Source of the DNA: an uncultured Pontibacter sp.
GTDB lineage: Bacteria > Bacteroidota > Bacteroidia > Cytophagales > Hymenobacteraceae
Reading direction: 5' to 3'
Length of the DNA stretch: 64,000 bases
NCBI GenBank assembly: GCA_947499125.1
Contig: CANMMP010000006.1
Span: forward strand, 114,668-178,667
A program made the translations under genes and the position numbers. Below the pieces are notes generated by a model, which was not told the DNA's origin, searched no databases, and saw nothing but the letters and a program-made list of their open reading frames with translations. Shown in pieces: positions 1 to 64,000 of this stretch; the first letter of the stretch is position 1, and every line of letters starts with the position of its first letter.

Positions 1-1847
1 AAATCTGGTTTTATAGTTGGGCGCGGCGTTTTAAAATCGAACCAGAACGAAAGCGGTTCTTCCAGAGCTACGCCATGCATGTAGTTGTAAAGCGCTTTTG
101 CTAAACCAGCGCTGAACAAACTATGATCGGTACCTTTCGGGTCGTTGTGCCACAGGTCGTTGTTTGCAAAGTCTCCTTCTGGCGGACCTACTTTTACTAC
201 ACCATACTTTTCCGGGTTCTTCCCGATCGGGCTGTGGGCCGTCATACTGAAGCGGTGCCAGTAACCGGACTGTATCACGTTGTTCTCAAAAAGCTGGCGC
301 ACTACTTCCAGCGAATCTATAGTTTCCTGGGTGGTTTCGGTCGGGAAGCCATACATTAAATAAGCGTGTACCATAATACCGGCCTGTGTAAAGCTGTCGG
401 TAACGCGGGCAACCTGCGCAATCGTTACGCCTTTCTCCATCAGGGCCAGCAACCTGTCAGAGGCAACTTCTAAACCACCTGAAACAGCGATACAACCCGA
501 CGCAGCCAGCAAACGGCACAGGTCAGGCGTAAATGTTTTCTCAAAACGAATATTTCCCCACCAGCTTATTTTCACACCACGGCGCAGCAGCTCAATGGCC
601 ATGTCGCGGAGCGGGGCAGGAGGTGCGGCTTCGTCTACAAAATGGAAACCTGTTTGTCCGGTCTGGGCTATTATCTGCTCAATTCTATCTACCAATAAAG
701 CAGCTGGGGCCACATCGTAACGGCGAATATAATCTAGAGTAATGTCGCAGAAAGAGCAGCGTTTCCAGTAGCAGCCGTGCGCCACAGTCAGTTTGTTCCA
801 GCGGCCATCGCTCCACAGGCGGTGCATTGGGTTCACCACATCAATCACCGAGAGGTAATCTTTTATTGGCAGTCCGCTATAGTCTGGGGTACCAACTTCG
901 GTGTGCGGCACATCAGGGTCGGTGCAGTTGTTAATGTAGGTTACCTGATCATCCTGAAGCATAAAGGTACGTTGCAGGTTGGCTGCTTCACGTTTGCCTT
1001 GCAGGTGTTCTATCAGTTTCAGCCACGGACCTTCGCCATCATCCAGCGTCACAAAATCAATATACTTGAACAGGCGCGGCTCGCGCAGGCTTCGGAGTTC
1101 GGTATTCGGGTAACCGCCGCCCATAGCTGTTTTTATAGTTGGGTAGTTGGTTTTAATGTGTTGCGCTAACCTTAAGCCACCGTACAAATTGCCCGGAAAT
1201 GGAATAGACAAACCAACTATAGTTGGCTGCACTTTCTGTAAATGCTCATCCAGTATCTCTAACAAAAACTGATCAACCAGATTTGGCTCTTGTTGCAGTT
1301 CTTCTTCCAATGGATCAAAGGAGGTGGCAGACATAGCCAGTTTTTCGGCGTAGCGGCTGAAAGCAAAGTATGGGCAAACGGTCTCCTTTATCAGGTCGCC
1401 AAGGTCTTCTAAGTATAAAGTTGCCAGGTAACGCGCGCGGTCGGTAATGCCCATGCTGCCAAAAGCCCACTCCAGGTCTTCCACCTGGTCAAAACGCGAA
1501 GCTTCAGGCAAATACCTGCTAAAGCTGATCTGCTGCGCTATAGTCAGGTCTTTGTTCTGCAGGAAACGGATCACCGGCTCAATCGTATTCAGGTACTCGC
1601 GCTTCAGCTTCAGTATCCGGAAGCTGTTATCAGAAAGCTCGTAGTCGCCAACTTCTATCGCAGCAAATATTTTCTTCAACCCTTCTTTGGAAAACATCCG
1701 CAACACCAGTTCAATGCCTAAATCAGCCTGCGCCACGTCATAGCCTTGAGCACGCAAAAAGCCGGTTAAGTAAGCCGTAGCCGGGTAAGGTGTGTTAAGC
1801 TGGGTAAGCGGAGGCGTTATGAGCAGTATAGTTGGCGTAGTTTCCAA
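1..1847 (-). CDS. B12-binding-domain radical SAM protein (3' end runs off the window; probable TTG start at 1847)
   Basis: Minus-strand frame is open from 1847 to the window edge; it is absent from the ORF track because there is no stop in the window. N-terminus ILLITPPLTQLNTPYPATAYLTGFLR looks like a B12-binding fold. Cys cluster GCYWKRCSFCD has its Cys codons at 771-773, 756-758 and 747-749. The + strand ORFs 123-1644 are antisense shadows. Confidence 0.75.
   Translation of the reverse strand, partial: METTPTILLITPPLTQLNTPYPATAYLTGFLRAQGYDVAQADLGIELVLRMFSKEGLKKIFAAIEVGDYELSDNSFRILKLKREYLNTIEPVIRFLQNKDLTIAQQISFSRYLPEASRFDQVEDLEWAFGSMGITDRARYLATLYLEDLGDLIKETVCPYFAFSRYAEKLAMSATSFDPLEEELQQEPNLVDQFLLEILDEHLQKVQPTIVGLSIPFPGNLYGGLRLAQHIKTNYPTIKTAMGGGYPNTELRSLREPRLFKYIDFVTLDDGEGPWLKLIEHLQGKREAANLQRTFMLQDDQVTYINNCTDPDVPHTEVGTPDYSGLPIKDYLSVIDVVNPMHRLWSDGRWNKLTVAHGCYWKRCSFCDITLDYIRRYDVAPAALLVDRIEQIIAQTGQTGFHFVDEAAPPAPLRDMAIELLRRGVKISWWGNIRFEKTFTPDLCRLLAASGCIAVSGGLEVASDRLLALMEKGVTIAQVARVTDSFTQAGIMVHAYLMYGFPTETTQETIDSLEVVRQLFENNVIQSGYWHRFSMTAHSPIGKNPEKYGVVKVGPPEGDFANNDLWHNDPKGTDHSLFSAGLAKALYNYMHGVALEEPLSFWFDFKTPRPTIKPD
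1215..1224. repeat. Perfect 10-bp palindrome AACTATAGTT (inside 14-bp palindrome CCAACTATAGTTGG, 1213-1226)
   Basis: Read directly from the sequence; it is the double form of the window-wide AASTATA motif. Confidence 0.95.
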
Positions 1848-1958
1848 AGTATAAATCTTAAAGTATAGGTCTGCACCGCAAAAGTACAGATTTTATGGCA
1901 CAGTGCTTTAGCAACAGCTATAGGTAGCGGCAGGTTCAGAAAAGTATGAAAGGAGAGA

Positions 1959-2186
1959 TTAGCGTCCGGCAGCTTTATTTACCGCATAACTTACAGCAGG
2001 CACAATGCCGATTACTATTACCGATATCATAAAGAAGATAACAAAGAAGGAATTTAGCCAGCGACCAAAAAAGTCTGATGGAATGCCAAAAGTATAAAGC
2101 TCCAGTGCAGACGCAAGCAATATACTGATAATCAGGATCACCAGCAGTTTGGTTTTAAGTTGAGTAGAAATGAGCGCCTTCTTCAT
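1959..2186 (-). CDS. Small two-TM membrane protein (possibly DUF2798-like)
   Basis: 75-aa ORF with two hydrophobic spans (LLVILIISILLASAL; FFVIFFMISVIVIGIVPAV). The family assignment is from memory only. Confidence 0.45.
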   Translation of the reverse strand: MKKALISTQLKTKLLVILIISILLASALELYTFGIPSDFFGRWLNSFFVIFFMISVIVIGIVPAVSYAVNKAAGR

Positions 2187-2223
2187 GGGTTGGTAAAACT
2201 ATAGCTGCAAAGGTACAACCCGT

Positions 2224-2233
2224 AACTATAGTT
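2224..2233. repeat. Perfect 10-bp palindrome AACTATAGTT
   Basis: Read directly from the sequence; intergenic. Confidence 0.95.
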
Positions 2234-2240
2234 CAGCAAC

Positions 2241-2432
2241 TTATGAGTGGCCTTTTTGTGCTTCTTCGTCTTCGCGCTGCTGGCTGCTTTTGCTTGTATT
2301 GGTTTTTGCCTGTGGTGGAGCAGTTTGCTTATGCTGCTTTACTTTCCCGATATCAGATGAGTCGTCTTTACTCGTTTCTTTGCGCGGATCTACTGGTTTG
2401 TTCTGTTTCATAGCTGTGGTTTTTGTTAACAT
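2241..2432 (-). CDS. Hypothetical small hydrophilic K/Q/S/T-rich protein
   Basis: 63-aa ORF with no hydrophobic segment and low complexity. Coding status is uncertain. Confidence 0.3.
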   Translation of the reverse strand: MLTKTTAMKQNKPVDPRKETSKDDSSDIGKVKQHKQTAPPQAKTNTSKSSQQREDEEAQKGHS

Positions 2433-2524
2433 GTTTTACGTGGAACAGTTACTGCCGGCCACTACTTTTAACTATAAAAGACCCATAAGCGTAGAAAAGG
2501 TATGTTAAACTGAACTTAAGAACT

Positions 2525-2791
2525 ATGAATAATAAACAAATTAAAGCGATAGCACTGGCGGCTTTTTTTGCCGGAGGCCTTACCATCACTGCCTGCGACA
2601 CCGGCCAGAAACCAGGCGATGTAAACACCGAAGACAGCGAGCATATTGATGAAGGATCTTTAAATGAAGGCTATACTTCGGATGAATATCCCGCTGATCA
2701 GGACACTGCCAACCTGGAAGATAAATATTATGATGATGCCGAAGGCGCTGTGCATGCCGGCGATGGCCAGCGGGATAGTGTTGATAGGTAA
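2525..2791 (+). CDS. Small acidic lipoprotein
   Basis: Signal peptide plus lipobox (GGLTITAC), then a D/E-rich mature part. It is followed by a perfect 16-bp-stem terminator. Confidence 0.55.
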   Translation: MNNKQIKAIALAAFFAGGLTITACDTGQKPGDVNTEDSEHIDEGSLNEGYTSDEYPADQDTANLEDKYYDDAEGAVHAGDGQRDSVDR

Positions 2792-2812
2792 AGAATAAAT
2801 AGATATAATGTA

Positions 2813-2850
2813 AAAAGGGGAAGTATAAGTCGGTTTATACTTCCCCTTTT
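2813..2850 (+). terminator. Intrinsic terminator whose stem arms contain the AAGTATAA/TTATACTT motif
   Basis: AAAAGGGGAAGTATAA (2813-2828), loop gtcggt, TTATACTTCCCCTTTT (2835-2850). This is a perfect 16-bp stem ending in a T run, 22 nt after the stop of 2525-2791. Confidence 0.8.
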
Positions 2851-3300
2851 GGTTTTATAATAGCTGTGCTGATTTATAGTTTAATTCTTATTGTCCAGAT
2901 CCTATATCTTCTCATTTGTCATTTCGAGCGTTAGTCGAGAAATCTTATATGTCCTATAGTTTAAGACCTGGCAGTGTGCGCAGCTCCTGCTAGTGTCTGA
3001 TATTCTATAGTTGAGGCAATCTTCAACTTGAACCAAGCTATACTTTCATAGCTACTTCTTATCCTGGGAGCTTTACTTGCCTATCGTTTTATAGTTGGCT
3101 TGGCTCGCTCAAGGCCGTGAGGCCTCGCCTTCGGGCATCGCGCTGCTGCTTTCTTGCTATCCTCGTGCCTCGGATTGCCTGCGGCACCGCAACAAATCAA
3201 AGGCGCTCAACCCAAAGACTGATATCTTTCGATAGCTACAGTTAATGCTTTTTGAGATTCAATAGTTGCTTCGACCTTTCTCGTGGCTATACTTCCGTAG

Positions 3301-3320
3301 GGACAGGTCGCGACCTGTCC
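3301..3320. repeat. Perfect 20-bp GC-rich palindrome GGACAGGTCGCGACCTGTCC
   Basis: Self-complementary when read directly from the sequence. Confidence 0.95.
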
Positions 3321-3333
3321 GCTCTCAGACTGT

Positions 3334-3349
3334 AACTATAAAACTATAA
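3334..3349. repeat. Head-to-tail dimer AACTATAA-AACTATAA
   Basis: Exact tandem copy read from the sequence. A second near-dimer AACTATAA-AACTATAG lies at 3412-3427. Confidence 0.95.
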
Positions 3350-3447
3350 CTAGTGAGAAAGCAGTAACAGAAACTGTCCCCTTGAGGGGACTACAGGGGT
3401 GTTAAAACGCCAACTATAAAACTATAGCTATAACTGCAGCAGAAATT

Positions 3448-3475
3448 CCCCTCCTCGGAGGGGCAGGGGTGGGTT
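3448..3475. repeat. Hairpin plus G-tract module CCCCTCCTCGGAGGGGCAGGGGTGGGTT
   Basis: Near-identical copy at 7031-7057 (CCCCTTCCTGGAGGGGTAGGGGTGGGT). Related G-tract tails lie at 3394-3405 and 3585-3600. Confidence 0.85.
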
Positions 3476-3621
3476 AAAAGCCTGCCACAGTAAACATCCC
3501 CCTACCCCCTTCAAAGGGGGACTTTGTTCGTGTCTAATGCCCCACCTTAGACAAGTCGCAGATCCCGAACTTGCTTCGGGAGAAGGGTTAGGGGTGGGTT
3601 AACACCACCTCTGCTCACAGC

Positions 3622-4707
3622 CTAATTAAAAACAAACCCATTCGGGGCAATCCCGGTCCTGAATTCTTTTATCTTCTCGCCTGCCGGGCTGTAGATGAAT
3701 ACAGTGCCATCACCGGAGAAGCCGTTCTCATCGGAGCCATAGATGTTGCCGGTTTCTGGGTCTACTGCCATGCCATAAAAGCTACGATCAATAATAACCT
3801 TGCTGTCAAGTTGGCCATTGCTGATAGGGTACTCGTAAGTTTTATCCTGGTAGTTATAGTATAGTTTGTCGCCGGTGCCGTTTATGGCCAGGTTTGACGG
3901 AATGCTTTGGTTGCTCGGGAAAGTTATTATCTGCATACCTTTAAGCGGGTCGCTGAAGTTTGATAGGGAGCCGGCAGTTGTTTTCGTGTAATCTATCGCA
4001 GACCAGTCGTCGTTATAAACTACTTTGCCCGCACTTAATAGCCAGATACTGCCGTTTTCAGCTATTACAAATTCTGATGGCCCGTCAGGTACCTGGATAG
4101 TATTCTCAATTGCATCGGTAGCTGTATTGATAACCGAAACCGTGTTGCCGCCACTGTTTGCCACATACAGTTTTCCGTCAGAGATAAGAAGTTGCTCCGG
4201 CATAGAGCCAACGGTTATGGTTTTGGTTATGGTATAGTTTTCTAAATCTATAACGGATACCTGCCCCATGCTGCCATAAGCTACCCACTCTGTTACATAG
4301 CCTTTGTTTTCATTCAGGGCTGCAAAGTGGCGCGGCTGCTTCAAGTCCTGCACCACACCCACCGATTCAAATGTTTTGTGGTTTACTATCTCCAGTTTAT
4401 TACTGTTGTTGGCAACTATAAAAGCACGTTCACCATGTATTTGCATCGATTGCAGCACATCGCCCAACAGTTGGTCATCGTTGCTCTTACTGAAAATATC
4501 ATTCACCACCTGCCCGCTGCCTTTATGGTAGAAAGAAATAGTACCGTTTGGCGTACCGAAATTACCTTCGTTCAGGATAAAAACACCTTTATCAGCATAC
4601 GATATAGAGCCTTCGTTTTCAGTTGAGCTGTCGCAGCTGGTGAAGGTTAGGGTGCTTGCAAAAAGCAGGGCAGCTGTGTAAAAGCTGTGGAGTAAGGTAC
4701 GTTTCAT
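3622..4707 (-). CDS. Lipoprotein, YncE/YVTN-type beta-propeller (candidate BtuG-like surface B12-capture protein)
   Basis: 361 aa with signal peptide plus lipobox (LTFTSC) followed by acidic residues (CDSSTENE). Repeated beta-propeller-like blades. It lies immediately downstream of, and is co-oriented with, the riboswitch-controlled btuB-like receptor. Confidence 0.7.
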   Translation of the reverse strand: MKRTLLHSFYTAALLFASTLTFTSCDSSTENEGSISYADKGVFILNEGNFGTPNGTISFYHKGSGQVVNDIFSKSNDDQLLGDVLQSMQIHGERAFIVANNSNKLEIVNHKTFESVGVVQDLKQPRHFAALNENKGYVTEWVAYGSMGQVSVIDLENYTITKTITVGSMPEQLLISDGKLYVANSGGNTVSVINTATDAIENTIQVPDGPSEFVIAENGSIWLLSAGKVVYNDDWSAIDYTKTTAGSLSNFSDPLKGMQIITFPSNQSIPSNLAINGTGDKLYYNYQDKTYEYPISNGQLDSKVIIDRSFYGMAVDPETGNIYGSDENGFSGDGTVFIYSPAGEKIKEFRTGIAPNGFVFN

Positions 4708-4731
4708 TTTTATAGTTTTAGATATTTATAG

Positions 4732-6633
4732 TTAAGGAATAAGAAATCGTAAGCTGAAAGTATAACCACGAGATGGCATAGCCCGGTAAGCCATGGTTTG
4801 GTACACCTGGTTGGTAATGTTATCGGAGCGGAGACTAAGTATAAACCTGCCAGGGCCGAGGTCAAATTTCCTGCTTAGTGCAGCATTTACAAGTATAAAG
4901 CTATCCAGGTGGTGCGATTCGGAGTTGTTGGTGTAGCGCAGGCCGGTATAGTTTAAAGTAGTGTGCAGTTGCCAGTTTTTATAGGTTATACCTGCTGCTG
5001 CTACGGCTTTGTGCAAGGGCACATACATCAGTTGCTTCCCTTTGTCGCCGTTGCCTTCGTAAACTTCTGCCTGCTCCGACGAAGTATAAGTATAGCCCGC
5101 CGAACCTGTAAGTTTATAGTTGCCTATAGTTGCCGTTAGCTGCTGACTTAGCTCAAATCCCATGGTTTGTACCTTCTGCAGGTTAACTGGCCTCCAGCGG
5201 TCGGTGGCATCTGGCGCCCACTGTATCCAGTCATCGATCAGCATGTGGTAAGCAGTTGCTTCAGTTTCAAGTATAAAGTTGTTTCCAACTATAAACAGGT
5301 GGCGTAGGCCGGCTTCTTCACTCCAGCCTTGCTCGGGTTTCAGGTCAGGGTTGCCGGCGTTTACCCAGAAGCGGTCGTTTAAGGTGGGCACACGGTAGCT
5401 ACCCGATACATTTCCTTTTAAGTATAAATGGTGCTGCTCGTGCTGGTAAAATCTCCAGTTAAAACCGAGTGCAGGTGTAGGAGTGGGGGTATAGTCTTCA
5501 ACTAAAGCCTGGCGTAAGTTAAGGCTCAGGTCCAGGTTAGGAGTAGGGTCGTAGCGGAAAAGTGCGAACAGAGCTGCCCGATTCTCCTGCTTAGTGCCCG
5601 CGTATCCATTGTTCTCAGCTATAAAATGTTGCAGGTTTATGCCGCCACGCAAGCTCCAGTTATTTACTTTGGTATAAGTTTGCTCGGCTTGTAGTTGGTA
5701 AGTCTGCACATCAGCAACAGCGTTGGTATCTGCGCCAGAGTAGTTCAGGTAATCGTTAAAGTAAGCCAGCTTTACATCGGTTTTGCCAAAATTACTTTCG
5801 TGTTCGAGTTGGGTCATCAGGCGCAGGTTTTTGTCCAGCTGCCCGGCTATAGTTGCGGAGCCCATGGCAGGTTGCAGTTCGCGGTCGGCAAAAGTATACC
5901 AGCCATGCAGGCCAATTTTTGTGTTGGATGACAGGTTATAGTTCAGGTCCTGGGTAAAACCATATTGGTGCTGGGCAGCGTGTTCTTCAGTAGTTTCAGG
6001 TCTGCCGCGTTTCGACATATCCTGGTAAGTAAAATTGTTTTCTGCTTTGCGCAGGTAAGTACCCAACCCGATAGTCAGTTTATCGCTGCCGAAACGAATG
6101 CGGCCATTACTGAAGTAGCGTCCAAAACTACCGGCCTCTTGCTGCAGGTCCAGGCCAAAACCTTTGCCGTTATACTTATGTGAGTTTAAAAGTACAGCCC
6201 CGCCAATTGCTCCGCTGCCGTATGTAGCCGCTGCCGAGCCGCTCTGCACCGATACTTCACCAAAGCCGCTAAGCGGTAACGTCGAAAAATCAGATTGTCC
6301 TAAGGTTGGTAAGCCAATGTTCAGCCCGTTCCATAAAACTGCTGTTTGCGATGCGTTTGTGCCCCTGAACGAAACGCTGGAAAGTCCGCTTACGCCATAG
6401 CTTTTAAAGTAAACCGGGGTGTGGGCCTGCAGGGCATCGGCTAATGAGCTGCTATTGTAGGTTCGTCGGTAGGCGCTGTCTATAGTTGTAACACGGCTGC
6501 CAGCTGCATAAACTTCGGCGGGTTTGCCAAATACTTCCACACTGCGCAACTGGTAAGCTGCGGTGTCTTGCTGCGCCACGGCGGGCACGGCAACTATAGC
6601 CAACATTAAAAATAAGAAGATACGGTTTGCCAC
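4732..6633 (-). CDS. btuB: TonB-dependent receptor, BtuB-like (vitamin B12 transporter), GTG start
   Basis: 633 aa with a signal peptide, a plug region (VEVFGKP...RVTTID, SFRG) and the C-terminal beta-barrel terminus YTFSLRFLIP. A cobalamin riboswitch lies directly upstream. Confidence 0.8.
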   Translation of the reverse strand: MANRIFLFLMLAIVAVPAVAQQDTAAYQLRSVEVFGKPAEVYAAGSRVTTIDSAYRRTYNSSSLADALQAHTPVYFKSYGVSGLSSVSFRGTNASQTAVLWNGLNIGLPTLGQSDFSTLPLSGFGEVSVQSGSAAATYGSGAIGGAVLLNSHKYNGKGFGLDLQQEAGSFGRYFSNGRIRFGSDKLTIGLGTYLRKAENNFTYQDMSKRGRPETTEEHAAQHQYGFTQDLNYNLSSNTKIGLHGWYTFADRELQPAMGSATIAGQLDKNLRLMTQLEHESNFGKTDVKLAYFNDYLNYSGADTNAVADVQTYQLQAEQTYTKVNNWSLRGGINLQHFIAENNGYAGTKQENRAALFALFRYDPTPNLDLSLNLRQALVEDYTPTPTPALGFNWRFYQHEQHHLYLKGNVSGSYRVPTLNDRFWVNAGNPDLKPEQGWSEEAGLRHLFIVGNNFILETEATAYHMLIDDWIQWAPDATDRWRPVNLQKVQTMGFELSQQLTATIGNYKLTGSAGYTYTSSEQAEVYEGNGDKGKQLMYVPLHKAVAAAGITYKNWQLHTTLNYTGLRYTNNSESHHLDSFILVNAALSRKFDLGPGRFILSLRSDNITNQVYQTMAYRAMPSRGYTFSLRFLIP

Positions 6634-6671
6634 CTTAAAATGCTTTTATCCCGAAGCATGCAAGTGGGCAG

Positions 6672-6896
6672 AAAGTGATCAGTAGGAGCCAGGAAAGGCA
6701 GAAACTGTGCAGCTTTTTACCCGAAAGCATACGACAAATTATTGTCCGGACTGGCAGGTCTCCTGGCTCTCTTCAGTTAGTCTGCCTTCCCATACGGTTT
6801 GTGTACAGTGGCTTTGGTGTTAGACTAACCCCTTTTATGAAGAATACAGTTGCGGGAACAGCACAGGTATCACACCTGTTTCCCTTTTAAGGCCAA
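6672..6896 (-). promoter_or_regulatory. Cobalamin (B12) riboswitch
   Basis: The minus strand reads AAAAGGGAAACAGGTGTGATACCTGTGCTGTTCCCGCAACTGTA ... AAGCCACTG ... TATGGGAAGGC ... and a B12 box AGCCAGGAGACCTGCC (+ coordinates 6753-6768). Downstream CTGCCTTTCCTGGCTC can pair with the B12 box region as an expression platform. The 3' boundary is approximate. Confidence 0.92.
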
Positions 6897-6924
6897 AACT
6901 ATAGGCTATAGTTTCAGCCACCAA
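6894..6924 (-). promoter_or_regulatory. Bacteroidota-type promoter for the riboswitch-btuB operon
   Basis: The minus strand reads TTG (6922-6924), a 20-nt spacer, then TAGTTTTG (6894-6901), matching TTG/TAnnTTTG. It sits just upstream of the riboswitch 5' end. Confidence 0.5.
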
Positions 6925-7260
6925 TCGGGTGTAAAAGTAATGAATATTTTATAATGATGATTAAATAATGATTTTTAGTGATGAATTGCTCAATAAAGAC
7001 CTATAGTTGATTTGCAGTAATTGGCTAATTCCCCTTCCTGGAGGGGTAGGGGTGGGTTTTACAGTTTGGATTTATAGTTTCCTATAGTTGGGAAGATTTA
7101 TAGTTCAGAAAATTCATAGTTTATCGGATAGGGCGTGCCGGCAAGCCGTCGGGCTCTCGCGGCTCGTTCCGAATCAGGTCCGGGATCTTTGACTTTATAG
7201 TTCGTGCCTCACCAATAGAGCTCAAACACCCGCTCCATCCCTCACGCATACTATAAACTA
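6897..7260. repeat. ORF-free repeat island between divergent genes (phased motif array plus hairpin/G-tract module)
   Basis: About 7 motif cores in 365 bp. The array is TTTATAGTT (7071-7079), CTATAGTT (7082-7089), TTTATAGTT (7097-7105) and a degenerate ATAGTT (~7116-7121). The module at 7031-7057 is a copy of 3448-3475. Confidence 0.8.
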
Positions 7261-7310
7261 ACCTTTGCCGGCAATTAACGAATAACGAACAACTATCAAC
7301 CTATAAAAAT

Positions 7311-7907
7311 GTGAAGCTCCCGAAAGACTTTTACACCCGACCAAATGTAGTGCAGGTAGCCCAGGAACTGCTGGGGAAGTATATTTATACTTCTGTAGAT
7401 GGCATGCTGACCGGCGGTATGATCGTAGAGACCGAAGCTTACTCCGGGGAGAACGACCGCGCCTGCCATGCCCACTTAGGCCGTCGCACCTCGCGCACCG
7501 AAATCATGTACCACGAAGGTGGCGTGGCGTATGTGTACCTGGTGTATGGCATGTATAACCTGTTCAACATCATCACAAATACCGAAGGCAAAGCCGATGC
7601 GGTATTAGTTAGAGCCATAGAGCCTGAGATCGGGACTGAAGAAATGCTGCTGCGCCGGAACATGCCAACTATAAAACCGAACCTGACTGCCGGCCCCGGC
7701 GTGATGAGCATTGCCCTGGGCATTAACCGCAAACATTACGGCGAAGACCTGACCGGCAATACCATCTGGCTTGAAGACAAAGGCATTACTATCCCCGAAG
7801 AAAATATCATGACTGTTCCACGTGTGGGGATTGACTATGCCGGCGACGACGCTCTGCTTCCCTGGCGCTTTTACATTAAAGGCAGTAAGTGGGTAAGTAG
7901 GAAGTAA
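7311..7907 (+). CDS. DNA-3-methyladenine glycosylase (AAG/Mpg family), GTG start
   Basis: 198 aa with family-typical VAQELLGK...VETEAY...D.ACHA...RT.RTE.MY..GG.AYVYL.YGM..L.N....EG..DAVLVRA.EP. Confidence 0.85.
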   Translation: MKLPKDFYTRPNVVQVAQELLGKYIYTSVDGMLTGGMIVETEAYSGENDRACHAHLGRRTSRTEIMYHEGGVAYVYLVYGMYNLFNIITNTEGKADAVLVRAIEPEIGTEEMLLRRNMPTIKPNLTAGPGVMSIALGINRKHYGEDLTGNTIWLEDKGITIPEENIMTVPRVGIDYAGDDALLPWRFYIKGSKWVSRK

Positions 7908-7908
7908 A

Positions 7909-9474
7909 CTACTCAGCCTTCTCAAAAGGGTTACTTTTCTTAGCAGCCAGCCGCTGGTATAGGTAGGATGTTACTTCCGGAGCTACATCTGATAGTAAGT
8001 ATACAGTCGTGCCATGTTCGCGGGAATAGGGGTTGTTTATACTTCCGATCTCGGTTACACTTCCGACAAAAGCTTTTTCAGATTCCTGTATAGGTGCATC
8101 GCCAGCTTCTTTCACAACTATCATGTGTCTTATCTGTTGCAGGTCCGGAAACCAGTAAATGTAGTCGGCATTAAAAGATACAGCGGCAGGTAAAGTTTCT
8201 GAGGCATAATAATTAATAGCTCCGGCCTGTCCATAATTGTCACAAAGTATAAGCGTGTGGCTTTTCTCGGAGTCGGGTACAAGTTTATAAGCTGATTCGG
8301 CTATAGAAGCAAGCTCCCGCCAGCCTAACATATCAGCAAAATCCTGGGGCAGTGGGTGCTCTTTGCCATCTTCCCACTTCAGTAAGTTCAGCTCCTTAAA
8401 CTTCCCGGCTTTGGCCTGTATCCGGGTAGGGCTCAGCACCGGGAATACGACATCAACTAGAGGTATAAACAGCGCTACAGGTATAAGCAACCATACCGCC
8501 CGGCTATACTTCAGCCAACCTTTGCTGAAGAGCTGCTCCCAATACACACTTCCGAACGCAATAAGCACAGGATATAAGCCTATGGCATAATAACTTTTCG
8601 CGCTTAGAGACAAGAACAGCAGCATTACAAGTATAAACGTTATCCCTGCAAAACGATACGCGCGAAATGGCCTGTAAACTATAAATGCCACCAGTGCCGC
8701 CACCCACAAAAATATAGCACCAACAAAAAAGAGGATCTGGTCCAGCAGGAAATCGCTGGGCTGTACATTTACCAATTGCCTTTGCTTTAGCTCCTGCATA
8801 TGCGACACCACCGGGAAATTGTGCTGTACCTGCCACACCAGGTTTGGCATAGCAACCAGTATAGCGATGCCCACTGCAAAGTATAATTGTTTTTGAGCGA
8901 ATAGCTTTCGGTACGGCGAAAGTATAAGTGCTATTGCCAAACCTGCCACTAAAAACAGAATGGTATACTTGTTCAGGAAGCCCAGGCCTATAGTTAAACC
9001 CAGCCAGTACAGCCATTTTGCCTGTTGTGTATGGATAAACCGGATGAACAGGTAAAAGACGAGCGCCCAGCAAAGTATATCAAAAGAATTGGGCTGAAAC
9101 AGTATATTAAGGCGCAGCATCGCGGACAAAAGTATAGCTGTAGCTGCTAATACTTTCGCATAGGTCCCGCCTTTCAGTTCATCAACTATAAGCCAGGCAA
9201 CAACTATAGTTAGGGCACCAAACAAAGCCGGAAAAAACCGCACCCAAAAGTAACTGTTGCCCAGTAGTTGTATAAGCCATGCTACAAAAGCGGTAAAGGG
9301 TGGCACCGATACATAGCCGGCTGCGAGGTGGTTGGCCTGGTCCAGGTGCAGGAATTCGTCGCGGTGCAGTTCGTAGGTACCATCCACCAGCACATACTGT
9401 AGTATAAATTTAAGCAGCACAAAACCGGCAAGTATAGCTGTATTAAGCAGAGTAGCGCTACGCTGGTTGTGCAT
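7909..9474 (-). CDS. Glycosyltransferase family 39 (ArnT/PMT-like) integral membrane protein
   Basis: 521 aa with about 10 or more TM segments. First-loop acidic motif (HRDEFLHLDQANHL) and a soluble C-terminal domain. Confidence 0.7.
   Translation of the reverse strand: MHNQRSATLLNTAILAGFVLLKFILQYVLVDGTYELHRDEFLHLDQANHLAAGYVSVPPFTAFVAWLIQLLGNSYFWVRFFPALFGALTIVVAWLIVDELKGGTYAKVLAATAILLSAMLRLNILFQPNSFDILCWALVFYLFIRFIHTQQAKWLYWLGLTIGLGFLNKYTILFLVAGLAIALILSPYRKLFAQKQLYFAVGIAILVAMPNLVWQVQHNFPVVSHMQELKQRQLVNVQPSDFLLDQILFFVGAIFLWVAALVAFIVYRPFRAYRFAGITFILVMLLFLSLSAKSYYAIGLYPVLIAFGSVYWEQLFSKGWLKYSRAVWLLIPVALFIPLVDVVFPVLSPTRIQAKAGKFKELNLLKWEDGKEHPLPQDFADMLGWRELASIAESAYKLVPDSEKSHTLILCDNYGQAGAINYYASETLPAAVSFNADYIYWFPDLQQIRHMIVVKEAGDAPIQESEKAFVGSVTEIGSINNPYSREHGTTVYLLSDVAPEVTSYLYQRLAAKKSNPFEKAE
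9202..9211. repeat. Perfect 10-bp palindrome AACTATAGTT (inside the GT39 gene)
   Basis: Read directly from the sequence. Confidence 0.95.
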
Positions 9475-9595
9475 GTTTTCTGTGCTTCTGGTTTATTAGT
9501 TAAAGTAAATATAAACTTAAAATCAATAACATATACACATAAAAAAGCAGCCGTAGTTTAGGCCACAGCTGCTCTTACATTTAATTTATACTTAC

Positions 9596-9946
9596 TTATT
9601 TGTCGTTTCTTCTGCGCTCGCTATCCTGCTCGTTATCGGTGCGGTTTTGAGGCGTTGGGTTGTTCGACCCGAATTTACCAACGGCATCATTCTCTAAACT
9701 ATTCGTGATGTCTTTGCGGCCACTCTGGTCCGTTTCTGTTCTGCTGCCCTGGCCTGCGCCCTGTGTTGGCTTATTCTGGTTTCCTGTTCTGGACATAGAA
9801 TCGCCCATTGCATTCGGGTTATTTGTACCCTGGTTTGTTACTTGTGTAGAACTTTTGCCACCTTGCTTACCCTGCTCAAACGAGTTTTTAGGATTGCTCT
9901 GGAAACCTTTGTTCTGTTGGTCTTTTTTATTTTTATCGTTATTCAT
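9596..9946 (-). CDS. Low-complexity hydrophilic N/Q/G/K-rich protein (hydrophilin-like)
   Basis: 116-aa ORF with no hydrophobic core. The opposite-strand ORF 9660-9962 is a mirror artefact. Confidence 0.5.
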   Translation of the reverse strand: MNNDKNKKDQQNKGFQSNPKNSFEQGKQGGKSSTQVTNQGTNNPNAMGDSMSRTGNQNKPTQGAGQGSRTETDQSGRKDITNSLENDAVGKFGSNNPTPQNRTDNEQDSERRRNDK

Positions 9947-10055
9947 GATCTTATTAATTTAAGTTTGTTTTCGGTAGTTGGAAAGGCATATAAACAAGTA
10001 TAAATGGCCCCAATAACGTACGAAGCCATTTATACTATAAGTTTATAAGTATGTA

Positions 10056-10409
10056 TTAGCGGTTACCTGATCTGTTGGAAGAGCCGGAACTGGAATTTCC
10101 TGATCTGTTAGTTGATCCTGAATCGGAAGAAGAGCTGCTACTGTTCTTGTGGCTTTGGCTACCAGCTTTAGCATGTCCTTGTGGGTCTCCGTGCCAGCCG
10201 CGGCCTTGTCCTGTACTTGAACTTGAGCTGCTGCTGTTACCACTATTTAAATTAGAAGTTCTGCCCGATGAGGAAGAGCTTCCTGTGTTTGATGAGTTGC
10301 GCGTTGATGAAGAACCCTGAGTTGATGAGTTCATGTTGTTGCGGGCATTGCTCGCTGATGGATTATTATTCTTGTTCTTATTCTGGTTACTCGAATTGTC
10401 GCGTTTCAT
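10056..10409 (-). CDS. Ser/Asn-rich low-complexity protein with a GWHGDPQGHAKAG stress-protein-like motif
   Basis: 117 aa, more than 50% S/N/G. The single non-repetitive island GRGWHGDPQGHAKAGSQSHK resembles KGG/general-stress repeats (from memory). This motif supports the minus strand over mirror ORF 10075-10320. Confidence 0.55.
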   Translation of the reverse strand: MKRDNSSNQNKNKNNNPSASNARNNMNSSTQGSSSTRNSSNTGSSSSSGRTSNLNSGNSSSSSSSTGQGRGWHGDPQGHAKAGSQSHKNSSSSSSDSGSTNRSGNSSSGSSNRSGNR

Positions 10410-10713
10410 AGCTTAGAAATTTAGGTTTAACATAAGCCCGGTGTCGGGCATCATATGCTGTTTTACGTGCTTAGTGGCTGTCAGTTAATAATTTATACCT
10501 GCAACAGTAGCCTGTGTTATAGCACTTTACCAATAAAATTCGGAGTAAGGCTATATTTAATAATTAAGGTATAACAAAGGGTGTATATTATTGATGAGTA
10601 GCTATTTGTAACCGAAATCGTGCAACTATAACTTAAAAATGGCACTGCATCTAAATCAGTAGAAGTGCATTTAAAAGTGCCCGAAATTTTTTCAGATATT
10701 TTAGGGGAGGGGC

Positions 10714-11895
10714 TTATACTTTCTCGCAAAAGAGCACGATCGGCTTCTGGTGCATATCTGTAGAAAAGAAAAGATAATGGTTGCCGCCTTCGCGTATCCC
10801 GGTCTTTTTGCGAATATTAGCCACTGTATCCGGGAAGTTGCGCACCGTAATGTTTGCCTGTTTCCGAGGTAATTTTGCCAGGAGTTCTTTTTTATTGTAG
10901 CGGCTGGTCCCTGTGCAGGCAAAGCTTCGCCCCGGAAAATCGGGCACTAATACATCTGAAGTATAAAGGTGGCTGTTGGGGTGCAGCTTTTTAACCGGGA
11001 ACTGCTGGGTTATACTTTTATAAGCGCCTGCTTTAAGTATGGCTGCATTTGGCTCATACACAAAAGCCAGCGGGTCGGAGTAGGGTGGGTTTGCCTGCTG
11101 TTCCTGCTCTGCCGTAAATGTAAAGTTGCTCAGGCTGCCATCTGTCTTAAAGTTTATAGCTTCGCGTTCGGGCTGGTCAGGTGGGTCTTGCTGCATCAGG
11201 TATAAAACTTCCTTGCACTCGTTCTGCACAGCCACTACCCAAACTTTGGCAACTTTACCTAACTGCGATACCGCCAGATCAATATCCAGCATCGGCGAAG
11301 CTTTTAACAACACATTATCGGCTTTCTGAAATAGTTCTGGTAGCAAACCAAGTATATCCGGCTCACAGTCCTGTAATAAGTGCAGTTTTTCGGAGCGGTT
11401 GCCACGACGGGCCGGGTCCAGGTATATTACGTCAGCGTGACCGTTAAATTCTCTGATAAAATCAGCAGCCGTTGTATTTATAGTCTGGATGTTATGTGCC
11501 TGAAGAATTTTATAGTTATAGTTGGCAATAGCCGATAGCACTGTATGCTGCTCTACGTGTATCACCTGGGAAAACTGCTTCGAAAAATAGTAACTGTCTG
11601 CTCCAAATCCGCCGGTCAGGTCTATCAGCAGTTTTCCTTTTAGCAAACCCGCTTTAAATGCAGCAGTCACCTCCGACGAGCTTTGTTCTACCGAGATATT
11701 AGCTGGGAAAATAAGGTCAGGGTTATTGGCCCAGGCCGGTAGCTTACTCATAGCTTTTTGCCGGGCCTGTATCTGTTGTACCAGCTCAGCAACAGGCAGA
11801 TCAGGGTAGCGGCGGGCCTGCAACATTAAGGTGGCAGGCTGCTCGTGCAAGTGTTCCAGAATATAAGCTTTTTCGGCTTGCCCGTAGGTGCGCAT
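10714..11895 (-). CDS. Class I SAM-dependent methyltransferase (THUMP-like C-terminal region)
   Basis: SAM-binding motif LIDLTGGFGADSYYFS. I chose the start at M33 of the track ORF (MRTYGQ, 11895), which avoids overlap with the divergent gene and its promoter region. Confidence 0.7.
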   Translation of the reverse strand: MRTYGQAEKAYILEHLHEQPATLMLQARRYPDLPVAELVQQIQARQKAMSKLPAWANNPDLIFPANISVEQSSSEVTAAFKAGLLKGKLLIDLTGGFGADSYYFSKQFSQVIHVEQHTVLSAIANYNYKILQAHNIQTINTTAADFIREFNGHADVIYLDPARRGNRSEKLHLLQDCEPDILGLLPELFQKADNVLLKASPMLDIDLAVSQLGKVAKVWVVAVQNECKEVLYLMQQDPPDQPEREAINFKTDGSLSNFTFTAEQEQQANPPYSDPLAFVYEPNAAILKAGAYKSITQQFPVKKLHPNSHLYTSDVLVPDFPGRSFACTGTSRYNKKELLAKLPRKQANITVRNFPDTVANIRKKTGIREGGNHYLFFSTDMHQKPIVLFCEKV

Positions 11896-12059
11896 ACAAC
11901 AATGGCCTTTTATTGCGTTATGATAGAGTTGTACGGCAAAAGTAAGGTATAAATTACTTTGCCCGGCAACACCGGCAGCATAAAGTGCCAAAACCTTTTT
12001 CCGGGTTTTGGGTTATAAAGCCGTTAGTAACAATTTTAAACCTATTAATAAAGAAAGCT

Positions 12060-12785
12060 ATGAAGAAATGGATGCGATTTATGGTACTGGCTGTAATGCC
12101 TGCCACTATGTTAGTTAGTTGCGACGAAGATGATGATGATGTAATGCCACCTGGCCAGGATGATGAGGCACGTGTAATGGTAGTGCATGCATCGCCGGAT
12201 GCGACTGGCGTTGACCTGCTTGTAGATGATACTAAAGTTAACTCAACAGCACTTGTATATCCTGAGAACACAGGTTACCTGACTGTAGAAGCCGGTACAC
12301 GAAACTTTAAAGTAAACGCTACCGGTACCGAAACTACGGTAATTGATGTAAATCAGAATTTAATGAAAGACCAGAGCTATTCGATTTTCGCGTCTGGTTC
12401 TGTAATGGACAGCGATCTGCAGCCACTGGTTATAACCGACGACCTGACAGCTCCTGCTAACGGTAATGCAAAGATCCGTTTTGTACACTTATCGCCTGAT
12501 GCACCTGCAGTAGATGTGGTAGCAACGTCGGTGGCAACCGGTGACCAGGCTATGTTTGAGGACATGAGCTTCAGAGAATTTACAGAATTTATAGAAGTAC
12601 CTGCTGGTGCCTATGACTTACAGGTATTATTAACAGCTGATGGAACCGAAGTATTGAACATTGAAGGCCAGGCGCTGCAGAGCGGTGGTATTTATACAGT
12701 GTTTGCGAAAGGTTTTGTAACTCCGCCAGAAGGCAATACAAATATGCTTGGTGCTGAGATAATTGAGAACCACGAAAATAAGTAA
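12060..12785 (+). CDS. DUF4397-domain lipoprotein, probably surface exposed
   Basis: I chose the internal start MKKWMRFMVLAVMPATMLVSC, which gives a signal peptide plus lipobox followed by CDEDDDD. Repeated VVHASPDA.GVDL / RFVHLSPDAPAVDV motifs are typical of DUF4397. Confidence 0.75.
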   Translation: MKKWMRFMVLAVMPATMLVSCDEDDDDVMPPGQDDEARVMVVHASPDATGVDLLVDDTKVNSTALVYPENTGYLTVEAGTRNFKVNATGTETTVIDVNQNLMKDQSYSIFASGSVMDSDLQPLVITDDLTAPANGNAKIRFVHLSPDAPAVDVVATSVATGDQAMFEDMSFREFTEFIEVPAGAYDLQVLLTADGTEVLNIEGQALQSGGIYTVFAKGFVTPPEGNTNMLGAEIIENHENK

Positions 12786-12808
12786 CCCTTAACGGGATGC
12801 CGATATTT

Positions 12809-12839
12809 TAAAAAGCCTGCCACTGTGCAGGCTTTTTTT
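12809..12839 (+). terminator. Intrinsic terminator after the DUF4397 gene
   Basis: GCCTGC/GCAGGC stem flanked by an A run and followed by TTTTTTT. Confidence 0.7.
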
Positions 12840-12880
12840 ATATTTTATAGTAGCCTGTTACTGTTATACTTAACTATTTA

Positions 12881-12911
12881 TTGATGTTCCGTAACAAAAT
12901 CCTTAAATTTG
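12881..12911 (+). promoter_or_regulatory. Bacteroidota-type promoter of ahcY
   Basis: TTG (12881-12883), a 20-nt spacer, TAAATTTG (12904-12911); 27 nt upstream of the ATG at 12939. Confidence 0.5.
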
Positions 12912-12938
12912 TGTTTTCAATCTGAAACTAAAGTTAAT

Positions 12939-14246
12939 ATGGTAGATACATATCTGAAGTACAAAGTAAAAGATATCTCGCTGGCCGAGTGGGGTCGTAA
13001 AGAGATCAGACTGGCTGAGGCTGAAATGCCTGGCTTAATGGCTATCCGCGAGGAGTATGGCCCAAGCAAGCCTTTAGCTGGTGCCCGTATTGCAGGTTGC
13101 CTGCACATGACGATCCAGACAGCTGTTCTGATCGAAACGCTGGTTGAGCTGGGTGCAGAAGTTACCTGGTCATCATGCAATATCTTCTCTACACAAGACC
13201 ATGCCGCTGCTGCTATTGCTGCTGCCGGTATTTCGGTTTATGCCTGGAAAGGTATGACAGCTGAAGAATTTGACTGGTGCATTGAGCAAACTTTGTTCTT
13301 CGGAGAAGATCGCCAGCCACTTAACATGATCCTGGACGATGGTGGCGACCTTACCAACATGGTACTGGATAAATATCCTGAACTATCTGCCGGCATCAAA
13401 GGCCTTTCTGAAGAAACAACTACTGGTGTTCACCGCCTGTACGAGCGTATGAAGAATGGCACACTTACCATGCCTGCTATTAACGTGAACGACTCGGTTA
13501 CTAAATCGAAATTCGATAACAAGTATGGCTGTAAAGAGTCGTTGGTAGATGCGATACGTCGTGCTACTGACGTTATGATGGCTGGTAAGGTAGCTGTTGT
13601 GGCTGGTTACGGTGATGTGGGTAAAGGTTCTGCTGCTTCGCTTAGAGGTGCAGGTGCCCGCGTTATAGTTACCGAGATCGACCCGATCTGTGCGCTGCAG
13701 GCTGCTATGGATGGCTTTGCGGTTAAGCGTATGGTTGATGCCGTTAAGGAGGCTGATATTATCGTTACAGCAACTGGTAACAAAGATATTATCGGTGAGC
13801 GCGAATTCCGCTCAATGAAAGATAAAGCTATCGTTTGTAACATCGGTCACTTCGATAACGAAATTGATATGGCCTGGTTAAACAAAGTTTATGGCAATAC
13901 GAAAGACGTTATTAAGCCGCAGGTAGATCTTTACAACATCGATGGAAAAGACATTATTGTGTTGGCAGAAGGCCGTTTAGTTAACCTTGGTTGTGCTACC
14001 GGTCACCCGTCGTTTGTAATGTCTAACTCATTCTCGAACCAGACACTGGCCCAGTTAGAGCTTTGGACAAACGCTGATGCTTACGAAAACAAAGTTTATA
14101 CTTTGCCTAAGCACCTCGACGAAAAAGTTGCCCGCCTGCACTTAAGCAAAATTGGTGTAGAACTGGACGAGCTTTCTCCTGATCAGGCTGCTTATATTGG
14201 CGTTGAAGTAGAAGGACCGTTTAAGCCGGAGTACTACAGATACTAA
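12939..14246 (+). CDS. ahcY: Adenosylhomocysteinase
   Basis: 435 aa. Conserved [30 protein letters not shown] site [15 protein letters not shown] and the C-terminal KPEYYRY. I chose the start at [12 protein letters not shown] (M11 of the track ORF). Confidence 0.95.
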
Positions 14247-14267
14247 GTATAGCTATCTTATAAAAGT

Positions 14268-14301
14268 AAAAGGCCGATGCAGCAATGCATCGGCCTTTTT
14301 T
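14268..14301. terminator. Bidirectional terminator between ahcY and the LytTR regulator
   Basis: GGCCGATGCA / TGCATCGGCC 10-bp stem with a 4-nt loop, an A run upstream and a T run downstream. Confidence 0.8.
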
Positions 14302-14318
14302 GTTAGTATGTTTTTATA

Positions 14319-15068
14319 CTATAGAATATTGAACCGCGACATCAGCGTTTTTTTGTACGACTTGCCTATAGGTACTTCCCCTTTACTAAACGATACGGCG
14401 TTCTCTTCCAGGGCTTCTACTTTATCCAGGTTAGCTATGTAAGAGCGGTGCACGCGCACAAAATTATGCGACGGTAGTTTGCTTTCCATATCCTTCAGCG
14501 TGGAGCTAACCAAATACTTTTGGTCGGCGGTAACTATAAACGAGTAATTGTCATAAGCCTCTACCCAAAGTATATCGCTATACATTACCTTAATAATGCG
14601 GTGCTTTACCTTAACAAAAATGTAGTCCTGCGATGCGCCTTCAGGCTCTTTGGGGGCAGGTTCGTGCTGTTTGCCGTTCCCATTGCTTTTAGGTCCGTGG
14701 CCATGCTTGTACAAGGCGATCTCTATAGTTGAGCGCAGGCTTTTCTCGTCGAAAGGTTTCACAAGGAACCCGTCAGGCTCCGTTTTCTTGGCCCGGTCTA
14801 TTGTAGATTTGTCGGCATAGGCTGTAAGATAAATAAACGGTATATCGAACTCGCTTTTTATTTGCGAACCAATTTCAACTCCGTCTGCATTGCCTTTAAG
14901 GTTAATATCGAGCAGCACCAGGTCAGGGCGGGTCTCCCGGATCATGGCAATCGTATCTTCACCTGTGTCGATGGCGCATGTTTCGTAACCCAGGTCAGAC
15001 AGGCAGGCTGCAATATCCTCAGCAATTATAACTTCGTCTTCTGATATAAGGATCTTAGTTTTCGGCAT
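14319..15068 (-). CDS. LytTR-family response regulator
   Basis: N-terminal receiver domain (ILISEDE...DLVLLDINL...) and a C-terminal LytTR DNA-binding domain (FVRVHRSYIANLDKV). Confidence 0.9.
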   Translation of the reverse strand: MPKTKILISEDEVIIAEDIAACLSDLGYETCAIDTGEDTIAMIRETRPDLVLLDINLKGNADGVEIGSQIKSEFDIPFIYLTAYADKSTIDRAKKTEPDGFLVKPFDEKSLRSTIEIALYKHGHGPKSNGNGKQHEPAPKEPEGASQDYIFVKVKHRIIKVMYSDILWVEAYDNYSFIVTADQKYLVSSTLKDMESKLPSHNFVRVHRSYIANLDKVEALEENAVSFSKGEVPIGKSYKKTLMSRFNIL

Positions 15069-15097
15069 AACGTTATTTACATACGTAAAATTATAAA

Positions 15098-18070
15098 TTA
15101 TGATGGCAAAACAAAATATAATATTGTTTTTGTGCCATTAAATATTTCGCTCGAAAGTTCGCCATCCAACTTCTTACTCAGAGAGTTTACCAACTGTAAT
15201 CCGAACGATTGCTGTGCATCCTGCTTTTCTGTGCAGCCAATGCCATTGTCAGCCACTGTAAGCTTATAACGGTCATCCTTAAGCGGTTGCAGCTCTATCA
15301 GCAGGCTTCCTGTTTTAACACCGGGGAATGCATATTTTAACGTGTTAGATACAAGTTCGTTGACAATAAGACCTAATGTTATAGCTGCATCAATATCTAT
15401 TTTAACCGGAGGGATAGCCAACTGTAGTTTTACCTTATCTTCGGATATGCCATAGGCAGCGTAAAGGCTCTCGCATATCTCCCTGAAATAATCTTCCAGG
15501 TCGATGTGTTCGAGGTTATTGTGCCTGTAAAGCCGCTCATGTAACAGCGCCATCGAACGCACCCGGCTTCTGATAGCTTTCATAACCTCGAGGGCCGATG
15601 GGTCCTGTACGTGCCTTGCCTGCAGGTTAAGCAAACTGATCACGATCTGGAGGTTGTTCTTTACCCTGTGGTGTACTTCCTGCAGTAACAATTCTTTTTC
15701 GCGGTGCTTGCGCTCCAGCATGCGGGTGCGGTGCTTTACACGCATATCCAGCAGGGCATTCATTTTTAGCAGGCTCCGCTCCCGCACCCGGATTATAGTT
15801 AATACAGTACCGCTTATAAGTAAAAGCAAAACGCCTACAAACCATTCGCGGCGCCAGAGCGGGGGAATTACGTTAAAAGTATAGGTTAGCGGTTCGGCGG
15901 TCCAGTAGCCATCGTTATTCTGGGCTTTTACTTTAAAAGTATAAACGCCGGGGTCCAGGTTGGCATACGATACAAAGGACTGCTCTGTAGTTTCAGACCA
16001 TTGCTGGTCGTGGTTAGTCAGCATGTATTTATACTTTACCTCAGCCGGCGAGGTCATGCATATCCCCTGGAAGTCGAAAGTGATGTGGTTTTTATTGTAA
16101 GGCAGCCGCAGATTTACAGGTAATCCCTCCTTATTGGTTTTAATGCCATGTTCCTGCCAGTTGGTAGGCCGCATAAACAGTTTTATATCTGTCAGGTATA
16201 GTTCAGGTTCGGCTTTATTTATCCTGTCGAGTTGGGGTATGTATTGTGTTAAGCCGCGTGCAGTGCCAAACCATATCTTGCCATCGGGTGTCTGGGTTAT
16301 GCCATTGTGGGCTACTTCAATTCCTCTAAACCCACTGTTACTGTTATAGGTCCTGAATTTTAGCTTTTGAGTCTGGTGGAAGTAGGGCAGGTCTATTTTA
16401 AGGATGTTGCTGTTCGTGCCAACCCATAGTTGCTGGTCGTTATCGATGTAAAGCGTTTTTAAGCCTTCGTTGGGTAAGCCTTTGCCTGCCGTAAATAGTT
16501 TTGTCTTCTTTTGTTTAGGATGATACGCCAGAAGCCCGAAGTTATAGCCCGCAAAGTATAGCCAGCCGTTTTTATCCTGAGTAATGGCGGTAACCTCTCC
16601 AAAAGGTGTATTCCGGAGTAAGTTTACAGGGTGTAACAGGTTGTTTTTAAGTATAAAGATGCCATTATCGGTGCCGGCCCACAGGTTATTCTCTTTATCC
16701 CGGAAAAGGTGGTATGTTCTACCGGTTGCTTCACCTGAACTGGTTTTTACAGGTATAAACTGCTTGTTATCGGAATAAGCGACTCCCCGGGTTGTGGCGG
16801 CCCATACTTTATCTTCCGGCCCCGGAGCTACAAAGTATACGATATCGGAAGGCAGGCCTTGTTCTATTGTGTATTGTGTAGCTTTGTCTGGTGTCAGGTT
16901 CCAGATGCCGCGGCTTGTACTTACCCACACATCTTCTTCTGATTTTACCCACATACTATAAAGCACGGTGCCTGCCGGCCAGATATTACCCGATAAAGTG
17001 GTCAGTTTGCCCTGTTGCATATAACCCGCTTCACCATTGTCGGTGCCAAACCATACGCGGCCTTTGGTATCTTTGGCAAGCGCTGTTATAGTTGGCTCTT
17101 TTAATGTTCCGAAATCAAAATAATGTAAAAACCACTGCGCCCGGCTTTGCTGCAGGCCAAACCCATCGGTACCAAGCCATACGTTGCTTTCCTTGTCGGT
17201 TAATAAAGCAGTAACATGATCCGATCTGAGGCCATTGGCTTTGGTTAAATGAATGACCGAATCCTGCTGTATAGTTAGTAAGCCATGTAGCCGTAAGCCT
17301 ACCAGCATATTGCCATAAGCATCAGGTGTAAAATCAGAAACTTCGGGGTAAGCTACTGTAGCCGGCAACGAAACTGTATGAAGCGAGTCGTCCGAGATGT
17401 AGGCAGGGCCCTGGGAAGTACCCACCCATAAGGTTTGCGCTCTGTCGTAACTATAAAGTACTGTTATACGGTTTGATGGGAGAGCAGTATTGCCGGAGTT
17501 GAATTGGCTTAATTCGTTTTGTTGCAGTTTGTATAAGCCCTGATCTAGGCTGCCTGCCCATACGATACCTTTCAGATCGACATGTACCGAAGTATAAACC
17601 TGCTTTGGGAATTGCTTTTCCACGAGGAACCGATCTTGCTGTAAAGTATAAATGCCTGAGTCGGTGGCAACCCATAGTTTTCCTGTTTTGTCTTCTGTTA
17701 TACTATAAATGCCACCTGCAGGCAAACCTTGCGCGGTGCTATACCTCTTAAAATCAACGCCATCAAAACGGGTAAGGCCATTGTCGGAGCTGCCAACCCA
17801 TATAAGTTTGCGGCTATCCTGGAAAAGTACGGAAGTGTTATTGCTGGCCAGCCCCTGTTGCTTGTTGTAAGTATGGAAAATGCTGCCATTAAAGCGGCTG
17901 ATTCCGCCACGGGTTGCAACCCAGATCTGCATGCGGTGGTCCTGTATAATATCGCTTACCTCTGATTGCGGCAGGCCATCAGCAACAGACCAGGTACGGA
18001 AGTTATACTGCTGTGCATGTGCAGCAACTCCAATAACAAGCCACAACCATACAAGGCAGGTAAAGCGCAT
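15098..18070 (-). CDS. Sensor histidine kinase with periplasmic two-component-regulator propeller repeats, a Y_Y_Y domain, one TM and a HisKA_2-type kinase core
   Basis: 990 aa. Signal peptide, repeated ...LWVGT/ IWVAT.. propeller blades, Y_Y_Y region (YKYML...WSE...Y.NL.PG.Y.F.VKA), TM WFVGVLLLLISGTVLTII, H-box EVHHRVKNNLQIV and HATPase motifs (NELVSNTLKYAF; DNGIG). Confidence 0.9.
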   Translation of the reverse strand: MRFTCLVWLWLVIGVAAHAQQYNFRTWSVADGLPQSEVSDIIQDHRMQIWVATRGGISRFNGSIFHTYNKQQGLASNNTSVLFQDSRKLIWVGSSDNGLTRFDGVDFKRYSTAQGLPAGGIYSITEDKTGKLWVATDSGIYTLQQDRFLVEKQFPKQVYTSVHVDLKGIVWAGSLDQGLYKLQQNELSQFNSGNTALPSNRITVLYSYDRAQTLWVGTSQGPAYISDDSLHTVSLPATVAYPEVSDFTPDAYGNMLVGLRLHGLLTIQQDSVIHLTKANGLRSDHVTALLTDKESNVWLGTDGFGLQQSRAQWFLHYFDFGTLKEPTITALAKDTKGRVWFGTDNGEAGYMQQGKLTTLSGNIWPAGTVLYSMWVKSEEDVWVSTSRGIWNLTPDKATQYTIEQGLPSDIVYFVAPGPEDKVWAATTRGVAYSDNKQFIPVKTSSGEATGRTYHLFRDKENNLWAGTDNGIFILKNNLLHPVNLLRNTPFGEVTAITQDKNGWLYFAGYNFGLLAYHPKQKKTKLFTAGKGLPNEGLKTLYIDNDQQLWVGTNSNILKIDLPYFHQTQKLKFRTYNSNSGFRGIEVAHNGITQTPDGKIWFGTARGLTQYIPQLDRINKAEPELYLTDIKLFMRPTNWQEHGIKTNKEGLPVNLRLPYNKNHITFDFQGICMTSPAEVKYKYMLTNHDQQWSETTEQSFVSYANLDPGVYTFKVKAQNNDGYWTAEPLTYTFNVIPPLWRREWFVGVLLLLISGTVLTIIRVRERSLLKMNALLDMRVKHRTRMLERKHREKELLLQEVHHRVKNNLQIVISLLNLQARHVQDPSALEVMKAIRSRVRSMALLHERLYRHNNLEHIDLEDYFREICESLYAAYGISEDKVKLQLAIPPVKIDIDAAITLGLIVNELVSNTLKYAFPGVKTGSLLIELQPLKDDRYKLTVADNGIGCTEKQDAQQSFGLQLVNSLSKKLDGELSSEIFNGTKTILYFVLPS

Positions 18071-18199
18071 ACAAAATATCTCCGGGTGAATAGGGCAAAG
18101 CAGAATAGTTTATGGTTCTACTTTTAACTATAACAAGTGTTTTTTGTACTACGAAAATAATAGCAGAAAGTATACGCCCTGTAATAAGGTTACACTAAA

Positions 18200-19294
18200 T
18201 TAGCGGGACTGCAGGATTTCTTTGTAAACAGATAGTGTTTTGAGGGCAGTTTGTTCTTTTGCATACAGTAGCACTTTAGCACCGGCATTTTTAACTATTG
18301 TTCCGCGCAAATCAGGGCTCTGGAGCACCTCCAATAATTTTCCGGCAATTTGCTCCGGCGATTTTACAGGAGCCAGCATGCCGGTATAGCCGTCTTGTAC
18401 CAGTTCCGGAATTCCGCCGGCTGCTGTTGCTACTACTGGGGTCCCTGCGGCAAATGCATCCAGTATAGTTGTGCCTAGCCCCTCAGTTTCAGAAGTTATC
18501 AGCATGGCATCCAGCTCGCACATTAACTCTGGTACATCGTTCCGGAAACCGGTAAGTATAATTTGTTCTGTAAGCGATTTATTAGCGATATAACTTTCAA
18601 TGGCTGCCCGTTCAGGTCCATCGCCAATAATAAAAAAGGTAATATCTGTGCGTTGCTTTAAAACCTGCTCAGCTGTATCAACAAAAGTATAATAGTCCTT
18701 GTGCGGCGATATAGCGGAGATGTTACCAACTATAAGCTGACTGTCGGGTAGGTTAAACTCAGTATGTAATTTGCGGCTGTTCTTGCAATTGGTAAACCGG
18801 CCAAGGTCAATGCCGCTGTAAACTGTGGTCGTTATCTCCGGGTTTTTTAAGCTGCGCGATACAACTTCCTTGATCTTATCGGATACACATACTACACGAG
18901 CAATACCAGGGTAATTATACTTGTAACCGGATAGCAAATTGTTTTTAACCGGATTATCGACACGGCGGCTTAATACTATGGGGATCTTGTTGCCAAGCAG
19001 GTGCGCCCATACACTGATGGCATGCGAGTGGCCGCTGTGGGCATGTACCAGGTCTATATTATGCTGGCGGCAATAGGCCTTTATTTTAAGGGCTGTCTGC
19101 AGGTCAAACTCATTCCGGAAGCCAAGAGCTATATGCGGTATACCTTTTTTAATGCAATATGCTTCGAAAGGAGTATTACGGCGGCAGGCTACATGCGAGG
19201 TTACATTCAATTTCTGTAGTTCATCTATCAAATAAGCTACCTGTTGCTCGCCGCCACGCCACGATTTTTCTGAAACTAACTGAAGTATACGCAT
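18200..19294 (-). CDS. Glycosyltransferase family 4 (GT-B, GT1 superfamily)
   Basis: I chose the start at MRILQLVSEKSWRGGEQQV (M51 of the track ORF). C-terminal EGLGTTILDAFAAGTPVVAT motif. Confidence 0.85.
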   Translation of the reverse strand: MRILQLVSEKSWRGGEQQVAYLIDELQKLNVTSHVACRRNTPFEAYCIKKGIPHIALGFRNEFDLQTALKIKAYCRQHNIDLVHAHSGHSHAISVWAHLLGNKIPIVLSRRVDNPVKNNLLSGYKYNYPGIARVVCVSDKIKEVVSRSLKNPEITTTVYSGIDLGRFTNCKNSRKLHTEFNLPDSQLIVGNISAISPHKDYYTFVDTAEQVLKQRTDITFFIIGDGPERAAIESYIANKSLTEQIILTGFRNDVPELMCELDAMLITSETEGLGTTILDAFAAGTPVVATAAGGIPELVQDGYTGMLAPVKSPEQIAGKLLEVLQSPDLRGTIVKNAGAKVLLYAKEQTALKTLSVYKEILQSR

Positions 19295-19568
19295 CCTGAT
19301 GTTTTTAAAATAGTGCTCTGCGGGCAGTGATTTAAACAAAAATACAACAATCAAACAAACAATTTTAAACGTGTTATAAGTATAAGCTGCTGCAAAAGAA
19401 AGAGCAAAATTAGGCATTAAAGACCTAAATTGCGTATAGTGCACTTAATAACCTGTTTGCCGCTTGTGTGCAACCCTGAAGTGGCAAGATAGGTATGTAA
19501 TTTAAATTCCTATATTTGCGTATAATACGCCTTTAAGGGATTTTTCTGAAAGTATAAACCATACTTAA

Positions 19569-20162
19569 ATGAGCGAGCAAACAGGTAAACAATTAAGTAA
19601 AGAGGAAAAAGATGCCCGGTTCGAAGCTGAACTGTTGCCTGTGCTGGACCCTCTGTACAACTTTGCCTACAGGCTCACCTTAGATGAGGACGATGCCAAC
19701 GACCTGGTGCAGGAAACATATTTAAAGGCATACCGCTTCTTTGACTACTTTGAACAAGGAACTAATGCCAAAGCATGGCTGTTCCGAATCCTGAAGAACT
19801 CTTTCATTAACGAGTTCCGAAAAAAGAGCAAGCAGCCCGCTAAGGTAGACTATAGCGAAGTAGAAGGATACTATAACACCGACGACGTAGAGGGGGAAAA
19901 TGGCGTAGCCACAACAACCGACATGCGATCCGAAAGTGTGCAGGACCTTATAGGAGACGAAGTAGCAAGCGCCCTGAACACCCTGCCTGTAGACTTCAGA
20001 ACTGTGATAATTTTATGCGACCTGGAAGGTTTTACCTACGAGGAAATGGCCAAAATACTGGACATCCCGATCGGTACTGTTAGATCCAGGCTGCACCGCG
20101 CCCGAAACTCCTTAAAAGAGAAACTAGAAAAATACGCTAAAACTATGGGTTATAACAGTTAG
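19569..20162 (+). CDS. ECF-type RNA polymerase sigma-70 factor
   Basis: Region 2 (DLVQETYLKAYRFF...AWLFRILKNSFINEFRK) and region 4 (FTYEEMAKILDIPIGTVRSRLHRAR). Confidence 0.9.
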   Translation: MSEQTGKQLSKEEKDARFEAELLPVLDPLYNFAYRLTLDEDDANDLVQETYLKAYRFFDYFEQGTNAKAWLFRILKNSFINEFRKKSKQPAKVDYSEVEGYYNTDDVEGENGVATTTDMRSESVQDLIGDEVASALNTLPVDFRTVIILCDLEGFTYEEMAKILDIPIGTVRSRLHRARNSLKEKLEKYAKTMGYNS

Positions 20163-20187
20163 AAAAATACTTAAGAGTTGAGTAAAG

Positions 20188-20469
20188 ATGGAATCGAAAT
20201 TTACGGAAATGTATCAGAAAGAACCTGCCGAAGAAAAGGATGGAGCGTGTGAGCAGGTAGCAGACATGCTGGACTCAGTTGTGGACGGAGAAGCGTCCGC
20301 AGAGCAGCAAACATTTTTTAATAGCCATATTGAAGAATGTGTGACCTGCTTTGAAAACCATCAGAAGCAAAAACTCCTAAAAAGCCTTATCAGTGGTCAC
20401 CTTAAGCGTGTTATAGTGCCCGCAAGCCTGGCACAGACCATTAAAGCCAAAATACAGGAATCAATTTAA
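20188..20469 (+). CDS. Soluble zinc-binding anti-sigma factor (ZAS, RsrA-like architecture)
   Basis: 93 aa with no TM segment. H47-x3-C51-x2-C54 (HIEECVTC) plus an upstream C21. It lies immediately downstream of the ECF sigma gene. Confidence 0.65.
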   Translation: MESKFTEMYQKEPAEEKDGACEQVADMLDSVVDGEASAEQQTFFNSHIEECVTCFENHQKQKLLKSLISGHLKRVIVPASLAQTIKAKIQESI

Positions 20470-20478
20470 TCTCCCCTG

Positions 20479-21063
20479 ATGCAAGGAAAGATCATCATCT
20501 TTTCGGCGCCATCCGGTGCCGGTAAAACTACTATTGTAAAGCACCTGCTTAACGTAAATCCAAATCTTAACTTCTCCATATCGGCCTGCACCCGCGATAA
20601 GCGCGGTCGCACCGAAGAAAACGGAAAAGACTACCACTTCATCACCCCGGAAGAATTTAAGAAAAGAATTGCCAACGACGAATTTGTTGAGTGGGAAGAA
20701 GTATACGAGGGTGCGTTTTACGGCACGCTTAAATCAGAGATAGAACGCATCTGGGCAAGTGGCAAACATGCCATACTTGATGTAGATGTAAAAGGAGGAT
20801 TAAGTATAAAGCATTTTTACAAAGAAAGAGCACTTGCCGTTTTCGTAAAGCCACCTTCCATCGAAGAGTTGGCAAACAGGCTGCAGGCCCGCAACACTGA
20901 TTCTGCTTCCAGCATCAGTAGCCGTGTTTTTAAGGCAAAGTTCGAGATGGGTTTCGAAGATCAGTTTGATGAAGTGATCGTGAACGACAACCTGGAAACT
21001 GCCTGTGCTAAAGCCGAAAAACTGGTAAACGACTTCCTGAAATCAGAACCTGCAATAGTATGA
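20479..21063 (+). CDS. gmk: Guanylate kinase
   Basis: P-loop SAPSGAGKTT; Y.F....F......F.EWA.....YGT pattern. Confidence 0.95.
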   Translation: MQGKIIIFSAPSGAGKTTIVKHLLNVNPNLNFSISACTRDKRGRTEENGKDYHFITPEEFKKRIANDEFVEWEEVYEGAFYGTLKSEIERIWASGKHAILDVDVKGGLSIKHFYKERALAVFVKPPSIEELANRLQARNTDSASSISSRVFKAKFEMGFEDQFDEVIVNDNLETACAKAEKLVNDFLKSEPAIV

Positions 21064-21632
21064 AGGTAGGGCTTTTGTTTGGTTCCTTTAACCCGATCCA
21101 TACCGGCCACCTTATACTTGCCAACTATATGGCTAACAACACCGACTTGGATACGGTGTGGCTGGTTGTGTCTCCGCAAAACCCGTTTAAGCCGAGCAAT
21201 ACGCTGCTGCACGAGTTCGACAGGCTACACATGGTGTCGTTAGCAATAGCTGATAACCCGAACCTGGGTGTGTCGAACATTGAGTTCAGTATGCCAAAGC
21301 CAAGCTATACGATCGATACACTGACCTATTTACAGGAAAAGTATCCGAGTTACGAGTTTGTGCTGATAATGGGGGAGGATAACCTGCCGTTGTTCCCGAA
21401 ATGGAAGAACTACGATCGTATTCTGGAATATCACCAGGTATATGTTTATCCGCGTTCCGGGTCTGTGCTGGAAGAAGTAGCTGCTTACCCGAACATGAAG
21501 TTTGTAAAAGCACCTATACTTGATATTTCAGCTACGTTTATCAGGCAATGCATCCGGGAAGAGAAAAGTATAAAGTACATGGTGCCCGACGAAGTGATCG
21601 AGTACATGCAAGTGCACAAACTATACAAGTAG
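21060..21632 (+). CDS. nadD: Nicotinate-nucleotide adenylyltransferase
   Basis: GLLFGSFNPIHTGHL (HxGH motif), a SYTIDTL motif and ISAT.IR. It has a 4-nt ATGA overlap with gmk. Confidence 0.9.
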   Translation: MKVGLLFGSFNPIHTGHLILANYMANNTDLDTVWLVVSPQNPFKPSNTLLHEFDRLHMVSLAIADNPNLGVSNIEFSMPKPSYTIDTLTYLQEKYPSYEFVLIMGEDNLPLFPKWKNYDRILEYHQVYVYPRSGSVLEEVAAYPNMKFVKAPILDISATFIRQCIREEKSIKYMVPDEVIEYMQVHKLYK

Positions 21633-21710
21633 CAGTTTATAGTATAAAGCTATATTTGAGCAGCCACAAACTATAACGTGAGGCTCTTTTAAGAGAGGCT
21701 TTGAAGTATA

Positions 21711-21752
21711 AAAAAGAAGCCCTGCGAACTAAATCGCAGGGCTTCTTTTTTT
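21711..21752. terminator. Bidirectional terminator (nadD / small lipoprotein gene)
   Basis: GAAGCCCTGCGA / TCGCAGGGCTTC perfect 12-bp stem with a 6-nt loop, an A run before and TTTTTTT after. Confidence 0.85.
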
Positions 21753-21770
21753 GTTATTGTAAATAGCGCA

Positions 21771-22055
21771 TTAGCTACCTTTTGCCTGAGACTTTAGTGC
21801 TTTCAGTTCATGCTCGGCTGCTTCTAATCTGTTTTTGGCAGCTTTCTCACGTTGTTCTGCTTCTTCGGCAAGTCTTTTCGCATCTCTATACTCTGATTCT
21901 AATAATTCTACACGCTCTTGCTGCGCCCTTACTGCTGGGTCGTCAGAGTAATTATTGCCCCCGATAACTGAACAGCTCATCATAAACGGTAACACAAAGG
22001 CGAATAATGCTGCAACTGCTTTTGTATAAGTAACTTTTGATTTCATAATATCCAT
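21771..22055 (-). CDS. Small coiled-coil lipoprotein (Lpp-like)
   Basis: Signal peptide ending in FMMSC. The remainder is a charged heptad-like helix (AQQERVELLESEYRDAKRLAEEAEQREKAAKNRLEAAEHELKALK). Confidence 0.5.
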   Translation of the reverse strand: MDIMKSKVTYTKAVAALFAFVLPFMMSCSVIGGNNYSDDPAVRAQQERVELLESEYRDAKRLAEEAEQREKAAKNRLEAAEHELKALKSQAKGS

Positions 22056-22130
22056 AGTTTGTTTACCACTTTGTACGGTGCAATAAGGAGCGTAGTTAAG
22101 TAAGATTTAAAAGGGTAGAGACTATAAAAC

Positions 22131-22170
22131 AGAAAGGCCTCACAAGCTACTAAACTTATGAGGCCTTCTG
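22131..22170 (-). terminator. Terminator downstream of frr
   Basis: AAGGCCTCA / TGAGGCCTT 9-bp stem. On the minus strand it is followed by TTTCTGTTTT. Confidence 0.6.
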
Positions 22171-22189
22171 AAAATTATACTTTAATGTA

Positions 22190-22753
22190 TTAGATCGTCA
22201 TGATCTCCGCTTCTTTTTTAGTAAGCAGCTCATCGATCTTTACAATGTAAGAGTCTGTCATTTTCTGCACTTTGGCTTCAGCGTCGCGCACGGCATCTTC
22301 TGAAGTACCTTCTTTCTGCAGTTTCTTTAAAGTGTCGTTCACATCTTTACGGATGTTACGCACAGCCACTTTACCAGATTCGGTTTCGCCTTTTACTTGC
22401 TTTACCAGGTCGCGACGGCGTTCTTCAGTTAATGCCGGGATGTTAAGGCGTACAGCATCAGCTTCCTGTATCGGGTTCAAACCAAGGTCACTGTTCTTAA
22501 TAGCTTTGTTTATTTCACCCAGCATGTTTTTTTCCCAAGGCTTTATCAGGATGGTACGTGAGTCGGGTGCGCCAACGTTGGCAACCTGTGTGATAGGAGT
22601 AGGGGTGCCGTAATAATCTACGCGCAGGTGCTCTACCATAGCAGGAGATGCCTTGCCAGCTCTGATCTTTGTTAACTCTGAGTTCGTGTGCTGTACTGCC
22701 TTTTGCATCGACTCCTCTGCTTCGCTGAGGTAAAACTGAATTTCTTCCGTCAT
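22190..22753 (-). CDS. frr: Ribosome recycling factor
   Basis: 187 aa, full-length RRF pattern (KIRAGKASPAMVE...V.YYG..TP..Q.A......R...I.PW...). Confidence 0.95.
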   Translation of the reverse strand: MTEEIQFYLSEAEESMQKAVQHTNSELTKIRAGKASPAMVEHLRVDYYGTPTPITQVANVGAPDSRTILIKPWEKNMLGEINKAIKNSDLGLNPIQEADAVRLNIPALTEERRRDLVKQVKGETESGKVAVRNIRKDVNDTLKKLQKEGTSEDAVRDAEAKVQKMTDSYIVKIDELLTKKEAEIMTI

Positions 22754-22841
22754 ATCAATTGTAGCTTAAGATTCTTGTTAAACTATACTTATACTTTGTG
22801 GTTGCAAAATTATTAAAAAATATCACTTTAACCGTTCAGCC

Positions 22842-23561
22842 TTAAATAGCTTCGGTCATGGTTACAAGTGTTCCTATTCTCTCGCCCTGCACTACGCGCT
22901 TCAGGTTGCCCTGCTTGTTCATATCGAACACAATTATAGGCAGGTCGTTTTCCTTGCAAAGTGTAAAGGCTGTCATATCCATTACATTCAGTCCCTTCTC
23001 AAACACATCTCTAAAAGAGATATCTGAATAGAAAATAGCATTCGGGTCTTTTTCCGGGTCAGCTGAGTAAATACCGTCAACACGAGTACCTTTCAATACC
23101 ACATCAGCCTCGATCTCGATAGCACGTAAGCTGGCTGCAGAGTCAGTTGTGAAGTAAGGGTTACCTGTACCGGCACCAAATATTACGACGCGGCCTTTCT
23201 CTAAGTGGCGCACCGCACGGCGACGGATATAAGGCTCACACACCTGCTGTATGTTAATTCCGGACAATAGACGCGTATAAACGCCCAGTTTCTCCAGTGC
23301 ACTTTGTAAGGCCATGCTATTGATAACTGTAGCCAGCATACCCATGTAGTCGCCCTGCACGCGGTCCAGGCCAACGGCTTCGGCTTGCACACCTCTAAAG
23401 ATGTTGCCACCACCAATAACTACTGCCACCTCTACACCAAGCGCCTGTACATCTTTTATCTCCTGTGCGTACTGCATCAGTCTTTCCGAATCAATGCCGT
23501 ACTGCTGGTCGCCCATCAGCGCTTCACCGCTAAGCTTTAATAATATTCTTTTATACTTCAC
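22842..23561 (-). CDS. pyrH: UMP kinase (GTG start)
   Basis: [25 protein letters not shown] and [12 protein letters not shown]. The start codon reads GTG on the minus strand. Confidence 0.95.
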
Positions 23562-23641
23562 GATCTATAGTTATGTAGTTTTCAGATACTTTATACTTGC
23601 TTCGGGCGGCAACGTGCTGCCCGGTTGGCAACACTTATACT

Positions 23642-24139
23642 TTAAAATAAGATCAAAACCTGGTTTTTCTCCACGTTCTGTTTTACTGCTACTTTAATCT
23701 CTTTCACCACACCATCACCCGGCGACTTCAGGATGTTCTCCATCTTCATTGCCTCGAGTATCATGATCGGATCACCTTTTTTAACTTCCTGGCCCGGCTT
23801 TACTTTTATCTCAAGTATAAGGCCCGGCATAGGCGCCTTCACATCATTCACCTTCTGAGCATTGGCATTGCTCATTCCTAACTTATCCAAAAGTAAGTCG
23901 AACTGGTCCTTAACGCTAACCGTATGGGTATTTCCGTTAATCTTGAACGTGAACGCCTTGGCCTGGTAATCGGCTTGCACAAATTCCGCAGTATAGGATT
24001 TATAGTTATGTATAATGTGGTAGGTGTTGTTGCCTAAAGGGGCAATATCCCAGTTAAAAGGGGAGTCGTTGAGAAGTATAGCATCTTTCTGTATGTCAAC
24101 CTGCCATGTTTTGTCGTTAGCGGTTTTTACCTGCAGCAT
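23642..24139 (-). CDS. Biotin/lipoyl carrier protein (biotin carboxyl carrier-like)
   Basis: C-terminal biotinyl domain with the EAMKMEN motif; 165 aa. Confidence 0.8.
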   Translation of the reverse strand: MLQVKTANDKTWQVDIQKDAILLNDSPFNWDIAPLGNNTYHIIHNYKSYTAEFVQADYQAKAFTFKINGNTHTVSVKDQFDLLLDKLGMSNANAQKVNDVKAPMPGLILEIKVKPGQEVKKGDPIMILEAMKMENILKSPGDGVVKEIKVAVKQNVEKNQVLILF

Positions 24140-24225
24140 CTCTTATTTTCTGGTTTTAAGGCCTAAAGATAGTTGAATTATCAGAGTAATTTTAGAAATT
24201 GAAGTCAAAATTAAAACAACCTATC

Positions 24226-26769
24226 ATGAATCAACGGTTTCTGAGCATAGTTGGCCTGGCAACGACAATGGCTCTTGCAGGCGGCTGTGCCGCGAACAAA
24301 CAAGCTACCCAAGCTCAAAAAAAGAATAATACTACTTCCGAATTAACGACAGGGCAAACAGCTGTGCCGGTCTGGGCGCCAAAGCAGCACGATTTTAACC
24401 CGTCACGTACCCGCGAACACGACCTGTTGCACACCACACTGCGCGTTAGCTTCGACTGGCAGAAGCAATACCTGCATGGTATAGCCGAGCTTACGCTTAA
24501 ACCATACTTTTATCCGCAAAATAAGTTGGTGCTCGATGCCAAGGGCTTTGATATACATGCGGTACACCTGCTGAAAGGCATTGACGGAACACCGTTGAAG
24601 TATGATTACAATGGCGAGAAACTGACAATAGACCTCGGCAAAGCTTATACCCGCAACGACAAGTATACCATCGAGATAAACTATACTGCCAAGCCTAACG
24701 AACTTACCGTTGGTGGCTCTGATGCCATTGCACAGGACAAAGGTTTATACTTTATCAACCCATTAGGGGAAGAGCCAAACAAACCCCGCCAGATCTGGAC
24801 GCAGGGCGAGACGGAAGCAAGCTCAGCCTGGTTCCCAACTATAGATGCCCCGAACGAGCGCATGACCCAGGAGATCTATATCACGATCGATAAGGACTTT
24901 ACAACACTCTCGAATGGCACCTTTATGTATTCGCGACAGAATGCAGATGGTACTAAAACCGACTACTGGAAACAGGAATTACCCCATGCACCCTACCTGG
25001 CCATGATGGCTATAGGCAAATTTGCGGTTGTTAAAGATAAGTGGCGCAACCTGGATGTCGACTATTATGTGGAGCCGGAGTATAGGAACACAGCTAAAAA
25101 GATATTTGGCAATACGCCCGAAATGATGGAGTTCTTCTCTAAAAAGCTGGGGGTAGATTTTCCGTGGGCAAAGTATTCGCAGGTAGTTGTAAGAGATTTT
25201 GTGTCGGGAGCTATGGAAAACACATCCGCTTCCACGTTTATGGAGGACCTGCAGCTAAACGAGCGCGAACTACTTGATAAGCATTGGGATGGTATTATAG
25301 CACATGAGCTTTTCCACCAGTGGTTTGGAGATTATGTAACAACCGAATCGTGGGCTAACCTGCCACTGAACGAAGCTTTCGCCAACTATAGCGAGTACAT
25401 CTGGGCAGAACATAAGTATGGCTCTAAAGAGGCTGCTTACCTGCAACTCGATGAGATGGGCCAATATCTCGAAGAAGCTGAGACCAAGCGTGAGCCGCTT
25501 ATCCGTTACCGGTATGGTGATAAAGAAGATATGTTCGATAGCCACTCCTATGCAAAAGGTGGTCGAATACTGCACATGCTGCGCAAGCTGGTCGGCGACG
25601 ACGCATTTTACGCATCCCTTAACCTTTACCTTACCAAAAATAAACTATCAGATGTCGAAGTAGCAGAGCTACGCATGGCTTTTGAGGAAGTGACTGGTCA
25701 GGACCTGATGTGGTTCTTCGATCAATGGTTCATGAAGCCTGGTCACCCTGAGTTGCAAGTGAACCATAATTTCCAGAACGGACAGCTAAGCCTGAATGTA
25801 AAGCAGCTACAGGATACCACCTATATGCCGGTGTATAAACTGCCGATAAAAGTGTCGGTTTGGGTAAATAATGTACGAACTGATTATCCTGTTGAGATCA
25901 CAAAAGCAGATCAGACATTTACTTTACCGGTAAGTGCTCAGCCACAGTTAGTGCTATTCGATGGCGAGCAGCAACTATTAGCTGTTATAGATCATCAGAA
26001 ATCAGAAGAAGAGTTACGTCACCAGTTTTATAACAGCAATAGCGTGCTGGCGGAGTTTAACGCCCTTACGACCCTTGCTGAAAACCCTGGTAAAGAGACT
26101 AAGCTGTTACTGGATGCGCTTAACAATGATTTCTGGTTTATAAGAAGTACCGCCTTAAATGCACTGGCAGATGTTAAACCGGAAAACAGCGCAGCTTTAG
26201 TGTCAAAGGTGGAACAGATCGCGAAGCAGGATAAAAAAGGATCGGTACGCGCCGATGCTATACTTCTGTTATCTGGCTGGGGCGGAGAAAAGTATAGCAA
26301 AGTATACGAAACAGCAATGAATGATAGCTCATATCAGGTAGCTGCTGCAGGCATACTGGCTTATGCTAATACAGAGTCACCAGACAAGGAACAAAAGCTA
26401 AGTAGATTCGAGAAAGAGAGCAACGAAGAAATAGTGATCGCGCTATCTTCTTATTATGCACTGCAGGCAGGCCCTGAAAAGTATGACTGGTTTGTAAAGA
26501 GAATAAATGAAAGCAATGGAGGTAAAAAGTATTACTTGCTTCAAAGCTTCAGCGCCTTTCTGGCTACAAATAGCAGCACCAACACTCCCGAAACTATAAA
26601 CATGCTGGCGGATATAGCCAGAGACAATAGCCTATACTTTGTAAGAATGGCGGCGTTTCAAGCCTTAATGGTGATGTCGGACAAGCCTGAAGTAAAAGAA
26701 TTATTAAAAGAAATCAGGTCTCAGGAAAAAGATAAACGCTTGATTGATATGTATAACCGAGTTTTATAG
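24226..26769 (+). CDS. M1-family zinc aminopeptidase (aminopeptidase N-like) lipoprotein
   Basis: GAMEN motif (SGAMENTS) and HELFHQWFGD...E zinc site. I preferred the ATG at 24226 (MNQRFLSIVGLATTMALAGGC, lipobox) over the TTG at 24199. Confidence 0.9.
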   Translation: MNQRFLSIVGLATTMALAGGCAANKQATQAQKKNNTTSELTTGQTAVPVWAPKQHDFNPSRTREHDLLHTTLRVSFDWQKQYLHGIAELTLKPYFYPQNKLVLDAKGFDIHAVHLLKGIDGTPLKYDYNGEKLTIDLGKAYTRNDKYTIEINYTAKPNELTVGGSDAIAQDKGLYFINPLGEEPNKPRQIWTQGETEASSAWFPTIDAPNERMTQEIYITIDKDFTTLSNGTFMYSRQNADGTKTDYWKQELPHAPYLAMMAIGKFAVVKDKWRNLDVDYYVEPEYRNTAKKIFGNTPEMMEFFSKKLGVDFPWAKYSQVVVRDFVSGAMENTSASTFMEDLQLNERELLDKHWDGIIAHELFHQWFGDYVTTESWANLPLNEAFANYSEYIWAEHKYGSKEAAYLQLDEMGQYLEEAETKREPLIRYRYGDKEDMFDSHSYAKGGRILHMLRKLVGDDAFYASLNLYLTKNKLSDVEVAELRMAFEEVTGQDLMWFFDQWFMKPGHPELQVNHNFQNGQLSLNVKQLQDTTYMPVYKLPIKVSVWVNNVRTDYPVEITKADQTFTLPVSAQPQLVLFDGEQQLLAVIDHQKSEEELRHQFYNSNSVLAEFNALTTLAENPGKETKLLLDALNNDFWFIRSTALNALADVKPENSAALVSKVEQIAKQDKKGSVRADAILLLSGWGGEKYSKVYETAMNDSSYQVAAAGILAYANTESPDKEQKLSRFEKESNEEIVIALSSYYALQAGPEKYDWFVKRINESNGGKKYYLLQSFSAFLATNSSTNTPETINMLADIARDNSLYFVRMAAFQALMVMSDKPEVKELLKEIRSQEKDKRLIDMYNRVL

Positions 26770-26812
26770 ACGGGCGAAGAATAAAAAAAACGAATATTTT
26801 TCAAGGGAATAT

Positions 26813-26842
26813 TTGACTTGAATTAAAAAGCGCTTAATTTTG
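26813..26842 (+). promoter_or_regulatory. Bacteroidota-type promoter of the tRNA-tuf unit
   Basis: TTG (26813-26815), a 19-nt spacer, TAATTTTG (26835-26842). Confidence 0.5.
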
Positions 26843-26912
26843 CATCTCCTTAGAACGAAAAGCGCATCTGGCGCGGAGTTTTAAAGGGATAGCTGATGTG
26901 AAATTAGCGTTT

Positions 26913-26996
26913 GGGGAGATTCCAGAGCGGCCAAATGGGACGGACTGTAACTCCGTTGTTGTAATGACTTCGCAGGTTCGAATCCTGCTCTCCCCA
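26913..26996 (+). tRNA. tRNA-Tyr (GTA), long variable arm, no encoded CCA
   Basis: Manual cloverleaf: acceptor GGGGAGA/TCTCCCC, anticodon stem ACGGA/TCCGT, loop CTGTAAC, T arm GCAGG-TTCGAAT-CCTGC. Confidence 0.93.
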
Positions 26997-27084
26997 CATA
27001 TTGAATTGAGAATAATTGAATGAGTGAATAAGATTTACAGGTTGTTCACTCATTCGAGGTTTCTGAATTCAGGATTTAATAAAA

Positions 27085-27157
27085 GCGGGAGTAGCTCAGT
27101 TGGTAGAGCGATAGCCTTCCAAGCTATAGGCCGCGAGTTCGACCCTCGTCTCCCGCT
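27085..27157 (+). tRNA. tRNA-Gly (TCC)
   Basis: Acceptor GCGGGAG/CTCCCGC, D arm GCTC-AGTTGGTA-GAGC, anticodon loop CTTCCAA, T arm GCGAG-TTCGACC-CTCGT. Confidence 0.93.
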
Positions 27158-27253
27158 CAGTTGAGCAGATTTAAATCTTAAAGGTTTTTACAGGAAGGAA
27201 TTTCATGTACATGGATTTCCTTTTTAGTATAAGCAAAGGTTTAGAAATTAAAA

Positions 27254-27325
27254 GCCGACGTAGCTCAGGGGTAGAGTACTTCCTTGGTAAGGAAGGGGTC
27301 GTGGGTTCAATTCCCATCGTTGGCT
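27254..27325 (+). tRNA. tRNA-Thr (GGT)
   Basis: Acceptor GCCGACG/CGTTGGC, anticodon stem CTTCC/GGAAG, loop TTGGTAA, T arm GTGGG-TTCAATT-CCCAT. Confidence 0.93.
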
Positions 27326-27394
27326 CTAAGTCTGTTCGTGTTAAAAGAACACAACTTAAACTTAAACGTTTTAACCTTAATTTAATATCATACA

Positions 27395-28582
27395 ATGGCT
27401 AAAGAAACATTTGACCGCTCCAAACCGCACGTAAACATCGGTACAATCGGTCACGTTGACCACGGCAAAACAACTTTGACTGCTGCCATTACTACAGTAT
27501 TGGCTAAGAAAGGTCTTGCTCAGCTACGCGACTTCTCTTCAATTGATAACGCTCCTGAAGAAAAAGAAAGAGGTATTACTATCAATACATCTCACGTAGA
27601 ATACGCAACAGAAAACCGTCACTATGCTCACGTTGACTGCCCAGGTCACGCTGACTACGTGAAGAACATGGTTACTGGTGCTGCTCAGATGGACGGCGCT
27701 ATCCTTGTGGTTGCTGCAACTGACGGTCCTATGCCACAAACTCGTGAGCACATCCTTCTTGCTCGTCAGGTAGGTGTTCCTCAGCTTGTTGTGTTCATGA
27801 ACAAAGTGGACATGGTAGACGATCCGGAGCTTCTTGAGCTTGTTGAAATGGAGATCCGTGAGCTTCTTTCTTTCTACGACTTTGATGGCGATAACATTCC
27901 AGTAATTCAGGGTTCAGCTCTTGGTGGCTTGAACGGTGATGAGAAGTGGGTGAAAACTATCGAGGAGTTAATGGAAGCTGTTGATAGCTTTATTCCAATT
28001 CCAGCTCGTTTAACTGATCTTCCATTCTTGATGCCAGTTGAGGACGTGTTCTCGATCACTGGTCGTGGTACAGTTGCTACTGGTCGTATCGAGCGTGGTG
28101 TAATCAACTCTGGTGAGCAGGTTGACATCTTAGGTATGGGTGCTGAGAACTTAAAGTCTACAGTTACTGGTGTTGAGATGTTCCGTAAGATCCTTGACAG
28201 AGGTGAAGCTGGTGACAACGTAGGTCTACTTCTTCGTGGTATAGAGAAATCTGATATCCGTCGTGGTATGGTTATCTGTAAGCCAGGTTCTGTGAAGCCG
28301 CATACGCACTTCAAAGCAGAGGTTTACGTTCTTTCAAAAGAAGAAGGTGGTCGTCACACGCCATTCTTTAACAAATACCGTCCTCAGTTCTACTTCAGAA
28401 CTACAGACGTAACTGGCGAGATCATCCTTCCAGAAGGAGTAGAGATGGTAATGCCAGGTGATAACATCACTATCGAAGTGAAGCTTATCAACGCAGTAGC
28501 TATGGAGAAAGGTCTACGTTTCGCTATCCGTGAGGGTGGTAGAACAGTAGGTGCCGGTCAGGTAACTGAGATCCTAGACTAA
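27395..28582 (+). CDS. tuf: Elongation factor Tu
   Basis: 395 aa with [18 protein letters not shown] and NKVD. It sits in the classical tRNA-Thr/Tyr/Gly...tuf context. Confidence 0.99.
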
Positions 28583-28594
28583 TTATATAAAATC

Positions 28595-28636
28595 AGCCCG
28601 TTCCTGAGAATTAAATCGGGGACGGGTTTGTTTTTA
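28595..28636 (+). terminator. Terminator after tuf
   Basis: CCCGTTCC / GGGGACGGG stem followed by TTTGTTTTT. Confidence 0.65.
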
Positions 28637-28657
28637 CAAAACAATTAAATAAATTTG
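28628..28657 (+). promoter_or_regulatory. Bacteroidota-type promoter of tRNA-Trp-secE-nusG
   Basis: TTG (28628-28630), a 19-nt spacer, TAAATTTG (28650-28657). Confidence 0.5.
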
Positions 28658-28689
28658 CACTCCATTTCGATAATGAAGTGCATTTTTTT

Positions 28690-28762
28690 ACGGGTGTAGC
28701 TCAATTGGTAGAGTAGTGGTCTCCAAAACCATTGGCTGGGAGTTCGAGTCTCTCCACCCGTG
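28690..28762 (+). tRNA. tRNA-Trp (CCA)
   Basis: Acceptor ACGGGTG/CACCCGT, anticodon stem GTGGT/ACCAT, loop CTCCAAA, T arm GGGAG-TTCGAGT-CTCTC. Confidence 0.93.
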
Positions 28763-28791
28763 CAATTTTAAATACTCAGGCATTAAAACAA

Positions 28792-28983
28792 ATGAGCAAC
28801 ATTAAAGACTACATCAACGGAACGGTTGAGGAAATGAGAGACAGAGTCTCTTGGCCTTCGTTTAAAGAGTTGCAGAATAGCTCTGTACTTGTATTAATAG
28901 GTTCTTTAGTATTTGCTCTAGTTGTAGGTGCCATGGATTTTGTTTTCGACTCGGGCCTGACATGGTTCTATAACCAATTTTAA
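28792..28983 (+). CDS. secE: Preprotein translocase subunit SecE
   Basis: 63 aa with a single C-terminal TM segment, in the conserved position before nusG. I chose the ATG at 28792 because the track start (28732) lies inside tRNA-Trp. Confidence 0.85.
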   Translation: MSNIKDYINGTVEEMRDRVSWPSFKELQNSSVLVLIGSLVFALVVGAMDFVFDSGLTWFYNQF

Positions 28984-28986
28984 AAT

Positions 28987-29550
28987 ATGGCTATGGCTGA
29001 TTTAAAATGGTATGTAGTGCGTGCCGTTAGTGGGCAGGAGAAAAAAGCAAAAGCATATCTTGAAAACGAGATAGTACGACATAATCTGACAGAGTTTGTA
29101 CCTCAAGTACTTATACCAGCTGAAAAGGTGTATGAGATGCGTGGAGGTAAAAAAAGGATCAGAGAAAGAAACTTCTTTCCGGGTTATGTATTAGTAAATG
29201 CAGACTTGAGTCACGGCGAAGCGGAACACCTGATAGTTAGTACACCAGGTGTAATTGGCTTCCTGGGATCAGGAACAGGGGATGCAAGCAAAAAGCCGGT
29301 TCCATTGCGTCAGTCAGAGATAAACAGGATACTGGGTAACGTTGACGAAGCAGAAGAGCAGGCAGAAGTATTGGATACGCCATTTATAGTTGGTGAAACT
29401 GTAAAAGTTATGGACGGTCCATTCAGTGGCTTCTCTGGAACTGTAGAAGAAGTGTTTGAAGAGCGTAAGAAGCTTAACGTAATGGTGAAGATCTTTGGAA
29501 GAAATACACCGGTTGAGCTGAATTACATGCAGGTAGAAAAAGAATCGTAG
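28987..29550 (+). CDS. nusG: Transcription termination/antitermination factor NusG
   Basis: NGN domain (KWYVVRAVSGQEKK) and KOW domain (GETVKVMDGPFSGFSGTVEEV). Confidence 0.95.
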   Translation: MAMADLKWYVVRAVSGQEKKAKAYLENEIVRHNLTEFVPQVLIPAEKVYEMRGGKKRIRERNFFPGYVLVNADLSHGEAEHLIVSTPGVIGFLGSGTGDASKKPVPLRQSEINRILGNVDEAEEQAEVLDTPFIVGETVKVMDGPFSGFSGTVEEVFEERKKLNVMVKIFGRNTPVELNYMQVEKES

Positions 29551-29560
29551 TAAATAAATA

Positions 29561-30004
29561 ATGGCAAAGGAAATAAAAGGTTATCTGAAACTTCAGATAA
29601 AGGGAGGTGCCGCGAATCCATCGCCACCGGTTGGACCTGCACTTGGTTCTAAAGGTCTTAATATCATGGAGTTCTGTAAGCAGTTCAATGCTAGAACTCA
29701 GGATAAGCCTGGACAGGTGTTACCAGTATTGATTACAATCTACGCAGATAAGTCTTTTGACTTCGTTGTTAAAACGCCACCTGCTCCGGTATTGTTAATG
29801 GATGCTGCTAAAATTAAGGGAGGTTCAAAAGAGCCAAACCGTAACAAAGTAGGTTCAGTTACCTGGGATCAGGTTAAGGAGATCGCAGAATTGAAGATGC
29901 CTGATCTTAACGCTTTCAAGCTGGAAGCTGCTATGAAAATGGTAGCTGGTACAGCAAGAAGCATGGGTATCACAGTATCTGGTACAGCTCCGTGGAAAGA
30001 ATAA
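29561..30004 (+). CDS. rplK: 50S ribosomal protein L11
   Basis: [22 protein letters not shown]; operon position. Confidence 0.97.
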
Positions 30005-30020
30005 TAACAGTTAGAGGATA

Positions 30021-30713
30021 ATGGCGAAGATATCAAAAAATAGGAAAGCAGCCTTAGAAAAGGCTGACCTAACAAAAGAGTATTCTTTGACAGATGCAGC
30101 CTCAGTTGTAAAAGACATAACTTTTACAAAGTTTGATGCTTCTGTTGATATAGATGTACGCTTAGGAGTAGACCCTCGCAAAGCCGACCAAATGGTACGT
30201 GGTATAGTTACCCTGCCTCACGGAACTGGTAAAGAGGTAAGAGTGCTGGCATTAGTAACTCCTGACAAAGAGCAGGAAGCGAAAGATGCAGGTGCTGACT
30301 TTGTTGGTCTGGATGATTATATCCAAAAGATCGAAAAAGGCTGGACAGATGTTGATGTGATCATCACTATGCCAGCTGTAATGGCGAAAGTTGGTCGTTT
30401 AGGTAGAGTATTAGGTCCTCGTAACCTGATGCCAAATCCGAAGTCAGGTACTGTAACGCAGGATGTAGCTAAAGCTGTTAAAGAAGTGAAAGCTGGTAAG
30501 ATCGACTTTAAAGTTGATAAAACCGGTATCATCCACACAAGCGTGGGTAAAGTATCTTTCACTCCGGAGCAGATCGCTGCGAACGCTGCAGAAGTAATCG
30601 CTACACTCAACCGTCTGAAGCCATCTTCAGCGAAGGGAACATATATCAAGAGCATAACATTGTCTAGCACAATGAGCCCGGCCGTAATTGTTGATAAGAA
30701 CGCAACTATCTAA
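30021..30713 (+). CDS. rplA: 50S ribosomal protein L1
   Basis: [23 protein letters not shown]; operon position. Confidence 0.97.
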
Positions 30714-30718
30714 GAGAA

Positions 30719-31243
30719 ATGACCAGGGAAGAAAAAGAGATAATTGTACAAGACCTGAGCGAAAAGTTAGCTACCACTAACTATTTCTATATCACTGATG
30801 CTTCTACTATGACAGTTGCCAGCATCAACCAATTCAGGAGAATGGCTTTCGATAGAGGGCTGGAATACAAAGTTTATAAGAACACTTTAATAAAGAAAGC
30901 ATTAGATACATTAGAGGCTGACACTACTGCGCTGGAAGGCGTGCTAAAAGGTGCTTCTGGTATTTTGTTTTCTACTGAGTCAGGTAATGCACCTGCAAAG
31001 CTTATTAAAGACTTTAGGAAAAAAGGTCACACGCTTCCACTTTTAAAGGGTGCCTTTATTGATAGCGGTATTTATGTTGGTGAGAACCAGCTTGATACGT
31101 TAACAACAATCAAGTCTAAAGCTGAGCTTATTGCAGATGTTATTGCATTGCTTCAGTCTCCAGCTAAAAATGTTATCTCTGGCCTACAGGGTGGCGGTAA
31201 CAAACTAGCCGGAATTCTTAAAACTCTATCTGAAAAAGAATAA
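30719..31243 (+). CDS. rplJ: 50S ribosomal protein L10
   Basis: 174 aa, located between rplA and rplL. Confidence 0.93.
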   Translation: MTREEKEIIVQDLSEKLATTNYFYITDASTMTVASINQFRRMAFDRGLEYKVYKNTLIKKALDTLEADTTALEGVLKGASGILFSTESGNAPAKLIKDFRKKGHTLPLLKGAFIDSGIYVGENQLDTLTTIKSKAELIADVIALLQSPAKNVISGLQGGGNKLAGILKTLSEKE

Positions 31244-31287
31244 TTTTTAAAAACGTAATCAATAAGTAACTTTTAATTTCAATAAAA

Positions 31288-31668
31288 ATGGCAGATTTAA
31301 AAGCATTCGCTGAGCAGTTAGTAAACTTAACTGTGAAAGAAGTTAACGAACTAGCTACAATCCTGAAGGACGAATACGGTATCGAGCCAGCTGCTGCTGC
31401 TCCAGTAATGATGGCCGGTGGTGGTGCTGCTGAAGGCGGAGCTGCTGCAGAAGAAAAAACTTCTTTTGACGTAATTCTTAAGTCAGCAGGTGCATCTAAA
31501 CTAGCAGTTGTTAAACTTGTTAAAGAACTTACAGGTCTTGGCCTGAAAGAAGCTAAAGAAGTTGTAGACAGCGCTCCTAAAGCTCTGAAAGAAGGCGTAG
31601 CGAAAGACGAAGCTGAATCTCTGAAAAAGTCTTTGGAAGAAGCTGGTGCTGAAGTAGAGATTAAGTAA
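31288..31668 (+). CDS. rplL: 50S ribosomal protein L7/L12
   Basis: Ala-rich hinge plus [16 protein letters not shown]. Confidence 0.97.
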
Positions 31669-31692
31669 TCTCACTTTACCAACATATCGAGA

Positions 31693-31733
31693 ACAGGTAG
31701 ACCTGGCGTTTTAGTCAGGTCTTTTCCTGTTTG
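31693..31733 (+). terminator. Hairpin (partial terminator/attenuator) between rplL and rpoB
   Basis: Two-tier stem ACAGG.AGACCTG / CAGGTCT...CCTGT followed by a weak TTTG. Confidence 0.5.
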
Positions 31734-31825
31734 TATACGGATTCATAATTGAATCCTTTTTTGCCCACAGCTGTTTTTGGCATCGGGAGCTAAAAACTTA
31801 TTGTTAACGTTAAATTTCCAAGGCT

Positions 31826-34800
31826 TTGGCTAAAAATAAAACAATAGAGAGAATCAATTTCGCTTCGATCAAGAAGGTAATTGATTATCCTGATTTTCTA
31901 GATGTTCAACTGCAGTCTTTCCAAGACTTTTTCCAATTGGAGACTGCTGCTGAAAATAGAGCTCAGGAAGGATTGTTCAAAGTTTTCGCGGAAAACTTTC
32001 CAATCTCTGATTCTCGTGAAAACTTCGTTCTGGAGTTCATCGATTATCACGTAGATCCGCCAAAATATTCGGTAGATGAAAGTATAGACCGAGGTCTTAC
32101 TTATTCTGTTCCACTTAAGGCGAAGCTACGTCTTATCTGTAACGATGAGGATAATGAAGACTTTGAAACGATAGAGCAGGAAGTGTTCCTCGGTAATATT
32201 CCATATATGACCGAGAAAGGCTCATTTGTAATAAATGGTGCTGAACGTGTGATCGTTTCTCAGTTACACAGATCTCCGGGTGTTTTCTTTGCGCAAAGCA
32301 AGCATACAAACGGTACTAAATTATATTCTGCCAGAATTATTCCATTTAAAGGTTCTTGGGTTGAATTTGCTACGGACGTTAATAACGTCATGTATGCTTA
32401 TATCGACCGTAAGAAGAAGTTTCCGGTAACGACACTACTTCGTGCCATCGGTTACGGAACAGATAAGGATATTCTGGACTTGTTTGGTTTATCAGAAGAA
32501 ATTCCGGCAAACAAGACAAATCTGAAGAACGCAGTAGGCAGAAAACTGGCTGCAAGAGTTCTTAAGACATGGACAGAAGACTTTGTTGATGAAGATACAG
32601 GCGAAGTTGTTTCTATAGATCGTAATGAAGTTCTTTTAGAGCGTGACTCTGAAATTACCCAGGATGATATTGAAACTATACTTGAGTCTGGTAACAAGTC
32701 TATAGTTCTGCATCGTGAGAATGTAAACATTGCAGATTATGCAATTATTTACAACACCTTACAGAAAGACAACTCAAACTCTGAGCAAGAGGCAGTAGAG
32801 CAGATTTATCGTCAGCTTAGAAACACTGAAGCACCAGATGTTGAAACAGCGCGTGATATTATTCAGAAGCTTTTCTTCTCTGATAAGCGTTATGACCTTG
32901 GTGAAGTTGGTCGTTATAGAATCAACAAGAAACTAGGTATAGATACGCATTGGGATGCGAAGGTATTGACAAACGATGATATCGTTTTGATTGTGAAGTA
33001 CCTGATCGGCCTGATAAACTCTAAAGCTGTAGTGGATGATATTGACCACTTAAGTAACCGCCGTGTAAGAACGGTAGGTGAACAGCTTTATGCACAGTTT
33101 GGTGTAGGTCTGGCACGTATGGCCAGAACTATAAAAGAACGTATGAACGTTCGTGATAACGAAGATTTCAAACCTGTTGATCTGATCAACGCGCGTACGC
33201 TGTCTTCAGTTATCAACTCGTTCTTCGGTACAAACCAGCTATCTCAGTTCATGGACCAGACGAACCCGCTGGCAGAAGTGACGCACAAACGTCGTGTATC
33301 TGCACTGGGGCCAGGTGGTCTATCAAGAGAGCGTGCCGGTTTCGAAGTGCGTGACGTTCACTATACGCACTACGGTCGTCTTTGTACAATCGAGACACCA
33401 GAAGGCCCGAACATTGGTCTTATCTCTTCACTTTGCGTGCATGCTCGTGTTAACCACATGGGCTTTATCGAGACTCCTTATCGTAAGGTAGTTAATGGTA
33501 TAGTAAACGTAGCTGGTGAAGTTGAGTACCTTACTGCTGAAGAGGAAGATACCCACCACATTGCTCAGGCGAATGCTGTGATTGATGAGAAAGGTAACTT
33601 CATTAACGATAGAGTAAAAGGTAGATTTGAAGGTGACTTCCCGGTTGAAGAGCCAGCAACTTATACTTATATGGACATTGCGCCAAACCAGATCGTTTCT
33701 GTTGCGGCGTCTATGATTCCTTTCCTTGAGCATGATGATGCTAACCGTGCCCTGATGGGTTCGAACATGCAGCGCCAGGCGGTTCCACTGTTAAAGCCAC
33801 AGGCTCCGATAGTTGGTACAGGTCTGGAAGGCAGAGCGGCTATCGACTCAAGAGCTTTAGTTATAGCTGAAGGTGATGGTGTTATTGACTTTGTAGATGC
33901 TAATAAGATCGTAGTTAAGTATGATCTTACAGATGAAGAGAAGCTAGTTTCTTTTGATGCAGAGTTTGTAACCTATAACCTGATCAAATTCCGCAGAACT
34001 AACCAGGATACATGCATCAACCTTACTCCATTAGTGAGAACTGGTCAGCGTGTTACTAAAGGTCAGCCACTGTGCGAAGGATATGCTACTAACGATGGTG
34101 AACTTGCACTAGGTCGTAACCTGCAGGTTGCGTTCATGCCTTGGCAAGGTTATAACTTCGAGGATGCTATCGTAATATCTGAAAGAGTAGTACGCGATGA
34201 CGTATTTACTTCTATTCACATTGAAGAGTTTGAGCTGGAAGTTCGCGAAACGAAACGTGGTGAGGAGGAATTAACTTCTGAGATACCAAACGTAAGCGAA
34301 GAAGCAGTTCGTAACCTGGATGAGAATGGTATCATCAGAATTGGTGCTGAAGTTAAAGAAGGCGACATCCTGATAGGTAAGATCACTCCAAAAGGTGAAA
34401 CGGATCCGACTCCTGAAGAAAAACTTCTTCGTGCCATCTTCGGTGATAAAGCCGGTGATGTGAAGGATGCATCACTTAAAGCGCCGCCATCACTGAACGG
34501 TGTTGTAATAGAAACTAAGTTATTCTCACGTCCTAAAAAGGATAAAAACCTTAGAGCAAAATCTAAGAAAGAAGTAGAAGAACTAAAAGTTAAATACTCA
34601 AAAGACCTGATCGCCATTAAAAATGTAATGGTTGATAAATTGGTAAACTTACTGGAAGGTAAAACTACCCAAGGCATCAAGCACAAATTTGGTGATGAGA
34701 TCTTAACGAAAGGTTCGAAGTTTAGCAGAAAGAACATCGTAGAAGCTTTATTCCCTGAGAAGAATCCTTACAAGGATGAGAGCAACTATGCAGTTCCGGA

Positions 34801-35698
34801 AGAAGTGAACATGTTCAAGGATCTGATTCTTGAGAACTGGACAAGCGACGAGAACACTAACTCAATGTTGTTAGAGTTAGTGAAGAACTATACCAAGCGC
34901 CGCAACATTATTTCTGCTCACTTTAAGCGTGAAAGATTTACGCTGGAAGTAGGAGATGAATTACCGGCAGGTATTGTGCAGCTGGCTAAAGTATACATTG
35001 CTAAAAAGCGTAAGCTGAAAGTTGGTGATAAAATGGCTGGTCGTCACGGTAACAAAGGTATAGTTGCCCGTATCGTTCGCGACGAAGACATGCCATTCCT
35101 GGAAGATGGAACTCCAATGGACATCGTGCTTAACCCGCTTGGTGTACCTTCAAGGATGAACATTGGTCAGATCTATGAAACTGTACTTGGATGGGCTGGT
35201 TTAAAATTAGGTCGTAAATATGCGACTCCGATTTTCGACGGTGCAACAGAAGAGCAGGTTTCTGCGGAGTTGACTGAAGCAGGATTACCAAGATTTGGTA
35301 GAACTTATCTGTTCGATGGTTTATCTGGTGACAGATTCGACCAGCCAGTAACAGTAGGTGTTATCTATATGCTGAAACTAGGTCACTTAGTGGATGATAA
35401 GATGCACGCCCGTTCTATCGGACCATACTCATTGATTACGCAACAGCCATTGGGTGGTAAAGCCCAGTTTGGTGGTCAGCGTTTTGGTGAAATGGAGGTG
35501 TGGGCATTAGAGGCATTCGGTGCTTCTAACGTACTGCAGGAAATATTAACAGTTAAATCTGACGACGTTATCGGCCGTGCGAAAGCTTATGAAGCGATCG
35601 TAAAAGGTGACGTATTGCCTAAGCCAAATATCCCTGAATCATTCAACGTATTGATTCACGAGTTAAGAGGTCTGGCTCTGGAAATCACATTAGAGTAG
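31826..35698 (+). CDS. rpoB: DNA-directed RNA polymerase subunit beta (TTG start)
   Basis: 1290 aa with conserved [21 protein letters not shown] and PESFNVL.HELR.L. The first in-frame start is TTG at 31826. Confidence 0.98.
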
Positions 35699-35700
35699 TA

Positions 35701-35755
35701 AAGTATAAGCTGAGCGCTTTGGAGAGATCCGGAGCGCTTGGCTCACTTTATACTT
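35701..35755 (+). other. Long imperfect hairpin in the rpoB-rpoC spacer, closed by inverted motif copies
   Basis: AAGTATAA (35701-35708) pairs with TTATACTT (35748-35755). The inner 9-bp stem GCGCUUUGG/CCGGAGCGC includes two G-U pairs. There is no T run after it. Confidence 0.6.
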
Positions 35756-35806
35756 GTTCAGATCAGCTGTAAAGCAAATAAGTTGTATCGATATTATTAG
35801 AATAAT

Positions 35807-38800
35807 ATGGCATTTGCAAAAACCAAAAAGCTAACTCAGGACTTCTCAAAAGTAACGATAAGCTTAGCTTCTCCAGAATCTATTCTGGAACGTTCGAACG
35901 GAGAGGTAGTTAAGCCTGAGACCATAAATTATAGAACCTATAAGCCTGAGATGGGTGGTTTATTCTGCGAAAGAATATTCGGACCTGTTAAAGACTGGGA
36001 ATGCCACTGCGGAAAGTATAAAAGAATCAGATATAAAGGTATCATCTGCGACCGTTGCGGTGTAGAAGTTACAGAGAAAAAAGTGCGTCGTGAGCGTATG
36101 GGCCATATTGAGCTTGTAGTTCCTGTAGCGCATATCTGGTACTTCAAGTCTCTTCCAAACAAAATCGGTTATCTGTTAGGCTTACCAACCAAGAAGCTTG
36201 ACCAGATCATCTATTATGAAAGATATGTAGTTATCCAGCCGGGTATTTTGGCAGAAGACGGTGTGAATACACTGGACTTCCTGACTGAAGATGAATACCT
36301 GGATATGGTTGACAAGCTTCCTCGTGAGAACCAGATGTTGGACAATAATGATCCAAACAAGTTCATCGCGAAAATGGGTGCTGAAGCATTACAAATGTTA
36401 TTGGAGCGCACGAACCTTGATGACTTGTCATATGAACTTCGTCATGCTGCCGCACACGAAACATCGCAGCAGCGTAAGGCTGAGGCGTTAAAGCGTCTTC
36501 GTGTAGTAGAAGCATTCCGTGATGCTACAACAAGAATTGAAAACAGACCTGAGTGGATGATCATCCGCATGGTACCTGTTATTCCGCCAGAACTTCGCCC
36601 ACTTGTTCCGTTGGATGGTGGCCGTTTTGCTACTTCTGACTTGAATGACCTTTACAGACGTGTTATTATCCGTAACAACCGTCTTAAGCGTCTGATCGAG
36701 ATCAAAGCTCCTGAAGTAATTCTTCGTAATGAGAAGCGTATGCTACAGGAAGCGGTTGACTCTCTGTTCGACAACTCACGTAAAGTGAACGCTGTTCGTG
36801 CAGAAGGTAACCGTGCGCTGAAGTCGCTTTCTGATATGCTGAAAGGTAAGCAGGGACGTTTCCGTCAAAACTTACTTGGTAAGCGTGTAGACTACTCTGG
36901 CCGTTCGGTAATTGTAGTTGGTCCTGAACTAAAGCTGCATGAGTGCGGTCTGCCTAAAAACATGGCAGCTGAGCTTTTCAAGCCGTTCATTATCCGCAAG
37001 CTGATCGAAAGAGGTATAGTTAAGACAGTTAAGTCAGCCAAGAAAATTGTAGATCGTAAGGATCCAGTTGTTTGGGATATCCTGGAGAATGTGCTGAAAG
37101 GCCACCCGGTACTCCTTAACCGTGCTCCAACACTACACAGACTTGGTATCCAGGCATTCCAGCCAAAACTGATCGAAGGTAAGGCAATTCAGTTACACCC
37201 ACTTGTGTGTACTGCATTCAACGCCGACTTTGACGGTGACCAGATGGCGGTGCACGTTCCACTTGGACCTGCAGCTATCCTGGAAGCTTCTATGCTGATG
37301 CTTGCTTCGCATAACATCCTTAACCCTGCTAACGGTGCTCCAATTGCAGTACCTTCTCAGGACATGGTTCTTGGTTTATACTATGTAACCAAAGGAAAGC
37401 GTAGCACAGAGAACGAAAGCATAAAGGGAGAAGGCATGAATTTCTATTCTCCTGAAGAAGTTATCATTGCAATAAACGAAGGTCGTCTTTCGAAGCATGC
37501 CCACATTAAGGTGCGTGTAAATATTAAAGATGAAAGCGGCCAGATCGTAAATAAATTAACGGAAACAGTAGCTGGTCGAGTGTTATTCAACCAGTTCGTG
37601 CCGAAAGAAGTTGGATACATTGATGAATTACTAACGAAGAAAAAGCTTCAGCAGGTAATTTCTCGTGTGTTCAAAGAAACAGGTATGGCTCGTACAGCTC
37701 ACTTCCTGGATGATATTAAAACACTAGGATTCCAGTCTGCTTATAAAGGCGGTCTATCAATGGGTCTTGGTGATATCAACATCCCAGCGGAGAAAGAGAT
37801 ACTTGTTGAGCAGGCTAAAAAAGATGTAGATGCTGTATGGCAGAACTACTCTATGGGTCTGATCACAGACAATGAGCGTTATAACCAGGTAATTGATATA
37901 TGGACACGTATCAACAACCAGATCACTGAAACGTTGATGCGCCGTCTGGAAAATGAAGATCAGGGCTTTAACTCTATCTTCATGATGATGCACTCAGGAG
38001 CCCGTGGTTCAAGAGAGCAGATCCGTCAGTTAGGTGGTATGAGAGGTCTGATGGCTAAGCCTCAGAAATCACTTCAGGGTTCAGTAGGTGAAATTATCGA
38101 AAACCCGATCCTTTCTAACTTTAAGGAAGGACTGGATGTAATCGAGTACTTCATCTCTACTCACGGTGCTCGTAAAGGTCTTGCCGATACTGCTCTTAAA
38201 ACTGCAGATGCTGGTTACCTGACTCGTCGTCTGGTAGACGTATCGCAGGACGTGATCGTGAATGAAGAAGACTGCGGTACATTACGTGGTCTGGAAGTGA
38301 GTGCACTGAAAGACAATGAAGATATCGTAGAATCACTGTCAGAACGTATTCTTGGTCGTGTAACTGTACACGATGTGTACGATCCTATAACCAGCGATCT
38401 TATAGTTGAGTCAGGTACTGAGATCACAGAAGAAGTAGCGCGTGATATTGAAAACACAGCGATCGAAACTGTAGAGATACGTTCAGTACTTACTTGCGAG
38501 TCTAAGCGTGGTATTTGTGCCAAATGCTACGGCCGTAACCTGGCAACAGGATTTATGGTGCAGAAAGGTGAGGCAGTTGGTGTAATTGCAGCTCAGTCAA
38601 TTGGTGAGCCAGGTACACAGCTTACACTTCGTACATTCCACGTGGGTGGTACTGCATCTAACATCGCGGTAGAAGCAACTATAAAAGCTAAGTTTGGCGG
38701 TAAAATAGAGTATGAAGATGTTCGTACGATAGATACTGTAAATAACGAAGGCGAGCCGGTTAAAGTGGTAATGGGACGTTCAGGTGAGGTGAAAATTGTT

Positions 38801-40123
38801 GACCCTAATACAGGTAAGCTGTTTATCTCAAACCACGTGCCTTATGGTTCATTCCTGACTGTAAAAGAAGGTGATGTAGTAGAGAAAGGCGACAACATTT
38901 GTAGCTGGGATCCATACAACGCAGTTATACTTTCAGAATTCGATGGTAACATCAGCTACGAGTCGATCATTGAAGGTATCACATTCCGTGAGGAGTCTGA
39001 TGAGCAGACAGGTTACCGTGAAAAAGTAATTATTGATACAAAAGATAAGACGCAAAACCCTGCAATAATTGTAAATCCGAAGAATGGTGAATCGAAAGGT
39101 TATAACATTCCAGTGGGTGCACACATCGTGGTAGAAGATGGCGAGAAGATCAAAGCAGGTCAGATCCTGGTGAAGATACCTCGTGCGATCGGTAAAACAC
39201 GTGACATTACAGGTGGTCTTCCACGAGTTACTGAATTGTTCGAAGCTCGTAACCCATCTAACCCGGCCGTAGTGTCTGAAATTGATGGTGTAGTAACATA
39301 TGGTAGTGTGAAGCGTGGTAACCGTGAGATCTTTATCGAGTCTAAAGACGGAGTAAAGAAGAAATACATGGTACCTCTTTCTAAGCACATCCTTGTACAG
39401 GACAATGACTTCGTTCGTGCAGGTATGCCTTTATCGGATGGTGCAATTACACCTACAGATATCCTGAATATTCAAGGTCCGGGTGCAGTACAAGAGTACC
39501 TGGTAAATGAGATACAGGAAGTTTACCGTCTGCAGGGTGTGAAGATCAACGATAAGCACATTGAGGTGGTAGTTCGCCAGATGATGCAGAAAGTTGTTAT
39601 ACTTGATCCAGGTGATACAAGCTTCCTGGAGCACCAGGTAGTTGATAAGATCCTTTTCATGGAAGAGAACGATCGCATCATCGATATGAAGGTAGTGGAA
39701 GAAGCGGGTGACTCGGCTACAATGAAGCCAGGACAGATCGTTACTGCACGTCGTCTGCGTGATGAGAACTCTAGCCTGAAACGTCGTGACCTGAAACTGG
39801 TAACAGTGCGTGATGCATCTCCGGCAGTATCTCGTCCGACACTTCAAGGTATAACGCAGGCATCGTTAGGTACTCAAAGCTTTATCTCAGCAGCATCATT
39901 CCAGGAAACAACCAAAGTACTGAGTGAAGCAGCTATTAAAGGTAAAGCAGATGAACTGTTAGGTCTGAAAGAAAACGTGATCGTAGGACACCTAATACCA
40001 GCTGGTACAGGTCTGAAAGAATACCAGAACCTGATCGTAGGTAGCCAGGATGAATACGATTCATTAGTTGAATCAAAGAAGGCGACAGCTAAAGCAAAGC
40101 AGCAATCACTGCAGAATAAATAA
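35807..40123 (+). CDS. rpoC: DNA-directed RNA polymerase subunit beta'
   Basis: 1438 aa with the catalytic [12 protein letters not shown] motif and the N-terminal zinc motif CHCGKYK...CDRCGVEV. Confidence 0.98.
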
Positions 40124-40132
40124 ATCAAAGCA

Positions 40133-40447
40133 ATGGCAGAAGAACAAAATAAGAATCAGATCAACATTGAGCTATCAGAAGAAGTGGCAGAAGGACAGTA
40201 TGCAAATCTGGCTATGATCGCACACTCAAGTAGCGAATTTGTAATAGATTTTATTCGTTTGATGCCGGGCTTACCAAAAGCTAAAGTAAAATCAAGAGTT
40301 GTTATCACGCCAGAGCATGCCAAAAGATTATTGGCTGCTCTGGCAGATAACATCAAAAAATTTGAAGGTAGCTATGGTGAAATAAAGCAAGCAAACGAGG
40401 CCCCAAGTTTCCCAATGAACTTTGGAGGAACCGTTGGCGAAGCATAA
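40133..40447 (+). CDS. DUF3467-domain protein (conserved partner downstream of rpoC in Bacteroidota)
   Basis: 104 aa. GQYANLAMIAHSSSEFVIDF...V.SRVVITPEHAKRLL pattern; 9 nt after the rpoC stop. Confidence 0.8.
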   Translation: MAEEQNKNQINIELSEEVAEGQYANLAMIAHSSSEFVIDFIRLMPGLPKAKVKSRVVITPEHAKRLLAALADNIKKFEGSYGEIKQANEAPSFPMNFGGTVGEA

Positions 40448-40475
40448 GGTGCTAAGAATTAATAATTTAAAAGTT

Positions 40476-40506
40476 TTGAAATTGCAAAGCGATTTTTATA
40501 CCTTTG
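40476..40506 (+). promoter_or_regulatory. Bacteroidota-type promoter of rpsL-rpsG-fusA-rpsJ
   Basis: TTG (40476-40478), a 20-nt spacer, TACCTTTG (40499-40506). Confidence 0.5.
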
Positions 40507-40553
40507 CAGTCCAAAATTTAAAGTGGATAAAATCTATAATTAACAGCTAGTAA

Positions 40554-40967
40554 ATGCCTACTATACAGCAATTAGTAAGAAAAGGTAGAGAAAAACTGAC
40601 TTCAAAGTCAAAATCTCCAGCCTTGGACTCATGCCCACAGCGTCGTGGTGTATGTACTAGAGTATATACAACTACGCCTAAGAAGCCAAACTCAGCAATG
40701 CGTAAGGTAGCAAGGGTAAGATTAACAAACGGTAAAGAGGTTAACGCCTACATACCAGGTGAGGGTCACAACCTACAGGAACACTCTATTGTTCTGATCA
40801 GAGGTGGTAGAGTAAAAGACTTGCCAGGTGTACGTTATCACATCGTTCGTGGTGCACTTGACACTGCAGGTGTAAGCGGTCGTCTTCAGTCTCGTTCTAA
40901 GTACGGTGCGAAGAGACCTAAGCCAGGACAAGCTCCAGCGGCTGCCGGAAAAGGTAAAAAGAAATAA
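40554..40967 (+). CDS. rpsL: 30S ribosomal protein S12
   Basis: [12 protein letters not shown]...[22 protein letters not shown], with a Lys-rich C-terminal tail. Confidence 0.98.
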
Positions 40968-40986
40968 TACATAGCGTTTTAATACA

Positions 40987-41454
40987 ATGAGAAAAGCAAA
41001 GCCGAAGAGTAGAATTCTCCTTCCAGATCCAAAATACAAAGAGACATTAGTAACACGTTTTGTTAACTACCTGATGGTAGATGGCAAAAAAAGCGTTGCT
41101 TATGGAATTTTCTATGATGCTGTAGATCTAGTAGAGCAAAGAACAAAAGAGAACGGTCTTGAAACTTGGAAGAAGGCATTGAATAACATCATGCCTAGCG
41201 TAGAAGTTAAAAGCCGTCGTGTTGGAGGAGCTACTTTCCAAGTGCCGACTGAGGTTCGTCCGGACCGCAGAGTATCTCTGGGAATCAAATGGATGATTTC
41301 CTACTCACGCAAGAGAGGTGAGAAGACAATGAAGGATAAATTAGCAGGTGAAATTATCGCAGCTGCTAAGGGAGAAGGTGCAGCCGTTAAGAAAAAAGAC
41401 GATACGCACAGAATGGCAGAAGCCAACAAAGCATTCTCACACTTTAGATTCTAG
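40987..41454 (+). CDS. rpsG: 30S ribosomal protein S7
   Basis: 155 aa; [16 protein letters not shown]. Confidence 0.97.
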
Positions 41455-41456
41455 TA

Positions 41457-43559
41457 ATGGCAAGAGACTTAAAATACACAAGAAATATTGGTATTGCTGC
41501 GCACATTGATGCGGGCAAGACCACTACTACTGAGCGTATTCTATATTATACAGGTAAATCACACAAGTTAGGTGAAGTACACGAAGGTGGCGCTACAACT
41601 GACTGGATGGAACAAGAGCAGGAGCGTGGTATCACGATCACATCTGCAGCTGTAACTGTAAACTGGCCATACAGAGGCAATGATTATCATATCAACATCA
41701 TTGATACTCCTGGTCACGTGGACTTTACAGTAGAAGTAAACCGTTCATTACGCGTACTGGATGGTTTGGTATTCCTGTTTAGTGCTGTTGATGGTGTTGA
41801 GCCACAATCAGAAACTAACTGGAGACTTGCCGACAACTATAAAGTTGCACGTCTGGGTTTCGTTAACAAAATGGACCGTTCTGGTGCTGATTTCCTTGCA
41901 GTATGTAAGCAGGTGAAAGAAATGTTAGGCAGCAATGCAGTAGCATTACAGTTACCAATAGGTTCTGAAGATAACTTCAAAGGTGTTGTTGACCTGGTTA
42001 ACTTCCGTGGTATAGTTTGGAATGAGTCAGATAAAGGTATGACCTTTACTGAAGTGCCAATTCCAGACGATATGATCGAAGAAGCAGAAGAATACAGAGA
42101 GAAACTTCTGGAAGCGGTTGCTGATTACGATGAGAGATTAATGGAGAAATACTTCGATGATCCCGCATCAATCACTGAAGATGAAATTCTTGCTGCGCTT
42201 CGTGCTGCAACTATTGATATGGCTATTGTACCAATGCTTTGTGGTTCTTCTTTCAAGAACAAAGGTGTTCAGACAATGCTGGATTATGTAATGGCATTAC
42301 TTCCATCTCCGATGGATAAAGAAAGCATTCTAGGTACAAACCCGGATACTGATGCAGAAGTAGCAAGAAAGCCAAGTGTAACTGAGCCTTTTGCTGGTCT
42401 TGCGTTTAAAATTGCAACAGACCCATACGTAGGTAGACTTTGCTTCGTAAGAGCTTATTCAGGTGTACTGGAGTCAGGTTCTTATGTATACAATACACGT
42501 TCTAATAACAAAGAGCGTATCTCTCGTATCTTCCAGATGCACGCAAACAAGCAGAATCAGATCGAAAGATTAGAAGCTGGTGATATTGCAGCAGTAGTTG
42601 GTTTCAAAGATATCAAGACTGGTGATACACTTTGCGATCAGAACGCGAAAATAGTTCTGGAGTCAATGGAGTTCCCAGAGCCAGTTATCGGATATGCTAT
42701 TGAGCCTAAAACTCAGGCTGACTCTGATAAAATGGGTATGGCCATTGCGAAACTGATCGAAGAAGATCCAACTTTACAGGTAAATACAGACGAAGAAACA
42801 GGTCAGACTATTCTTCGTGGTATGGGTGAGCTTCACCTTGAGATCATCATCGATCGTATGAAGCGTGAGTTCAAGGTAGAATTGAACCAGGGTGCACCTC
42901 AGGTAGCTTACAAAGAGACGATTACGAAGACTATTGAGCACAGAGAAGTGTTCAAGAAGCAATCAGGTGGTCGTGGTAAGTTTGCCGACATCGTGTTTAA
43001 CATGGGACCACGTGAAGATGGCAAAACCGGACTTGAGTTCGAGAACGCGATTGTTGGTGGTGTAATTCCTAAAGAATTTATACCAGCTATTCAGAAGGGT
43101 TTCGAAGAAGCAATGAAGAATGGTATTCTTGCAGGCTTCCCAGTTGACTCAATGAAAGTTCGTTTATTCCACGGTTCATTCCACGATGTTGACTCTGATG
43201 CGCTGTCTTTCGAATTAGCAGCACGCCAGGGCTTCAAAGAAGCAGGTAAGCAGTGCGCACCTAAACTTCTTGAGCCGATCATGGCAGTAGACGTTGTAAC
43301 TCCAGACGAATACACCGGTCCGGTTACAGGTGACCTTAACAGAAGAAGAGGTTTGATGAAAGGTATGGATACGAAAGGTACAGCCACAGTTGTTAAAGCT
43401 GATGTTCCGCTTTCAGAACTATTTGGTTATGTTACCGACCTTCGTACTATCACTTCTGGTAGAGCTACAGCTTCTCTTACCTTCTCTCATTACGAGCAGG
43501 TTCCGCAGAACTTAGCAGATGCAATCATTGCTAAAATAAAAGGTACGTCAGCTAAATAG
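41457..43559 (+). CDS. fusA: Elongation factor G
   Basis: 700 aa; [19 protein letters not shown] and DTPGHVDF. Confidence 0.98.
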
Positions 43560-43570
43560 CATTAATAATA

Positions 43571-43876
43571 ATGAATCAGAAAATCAGAATTAAGTTAAAG
43601 TCATACGATCATAATTTAGTTGACAAGTCATCTGAAAAGATCGTTAAAGCGGTGAAGGCAACAGGTGCGATCGTTAGTGGTCCAATTCCATTGCCAACTG
43701 AGAAAGATAAGTTTACAGTGTTAAGATCACCACACGTAAACAAGAAATCACGCGAGCAGTTCCAGCTTTGCACTTACAAGAGATTAGTAGATATTTATTC
43801 AACTAGCTCTAAAACAGTAGATGCACTAATGAAATTGGAGTTACCAAGTGGTGTTGATGTAGAGATCAAAGTTTGA
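43571..43876 (+). CDS. rpsJ: 30S ribosomal protein S10
   Basis: [13 protein letters not shown]...SGPIPLPT. Confidence 0.97.
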
Positions 43877-43896
43877 TAACTACTTAACTGAAGATT

Positions 43897-43932
43897 TAAA
43901 AAGCGGACCATTTACTGTGGTCCGCTTTTTTT
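43897..43932 (+). terminator. Strong intrinsic terminator after rpsJ
   Basis: AAAAAGCGGACCA / TGGTCCGCTTTTTTT; GC-rich 8-bp core extended by A:T pairs, then a T run. Confidence 0.8.
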
Positions 43933-43963
43933 ATGCACTGATAAAGAATATTTTACAGAAGAG

Positions 43964-43995
43964 TTGTAAAGAAAGATTAAATTTTCTTAACTTTG
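43964..43995 (+). promoter_or_regulatory. Bacteroidota-type promoter of rplC and the following genes
   Basis: TTG (43964-43966), a 21-nt spacer, TAACTTTG (43988-43995). Confidence 0.5.
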
Positions 43996-44054
43996 CACTC
44001 CCTTAGCTGATGCTATAGGGTAAAATTTATATATCCATCTAAAAATCAAGTTGA

Positions 44055-44672
44055 ATGCCTGGAATTATCGGTAAAAAAATCGGAATGACAAGCCTCTTCA
44101 CACCAGATGGTAAAAACATACCAGTTACGCTTATCCAAGCTGGCCCGTGTGTTGTTACTCAGGTGAAGACGGTAGAGAACGATGGCTACGCTGCAGTACA
44201 GCTTGGCTTCGGAGACAAGAAGCTCAAGAGAGTAACAAAAGCAGAAGCAGGTCACTACAAAAAGACTAATACGGCTCCAAAGAAAAAGGTTGCAGAATTT
44301 GACTCAGAAGGCCTGGAATTAAGTGCAGGTGATGTAGTTGATGCAAACCTGTTTATTGAAGGTGAGTTTGTTGACGTTGTTGGTACATCAAAAGGTAAAG
44401 GTTTTCAGGGTGTAGTAAAGCGCCATGGATTTGCCGGTGTTGGTGGACAGACACACGGTCAGCATAACAGAGCAAGACACCCAGGTTCAATTGGTGCATG
44501 TTCTTGGCCATCAAGAGTATTTAAAGGTATGCGAATGGCAGGTAGAACTGGTGGTAACCGTGTTACTATCCAAAACCTGACAGTGATGCGTGTTATCGCA
44601 GACAAAAATCTATTAGTAGTTAGTGGCTCTGTACCAGGTGCCAAAAACTCTTACGTTTTAATTGAGAAATAA
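44055..44672 (+). CDS. rplC: 50S ribosomal protein L3
   Basis: 205 aa; [10 protein letters not shown] and [12 protein letters not shown]. Confidence 0.97.
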
Positions 44673-44673
44673 A

Positions 44674-45303
44674 ATGGAGCTTTCTGTATTGAATATAAAA
44701 GGTGAAGATACAGGTAGAAAGATTGCTCTTTCTGATGCTGTATTTGGTGCTGAGCCAAACCAGCATGCGATGTATCTTGACGTGAAGCAGTACTTGGCTA
44801 ATCAGAGACAAGGAACGCATAAGTCAAAAGAACGTAACGAAGTAGCTGGTTCAACCAAGAAGATCAAAAAGCAAAAAGGCACAGGTGGTGCAAGAGCTGG
44901 TAGCATAAAGTCACCTCTGTTTGTAGGTGGTGGTCGTGTTTTCGGTCCTAAGCCAAGAAACTATAGCTTTAAGTTGAACAAGAAACTTAAGAACGTGGCA
45001 AGAGTTTCTGCTCTTTCTCAATTGGCTAAAGATAACAAAGTTGCCCTATTGGAGACTTTTACTTTAGATGCACCAAAAACGAAAGACTTCCTGAATATCA
45101 TGAGCAATATCAAGTCAACAGGTAAAACACTAGTAGTGCTACCTTCAGTTGATAAGAACATTGTACTTTCAGGAAGAAACCTGCCTAAAGTTAAAATAGC
45201 AACAGCTTCTGATCTGAACACTTATGACCTGCTGAATGCAGAGAGAGTAGTTCTTTTAGAAGAGTCGGTGAATGTAATTGAAAACCTCTTAAGCAATAAG
45301 TAA
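44674..45303 (+). CDS. rplD: 50S ribosomal protein L4
   Basis: I chose the ATG at 44674 ([11 protein letters not shown]); the track start at 44662 is a TTG overlapping rplC. Motif [10 protein letters not shown]. Confidence 0.95.
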
Positions 45304-45590
45304 TGAACGTACTTAAAAGACCGCTTGTGACGGAAAAATACACTGCCATGAACGAAGTAGGAAAGTATGCTTTTGAGGTTGATAAGAAAGCCAACAAAGT
45401 AGAAATCAGAAAGGCAGTTGAAAAACTTTATGGTGTAACAGTTACAAACGTAGCTACCATGAGATCAATTGGTAAGGTTAAGACGAAATACACCAAATCT
45501 GGTGCAGTTACAGGCCGTACTTCTTTGATCAAAAAAGCAATCATTACCCTGAAAGAGGGTGAGATGATAGATTTTTATAGCGGAATATAA
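45303..45590 (+). CDS. rplW: 50S ribosomal protein L23
   Basis: 95 aa; TAATG overlap with rplD. Confidence 0.95.
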   Translation: MNVLKRPLVTEKYTAMNEVGKYAFEVDKKANKVEIRKAVEKLYGVTVTNVATMRSIGKVKTKYTKSGAVTGRTSLIKKAIITLKEGEMIDFYSGI

Positions 45591-45600
45591 TTAATCAAAA

Positions 45601-46425
45601 ATGGCTTTAAAAAAGTTAAGACCAACAACACCAGGTCAAAGATTTAGAGTAGCGCCGGCATTCGATGAGATTACGGCATCAGCTCCTGAAAAATCTTTGT
45701 TGGCACCTCTTAAAAAATCTGGTGGACGCAACAACCAAGGCAAAATGACTATGCGCTATATGGGCGGTGGTCATAAGCGTAAGTACAGAATGATTGATTT
45801 CAAGAGAACGAAGCACGGTGTGCCGGCTACAGTGAAATCAGTTGAGTACGATCCGAACAGAACTGCCCGTATTGCATTAGTTTACTATGCTGACGGCGAG
45901 AAGAGCTACATTATTGCTCCTACTGGAATTGAAGTAGGCTCAGTAATAATTTCAGGTCCAGGCAATGCTCCAGAAATTGGAAACTGCCTTCCTTTATCTG
46001 AAATTCCTCTAGGTACTATTATCCACAACATCGAGTTGCAGCCAGGTAAAGGCGCTACTTTAGCAAGAAGTGCAGGATCTTATGCACAGCTGGTAGCACG
46101 TGAAGGCCGCTATGCAACTATAAAGCTTCCTTCAGGTGAGCTTAGAATGGTGCTTGTGAATTGCTATGCAACTGTAGGTACTGTTTCAAACTCTGACCAT
46201 ATGAACGTTAATCTTGGTAAAGCAGGACGTAAGAGATGGTTAGGTAGACGTCCAAGAGTTCGTGGTGTTGCGATGAACCCGGTAGATCACCCTATGGGTG
46301 GTGGTGAAGGTAAGTCTTCAGGTGGTCATCCACGCTCACGTAAAGGCTTATATGCAAAAGGTCTGAAGACCAGAAACACAAATAAGCACTCTCAGAAGTT
46401 AATAGTTAATAGAGGAAAGAAATAA
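45601..46425 (+). CDS. rplB: 50S ribosomal protein L2
   Basis: GGGHKRKYR and [12 protein letters not shown]. Confidence 0.98.
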
Positions 46426-46428
46426 TAA

Positions 46429-46707
46429 ATGGCTAGATCATTAAAAAAAGGGCCTTATATTGACTATAGGCTCGATAAAAAAGTAGTTGCGATGAACGAG
46501 TCCGGCAAAAAGTCGGTTATTAAAACCTGGTCTCGCAGATCAATGATTTCTCCTGATTTCGTTGGACATACTTTCGCTGTTCACAATGGAAATAAATTTA
46601 TTCCAGTGTATGTAACAGAGAATATGGTGGGACATAAACTCGGTGAGTTTGCTCCTACAAGAAATTTCAGAGGTCATATTGCTAAAAAAGATAAAGGCAA
46701 GCGATAA
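46429..46707 (+). CDS. rpsS: 30S ribosomal protein S19
   Basis: [10 protein letters not shown]...GHTFAVHNG. Confidence 0.98.
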
Positions 46708-46709
46708 GC

Positions 46710-47102
46710 ATGGAAGCAGTAGCTAAATTAAACAACGTGCCTACGTCTCCTCGCAAGATGAGATTAGTAGCAGATATGGTGCGCGGCAAAAGCGTAGCGA
46801 AAGCCTTAGGTATACTTAAGTTTCAACCTAATTCAGGTGCAGCCAGAATTGAAAAGCTTGTATTATCAGCTTTATCAAACTGGCAGCTGAAAAATGAAGA
46901 TGCTCAGATCGAAGATGCAAACCTATATATCAAAACGATCTTTGTAGATGAAGGAAAGATGTTAAAGCGTCTACGTCCGGCTCCTCAAGGTCGCGGTTAC
47001 CGCATCAGAAAAAGATCAAATCATGTAACTCTTGTATTAGACAGCATGACTGATGAGCAAGTAGAGCAGCAATCAAAGAAATCTAAAAAAGCCAAAAAGT
47101 AA
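46710..47102 (+). CDS. rplV: 50S ribosomal protein L22
   Basis: [15 protein letters not shown]; Lys-rich C-terminal tail. Confidence 0.96.
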
Positions 47103-47106
47103 GAAC

Positions 47107-47862
47107 ATGGGACAGAAAGTAAATCCGATTGGTTTTCGCCTAGGAGTTATCAAAGGTTGGGATTCTAACTGGTATGGCGGTAAAGATTTTGCTGAAAAGC
47201 TGGTTGAAGATGAGAAGATCAGAAAATACATATTAGCTCGTATTCCTAAAGGCGGTATCTCTAAGATCATTATTGAAAGAACACTGAAGCGCATTACAAT
47301 TACTATTAACACTGCCCGCCCGGGTGTTGTTATCGGTAAAGGCGGTCAGGAAGTAGATAAGATCAAAGAAGAACTTAAGAAGCTTACAAATAAAGATGTT
47401 CAGATCAATATCTTTGAGATTAAGCGTCCTGAGTTAGATGCTAAACTTGTTGGTGAATCAATCGCTCAGCAGTTACAAGCTCGTATCTCCTTCCGTCGTG
47501 CAATGAAGCAAGCTATCGCTTCGGCGTTACGTGTTGGTGCTGAAGGTATTAAAGTGCAGGTTTCAGGTCGTTTAGGCGGTGCTGAGATGGCACGTACTGA
47601 GCACTACAAAGAAGGTAGAACTCCACTACATACACTTCGTGCTGATATTGACTATGCTTTATCTGAAGCTCAGACCGTATATGGTAAGCTTGGAATTAAA
47701 GTATGGGTATTTAAAGGCGAGGTTTATGGTAAGAAAGACCTGACCCCTAATGCTGGATTAGAAAGCAAAGGCCCAGGTTCATCTCAGGGTGGTGACAGAC
47801 GTGGTGCAGGCAACCGTAAGAAGACGGATGGTGCTCCAAAGCGTAACAAGCGTCGTCAGTAA
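47107..47862 (+). CDS. rpsC: 30S ribosomal protein S3
   Basis: [13 protein letters not shown]; basic Gly/Arg C-terminal tail. Confidence 0.98.
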
Positions 47863-47892
47863 TTGATTGCTAACATTATTAAGTTTTAGAAA

Positions 47893-48315
47893 ATGTTACA
47901 GCCGAAAAGGACTAAATATAGAAAAATGCAAAAAGGTCGCGTGAAGGGTCTTGCTCATAGAGGCAGCACCATTTCATTTGGATCATTTGCAATTAAATCT
48001 CTTGAAGCATCGTGGATCACTAGCCGCCAGATAGAAGCAGCACGTATCGCGATGACGAGAGCCATGAAACGTGAAGGACAAGTTTGGATCAGAATCTTCC
48101 CTGATAAGCCTATTACAAAGAAGCCTGCAGAGGTTCGTATGGGTAAGGGTAAAGGTTCTCCAGAGTATTGGGTAGCCGTGGTTAAGCCAGGTACGATCAT
48201 GTTCGAATCAGATGGTGTATCTCTAGATGTAGCTCGCGAATCATTAAGACTTGCTGCTCAGAAGTTACCTGTTAGATCAAAGTTTGTTGTACGTAGAGAT
48301 TACGTTGAGAAGTAG
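47893..48315 (+). CDS. rplP: 50S ribosomal protein L16
   Basis: [11 protein letters not shown]...RMGKGKG. Confidence 0.98.
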
Positions 48316-48319
48316 TAAT

Positions 48320-48520
48320 ATGAAAAATTCAGAAATCACAGCTTTGTCTTTAGAGGAACTACAAGAGAAGCTTAACACTGAGAAGACTAACATGCAAAAC
48401 CTGCGTTTTGCTCATGCCATATCTCCATTGGAAAACCCAATGAAAATCCGTGAGACAAAAGCAACAATTGCTCGTCTTAATACGGAGTTACGTCGCCGTG
48501 AAATTGAAGCTAACTCTTAA
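48320..48520 (+). CDS. rpmC: 50S ribosomal protein L29
   Basis: I chose the ATG at 48320 (MKNSEITALSLEELQEKL). The track start at 48251 overlaps rplP in another frame. Confidence 0.93.
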   Translation: MKNSEITALSLEELQEKLNTEKTNMQNLRFAHAISPLENPMKIRETKATIARLNTELRRREIEANS

Positions 48521-48532
48521 TACTTAATAAAA

Positions 48533-48790
48533 ATGGAAGAGAGAAATCTTAGAAAAGAAAGAAGTGGTAAGGTTGTTAGCAATAAAATGGACAAATCTAT
48601 CACTGTGCTTGTTGAAAGCAAAATGAAACACCCAATGTACGGGAAGTTTGTAAGCAAGTCCAATAAGTTCATGGCGCACGACGAGAAAAACGAATGCAAT
48701 ATAGGTGATACTGTACGCATTCAGGAAACACGTCCGCTTAGCAAGAACAAGAACTGGCGTTTAGTTGAAATCATAGAAAGAGCTAAGTAA
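48533..48790 (+). CDS. rpsQ: 30S ribosomal protein S17
   Basis: 85 aa; KSITVLVE....HP.YGK. Confidence 0.96.
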
Positions 48791-48791
48791 G

Positions 48792-49160
48792 ATGATACAG
48801 CAAGAATCAAGATTAACTGTAGCTGACAATAGCGGTGCTAAAGAAGTTCTTTGCATCCGTGTCCTTGGTGGAACAGGAAAGAAATATGCGTCAATAGGTG
48901 ACCGTATTGTAGTAACTGTAAAGTCTGCCTTATCTTCTGGTAACATTAAGAAAGGAACAGTATCAAAAGCAGTTATTGTTAGAACGAAAAAAGAGATCCG
49001 TAGAAAAGATGGGTCTTATATCCGTTTCGATGATAACGCTGCTGTACTTCTTAACGCTAACAACGAGCCACGCGGTACGCGTATCTTTGGTCCAGTTGCA
49101 CGTGAACTTCGTGAGAAGCAATTCATGAAGATCGTATCACTTGCGCCTGAAGTTCTATAA
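48792..49160 (+). CDS. rplN: 50S ribosomal protein L14
   Basis: [17 protein letters not shown]. Confidence 0.98.
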
Positions 49161-49179
49161 CTCCTAATTCTCAGTAAAG

Positions 49180-49500
49180 ATGAATAAGAAAAAACTTCAT
49201 GTAAAAACTGGCGATACAGTAAAAGTAATTGCTGGTGATGAGCGCGGTAAGACAGGCCGCATCGCATCTGTTTTAACAGATAAAAATAAAGTAATAGTAG
49301 AAGGATTAAACCTGGTAACGAAGCATACTAAACCTAGTGCAAGCAATCCTCAGGGTGGTATCTCTAAAACTGAAGCTCCTATCAATGCAAGTAATGTAAT
49401 GTTAGTTGATGCTAAAGGCGAAAGAGTAAAGGCTGCTAAGAGAAAGAACAGCGAAGGTAAGACTGAACGTTACTCTAAAAAGACAGGAGAAGTAATCTAA
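49180..49500 (+). CDS. rplX: 50S ribosomal protein L24
   Basis: KOW motif [16 protein letters not shown]. Confidence 0.96.
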
Positions 49501-49501
49501 G

Positions 49502-50056
49502 ATGGCAACTGCAAGACTAAAAGAAAAATATCAAACGGAGGTAGTGCCTGCCCTGAAAGAGAAGTTCCAGTACAAGAACATCATGCAGGTGCCTAAAATT
49601 ACTAAGATCTCCATTAACAGAGGTATTGGTGCAGCTGTAGCTGATAAGAAGCTGGTTGACGTAGGAGTTGATGAATTATCAACTATTACTGGTCAGAAAG
49701 CAGTTGCTACAATAGCAAAGAAATCTGTTTCAAACTTCAAACTGCGTGAAGGTATGCCAATTGGTGCACGCGTTACGTTGAGAGGACAAAAGATGTATGA
49801 ATTCCTAGACAGACTTCTTACAATTGCTCTTCCACGTGTACGTGACTTCAGAGGTGTTAATGATAAAGGATTTGACGGTCGTGGTAATTATACCCTGGGT
49901 GTTAAAGAGCAGATCATTTTCCCTGAGATCAGCATCGATAAAATTAAATCCATTAGCGGTATGGACATAACTTTTGTAACGACAGCTAACACTGACGAGG
50001 AAAGCTATGAACTGCTTAAAGCTTTTGGGATGCCTTTCACTAACATTAAAAAGTAA
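49502..50056 (+). CDS. rplE: 50S ribosomal protein L5
   Basis: 184 aa; RLKEKY....VP.L and RDFRG. Confidence 0.97.
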
Positions 50057-50061
50057 TAACA

Positions 50062-50331
50062 ATGGCGAAAGAAGCAGTTAAAGCAAGAGAGCTTAAAAGA
50101 CAGAAAATGGTAGCAAAATATGCTGCTAAAAGAGCTGAATTGAAAGCTAATGGAGATTATGAAGCCTTAGATAAACTACCTAAGAATGCATCTCCGATCA
50201 GATTGCATAACAGATGCAAATTATCTGGCAGACCACGCGGTTACATGAGAAAGTTCGGTATCTCTCGTGTATTGTTCAGAGAATTAGCTCTGATGGGAAA
50301 AATTCCAGGTGTAACAAAGTCGAGCTGGTAA
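50062..50331 (+). CDS. rpsN: 30S ribosomal protein S14 (long, 89 aa form)
   Basis: [32 protein letters not shown]. Confidence 0.96.
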
Positions 50332-50370
50332 TATTTTCTGATATCTATAGATAAGATACAGAAAAATATT

Positions 50371-50378
50371 TATCTTTG
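50371..50378 (+). promoter_or_regulatory. -7-like box TATCTTTG in the rpsN-rpsH spacer (possible internal promoter)
   Basis: Matches TAnnTTTG, but I found no clear TTG at -33. It directly follows an AT-rich palindrome (50330-50370). Confidence 0.3.
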
Positions 50379-50421
50379 CGGCTCGCTTAGAAAAAAGCGA
50401 TCATTATTTAAGTCATTCATA

Positions 50422-50820
50422 ATGAACTCAGATCCAATAGCAGATTATTTAACTCGCGTGCGTAATGCCATAAAGGCTAACCACAGGATAGTTGAAATAC
50501 CATCTAGCAACATTAAAAAGGAAATAACAAAAGTTCTGTACGATAAAGGGTACATTCAAAGTTACAAATTTGAAGACTCAGCAGTACAGGGCAATATTAA
50601 AATAGCTCTGAAGTATAACCCTTCAACTAAGCAGTCTGCGATTGTTAAGTTGGAGCGTATTAGCAAGCCAGGGCTTCGTAAGTATGCCGGTAGTGAGGAA
50701 CTGCCACGTGTATTGAATGGTTTAGGCGTAGCTATCGTGTCTACATCTAAGGGCGTGATGACCGATAAGGAAGCACGCACTCAGAATATAGGTGGCGAAG
50801 TTTTATGTTATGTTTATTAA
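50422..50820 (+). CDS. rpsH: 30S ribosomal protein S8
   Basis: DPIADYLTRVRNA; 132 aa. Confidence 0.97.
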   Translation: MNSDPIADYLTRVRNAIKANHRIVEIPSSNIKKEITKVLYDKGYIQSYKFEDSAVQGNIKIALKYNPSTKQSAIVKLERISKPGLRKYAGSEELPRVLNGLGVAIVSTSKGVMTDKEARTQNIGGEVLCYVY

Positions 50821-50835
50821 TAAGGAGGAGAGACA

Positions 50836-51390
50836 ATGTCACGTATAGGAAAATTGCCAATCAACCTGCCAAACAATACAGAAATATCTGTTGATGATAA
50901 AAACCTGGTAACTGTTAAAGGTCCTAAAGGAACTCTGACTACTCGTGTTGATGCTGATATGACAGTGAAGCAGGAGGACAACCAGATTATCGTAGAAAGA
51001 CCAACTGAGCAGAAGCGTCACAGAGCGATGCACGGTTTATACAGATCACTTATTAACAATATGGTGATCGGTGTAAGCGAAGGTTATAAAGAACAGCTTG
51101 AACTTGTAGGTGTAGGTTACAAAGCTTCAGTACAGGGTCAGGTTCTTGAACTGTCATTAGGTTATTCACACAATATATTCGTGTCGTTACCAGCTGAGAT
51201 AGCTGCAACTGCTGTTACTGAAAAAGGTAAAGCGCCAGTTGTTACATTAGAAAGCAACGATAAGCAGCTAATTGGCCAAGTTGCTGCTAAGATCAGATCA
51301 CTGCGTAAGGTTGAGCCATACAAAGGAAAAGGTATTCGATTTGTTGGTGAAGTTGTAAGAAGAAAAGCTGGTAAGACAGCATCTAAATAA
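50836..51390 (+). CDS. rplF: 50S ribosomal protein L6
   Basis: MSRIGKLPI...V.GPKG.L. Confidence 0.97.
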
Positions 51391-51398
51391 TCATCATC

Positions 51399-51749
51399 AT
51401 GTCTGCAAATAAAGTACAAAGAAGATCGAAAATTAAGAAAAGCATCAGAAGAAAGGTATCTGGTACTTCAGAGAAGCCAAGACTGTCTGTTTTCAGAAGT
51501 AATCGTGTGATTTATGCACAGATTATTGATGATGTTGCTGGTGTAACTATTGCTGCTGCCTCTTCAGCTAAGATGGAAGATGCTACTAAAGCTAACATTG
51601 AAACTGCTGCGAGAGTAGGTAAAGAGATTGCTTCAAAAGCTATTGAAAAAGGAATATCTCAGGTTGTTTTCGACCGTTCAGGATACCTTTATCATGGTAA
51701 AGTAAAATCATTGGCTGAAGGAGCTAGAGAAGCTGGCCTTAAATTCTAA
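51399..51749 (+). CDS. rplR: 50S ribosomal protein L18
   Basis: [16 protein letters not shown]...FDR.GY.YHG.V..LA...RE.GL.F. Confidence 0.97.
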
Positions 51750-51755
51750 AATATT

Positions 51756-52274
51756 ATGTTGAAGAACAATATACGTAGTGTAAAGGCTAGCGAAATCGAG
51801 TTAAAAGAGAGAGTAGTAGCTATAAACAGAGTTGCCAAAGTTGTTAAAGGTGGTAGAAGATTTAGCTTCGCTGCTATAGTTGTAGTTGGTGACGGTAATG
51901 GTGTAGTAGGTTACGGCTTAGGTAAAGCTAATGAAGTAACTGATGCTATTGCAAAAGGTATCGATGATGCAAAGAAAAACTTAGTTAAAGTTCCTCTTTA
52001 TCATCATACTGTTCCACATTCAATGGAAGGTAAATATTCTGGTGGTTATGTACTTGTTAAGCCAGCTGCACCAGGAACAGGTGTAATTGCAGGTGGTGCA
52101 ATGCGTGCAGTACTTGAAAGTGCCGGTATAAAAGACGTACTTTGCAAGTCTAAAGGCTCGTCAAACCCGCATAACGTGGTTAAGGCAACTTTTGATGCCT
52201 TGGCTAATATGCGTGATCCATTGGCAGTAGCACAGCAAAGAGGAGTAAATTTACAGAAAGTATTTAATGGTTAA
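51756..52274 (+). CDS. rpsE: 30S ribosomal protein S5
   Basis: [27 protein letters not shown]. Confidence 0.97.
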
Positions 52275-52278
52275 TGTC

Positions 52279-52458
52279 ATGGCGAAAGTAACTATCACAC
52301 AAGTTAAAAGCATTATTGACAGACCTAAATCACAGAAGCTTACAATGCAAGCTTTAGGCTTAGGCAAAATCAATAAATCAGTAACTGTAGAGTTAACCCC
52401 ACAGATTGCTGGTATGGTAAACAAGGTTCATAATTTGATCGAAGTTAAAGAACAATAA
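52279..52458 (+). CDS. rpmD: 50S ribosomal protein L30
   Basis: I chose the ATG at 52279 (MAKVTITQVKS). The track start at 52267 overlaps the rpsE stop. Confidence 0.93.
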   Translation: MAKVTITQVKSIIDRPKSQKLTMQALGLGKINKSVTVELTPQIAGMVNKVHNLIEVKEQ

Positions 52459-52459
52459 A

Positions 52460-52906
52460 ATGTATTTAAATTCATTACAACCTGCAGAAGGGGCTGTCAA
52501 GACTAGAAAAAGAATTGGCCGCGGTACCGGATCTGGTAGAGGTGGTACTTCTACAAGAGGTCACAAAGGTGCTAAGTCTCGTTCAGGTTATTCTCAGAAA
52601 TCAGGCTTTGAAGGTGGTCAGATGCCACTTCAGAGACGCGTTCCTAAGTTTGGCTTTAAAAACATCAACAGAGTTGAGTATAAAGCAATCAACTTAGATG
52701 TTATTCAGTCTCTGGCTGAAAGCACAGGTGAAACAGTTCTTAACTTTGATTTTTTCAAAGCTCACGGATTAGTTTCTAAGAACGACAAAGTTAAAGTATT
52801 GGGTAGAGGTGAGATCAGTAAAGCGGTAGAGGTTCATGCCCATGCTTTCTCTCAGACAGCTATATCAACAATTGAAAAAGCAGGCGGTAAAACAGTAGCT
52901 ATCTAA
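52460..52906 (+). CDS. rplO: 50S ribosomal protein L15
   Basis: L.SL.PA.GA...RKR.GRG.GSG.G.T..RGHKG. Confidence 0.97.
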   Translation: MYLNSLQPAEGAVKTRKRIGRGTGSGRGGTSTRGHKGAKSRSGYSQKSGFEGGQMPLQRRVPKFGFKNINRVEYKAINLDVIQSLAESTGETVLNFDFFKAHGLVSKNDKVKVLGRGEISKAVEVHAHAFSQTAISTIEKAGGKTVAI

Positions 52907-52911
52907 ACTGT

Positions 52912-54228
52912 ATGAAGAAGTTTATAACAACAATAAAGAACATATTTGCTATTGAGGATCTACGCGTTAGAATACTTAATACAATCGGTTTCATAGCAAT
53001 ATTCAGACTTGGTTCTTTTGTTGTTCTTCCTGGTATTGATCCTAATCAATTAAAAGCAAATACATCCGGTCTATTCGGATTGTTAGATACTTTCTTAGGT
53101 GGAGCATTCAGTAATGCTTCCATCTTTGCATTAGGTATCATGCCATATATATCAGCTTCTATTGTACTTCAGCTATTAACAATTGCTGTACCCTACTTTC
53201 AAAAGATGCAGAAGGAGGGTGAGTCAGGTAGAAAAAAAATCAACCAGATCACCCGAGTTCTTACCATTATAATAACCTTAGCACAAGCCGTAGGCTTTGT
53301 TGCTACTATTAATAGCGAGGCAATCGCTATTAACCCGACCATGTTTACGATCACATCAATGATCGTTCTAACAGCAGGAACTATATTCTGTATGTGGTTA
53401 GGTGAAAAAATTACGGATAAAGGTATTGGTAATGGTATATCGATGCTGATTATGATCGGTATCATATCACGATTCCCAGGTGCAATTGCTGCTGAGTTCT
53501 TATCAAAGCAATTAAATGGTGCCTTATTATTCTTATTTGAATTAGCAATTCTGTTCTTCGTTGTAATGTCAGTTGTAATGCTAACACAAGCAATCAGAAG
53601 AATTCCTGTACAATACGCTAAACAAGTTGGAGGTAGCTCTTTATATAGTGGTCAACGTCAGTTTATACCTTTAAAGGTTAATGCTGCTGGTGTAATGCCT
53701 ATCATATTTGCTCAGTCCCTTATGTTCCTGCCATCAATGGTTGCGGGTCTATGGGCTGACACGAGTGAAACGGCTAATTATATCGGATCAACTTTCTCTG
53801 ACTTTACTTCGTGGCAGTATAACTTAGTATTTGGTTTACTTATTCTTGTATTCACTTACTTTTATACAGCCATTAGTGTTGATCCAAATCGTATTGCAGA
53901 TGACTTGAAAAGAAGTGGTGGTTTCATACCAGGTGTAAAGCCAGGTCGTGCGACATCAGAATATATAGATTCAATTCTAACTAAGATAACATTACCAGGA
54001 GCTATCTATCTTGCTTTAGTTGCTATATTCCCTGCAATTGCAATGTTGTTAGGTGTGACAAGTGAGTTTGCACAGTTCTTTGGAGGTACATCTTTGATTA
54101 TTATGGTTGGTGTAGTGCTAGATACATTACAGCAGATTGAAAGTTATTTATTAATGCGTCATTACGATGGCATGATGAAATCAGGTAAACTGAGAGGAAG
54201 AACTGAGAACATAGCTATGGTATCTTAA
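52912..54228 (+). CDS. secY: Preprotein translocase subunit SecY
   Basis: 438 aa, about 10 TM segments; LGIMPYISASI and GGFIPG..PG..T. Confidence 0.97.
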   Translation: MKKFITTIKNIFAIEDLRVRILNTIGFIAIFRLGSFVVLPGIDPNQLKANTSGLFGLLDTFLGGAFSNASIFALGIMPYISASIVLQLLTIAVPYFQKMQKEGESGRKKINQITRVLTIIITLAQAVGFVATINSEAIAINPTMFTITSMIVLTAGTIFCMWLGEKITDKGIGNGISMLIMIGIISRFPGAIAAEFLSKQLNGALLFLFELAILFFVVMSVVMLTQAIRRIPVQYAKQVGGSSLYSGQRQFIPLKVNAAGVMPIIFAQSLMFLPSMVAGLWADTSETANYIGSTFSDFTSWQYNLVFGLLILVFTYFYTAISVDPNRIADDLKRSGGFIPGVKPGRATSEYIDSILTKITLPGAIYLALVAIFPAIAMLLGVTSEFAQFFGGTSLIIMVGVVLDTLQQIESYLLMRHYDGMMKSGKLRGRTENIAMVS

Positions 54229-54231
54229 TAA

Positions 54232-55005
54232 ATGATCTTTTATAAAACTGAAGAAGAAATTGAGCTAATTCGCCAAAGTGCTTTAATATTAGGTAAAGCA
54301 CATGGCGAAGTAGCTTCTCTCATAAAAGAGGGAATTACTACTGCAGAACTTGATAAAAGAGCTGAAGAGTTTATAAAGGACCACGGAGCTCAACCTTCAT
54401 TTTTGAACTATAATGGTTTCCCTTATAGTTTATGTATTTCACCCAATGCAGTAGTGGTACATGGTTTCCCAGGGAAACATGTTTTAAAAGAGGGTGATAT
54501 TATTTCAGTAGATTGCGGAGTATACTATAAAGGATATCATAGTGACTCTGCTTATACGCATGCAATAGGTAATGTGTCTCCTGAGGTTGAAAAGTTACTT
54601 ACAGTAACGAAAGAGAGCCTAGCGAAAGGAATTGAAAAAGCCGTAGCTGGAAATCGATTGGGAGATATAAGTTATCAGATTCAACAATATGCTGAAGCAA
54701 ATGGCTTTAGTGTAGTAAGAGAATTAGTAGGTCATGGAATTGGCCGTAATTTACACGAAGCTCCTGAGGTACCTAATTATGGTAAACGTGGGCAGGGTAT
54801 TAAATTACAGGAAGGTCTGGTTTTGGCAATAGAGCCAATGATCAATCTTGGTGCTAAAAGTATAGTACAAGAAGATGATGGCTGGACCATTAGAACAAGA
54901 GATAAAATGCCTTCTGCCCATTTTGAGCATACGGTTGTAATAAGGAAAGGTAAAGCAGAAGTGTTAACTACCTTCGAATATATAGAAAAAGCTAAAAAAG
55001 CATAA
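54232..55005 (+). CDS. map: Type I methionine aminopeptidase
   Basis: 257 aa with metal ligands in the D..D...H...E...E pattern (VDCGV.Y.GYHSDSA; GHGIG...HE.P; EPM; FEHTV). Confidence 0.96.
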   Translation: MIFYKTEEEIELIRQSALILGKAHGEVASLIKEGITTAELDKRAEEFIKDHGAQPSFLNYNGFPYSLCISPNAVVVHGFPGKHVLKEGDIISVDCGVYYKGYHSDSAYTHAIGNVSPEVEKLLTVTKESLAKGIEKAVAGNRLGDISYQIQQYAEANGFSVVRELVGHGIGRNLHEAPEVPNYGKRGQGIKLQEGLVLAIEPMINLGAKSIVQEDDGWTIRTRDKMPSAHFEHTVVIRKGKAEVLTTFEYIEKAKKA

Positions 55006-55224
55006 ATGGCGAAACAGTCATCTATTGAACAGGACGGAACAATTGTAGAGGCATTATCAAATGCTATGTTCCGGGTAGAATTAGAAAACGGACATCAACT
55101 GATAGCTCACATCTCCGGGAAAATGAGAATGAATTACATTAAAATTCTCCCTGGTGATAAAGTTAAATTAGAAATGTCACCCTATGATTTAACAAAAGGT
55201 CGGATTGTTTATCGATATAAATAA
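55006..55224 (+). CDS. infA: Translation initiation factor IF-1
   Basis: 72 aa; [19 protein letters not shown]...AHISGKMR...I.ILPGDKV..E.SPYDL.KGRI.YR. Confidence 0.98.
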
Positions 55225-55229
55225 ATACA

Positions 55230-55346
55230 ATGAAAGTTAAAGCATCAGTAAAAAAGAGAAGTGCTGAATGTAAAGTTATCCGCCGGAAGGGGAAACTTTA
55301 TGTCATCAACAAAAAGAATCCAAGATATAAACAAAGACAAGGATAA
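55230..55346 (+). CDS. rpmJ: 50S ribosomal protein L36
   Basis: 38-aa ORF below the track's size cut-off: [38 protein letters not shown]. It occupies the canonical infA-rpmJ-rpsM position. Confidence 0.93.
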
Positions 55347-55356
55347 TTAAAAGAGT

Positions 55357-55734
55357 ATGGCTAGAATAGCAGGAGTAGATATTCCGGATAACAAGAGAGG
55401 CGAGATAGCGCTAACTTATATTTTTGGTATAGGTCGCAATCTGTCAAAGACTATCTTAAGCAAAGCCGGGGTGGATCTTGACAAGAAAGTGAAGGACTGG
55501 ACTGAAGATGAGTCTAACGAGATCAGAAATATTATCGCAACTGATCACAAAACTGAAGGTGTATTAAGATCTGAAGTACAGTTGCACATTAAGCGTCTTC
55601 TTGACATTGGTTGCTACCGTGGTTTAAGACACCGTAAGGGTCTGCCGGTTCGTGGACAGCGTACCAAAAATAACTCTCGTACGAGAAAAGGTAAGCGTAA
55701 GACAGTTGCAAACAAGAAGAAAGCTTCTAAATAA
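55357..55734 (+). CDS. rpsM: 30S ribosomal protein S13
   Basis: [10 protein letters not shown]...[22 protein letters not shown]. Confidence 0.98.
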
Positions 55735-55744
55735 TTAATTGATC

Positions 55745-56137
55745 ATGGCTCAGAAAAGAAAAGACAAAGCTAAAAAGCGTGTAGTAGTTGTGGAAGCAAC
55801 TGGCCAGGTACACATTAAAGCTTCTTTCAACAATATTATTATCTCAGTAACCAACAATGCAGGTCAAGTAATATCTTGGGCTTCTGCTGGTAAAATGGGT
55901 TTTAAAGGTTCTAAAAAGAACACTCCTTACGCTGCACAAATGGCAGCTTCTGATTGTGCTAAGGTTGCTTATGACCTTGGAATGCGCAAAGCAGAAGTTT
56001 TTGTTAAAGGCCCAGGTGCAGGTAGAGAGTCCGCCATCCGTACTGTGCAAAATTCAGGTATAGAGGTAACTACTATTAAGGACGTTACTCCGCTACCTCA
56101 CAACGGATGCCGTCCTCCTAAACGCAGAAGAGTTTAA
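55745..56137 (+). CDS. rpsK: 30S ribosomal protein S11
   Basis: I chose the ATG at 55745; the track TTG is at 55739. Motifs HIKASFNN and GFKGSKK.TPYAAQ. Confidence 0.96.
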
Positions 56138-56158
56138 TTTTAAAGTAGATTAAATAAA

Positions 56159-56764
56159 ATGGCAAGATATACAGGCCCTAAAAGCAAGATCTCTAGAAAG
56201 TTTAACGAAGAGATCTTTGGCCCAAGCAAAGCATTAAAAAAGAAAGCATATCCTCCGGGACAGCACGGCCGTGGTCGTCGTAAGAAGCAGTCTGAATACG
56301 CAGTTCAGTTGGCTGAAAAGCAGAAGGCAAAATACATCTATGGTGTATTGGAAAAGCAATTTGCTAACCTGTTCGAGAAAGCTCATAGAAAAGGCGGTAT
56401 TACTGGTGAGAACCTTTTGATACTTCTTGAATCTAGATTAGATAATACAGTTTACCGTTTAGGTATTGCTCCAACTCGTAGAGCAGCACGTCAGCTTGTA
56501 TTGCATAAGCATATAACTGTAAACGGTGGTATAGTAAATATACCTTCTTATAGCTTAAAAGTTGGTGATGTTATAGCTGTTAGAGAGAAGTCAAAATCTC
56601 TTGAGGCGATTACGACAAGTTTAACTGTTCGTAATGCAAGACAGTTTAGCTGGTTAGAGTGGGATGCAACTGAAATGGCTGGTAAGTTTATCTCTGCACC
56701 TCAGCGTGACCTGATCCCGGAGAAGATCCAGGAGCAGTTAATCGTTGAACTTTACTCTAAGTAA
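56159..56764 (+). CDS. rpsD: 30S ribosomal protein S4
   Basis: [11 protein letters not shown]... and LE.RLDN.VYR.G.A.TR..ARQLV.H.HI.VNG. Confidence 0.98.
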
Positions 56765-56804
56765 TAAGCAGCATAATCAATTTTTAACCTTTAACACTGC
56801 AAGT

Positions 56805-57797
56805 ATGTCAATATTAGCGTTTCAAATGCCAGAGAAAGTGGTAATGGAGAAAGCCGACGACTTTCATGGTACATTTGAATTTAAGCCGCTTGAAAAAGGT
56901 TACGGTGTAACCATCGGTAATGCTCTACGCAGAATTCTGCTTTCTTCTCTGGAAGGTTATGCAATTACAAGCGTACGCATACCAGGTGTACTGCACGAAT
57001 TTTCATCAGTTGAAGGTGTGGTGCAGGATGTTTCTGATATCATCCTGAACCTGAAAATGGTTCGCTTCAAGAAAGTAAGCGAAGTAATCGATGATAAGAT
57101 CACAGTTACTATCAATGGTGCAGATACTTTCTATGCCGGCGATATCAATAAGTTTACAACTAGCTTTGAGGTTTTAAACCCGGAGTTGGTGATCTGTAAC
57201 TTAGACAAGAACTTATCTATAGAAGTTGAGCTTACAGTTCAGAAAGGACGTGGTTACGTTCCTGCTGAAGAAAATAAGCCGGCTACTGACCAGGTTTTTG
57301 GTCTGATCGCGATCGACTCAATCTTTACACCAATTAAGAATGTAAAGTTTAGTGTTGAAAACACGCGTGTTGAGCAAAAGACCGACTACGAAAAACTTCT
57401 GCTTGAAATTCAGACTGACGGATCAATTCATCCGGAGGAAGCACTTAAAGGAGCTGCAAATATCCTTATACAGCACTTTATGTTGTTCTCTGATAACACC
57501 ATGACTTTTGAAACTGCCAAGCCAGAAGAAGAAGAGGTTGTAGACGAAGAACTGCTGCATATGCGCAAAGTTCTGAAGACACCACTTCAGGATATGGACT
57601 TATCTGTTAGAGCATACAACTGTTTAAAAGCCGCGGATATCAAGACGCTTGGTGACCTGGTGCAGTTAGATATTTCTGATATGATGAAATTCCGTAACTT
57701 TGGTAAAAAGTCACTTACTGAGTTAGAAAACTTAGTGCAGGAGAAAGGTTTAACTTTTGGAATGGACCTTTCTAAATATAAATTAGAAGAAGAATAA
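56805..57797 (+). CDS. rpoA: DNA-directed RNA polymerase subunit alpha
   Basis: I chose the ATG at 56805 ([12 protein letters not shown]). [11 protein letters not shown] and the C-terminal domain [10 protein letters not shown]...I..LG.L. Confidence 0.96.
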
Positions 57798-57863
57798 TAA
57801 TCTACGGCATAATTCCCGATCCCGAAAGGTTGATCGACGGTATGCACGTGCACAATCAAAAAA

Positions 57864-58373
57864 ATGAGACACGGTAAAAAAATCAATCACTTAGGAAGAA
57901 CTGCTGCACACCGTAAGGCGATGCTGTCTAACATGGCTGCTTCCCTTATCCTACAGAAGCGTATTTCTACAACTGTAGCAAAAGCTAAAGCTCTTCGTAA
58001 GTATGTAGAGCCACTTCTTACTAAATCTAAGAACGATACTACACATTCAAGAAGAACTGTATTTGCTTACCTTCAGGAGAAGGAAGCTGTTAAGGAGCTT
58101 TTTGATGAGGTAGCAGGCAAAATTGCAAGCAGACCAGGTGGTTACACTCGTATCCTTAAAACTGGCTACCGTCTTGGTGACAACGCAGAGATGTGTGTTA
58201 TCGAGTTAGTAGACTACAACGAGGATATGGTAACAACTAAAGGTGCTGCAGCGGGCGCGAAGAAAACTCGTCGTCGTGCTGGTGCTACTAAGAAGAAGGC
58301 TGAAGGTGCTGCTGAAGCTCCTAAAGCTGCTGAAACTGATGCAACTGCAGAAGAATCAAAAGATGCTGAATAA
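57864..58373 (+). CDS. rplQ: 50S ribosomal protein L17 with an Ala/Lys/Glu-rich C-terminal extension
   Basis: [25 protein letters not shown]. The tail from about residue 120 onward is low complexity. Confidence 0.96.
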
Positions 58374-58394
58374 GCAAATTCTTTGAAATATTTT

Positions 58395-58428
58395 AAAGGG
58401 ACATGACGGAAGTCGTGTCCCTTTTTTA
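58395..58428 (+). terminator. Terminator after rplQ (end of the ribosomal block)
   Basis: AAAGGGACA..GA / TC.TGTCCCTTT stem followed by TTTTTT. Confidence 0.8.
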
Positions 58429-58447
58429 TTTTTGTAAAAACCTCGAA

Positions 58448-59569
58448 ATGAAAAAACATACCGCTTCAGAAGCCATACTTCTTTTAGAAGATGGTACAGT
58501 TTATAAGGGCAAAAGCCTTGGAATGATCGGCACATCCGGTGGTGAACTTTGCTTTAATACAGGGATGACAGGATACCAGGAGATATTCACTGATCCTTCT
58601 TATTATGGTCAGGTAGTGGTTAACACCGTATCTCATGTGGGTAACTATGGAGTTCAGTCTGAGGAAGTAGAATCAAACAAAGTACAGATCAGTGCCCTTG
58701 TTTGTAAGGACTTCTCGCATTTTTATTCTCGCAAGACGGCTGAAGGTTCGTTACAGGACTATTTCGAAAAAGCTGGCATAGTAGGTATCTGCGAAATAGA
58801 TACGCGTGCACTTGTTCGTCACATTCGGGATAAAGGCGCTATGAATGCGATCGTTTCTTCTGAGATAACTGATATTGAAGCGCTACGTAAGAAACTTGCT
58901 GAAGTACCGTCTATGGCTGGTTTAGAGTTATCATCTAAGGTAAGTACGCCAGAAACCTATGACTTGAAACCAGAAGACGTTAAGTATAGAGTTGCCGTGC
59001 TTGACCTTGGTGTAAAACGAAACAGCCTTCATAACTTTATGCAGCGCGGTTGCGAAGTTAAAGTGTTTCCTTATAACACACCCTTTGAGGAGATGGAGAA
59101 GTGGAACCCGGATGGTTATTTTATCTCAAACGGACCAGGCGACCCTGCTGCAACACAGGTAGCTGTAGAAAGCGTAAAGCAGATACTGGAAAAAGAGAAA
59201 CCAATGTTCGGAATCTGTATGGGGCACCAGATACTGGCGCAGGCTAATGGTATTGCTACCTATAAAATGCATAATGGGCATAGAGGGCTCAACCATCCGG
59301 TTAAAAATCTGATGACGGGCAGAAGCGAGATCACGAGTCAGAACCATGGTTTTGTGGTAGATGCCGAGCAACTTAAAAATCATCCGGAGGTAGAAGTAAC
59401 GCACATTAACCTTAATGATAATACCATTGAAGGGATGCGTATGAAAACTAAACCTGCATTTTCCGTACAGTACCACCCGGAATCGTCTCCGGGGCCACAC
59501 GACTCAGAGTATCTTTTCGATGACTTTGTGGCGCTATTAGAGAAAAGTAAAAATCAAGTAAAACTATAG
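58448..59569 (+). CDS. carA: Carbamoyl-phosphate synthase small (glutaminase) subunit
   Basis: I chose the ATG at 58448 (MKKHTASEAILLLEDGTVYKG); the track start at 58403 lies in the rplQ terminator. Catalytic GICMGHQ and an H.E triad. TATTTTTG box at 58427-58434. Confidence 0.95.
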   Translation: MKKHTASEAILLLEDGTVYKGKSLGMIGTSGGELCFNTGMTGYQEIFTDPSYYGQVVVNTVSHVGNYGVQSEEVESNKVQISALVCKDFSHFYSRKTAEGSLQDYFEKAGIVGICEIDTRALVRHIRDKGAMNAIVSSEITDIEALRKKLAEVPSMAGLELSSKVSTPETYDLKPEDVKYRVAVLDLGVKRNSLHNFMQRGCEVKVFPYNTPFEEMEKWNPDGYFISNGPGDPAATQVAVESVKQILEKEKPMFGICMGHQILAQANGIATYKMHNGHRGLNHPVKNLMTGRSEITSQNHGFVVDAEQLKNHPEVEVTHINLNDNTIEGMRMKTKPAFSVQYHPESSPGPHDSEYLFDDFVALLEKSKNQVKL

Positions 59570-59574
59570 ATTAA

Positions 59575-60861
<1,287 letters not shown>

Positions 60862-60888
60862 AATCCAACATTTGAAAATATTTATGGC

Positions 60889-60926
60889 TAAGGCTGTGGG
60901 TTATATGACTCACAGCCTTATTTTTG
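60889..60926 (+). terminator. Terminator after eno
   Basis: TAAGGCTGTG / CACAGCCTTA 10-bp stem followed by TTTTT. Confidence 0.8.
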
Positions 60927-60954
60927 TATAAGTACCTTTTAGCCACAGTATCCC

Positions 60955-61254
60955 ATGATCAAGCGCATTCCAAAATTATTCCGCAACTTTTATTTCATTA
61001 CAACAGCCCTGTTTGTGGTTTGGATGCTCTTTTTCGACTCTAACGACTTTATTACACAGTACCAGACGAGCAAACAATTGAGCGACCTGGAAAACGTGAA
61101 GGAAGACTATGTAGAGAAGATGGAGGAAGTGGAGAAGGACCGTAAGGCGCTGATGGGTAATACCGACCTGCTTGAAAAATACGCCCGGGAAAAATACCTG
61201 ATGAAACGCCCAAATGAAGACGTGTTCATTATAGTTGCCAAGAACGAAAAGTAA
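60955..61254 (+). CDS. Septum formation initiator family protein (FtsB/DivIC-like)
   Basis: 99 aa with an N-terminal TM segment plus a coiled coil and ...KYAREKYLMKRPNEDVF. The position after eno is conserved. Confidence 0.8.
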   Translation: MIKRIPKLFRNFYFITTALFVVWMLFFDSNDFITQYQTSKQLSDLENVKEDYVEKMEEVEKDRKALMGNTDLLEKYAREKYLMKRPNEDVFIIVAKNEK

Positions 61255-61261
61255 TTCTATA

Positions 61262-61289
61262 GTTTATAGTTGCGTTTAAAACTATAAAC
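61262..61289 (+). other. AT-rich hairpin made of inverted motif copies, directly after the ftsB-like stop
   Basis: GTTTATAGTT (61262-61271), 8-nt loop, AACTATAAAC (61280-61289); a perfect 10-bp stem. An additional CTATAGTT lies just upstream at 61257-61264. Confidence 0.7.
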
Positions 61290-61389
61290 CTCAATGATAC
61301 TTATCACTTAATCCCTCCCTAAATAATTCGTAACTTTGTGCTATTGTGCTGCTGCTAAAAAGTAGCGGCCTCACCTAAGTATAGATACT

Positions 61390-63252
61390 ATGGCAAAAGT
61401 TGCAATAAATCTTTCTACTGGCTCTATCCAGCAGGAAGAAGTTATAGTAGGTATAGACCTGGGCACAACAAACAGCCTGGTGGCCTACATCCATCCTGAA
61501 GATAAAAAACCAATAGCTATAAACGACCAGGGCCGCGGAACAATAGTGCCGTCGGTGGTGCATTTTACCCAAACCGGCGAAACTATAGTTGGCACCGAAG
61601 CTAAAGACTACCTGACTACTGATCCGGCCAAAACCATTTACTCTGTGAAGCGCTTGCTGGGTAAATCGTATAAAGATGTTGGCGAACACAAAGATTATTT
61701 TGGCTACAAGATAATTGACGATGACAGCGAAGGCCTGGTTAAGATAAGAGTAGGAGATAAGTTCTATTCGCCAATTGAGCTGTCGGCAGAGATACTGAAG
61801 GAACTGCGCGAACGTGCGGAACACTCTTTAAAAACCCCGGTTAATCGTGCTGTAATTACCGTTCCGGCTTACTTTAACGATTCTCAACGGCAGGCTACAC
61901 GCGATGCCGGTAAGCTGGCTGGTCTGGAAGTACTGCGCATTGTGAACGAGCCAACAGCGGCTGCGCTTGCATATGGTATAGGTATAGACCAAAACGAAGA
62001 GAAAACAGTAGCGGTTTACGACCTTGGTGGCGGTACTTTTGATATTTCCATCTTAAGTATACATCAGGGTATTTTCGAAGTGCTTTCTACTAACGGGAAT
62101 ACTTATTTGGGTGGCGATGACTTTGACCGGGCTATTATAAACCACTGGATACAGGAAAACCAGCTGATTGCTGACACGGTAAATGAAGACAAGAACCTGC
62201 AGCAGGAACTACGCTTGCGTGCCGAAGAAGCCAAAAAGACATTAAGTTCGCAGCCGGCTTATACCGGAACTATAAACGGAACAATAGATTGCCACATTGA
62301 GCGGCATACTTTTGAGACCCTGATTGCACCAACTGTAGCCAGAACTATAGAAAGCTGCCGCATGGCTATGGCGGATGCCAAACTACAGCCGGAACAGATA
62401 GATGCTGTGATCATGGTGGGTGGGTCTACGCGTGTGCCAATGGTGTATGAGGCCGTTTCGGAGTTCTTCGGTAAGCCTGCCAACAATACGCTTAATCCGG
62501 ATGAAGTAGTTTCGTTGGGTGCTGCGATACAGGCTGATATATTGGCCGGTAACCGTAAAGACATTCTGCTGCTTGATGTAACACCACTTACCTTAGGTAT
62601 AGAAACAATGGGCGGCTTGATGGACTCTATCATCCCCAGAAACTCTAAGATACCAACCAAAGCAGGCCGTCAATATACTACCTCTATAGATGGACAGGTG
62701 AATATGAAGATATCTGTTTACCAGGGTGAGCGCGACCTTGTGCAGGAAAACCGTAAACTGGCAGAGTTTGATCTGAAAGGTATACCTGCCATGCCAGCTG
62801 GTTTTCCGAAGGTAGACGTGAACTTTATATTGAACGCCGATGGTATACTGAAAGTAGAAGCCATTGAACTACGCTCGGGTGTGCGCCAGGAAGTGGAAGT
62901 TAAGCCACAGTATGGCCTGACCGATGAGCAGGTTGAACAGATGCTGATGGACTCGATAACCCACGCCCGCGACGATGTGAATACCCGCATGGTGATAGAA
63001 GCCCGCACTACAGCAGAGCAGATGCTTTACCAGGTAGAGCGCTTTGTAGAGAAGAACGGTCAGCACCTGACAGCTGAAGAAATTGAGCTGACCAGAACCA
63101 ACTTGCAGAACCTGAAAGATGCGTTACCATCCGGCGATAAAAATACTATACTTAAAGCAGTTGATATCCTGGAAGAGCAGACAAGTCCTTTTGCAGAGCG
63201 TGTGATGCAGATATCTATTAAACAGGCAATGGCCGGTAAGAAGATCGAATAG
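61390..63252 (+). CDS. hscA: Hsp70-family chaperone, HscA-like
   Basis: 620 aa; GIDLGTTNSLVA, ITVPAYFNDSQRQATRDAG and DLGGGTFD. Length and N-terminal motifs are closer to HscA than to DnaK. No hscB/iscU lies adjacent. Confidence 0.75.
   Translation: MAKVAINLSTGSIQQEEVIVGIDLGTTNSLVAYIHPEDKKPIAINDQGRGTIVPSVVHFTQTGETIVGTEAKDYLTTDPAKTIYSVKRLLGKSYKDVGEHKDYFGYKIIDDDSEGLVKIRVGDKFYSPIELSAEILKELRERAEHSLKTPVNRAVITVPAYFNDSQRQATRDAGKLAGLEVLRIVNEPTAAALAYGIGIDQNEEKTVAVYDLGGGTFDISILSIHQGIFEVLSTNGNTYLGGDDFDRAIINHWIQENQLIADTVNEDKNLQQELRLRAEEAKKTLSSQPAYTGTINGTIDCHIERHTFETLIAPTVARTIESCRMAMADAKLQPEQIDAVIMVGGSTRVPMVYEAVSEFFGKPANNTLNPDEVVSLGAAIQADILAGNRKDILLLDVTPLTLGIETMGGLMDSIIPRNSKIPTKAGRQYTTSIDGQVNMKISVYQGERDLVQENRKLAEFDLKGIPAMPAGFPKVDVNFILNADGILKVEAIELRSGVRQEVEVKPQYGLTDEQVEQMLMDSITHARDDVNTRMVIEARTTAEQMLYQVERFVEKNGQHLTAEEIELTRTNLQNLKDALPSGDKNTILKAVDILEEQTSPFAERVMQISIKQAMAGKKIE
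61581..61590. repeat. Perfect 10-bp palindrome AACTATAGTT (inside the hscA-like gene)
   Basis: Read directly from the sequence. Confidence 0.95.
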
Positions 63253-63310
63253 TTTTGGCGCGCGTTCTCGCTCGTCTCGAACTATAGCTGTGCCTCTGGC
63301 TCGCTGAATT

Positions 63311-63359
63311 ATAAAACAAAAGTGCCGGCAAGTATAAACTGCCGGCACTTTTGTTTTAT
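63311..63359. terminator. Bidirectional terminator: perfect 20-bp stem with the motif in the loop
   Basis: ATAAAACAAAAGTGCCGGCA (63311-63330), loop AGTATAAAC, TGCCGGCACTTTTGTTTTAT (63340-63359). It lies between the convergent hscA-like and Ldh_2 genes. Confidence 0.8.
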
Positions 63360-63437
63360 AATCGACTTAAACTTATAGTTCATATCCGCGAGACGGGAGT
63401 GTGAGCACTGAAATCAGATTCTGGTTTTATATATGTA

Positions 63438-64000
63438 TTAGAACTTAATACCGAACTTCTTTCCTAACTTAAACAGGTCTTCGGCTACTGGTTGCAGCAA
63501 TGGTATACCTTCTCTTAGCCTGATCTCGGTTGTTAAGCGTTCCGGGTCGCCGGGGATAAGCACTGCTTTTTCGCCTTTCTTTGGCTTAGCTGCCCTGAAA
63601 GTTTCTATCCAGCGGTCCATATTTTCTTTAAACTCATCGGCAGGCCGGAAAGCATCGATGCGCATGGCTCCTAAAAAGTGACCTATACCTTTACCAACCG
63701 GGTCGGCAGGAGGATCGAGGAAGGCTACGAATGGTGGCACCCACGGGCCATAGTTTGCACCCGAAAGTACAGCCGAGAAAATATCAACTATAGCGGCAAG
63801 GGCATAACCTTTGTGGCTACCGCGTGTCAGGTCTGAGCCAAGCGGAAGCAGGGCACCACCATCTTTCAGTTCGTTGGCATTATCGGTATCTTCTCCATCG
63901 GCCGTTTGTATCCAGCCTACCGGGGCTTTTTTCTCTTTGCGCTGTAGTATCTCCAGCTTACCATTAGCAGCAGATGCCGTTGCGAAGTCGGCTACAAAAG
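63438..64000 (-). CDS. Ldh_2 family (malate/L-lactate/ureidoglycolate dehydrogenase-type) oxidoreductase; 5' end beyond the window
   Basis: The minus-strand frame is open from 64000 to the stop at 63438. The track shows only the last 100 aa from an internal Met. The upstream in-frame sequence reads ...GSHKGYALAAIVDIFSAVLSGANYGPWVPPFVAFLD. Confidence 0.7.
   Translation of the reverse strand, partial: FVADFATASAANGKLEILQRKEKKAPVGWIQTADGEDTDNANELKDGGALLPLGSDLTRGSHKGYALAAIVDIFSAVLSGANYGPWVPPFVAFLDPPADPVGKGIGHFLGAMRIDAFRPADEFKENMDRWIETFRAAKPKKGEKAVLIPGDPERLTTEIRLREGIPLLQPVAEDLFKLGKKFGIKF

Follow-up and report, generated by a model that had tools for sequence, protein, structure and literature searches.

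The window, that is, the whole stretch of 64,000 nucleotides that was analysed, belongs to a soil bacterium of the genus Pontibacter (Hymenobacteraceae, Bacteroidota). One short word, AASTATA (TATASTT on the opposite strand), recurs throughout it, densely in two regions of ordinary genes and sparsely in a block between them that holds tRNAs, tuf, secE-nusG, rplKAJL, rpoBC, rpsLG-fusA and the S10, spc and alpha operons. The regions, genes and arrangements of the word are as follows.

1..27000, no strand: ordinary-gene region with dense motif, 145 copies (about 5.4/kb)
1215..1224, no strand: perfect palindrome AACTATAGTT, the overlapping double form, also at 2224-2233, 9202-9211 and 61581-61590
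2792..3621, no strand: convergent spacer of 830 bp, 12 copies, with tandem AACTATAAAACTATA at 3334-3348 and 3412-3426
2813..2850, plus strand: terminator-like hairpin with an inverted AAGTATAA/TTATACTT pair as its stem and a T run after it
4732..6633, minus strand: TonB-dependent (btuB-like) receptor gene, 17 copies
6891..6919, no strand: inverted pair AACTATAG-G-CTATAGTT with 14-nt arms, at the 5' edge of a cobalamin riboswitch
7073..7121, plus strand: direct array of three TATAGTT and one CATAGTT at spacings of 10, 16 and 16 nt, within the divergent spacer that precedes the MPG glycosylase gene
7909..9474, minus strand: PMT_2 glycosyltransferase gene, 16 copies (10/kb), the densest gene of the window
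9997..10036, minus strand: terminator-like hairpin with stem ends AGTATAAAT / ATTTATACT
11511..11523, plus strand: overlapping direct copies TATAGTTATAGTT inside a gene, starting at 11511 and 11517
23550..23558, minus strand: pyrH codons 2-4, AAG TAT AAA, a copy inside a conserved protein
24199..26769, plus strand: M1 peptidase gene, 10 copies
27001..58400, no strand: depleted block, 30 copies (about 0.95/kb)
58401..64000, no strand: second ordinary-gene region (carA-like, eno, dnaK), dense again, 22 copies

Our recount gives 197 occurrences of AASTATA/TATASTT in the window, where base composition predicts about 29; a hand count in the earlier note had arrived at about 195. On the plus strand there are 47 AACTATA, 60 AAGTATA, 53 TATAGTT and 37 TATACTT. 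AACTATA and AAGTATA are the two most numerous 7-mers of the window. With both strands counted they occur 100 and 97 times against 12-25 expected per word under Markov models of order 0 to order 3, and the enrichment, 5 to 14 times expectation, is found in genes and spacers alike. A codon-aware null had been named beforehand as a check, and the excess stays under it: about 147 of the 197 copies (74%) are coding, against 33.7±5.1 in a synonymous shuffle that keeps every protein (z=22) and 20.5±4.5 in a codon permutation. When all 7-mers are ranked in the ordinary genes, the same two words come out on top by z score, with 66 against 13.5 and 53 against 8.5. The over-representation of the heptamer is real and confirmed.

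It might be argued that the cause is trivial, namely codon or dipeptide bias, base composition, or a longer dispersed repeat of the MITE or REP kind. Indeed the codons TAT, ATA, ACT and CTT contribute, and in one relative (L011) a local duplication of 81 nt carries copies of the word. However, the z of 22 was obtained under a null that preserves both proteins and codon usage, non-coding DNA shows the strongest enrichment, the copies use all frames and lack common flanks, and congeners with similar GC and the same genes are free of the motif. An artefact of codons, dipeptides or composition is ruled out by the two coding nulls and the intergenic excess, and in our opinion a trivial cause of any of these kinds is scarcely credible.

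The signal itself is compact and consists of 6-7 fixed bases followed by R and by a position that is "not T". Flank logos are flat outside this core (374, 1124 and 387 pooled instances). The earlier note had extended the consensus to CCAACTATAA, which proved weak, the -1 position being C in merely 35-39% or so of copies and the positions further out carrying no information; the examples offered for TTATAGTTGG and CCAACTATAA do exist, displaced by 0-2 nt. The sole real extension is on the 3' side, where position 8 is A or G and almost never T. Since the variants with G at position 7 (AAGTATG, AGGTATG, AACTATG) are co-enriched 3-5 fold, that position is better written as R. The word is an asymmetric heptamer of 7-8 bp and about 14 bits rather than a palindromic octamer, with a single G:C pair in AACTATA and AAGTATA and none in the TATATATA variant. 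Nor do we retain AASTATAA(A) as one degenerate element: because relatives carry one of the words without the other, the "S" stands rather for two distinct words, each with an evolutionary history of its own. As the flanks carry no information, the copies are not pieces of a MITE, and a repeat search for shared sequence beyond the core found only the duplication in L011. A repeat with more than 20 bp in common and a mostly intergenic distribution also disagrees with the 74% of copies that are coding, so the earlier view that no longer dispersed repeat is involved holds. A sigma-70 promoter or the Bacteroidetes -7 box (consensus TAnnTTTG) was rejected as well; the word mismatches the box and occurs inside genes irrespective of orientation.

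That the signal is short, acts at the level of DNA and is used in every reading frame, as had been proposed, is borne out by the frame counts of the coding copies. The btuB-like gene provides an illustration: from the coordinates of this minus-strand gene we computed by hand that AAGTATAA at 4758, 4837 and 5420 falls in three different frames. Conserved proteins contain copies too (gmk, ahcY, eno and pyrH, the last at codons 2-4), as had been stated. In the two ordinary-gene regions taken together (1-27000 and 58401-64000) the density is 4.1/kb in coding and 11.9/kb in intergenic DNA, the spacers being three times denser.

Both orientations are common. In syntenic loci replicated in the same direction, the strand ratio of AACTATA is 186:189, and the other ratios are 539:430 and 88:121, with heterogeneity that is not significant. 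The word is non-polar, and the earlier rejection of a Chi/KOPS-type skew stands, there being no strand polarity relative to replication. This bears on a reading as a Chi-type recombination signal, in which recognition by AddAB/RecBCD would protect or activate linear self-DNA, so that fragments carrying the word recombine more. We know of no Chi defined for Hymenobacteraceae, which leaves room for such a signal; known Chi sites, however, have a density and fold-enrichment far below those of the Pontibacter words, and Chi words are as a rule rich in G. Like the Pontibacter words, Chi sites are short oligomers (5-8 nt) that are specific to a lineage and over-represented (PMC4390886), and this likeness extends to KOPS and the architecture-imparting skewed oligomers; but all these families are defined by the replication strand polarity which the Pontibacter words do not show. 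We regard a Chi-type signal as very improbable.

Spacing was analysed over 27 kb plus the related loci. The copies cluster a little (CV 1.25, short gaps being slightly over-represented), and no even or quasi-periodic spacing was seen in that material. Among pairs the only preferred geometry is an overlap at d=3, which produces the palindrome AACTATAGTT; apart from it, neither helical phasing nor a favoured distance is apparent in the pooled instances, and cooperative binding arrays were rejected on this ground. The four palindromes lie exactly where the earlier note put them (1215, 2224, 9202 and 61581), and they are a minor form, 4 of the 100 AACTATA copies. The tandem and overlapping copies it reported are likewise present, at 3334/3342, 3412/3420 and 11511/11517, and similar overlapping direct copies occur at 5082-5094 (AAGTATAAGTATA), 61258-61271 and 22781-22796. 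The idea that inverted pairs act as terminators survives in part. Two of about six strong terminator-like hairpins in 1-20 kb are built from such pairs (2813-2850 and 9997-10036) and the remainder are not; no useful hairpin can arise from the 10-bp palindrome alone.

An abundant nucleoid-associated or chromosome-organising protein could in principle make use of such sites, which would then be under weak selection for compaction or architecture. TATA steps are intrinsically flexible, the spacers are densest, some direct arrays have spacings of 8-16 bp, sites are kept between species, and such a role may matter to the desiccation- and radiation-tolerant Hymenobacteraceae. Against this, besides the lack of phasing, the word is absent from about 10 congeneric species, which is hard to square with core architecture; selection per site would have to be weak on what we estimate as roughly 10^4 sites; and roughly every second permissive coding site is occupied whatever the gene. 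We consider this explanation unlikely.

Positions at which the amino acid sequence permits the word are similarly numerous in dense and depleted regions, but 47% of them are filled in ordinary genes and 13% in the tuf-to-rpoA block, where observed over expected is just 1.7-2.9. The depletion that had been noticed in the most constrained genes, which are highly expressed, holds up. Codons that carry the motif have about the same amino-acid identity as the gene as a whole, from which it follows that the motif spreads by substitution, mostly synonymous. Taken with the like numbers of permissive sites, this also disposes of the idea that the proteins were reshaped by the motif, which mainly exploits synonymous freedom, with few amino-acid-changing cases.

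For comparison with relatives, genome contigs were scanned for orthologous loci with the M1 peptidase gene as an anchor, which yielded 80 related loci and a codon alignment. Because the data consist of 64 kb of the window genome and, for each relative, a single syntenic locus of 22 kb, genome-wide behaviour is extrapolated. The 45 Pontibacter loci contain three dialects, AACTATAG, AAGTATR and AGGTATAG, and about ten Pontibacter species are motif-free. The dialects (AAC, AAG or AGG followed by TAT(A)) map onto monophyletic clades of the peptidase tree, and the signal is completely lost in at least three clades, which fits a dispensable function such as competence. Two dialects occur together in the window species and in strain H259. 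The transition is graded, with AAG and AAC words per kb at 2.1/0.6 in vulgaris, 2.0/1.2 in the window, 1.1/1.7 in fetidus and 0.5/2.0 in humidus. In the codon alignment, near-cognate sites are turned into each clade's own word at columns 1239, 2462, 1480, 1497, 453 and 2219. Between sister species the motif 7-mers are conserved at 0.55-0.79, against 0.34-0.49 for other 7-mers. AAGTATA sites of the window are kept at 61% in L048 and 52% in L078, both of which retain the dialect, and at just 26-28% in L001 and L003 of the AAC clade; copies decay where the dialect has changed. A metagenome scan for three AACTATA within about 70 nt added nothing to this distribution, the matches listed being AT-rich or tandem-repeat DNA unrelated to Pontibacter, and no Pontibacter plasmids surfaced in the plasmid collection.

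Dialects, excess conservation and decay together therefore imply a sequence-specific, evolving reader, and we infer that this reader is a protein and that the force on the sites is directional. AACTATA(R) and AAGTATA(R) are real signals carried by double-stranded DNA. The measured patterns, however, namely abundance, DNA-level nature, compactness, non-polarity, dialects, clade structure, excess conservation and decay, are also predicted by any other reader-dependent drive or by weak site-wise selection. One such drive is a ratchet of methylation or repair, following Elhai's model for HIP1, in which the word would be the site of a vertically inherited methyltransferase or of a nicking/repair enzyme; mismatch correction might be biased to the cognate word, or dense sites might be selected, for example for strand discrimination, and changes in the specificity domain of the enzyme would produce the dialects. 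A compact asymmetric word of 6-8 bp that is degenerate (R or V) at one end is what methyltransferase, Type IIS/III and BREX-like sites typically look like. The dialects do differ by single bases, several clades have lost the signal, and excess conservation and decay fit equally well; HIP1 itself is tied to cognate methyltransferases (PMC4390886). A ratchet of the cytosine-methylation or VSP type, however, is contradicted by the one-mismatch neighbours, which are undepleted relative to motif-free species (AATTATA 1.08, AAATATA 0.79) while the position-7 G variants are enriched instead, so VSP-type depletion was rejected. Furthermore, the words have one G:C pair and TATATATA none, restriction-linked sites are normally avoided rather than enriched, and the clean clade structure speaks against a mobile R-M system. 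Such a ratchet seems to us rather doubtful.

The best reading, which we hold tentatively as a possibility short of probable, is a self-DNA tag like USS, DUS or HIP1 that accumulates via biased uptake or transformation. In this scheme a directional force, exerted by a sequence-specific reader protein encoded on the Pontibacter chromosome, would drive tolerated near-matches to the exact word and then hold them. The specificity of the reader would have drifted in single-base steps as the genus radiated. AAGTATR is probably ancestral; AGGTATAG would have arisen in one clade and AACTATAG in that of the window, the signal would have been lost in several others, and the window species, bearing both AAG and AAC words, may be an intermediate. 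That the reader forms part of the transformation machinery is speculation. If it does, the mechanism would be the one established for USS and DUS and lately put forward for HIP1. The reader would work on DNA of the same species arriving by natural transformation, either at the uptake step or during later processing, possibly via methylation; fragments bearing the word would recombine more often, and the word would spread by molecular drive checked only by purifying selection on proteins and codon usage, because of which the ribosomal, rpoBC and tuf genes would be spared. A literature search for natural competence in Pontibacter or any Hymenobacteraceae found no report.

The resemblance to USS, DUS and HIP1 proposed in the earlier note is strengthened by the phylogenetic dialects, which are also known for DUS in Neisseriaceae (PMC3630211). 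There, too, dialects of clades or species differ by 1-2 base changes around an invariant core and track phylogeny (PMC3630211). Both DUS and the Pontibacter words are hyper-abundant, short, present on both strands and in all frames of genes as well as in spacers, and sometimes arranged as inverted pairs that form terminator stems. In contrast, the Pontibacter word is 7-8 bp and DUS 10-12 bp, the host belongs to the Bacteroidota, and a single genome holds two dialects equally densely. In sequence, AACTATA and AAGTATA have no relation to the USS/DUS cores AAGTGCGGT or GCCGTCTGAA, and they are about five times denser than either USS or DUS. USS have coevolved with proteomes (PMC2817400); like the Pontibacter word they accumulate by substitution at tolerated protein positions, are denser in spacers, are scarce in the genes under the strongest constraint and have no polarity (PMC2817400). 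The Pontibacter word differs in its shorter core, its uneven spacing and its lack of AT-rich flanking tracts. With HIP1 (GCGATCGC) it shares a compact form of 7-8 bp, a frequency of one copy in every few hundred bp, an indel-free spread by substitution, conservation of sites across species above background, and a variable abundance, some members of the phylum or genus having no word or variants of it. It is non-palindromic, AT-rich where HIP1 is GC-rich, and not quasi-periodic. The function of HIP1, long obscure, is now linked to transformation, which it enhances in a methylation-dependent manner (bioRxiv 10.64898/2026.06.24.733823). DUS come with a ComP-type receptor, type IV pilus and competence, and HIP1 with cognate methyltransferases, whereas the Pontibacter word is known from sequence alone.

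Our literature search returned no description of an AACTATA/AAGTATA motif, in agreement with the earlier note, and words resembling self-DNA tags are not known to have been described in Bacteroidota. To our knowledge, short words that saturate a genome are known in three lineages only (USS, DUS, HIP1), and how they originate and change is still debated. It is conceivable, and we put it no higher than that, that Hymenobacteraceae own a self-DNA recognition system independent of those in Pasteurellaceae, Neisseriaceae and cyanobacteria, with a tag of 7-8 bp mutating into dialects (AAGTATR, AGGTATAG, AACTATAG and possibly GGGGTAGG, CCCTAGC and CACCTAGG in Hymenobacter and Solirubrum), and that the window genome records a change of dialect still in progress, in which the old and the new tag have the same density. 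In contrast to the classic systems, this one culturable genus offers species of three different dialects, species with two at once, species with a decaying old dialect and species with none, and this variation makes the cause testable as uptake-based molecular drive, methylation/repair ratchet or site-wise selection. In practice, the words may be needed in donor DNA to transform Pontibacter. They are strong taxonomic k-mer markers for binning, and they skew both codon usage and every scan for motifs or promoters in Pontibacter genomes.

Indeed, the hand count of about 195 copies for AACTATA and AAGTATA (AASTATA) with their complements holds: there are 197 on the + strand of the 64-kb window (AACTATA 47, AAGTATA 60, TATAGTT 53, TATACTT 37), and the individual coordinates given in the earlier note are right to within 0-2 nt. 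With both strands counted, the top two of all 7-mers in the window are AACTATA (100) and AAGTATA (97), against 44 for the next unrelated word and 12-25 per word expected from Markov models of order 0-3. The neighbours AAATATA, AATTATA, AACTATC, AAGTACA and GAGTATA are at expectation. TATATA is strongly under-represented (9 vs 33.5, order-3 Markov), partly as an artefact, because the motif inflates TATA-containing tetramers; GTCGAC, GACGTC and GAGCTC are scarce as well (O/E 0.18-0.28).

Codon bias or composition is excluded as the cause by codon-aware nulls, computed on 71 non-overlapping ORFs with a coding fraction of 0.91; the ORF calls behind all gene-based counts are crude. Shuffling synonymous codons inside each gene, which preserves proteins and codon usage, gives 33.7±5.1 copies vs the 147 coding copies observed (z=22), and it is a conservative null, since the motif inflates the codon usage from which it draws. 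Codon permutation gives 20.5±4.5. The enrichment thus survives and O/E does not fall to about 1. In a ranking of the 7-mers of ordinary genes, those outside the tuf-to-rpoA block, with the synonymous null as baseline, the two words take the top two places (66 vs 13.5; 53 vs 8.5), and directly behind them stand solely their own one-base-shifted derivatives.

Logos of ±14-16 nt were built from 99 and 97 window instances and from 374, 1124 and 387 instances pooled from relatives, the pooled sets including orthologous copies that are non-independent. They hold no flank information beyond the core, save for the pair of bases that follow TAT on its 3' side and for a slight preference at -1: position 7 takes A or G, position 8 takes A, G or C with T nearly absent, and position -1 takes C or A. 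Given these flat flanks, the unit is a compact word, asymmetric and worth about 14 bits, with no longer repeat behind it. The shared flanks of a MITE or REP are absent, which excludes both, and repeat searches in the densest spacers returned local duplications only.

As had been claimed, the motif is read in every frame: all three frames and both sense orientations are used, save where a stop codon would arise. Outside the ribosomal block (27-58.4 kb) copies are about three times denser in spacers (11.9/kb) than in genes (4.1/kb), with neither promoter-side nor terminator-side spacers preferred. They are slightly clustered (CV 1.25), no phasing of their spacing was seen, and the sole preferred pair geometry is a 3-nt-offset overlap giving the palindrome AASTATASTT. 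The idea that inverted pairs act as terminators stands in part: such a pair builds 2 of about 6 strong terminator-like hairpins in 1-20 kb (2813-2850, 9997-10036). An inverted pair at 6891-6919 also lies at the 5' edge of a riboswitch:

6736-6940, - strand: cobalamin riboswitch (98 bits), upstream of the genes for the btuB-like receptor and for DUF5074

Two adjoining small ORFs (9596-9946 and 10056-10409, - strand) encode low-complexity N/K/Q-rich proteins; they have no motif copy, and the spacers around them do.

Gene order in the window is typical of Bacteroidota (a tRNA-Tyr/Gly/Thr cluster, tuf, tRNA-Trp, rpoBC-sized ORFs, a ribosomal-protein cluster); the names secE, nusG, rpl and rps are taken from this conserved order, and Pfam scans covered 1-27 kb and 58-64 kb. 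The suggestion that the motif is depleted in the most constrained genes is borne out. The tuf-to-rpoA block has only 0.95/kb (O/E 1.7-2.9). Counting all permissive positions, where the protein sequence would admit the word through synonymous codon choice, we find 117 of 248 (47%) filled in ordinary genes vs 28 of 217 (13%) in the block, whose genes are highly expressed. Since permissive positions per kb are similar in both regions and amino-acid identity at motif codons equals the gene average, the word spreads mainly via synonymous freedom; and because it needs TAT and ATA codons, it is restrained where codon usage is strongly selected.

For comparison, genomes were scanned with the M1 peptidase (24199-26769) as query, which gave 80 loci of about 22 kb each. 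Pontibacter species match best, at 76-79% amino-acid identity, ahead of Hymenobacter, Adhaeribacter, Rhodocytophaga and others. The analysis covers 64 kb in the focal genome and, for each relative, a single syntenic locus. In the relatives motif density is equal or greater where the locus has no window homologue (4.3/kb vs 2.4/kb elsewhere), so the enrichment is not bound to particular genes.

The central new result is that the hyper-abundant word varies from clade to clade in Pontibacter, in dialects that differ by single bases. Per-locus k-mers show AACTATA, mostly followed by G, in P. humidus, populi, fetidus, burrus, Tf4 and one MAG, at about 2/kb or 14x the level of motif-free congeners. 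AAGTATR marks 16 species, AAGTATA and AAGTATG each reaching 4-5x the motif-free level, and AGGTATAG, the AGG dialect, marks ten (roseus through amylolyticus) at 5x. In P. saemangeumensis, placed within an otherwise motif-free clade, TATATATA/TTATATAA replaces the NNNTATA dialect, with 22 copies where motif-free congeners would predict about 0.7. By the same k-mer counts no word stands out in about 10 Pontibacter or Botryobacter loci; with the same genes and similar GC, these loci serve as an empirical null. In Pontibacter sp. Tf4 the post-nadD spacer (locus L011, 7345-7900) has grown to about 550 bp and contains AACTATA(G) 14 times, an 81-nt local tandem duplication included; its orthologue in the window has 138 bp and 2 copies.

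On a neighbour-joining tree of a single protein, the peptidase, the AGG and AAC groups are each monophyletic, and the AAG dialect, presumably ancestral, is scattered over the remaining clades. Motif-free species fall in at least three separate clades. Binding by an abundant nucleoid protein is one possible reading of the word, but the repeated loss and the lack of phasing both speak against it, and we consider it improbable. AAGTATA and AACTATA are both present in the window species and in strain H259, and in this clade AAG/AAC per kb runs 2.1/0.6 in vulgaris, 2.0/1.2 in the window, 2.0/1.2 in H259, 1.1/1.7 in fetidus and 0.5/2.0 in humidus. All three dialects are non-polar in syntenic loci, which share replication direction (186:189, 539:430, 88:121); the earlier note was right to see no Chi/KOPS-type skew, and this missing polarity excludes such signals. 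CGATC/CGATCG is about 2x commoner in all three motif-bearing groups than in motif-free Pontibacter (AGG clade 345 vs 145) and CGATCG is only 1.4x Markov expectation in the window; either a GC effect or a second word tied to a reader could account for this excess.

When the peptidase genes of 46 Pontibacter, the window among them, are aligned by codon, each clade shows its own word at sites that are near-cognate in the others:

Column 1239: AACTATA in the AAC clade vs AACTATT, AACTACT, AATTACT elsewhere
Column 2462: AACTATA vs AGCGATA, GGTGATC; amino-acid-changing
Columns 1480, 1497, 747: TATACTT or AAGTATA in the AAG group only
Columns 453, 2219: TATACCT or AGGTATA in the AGG clade

When sister species are aligned pairwise over whole loci, the perfectly conserved share of motif 7-mers vs all others is 0.66/0.35, 0.71/0.39, 0.55/0.34 and 0.79/0.49, with highly conserved tuf/rpl genes among the controls. 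Retention depends on dialect: AAGTATA sites of the window are kept at 61% in H259 and 52% in P. vulgaris and only 26-28% in P. humidus/P. fetidus, and AACTATA sites at 39-48% among members of the AAC clade, compared with 22% in P. vulgaris. Same-site replacement of AAG by AAC is rare (2-3 cases). Taken together, clade-specific conversion, excess conservation and dialect-dependent retention show a directional, clade-specific force that makes and keeps exact words, which decay once the force shifts. From this we infer a sequence-specific reader that acts in trans and whose specificity changes in vertical descent, by single-base steps.

Three reader-based explanations are left. The one that we tentatively favour is that the word may be a self-DNA tag: the reader would act on it during natural transformation, and the word would accumulate by molecular drive, as has been demonstrated for USS/DUS. 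This possible role fits a word that lacks polarity, occurs in every frame, is in excess in spacers and spares constrained genes; it also fits the dialects, the repeated complete loss and the inverted pairs in terminators, as well as the consideration that per-site selection could hardly maintain roughly 10^4 sites. Against it count the word's shorter length and higher density relative to USS or DUS, and the literature, where we found no report of natural competence in Hymenobacteraceae. HIP1, the other compact hyper-abundant word, is reported to raise transformation in a way that depends on methylation (bioRxiv 10.64898/2026.06.24.733823). A methyltransferase or repair ratchet (Elhai 2015, PMC4390886) is in our opinion unlikely, if worth keeping in mind. 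A cytosine-methylation/VSP-type drive would be expected to deplete the deamination neighbours, and no such depletion is seen: single-mismatch neighbours are mostly mildly enriched, and the position-7 G variant strongly so.

In behaviour the closest likeness is to DUS, including dialects, and HIP1 is similar in compactness, density, substitution-driven spread and conservation between species; the Pontibacter word belongs to neither family by sequence, symmetry or taxon. We found no description of these words in Pontibacter, nor of any uptake-sequence-like element in Hymenobacteraceae or Bacteroidota, in the literature that we searched. A dialect series inside one genus, with two dialects in one genome, should be surprising and experimentally useful to the specialist.

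Short hyper-abundant words may be a family-wide phenomenon. Other Hymenobacteraceae loci have their own, with unshared flanks (L050, L052, L056, L057, L066, L072 and L074 in Hymenobacter, L054 in Solirubrum): GGGGGTAGG in L050 (17 vs 0.6 expected), CACCTAGG in L054 (12 vs 0.6, strand ratio 1:11), GGGGTAG in four other loci, and CCCTAGC (19 vs 2.7). The window itself has a G-rich REP-like spacer element three times (3440-3477, 3570-3602, 7030-7060), adjoining motif-rich DNA; it consists of a small hairpin CCCCTYC-NNGG-AGGGG, then (Y)AGGGGTGGGTT, and includes GGGGTAGGGG, similar to a word hyper-abundant in some Hymenobacter. In Adhaeribacter terreus (L047) AAAACGCTATG(C/T)TTT occurs 9 times vs 0.7 expected; as flanks are shared and AAAAAG often lies downstream, this appears to be a longer element, of regulatory or repeat type, and not a bare word.
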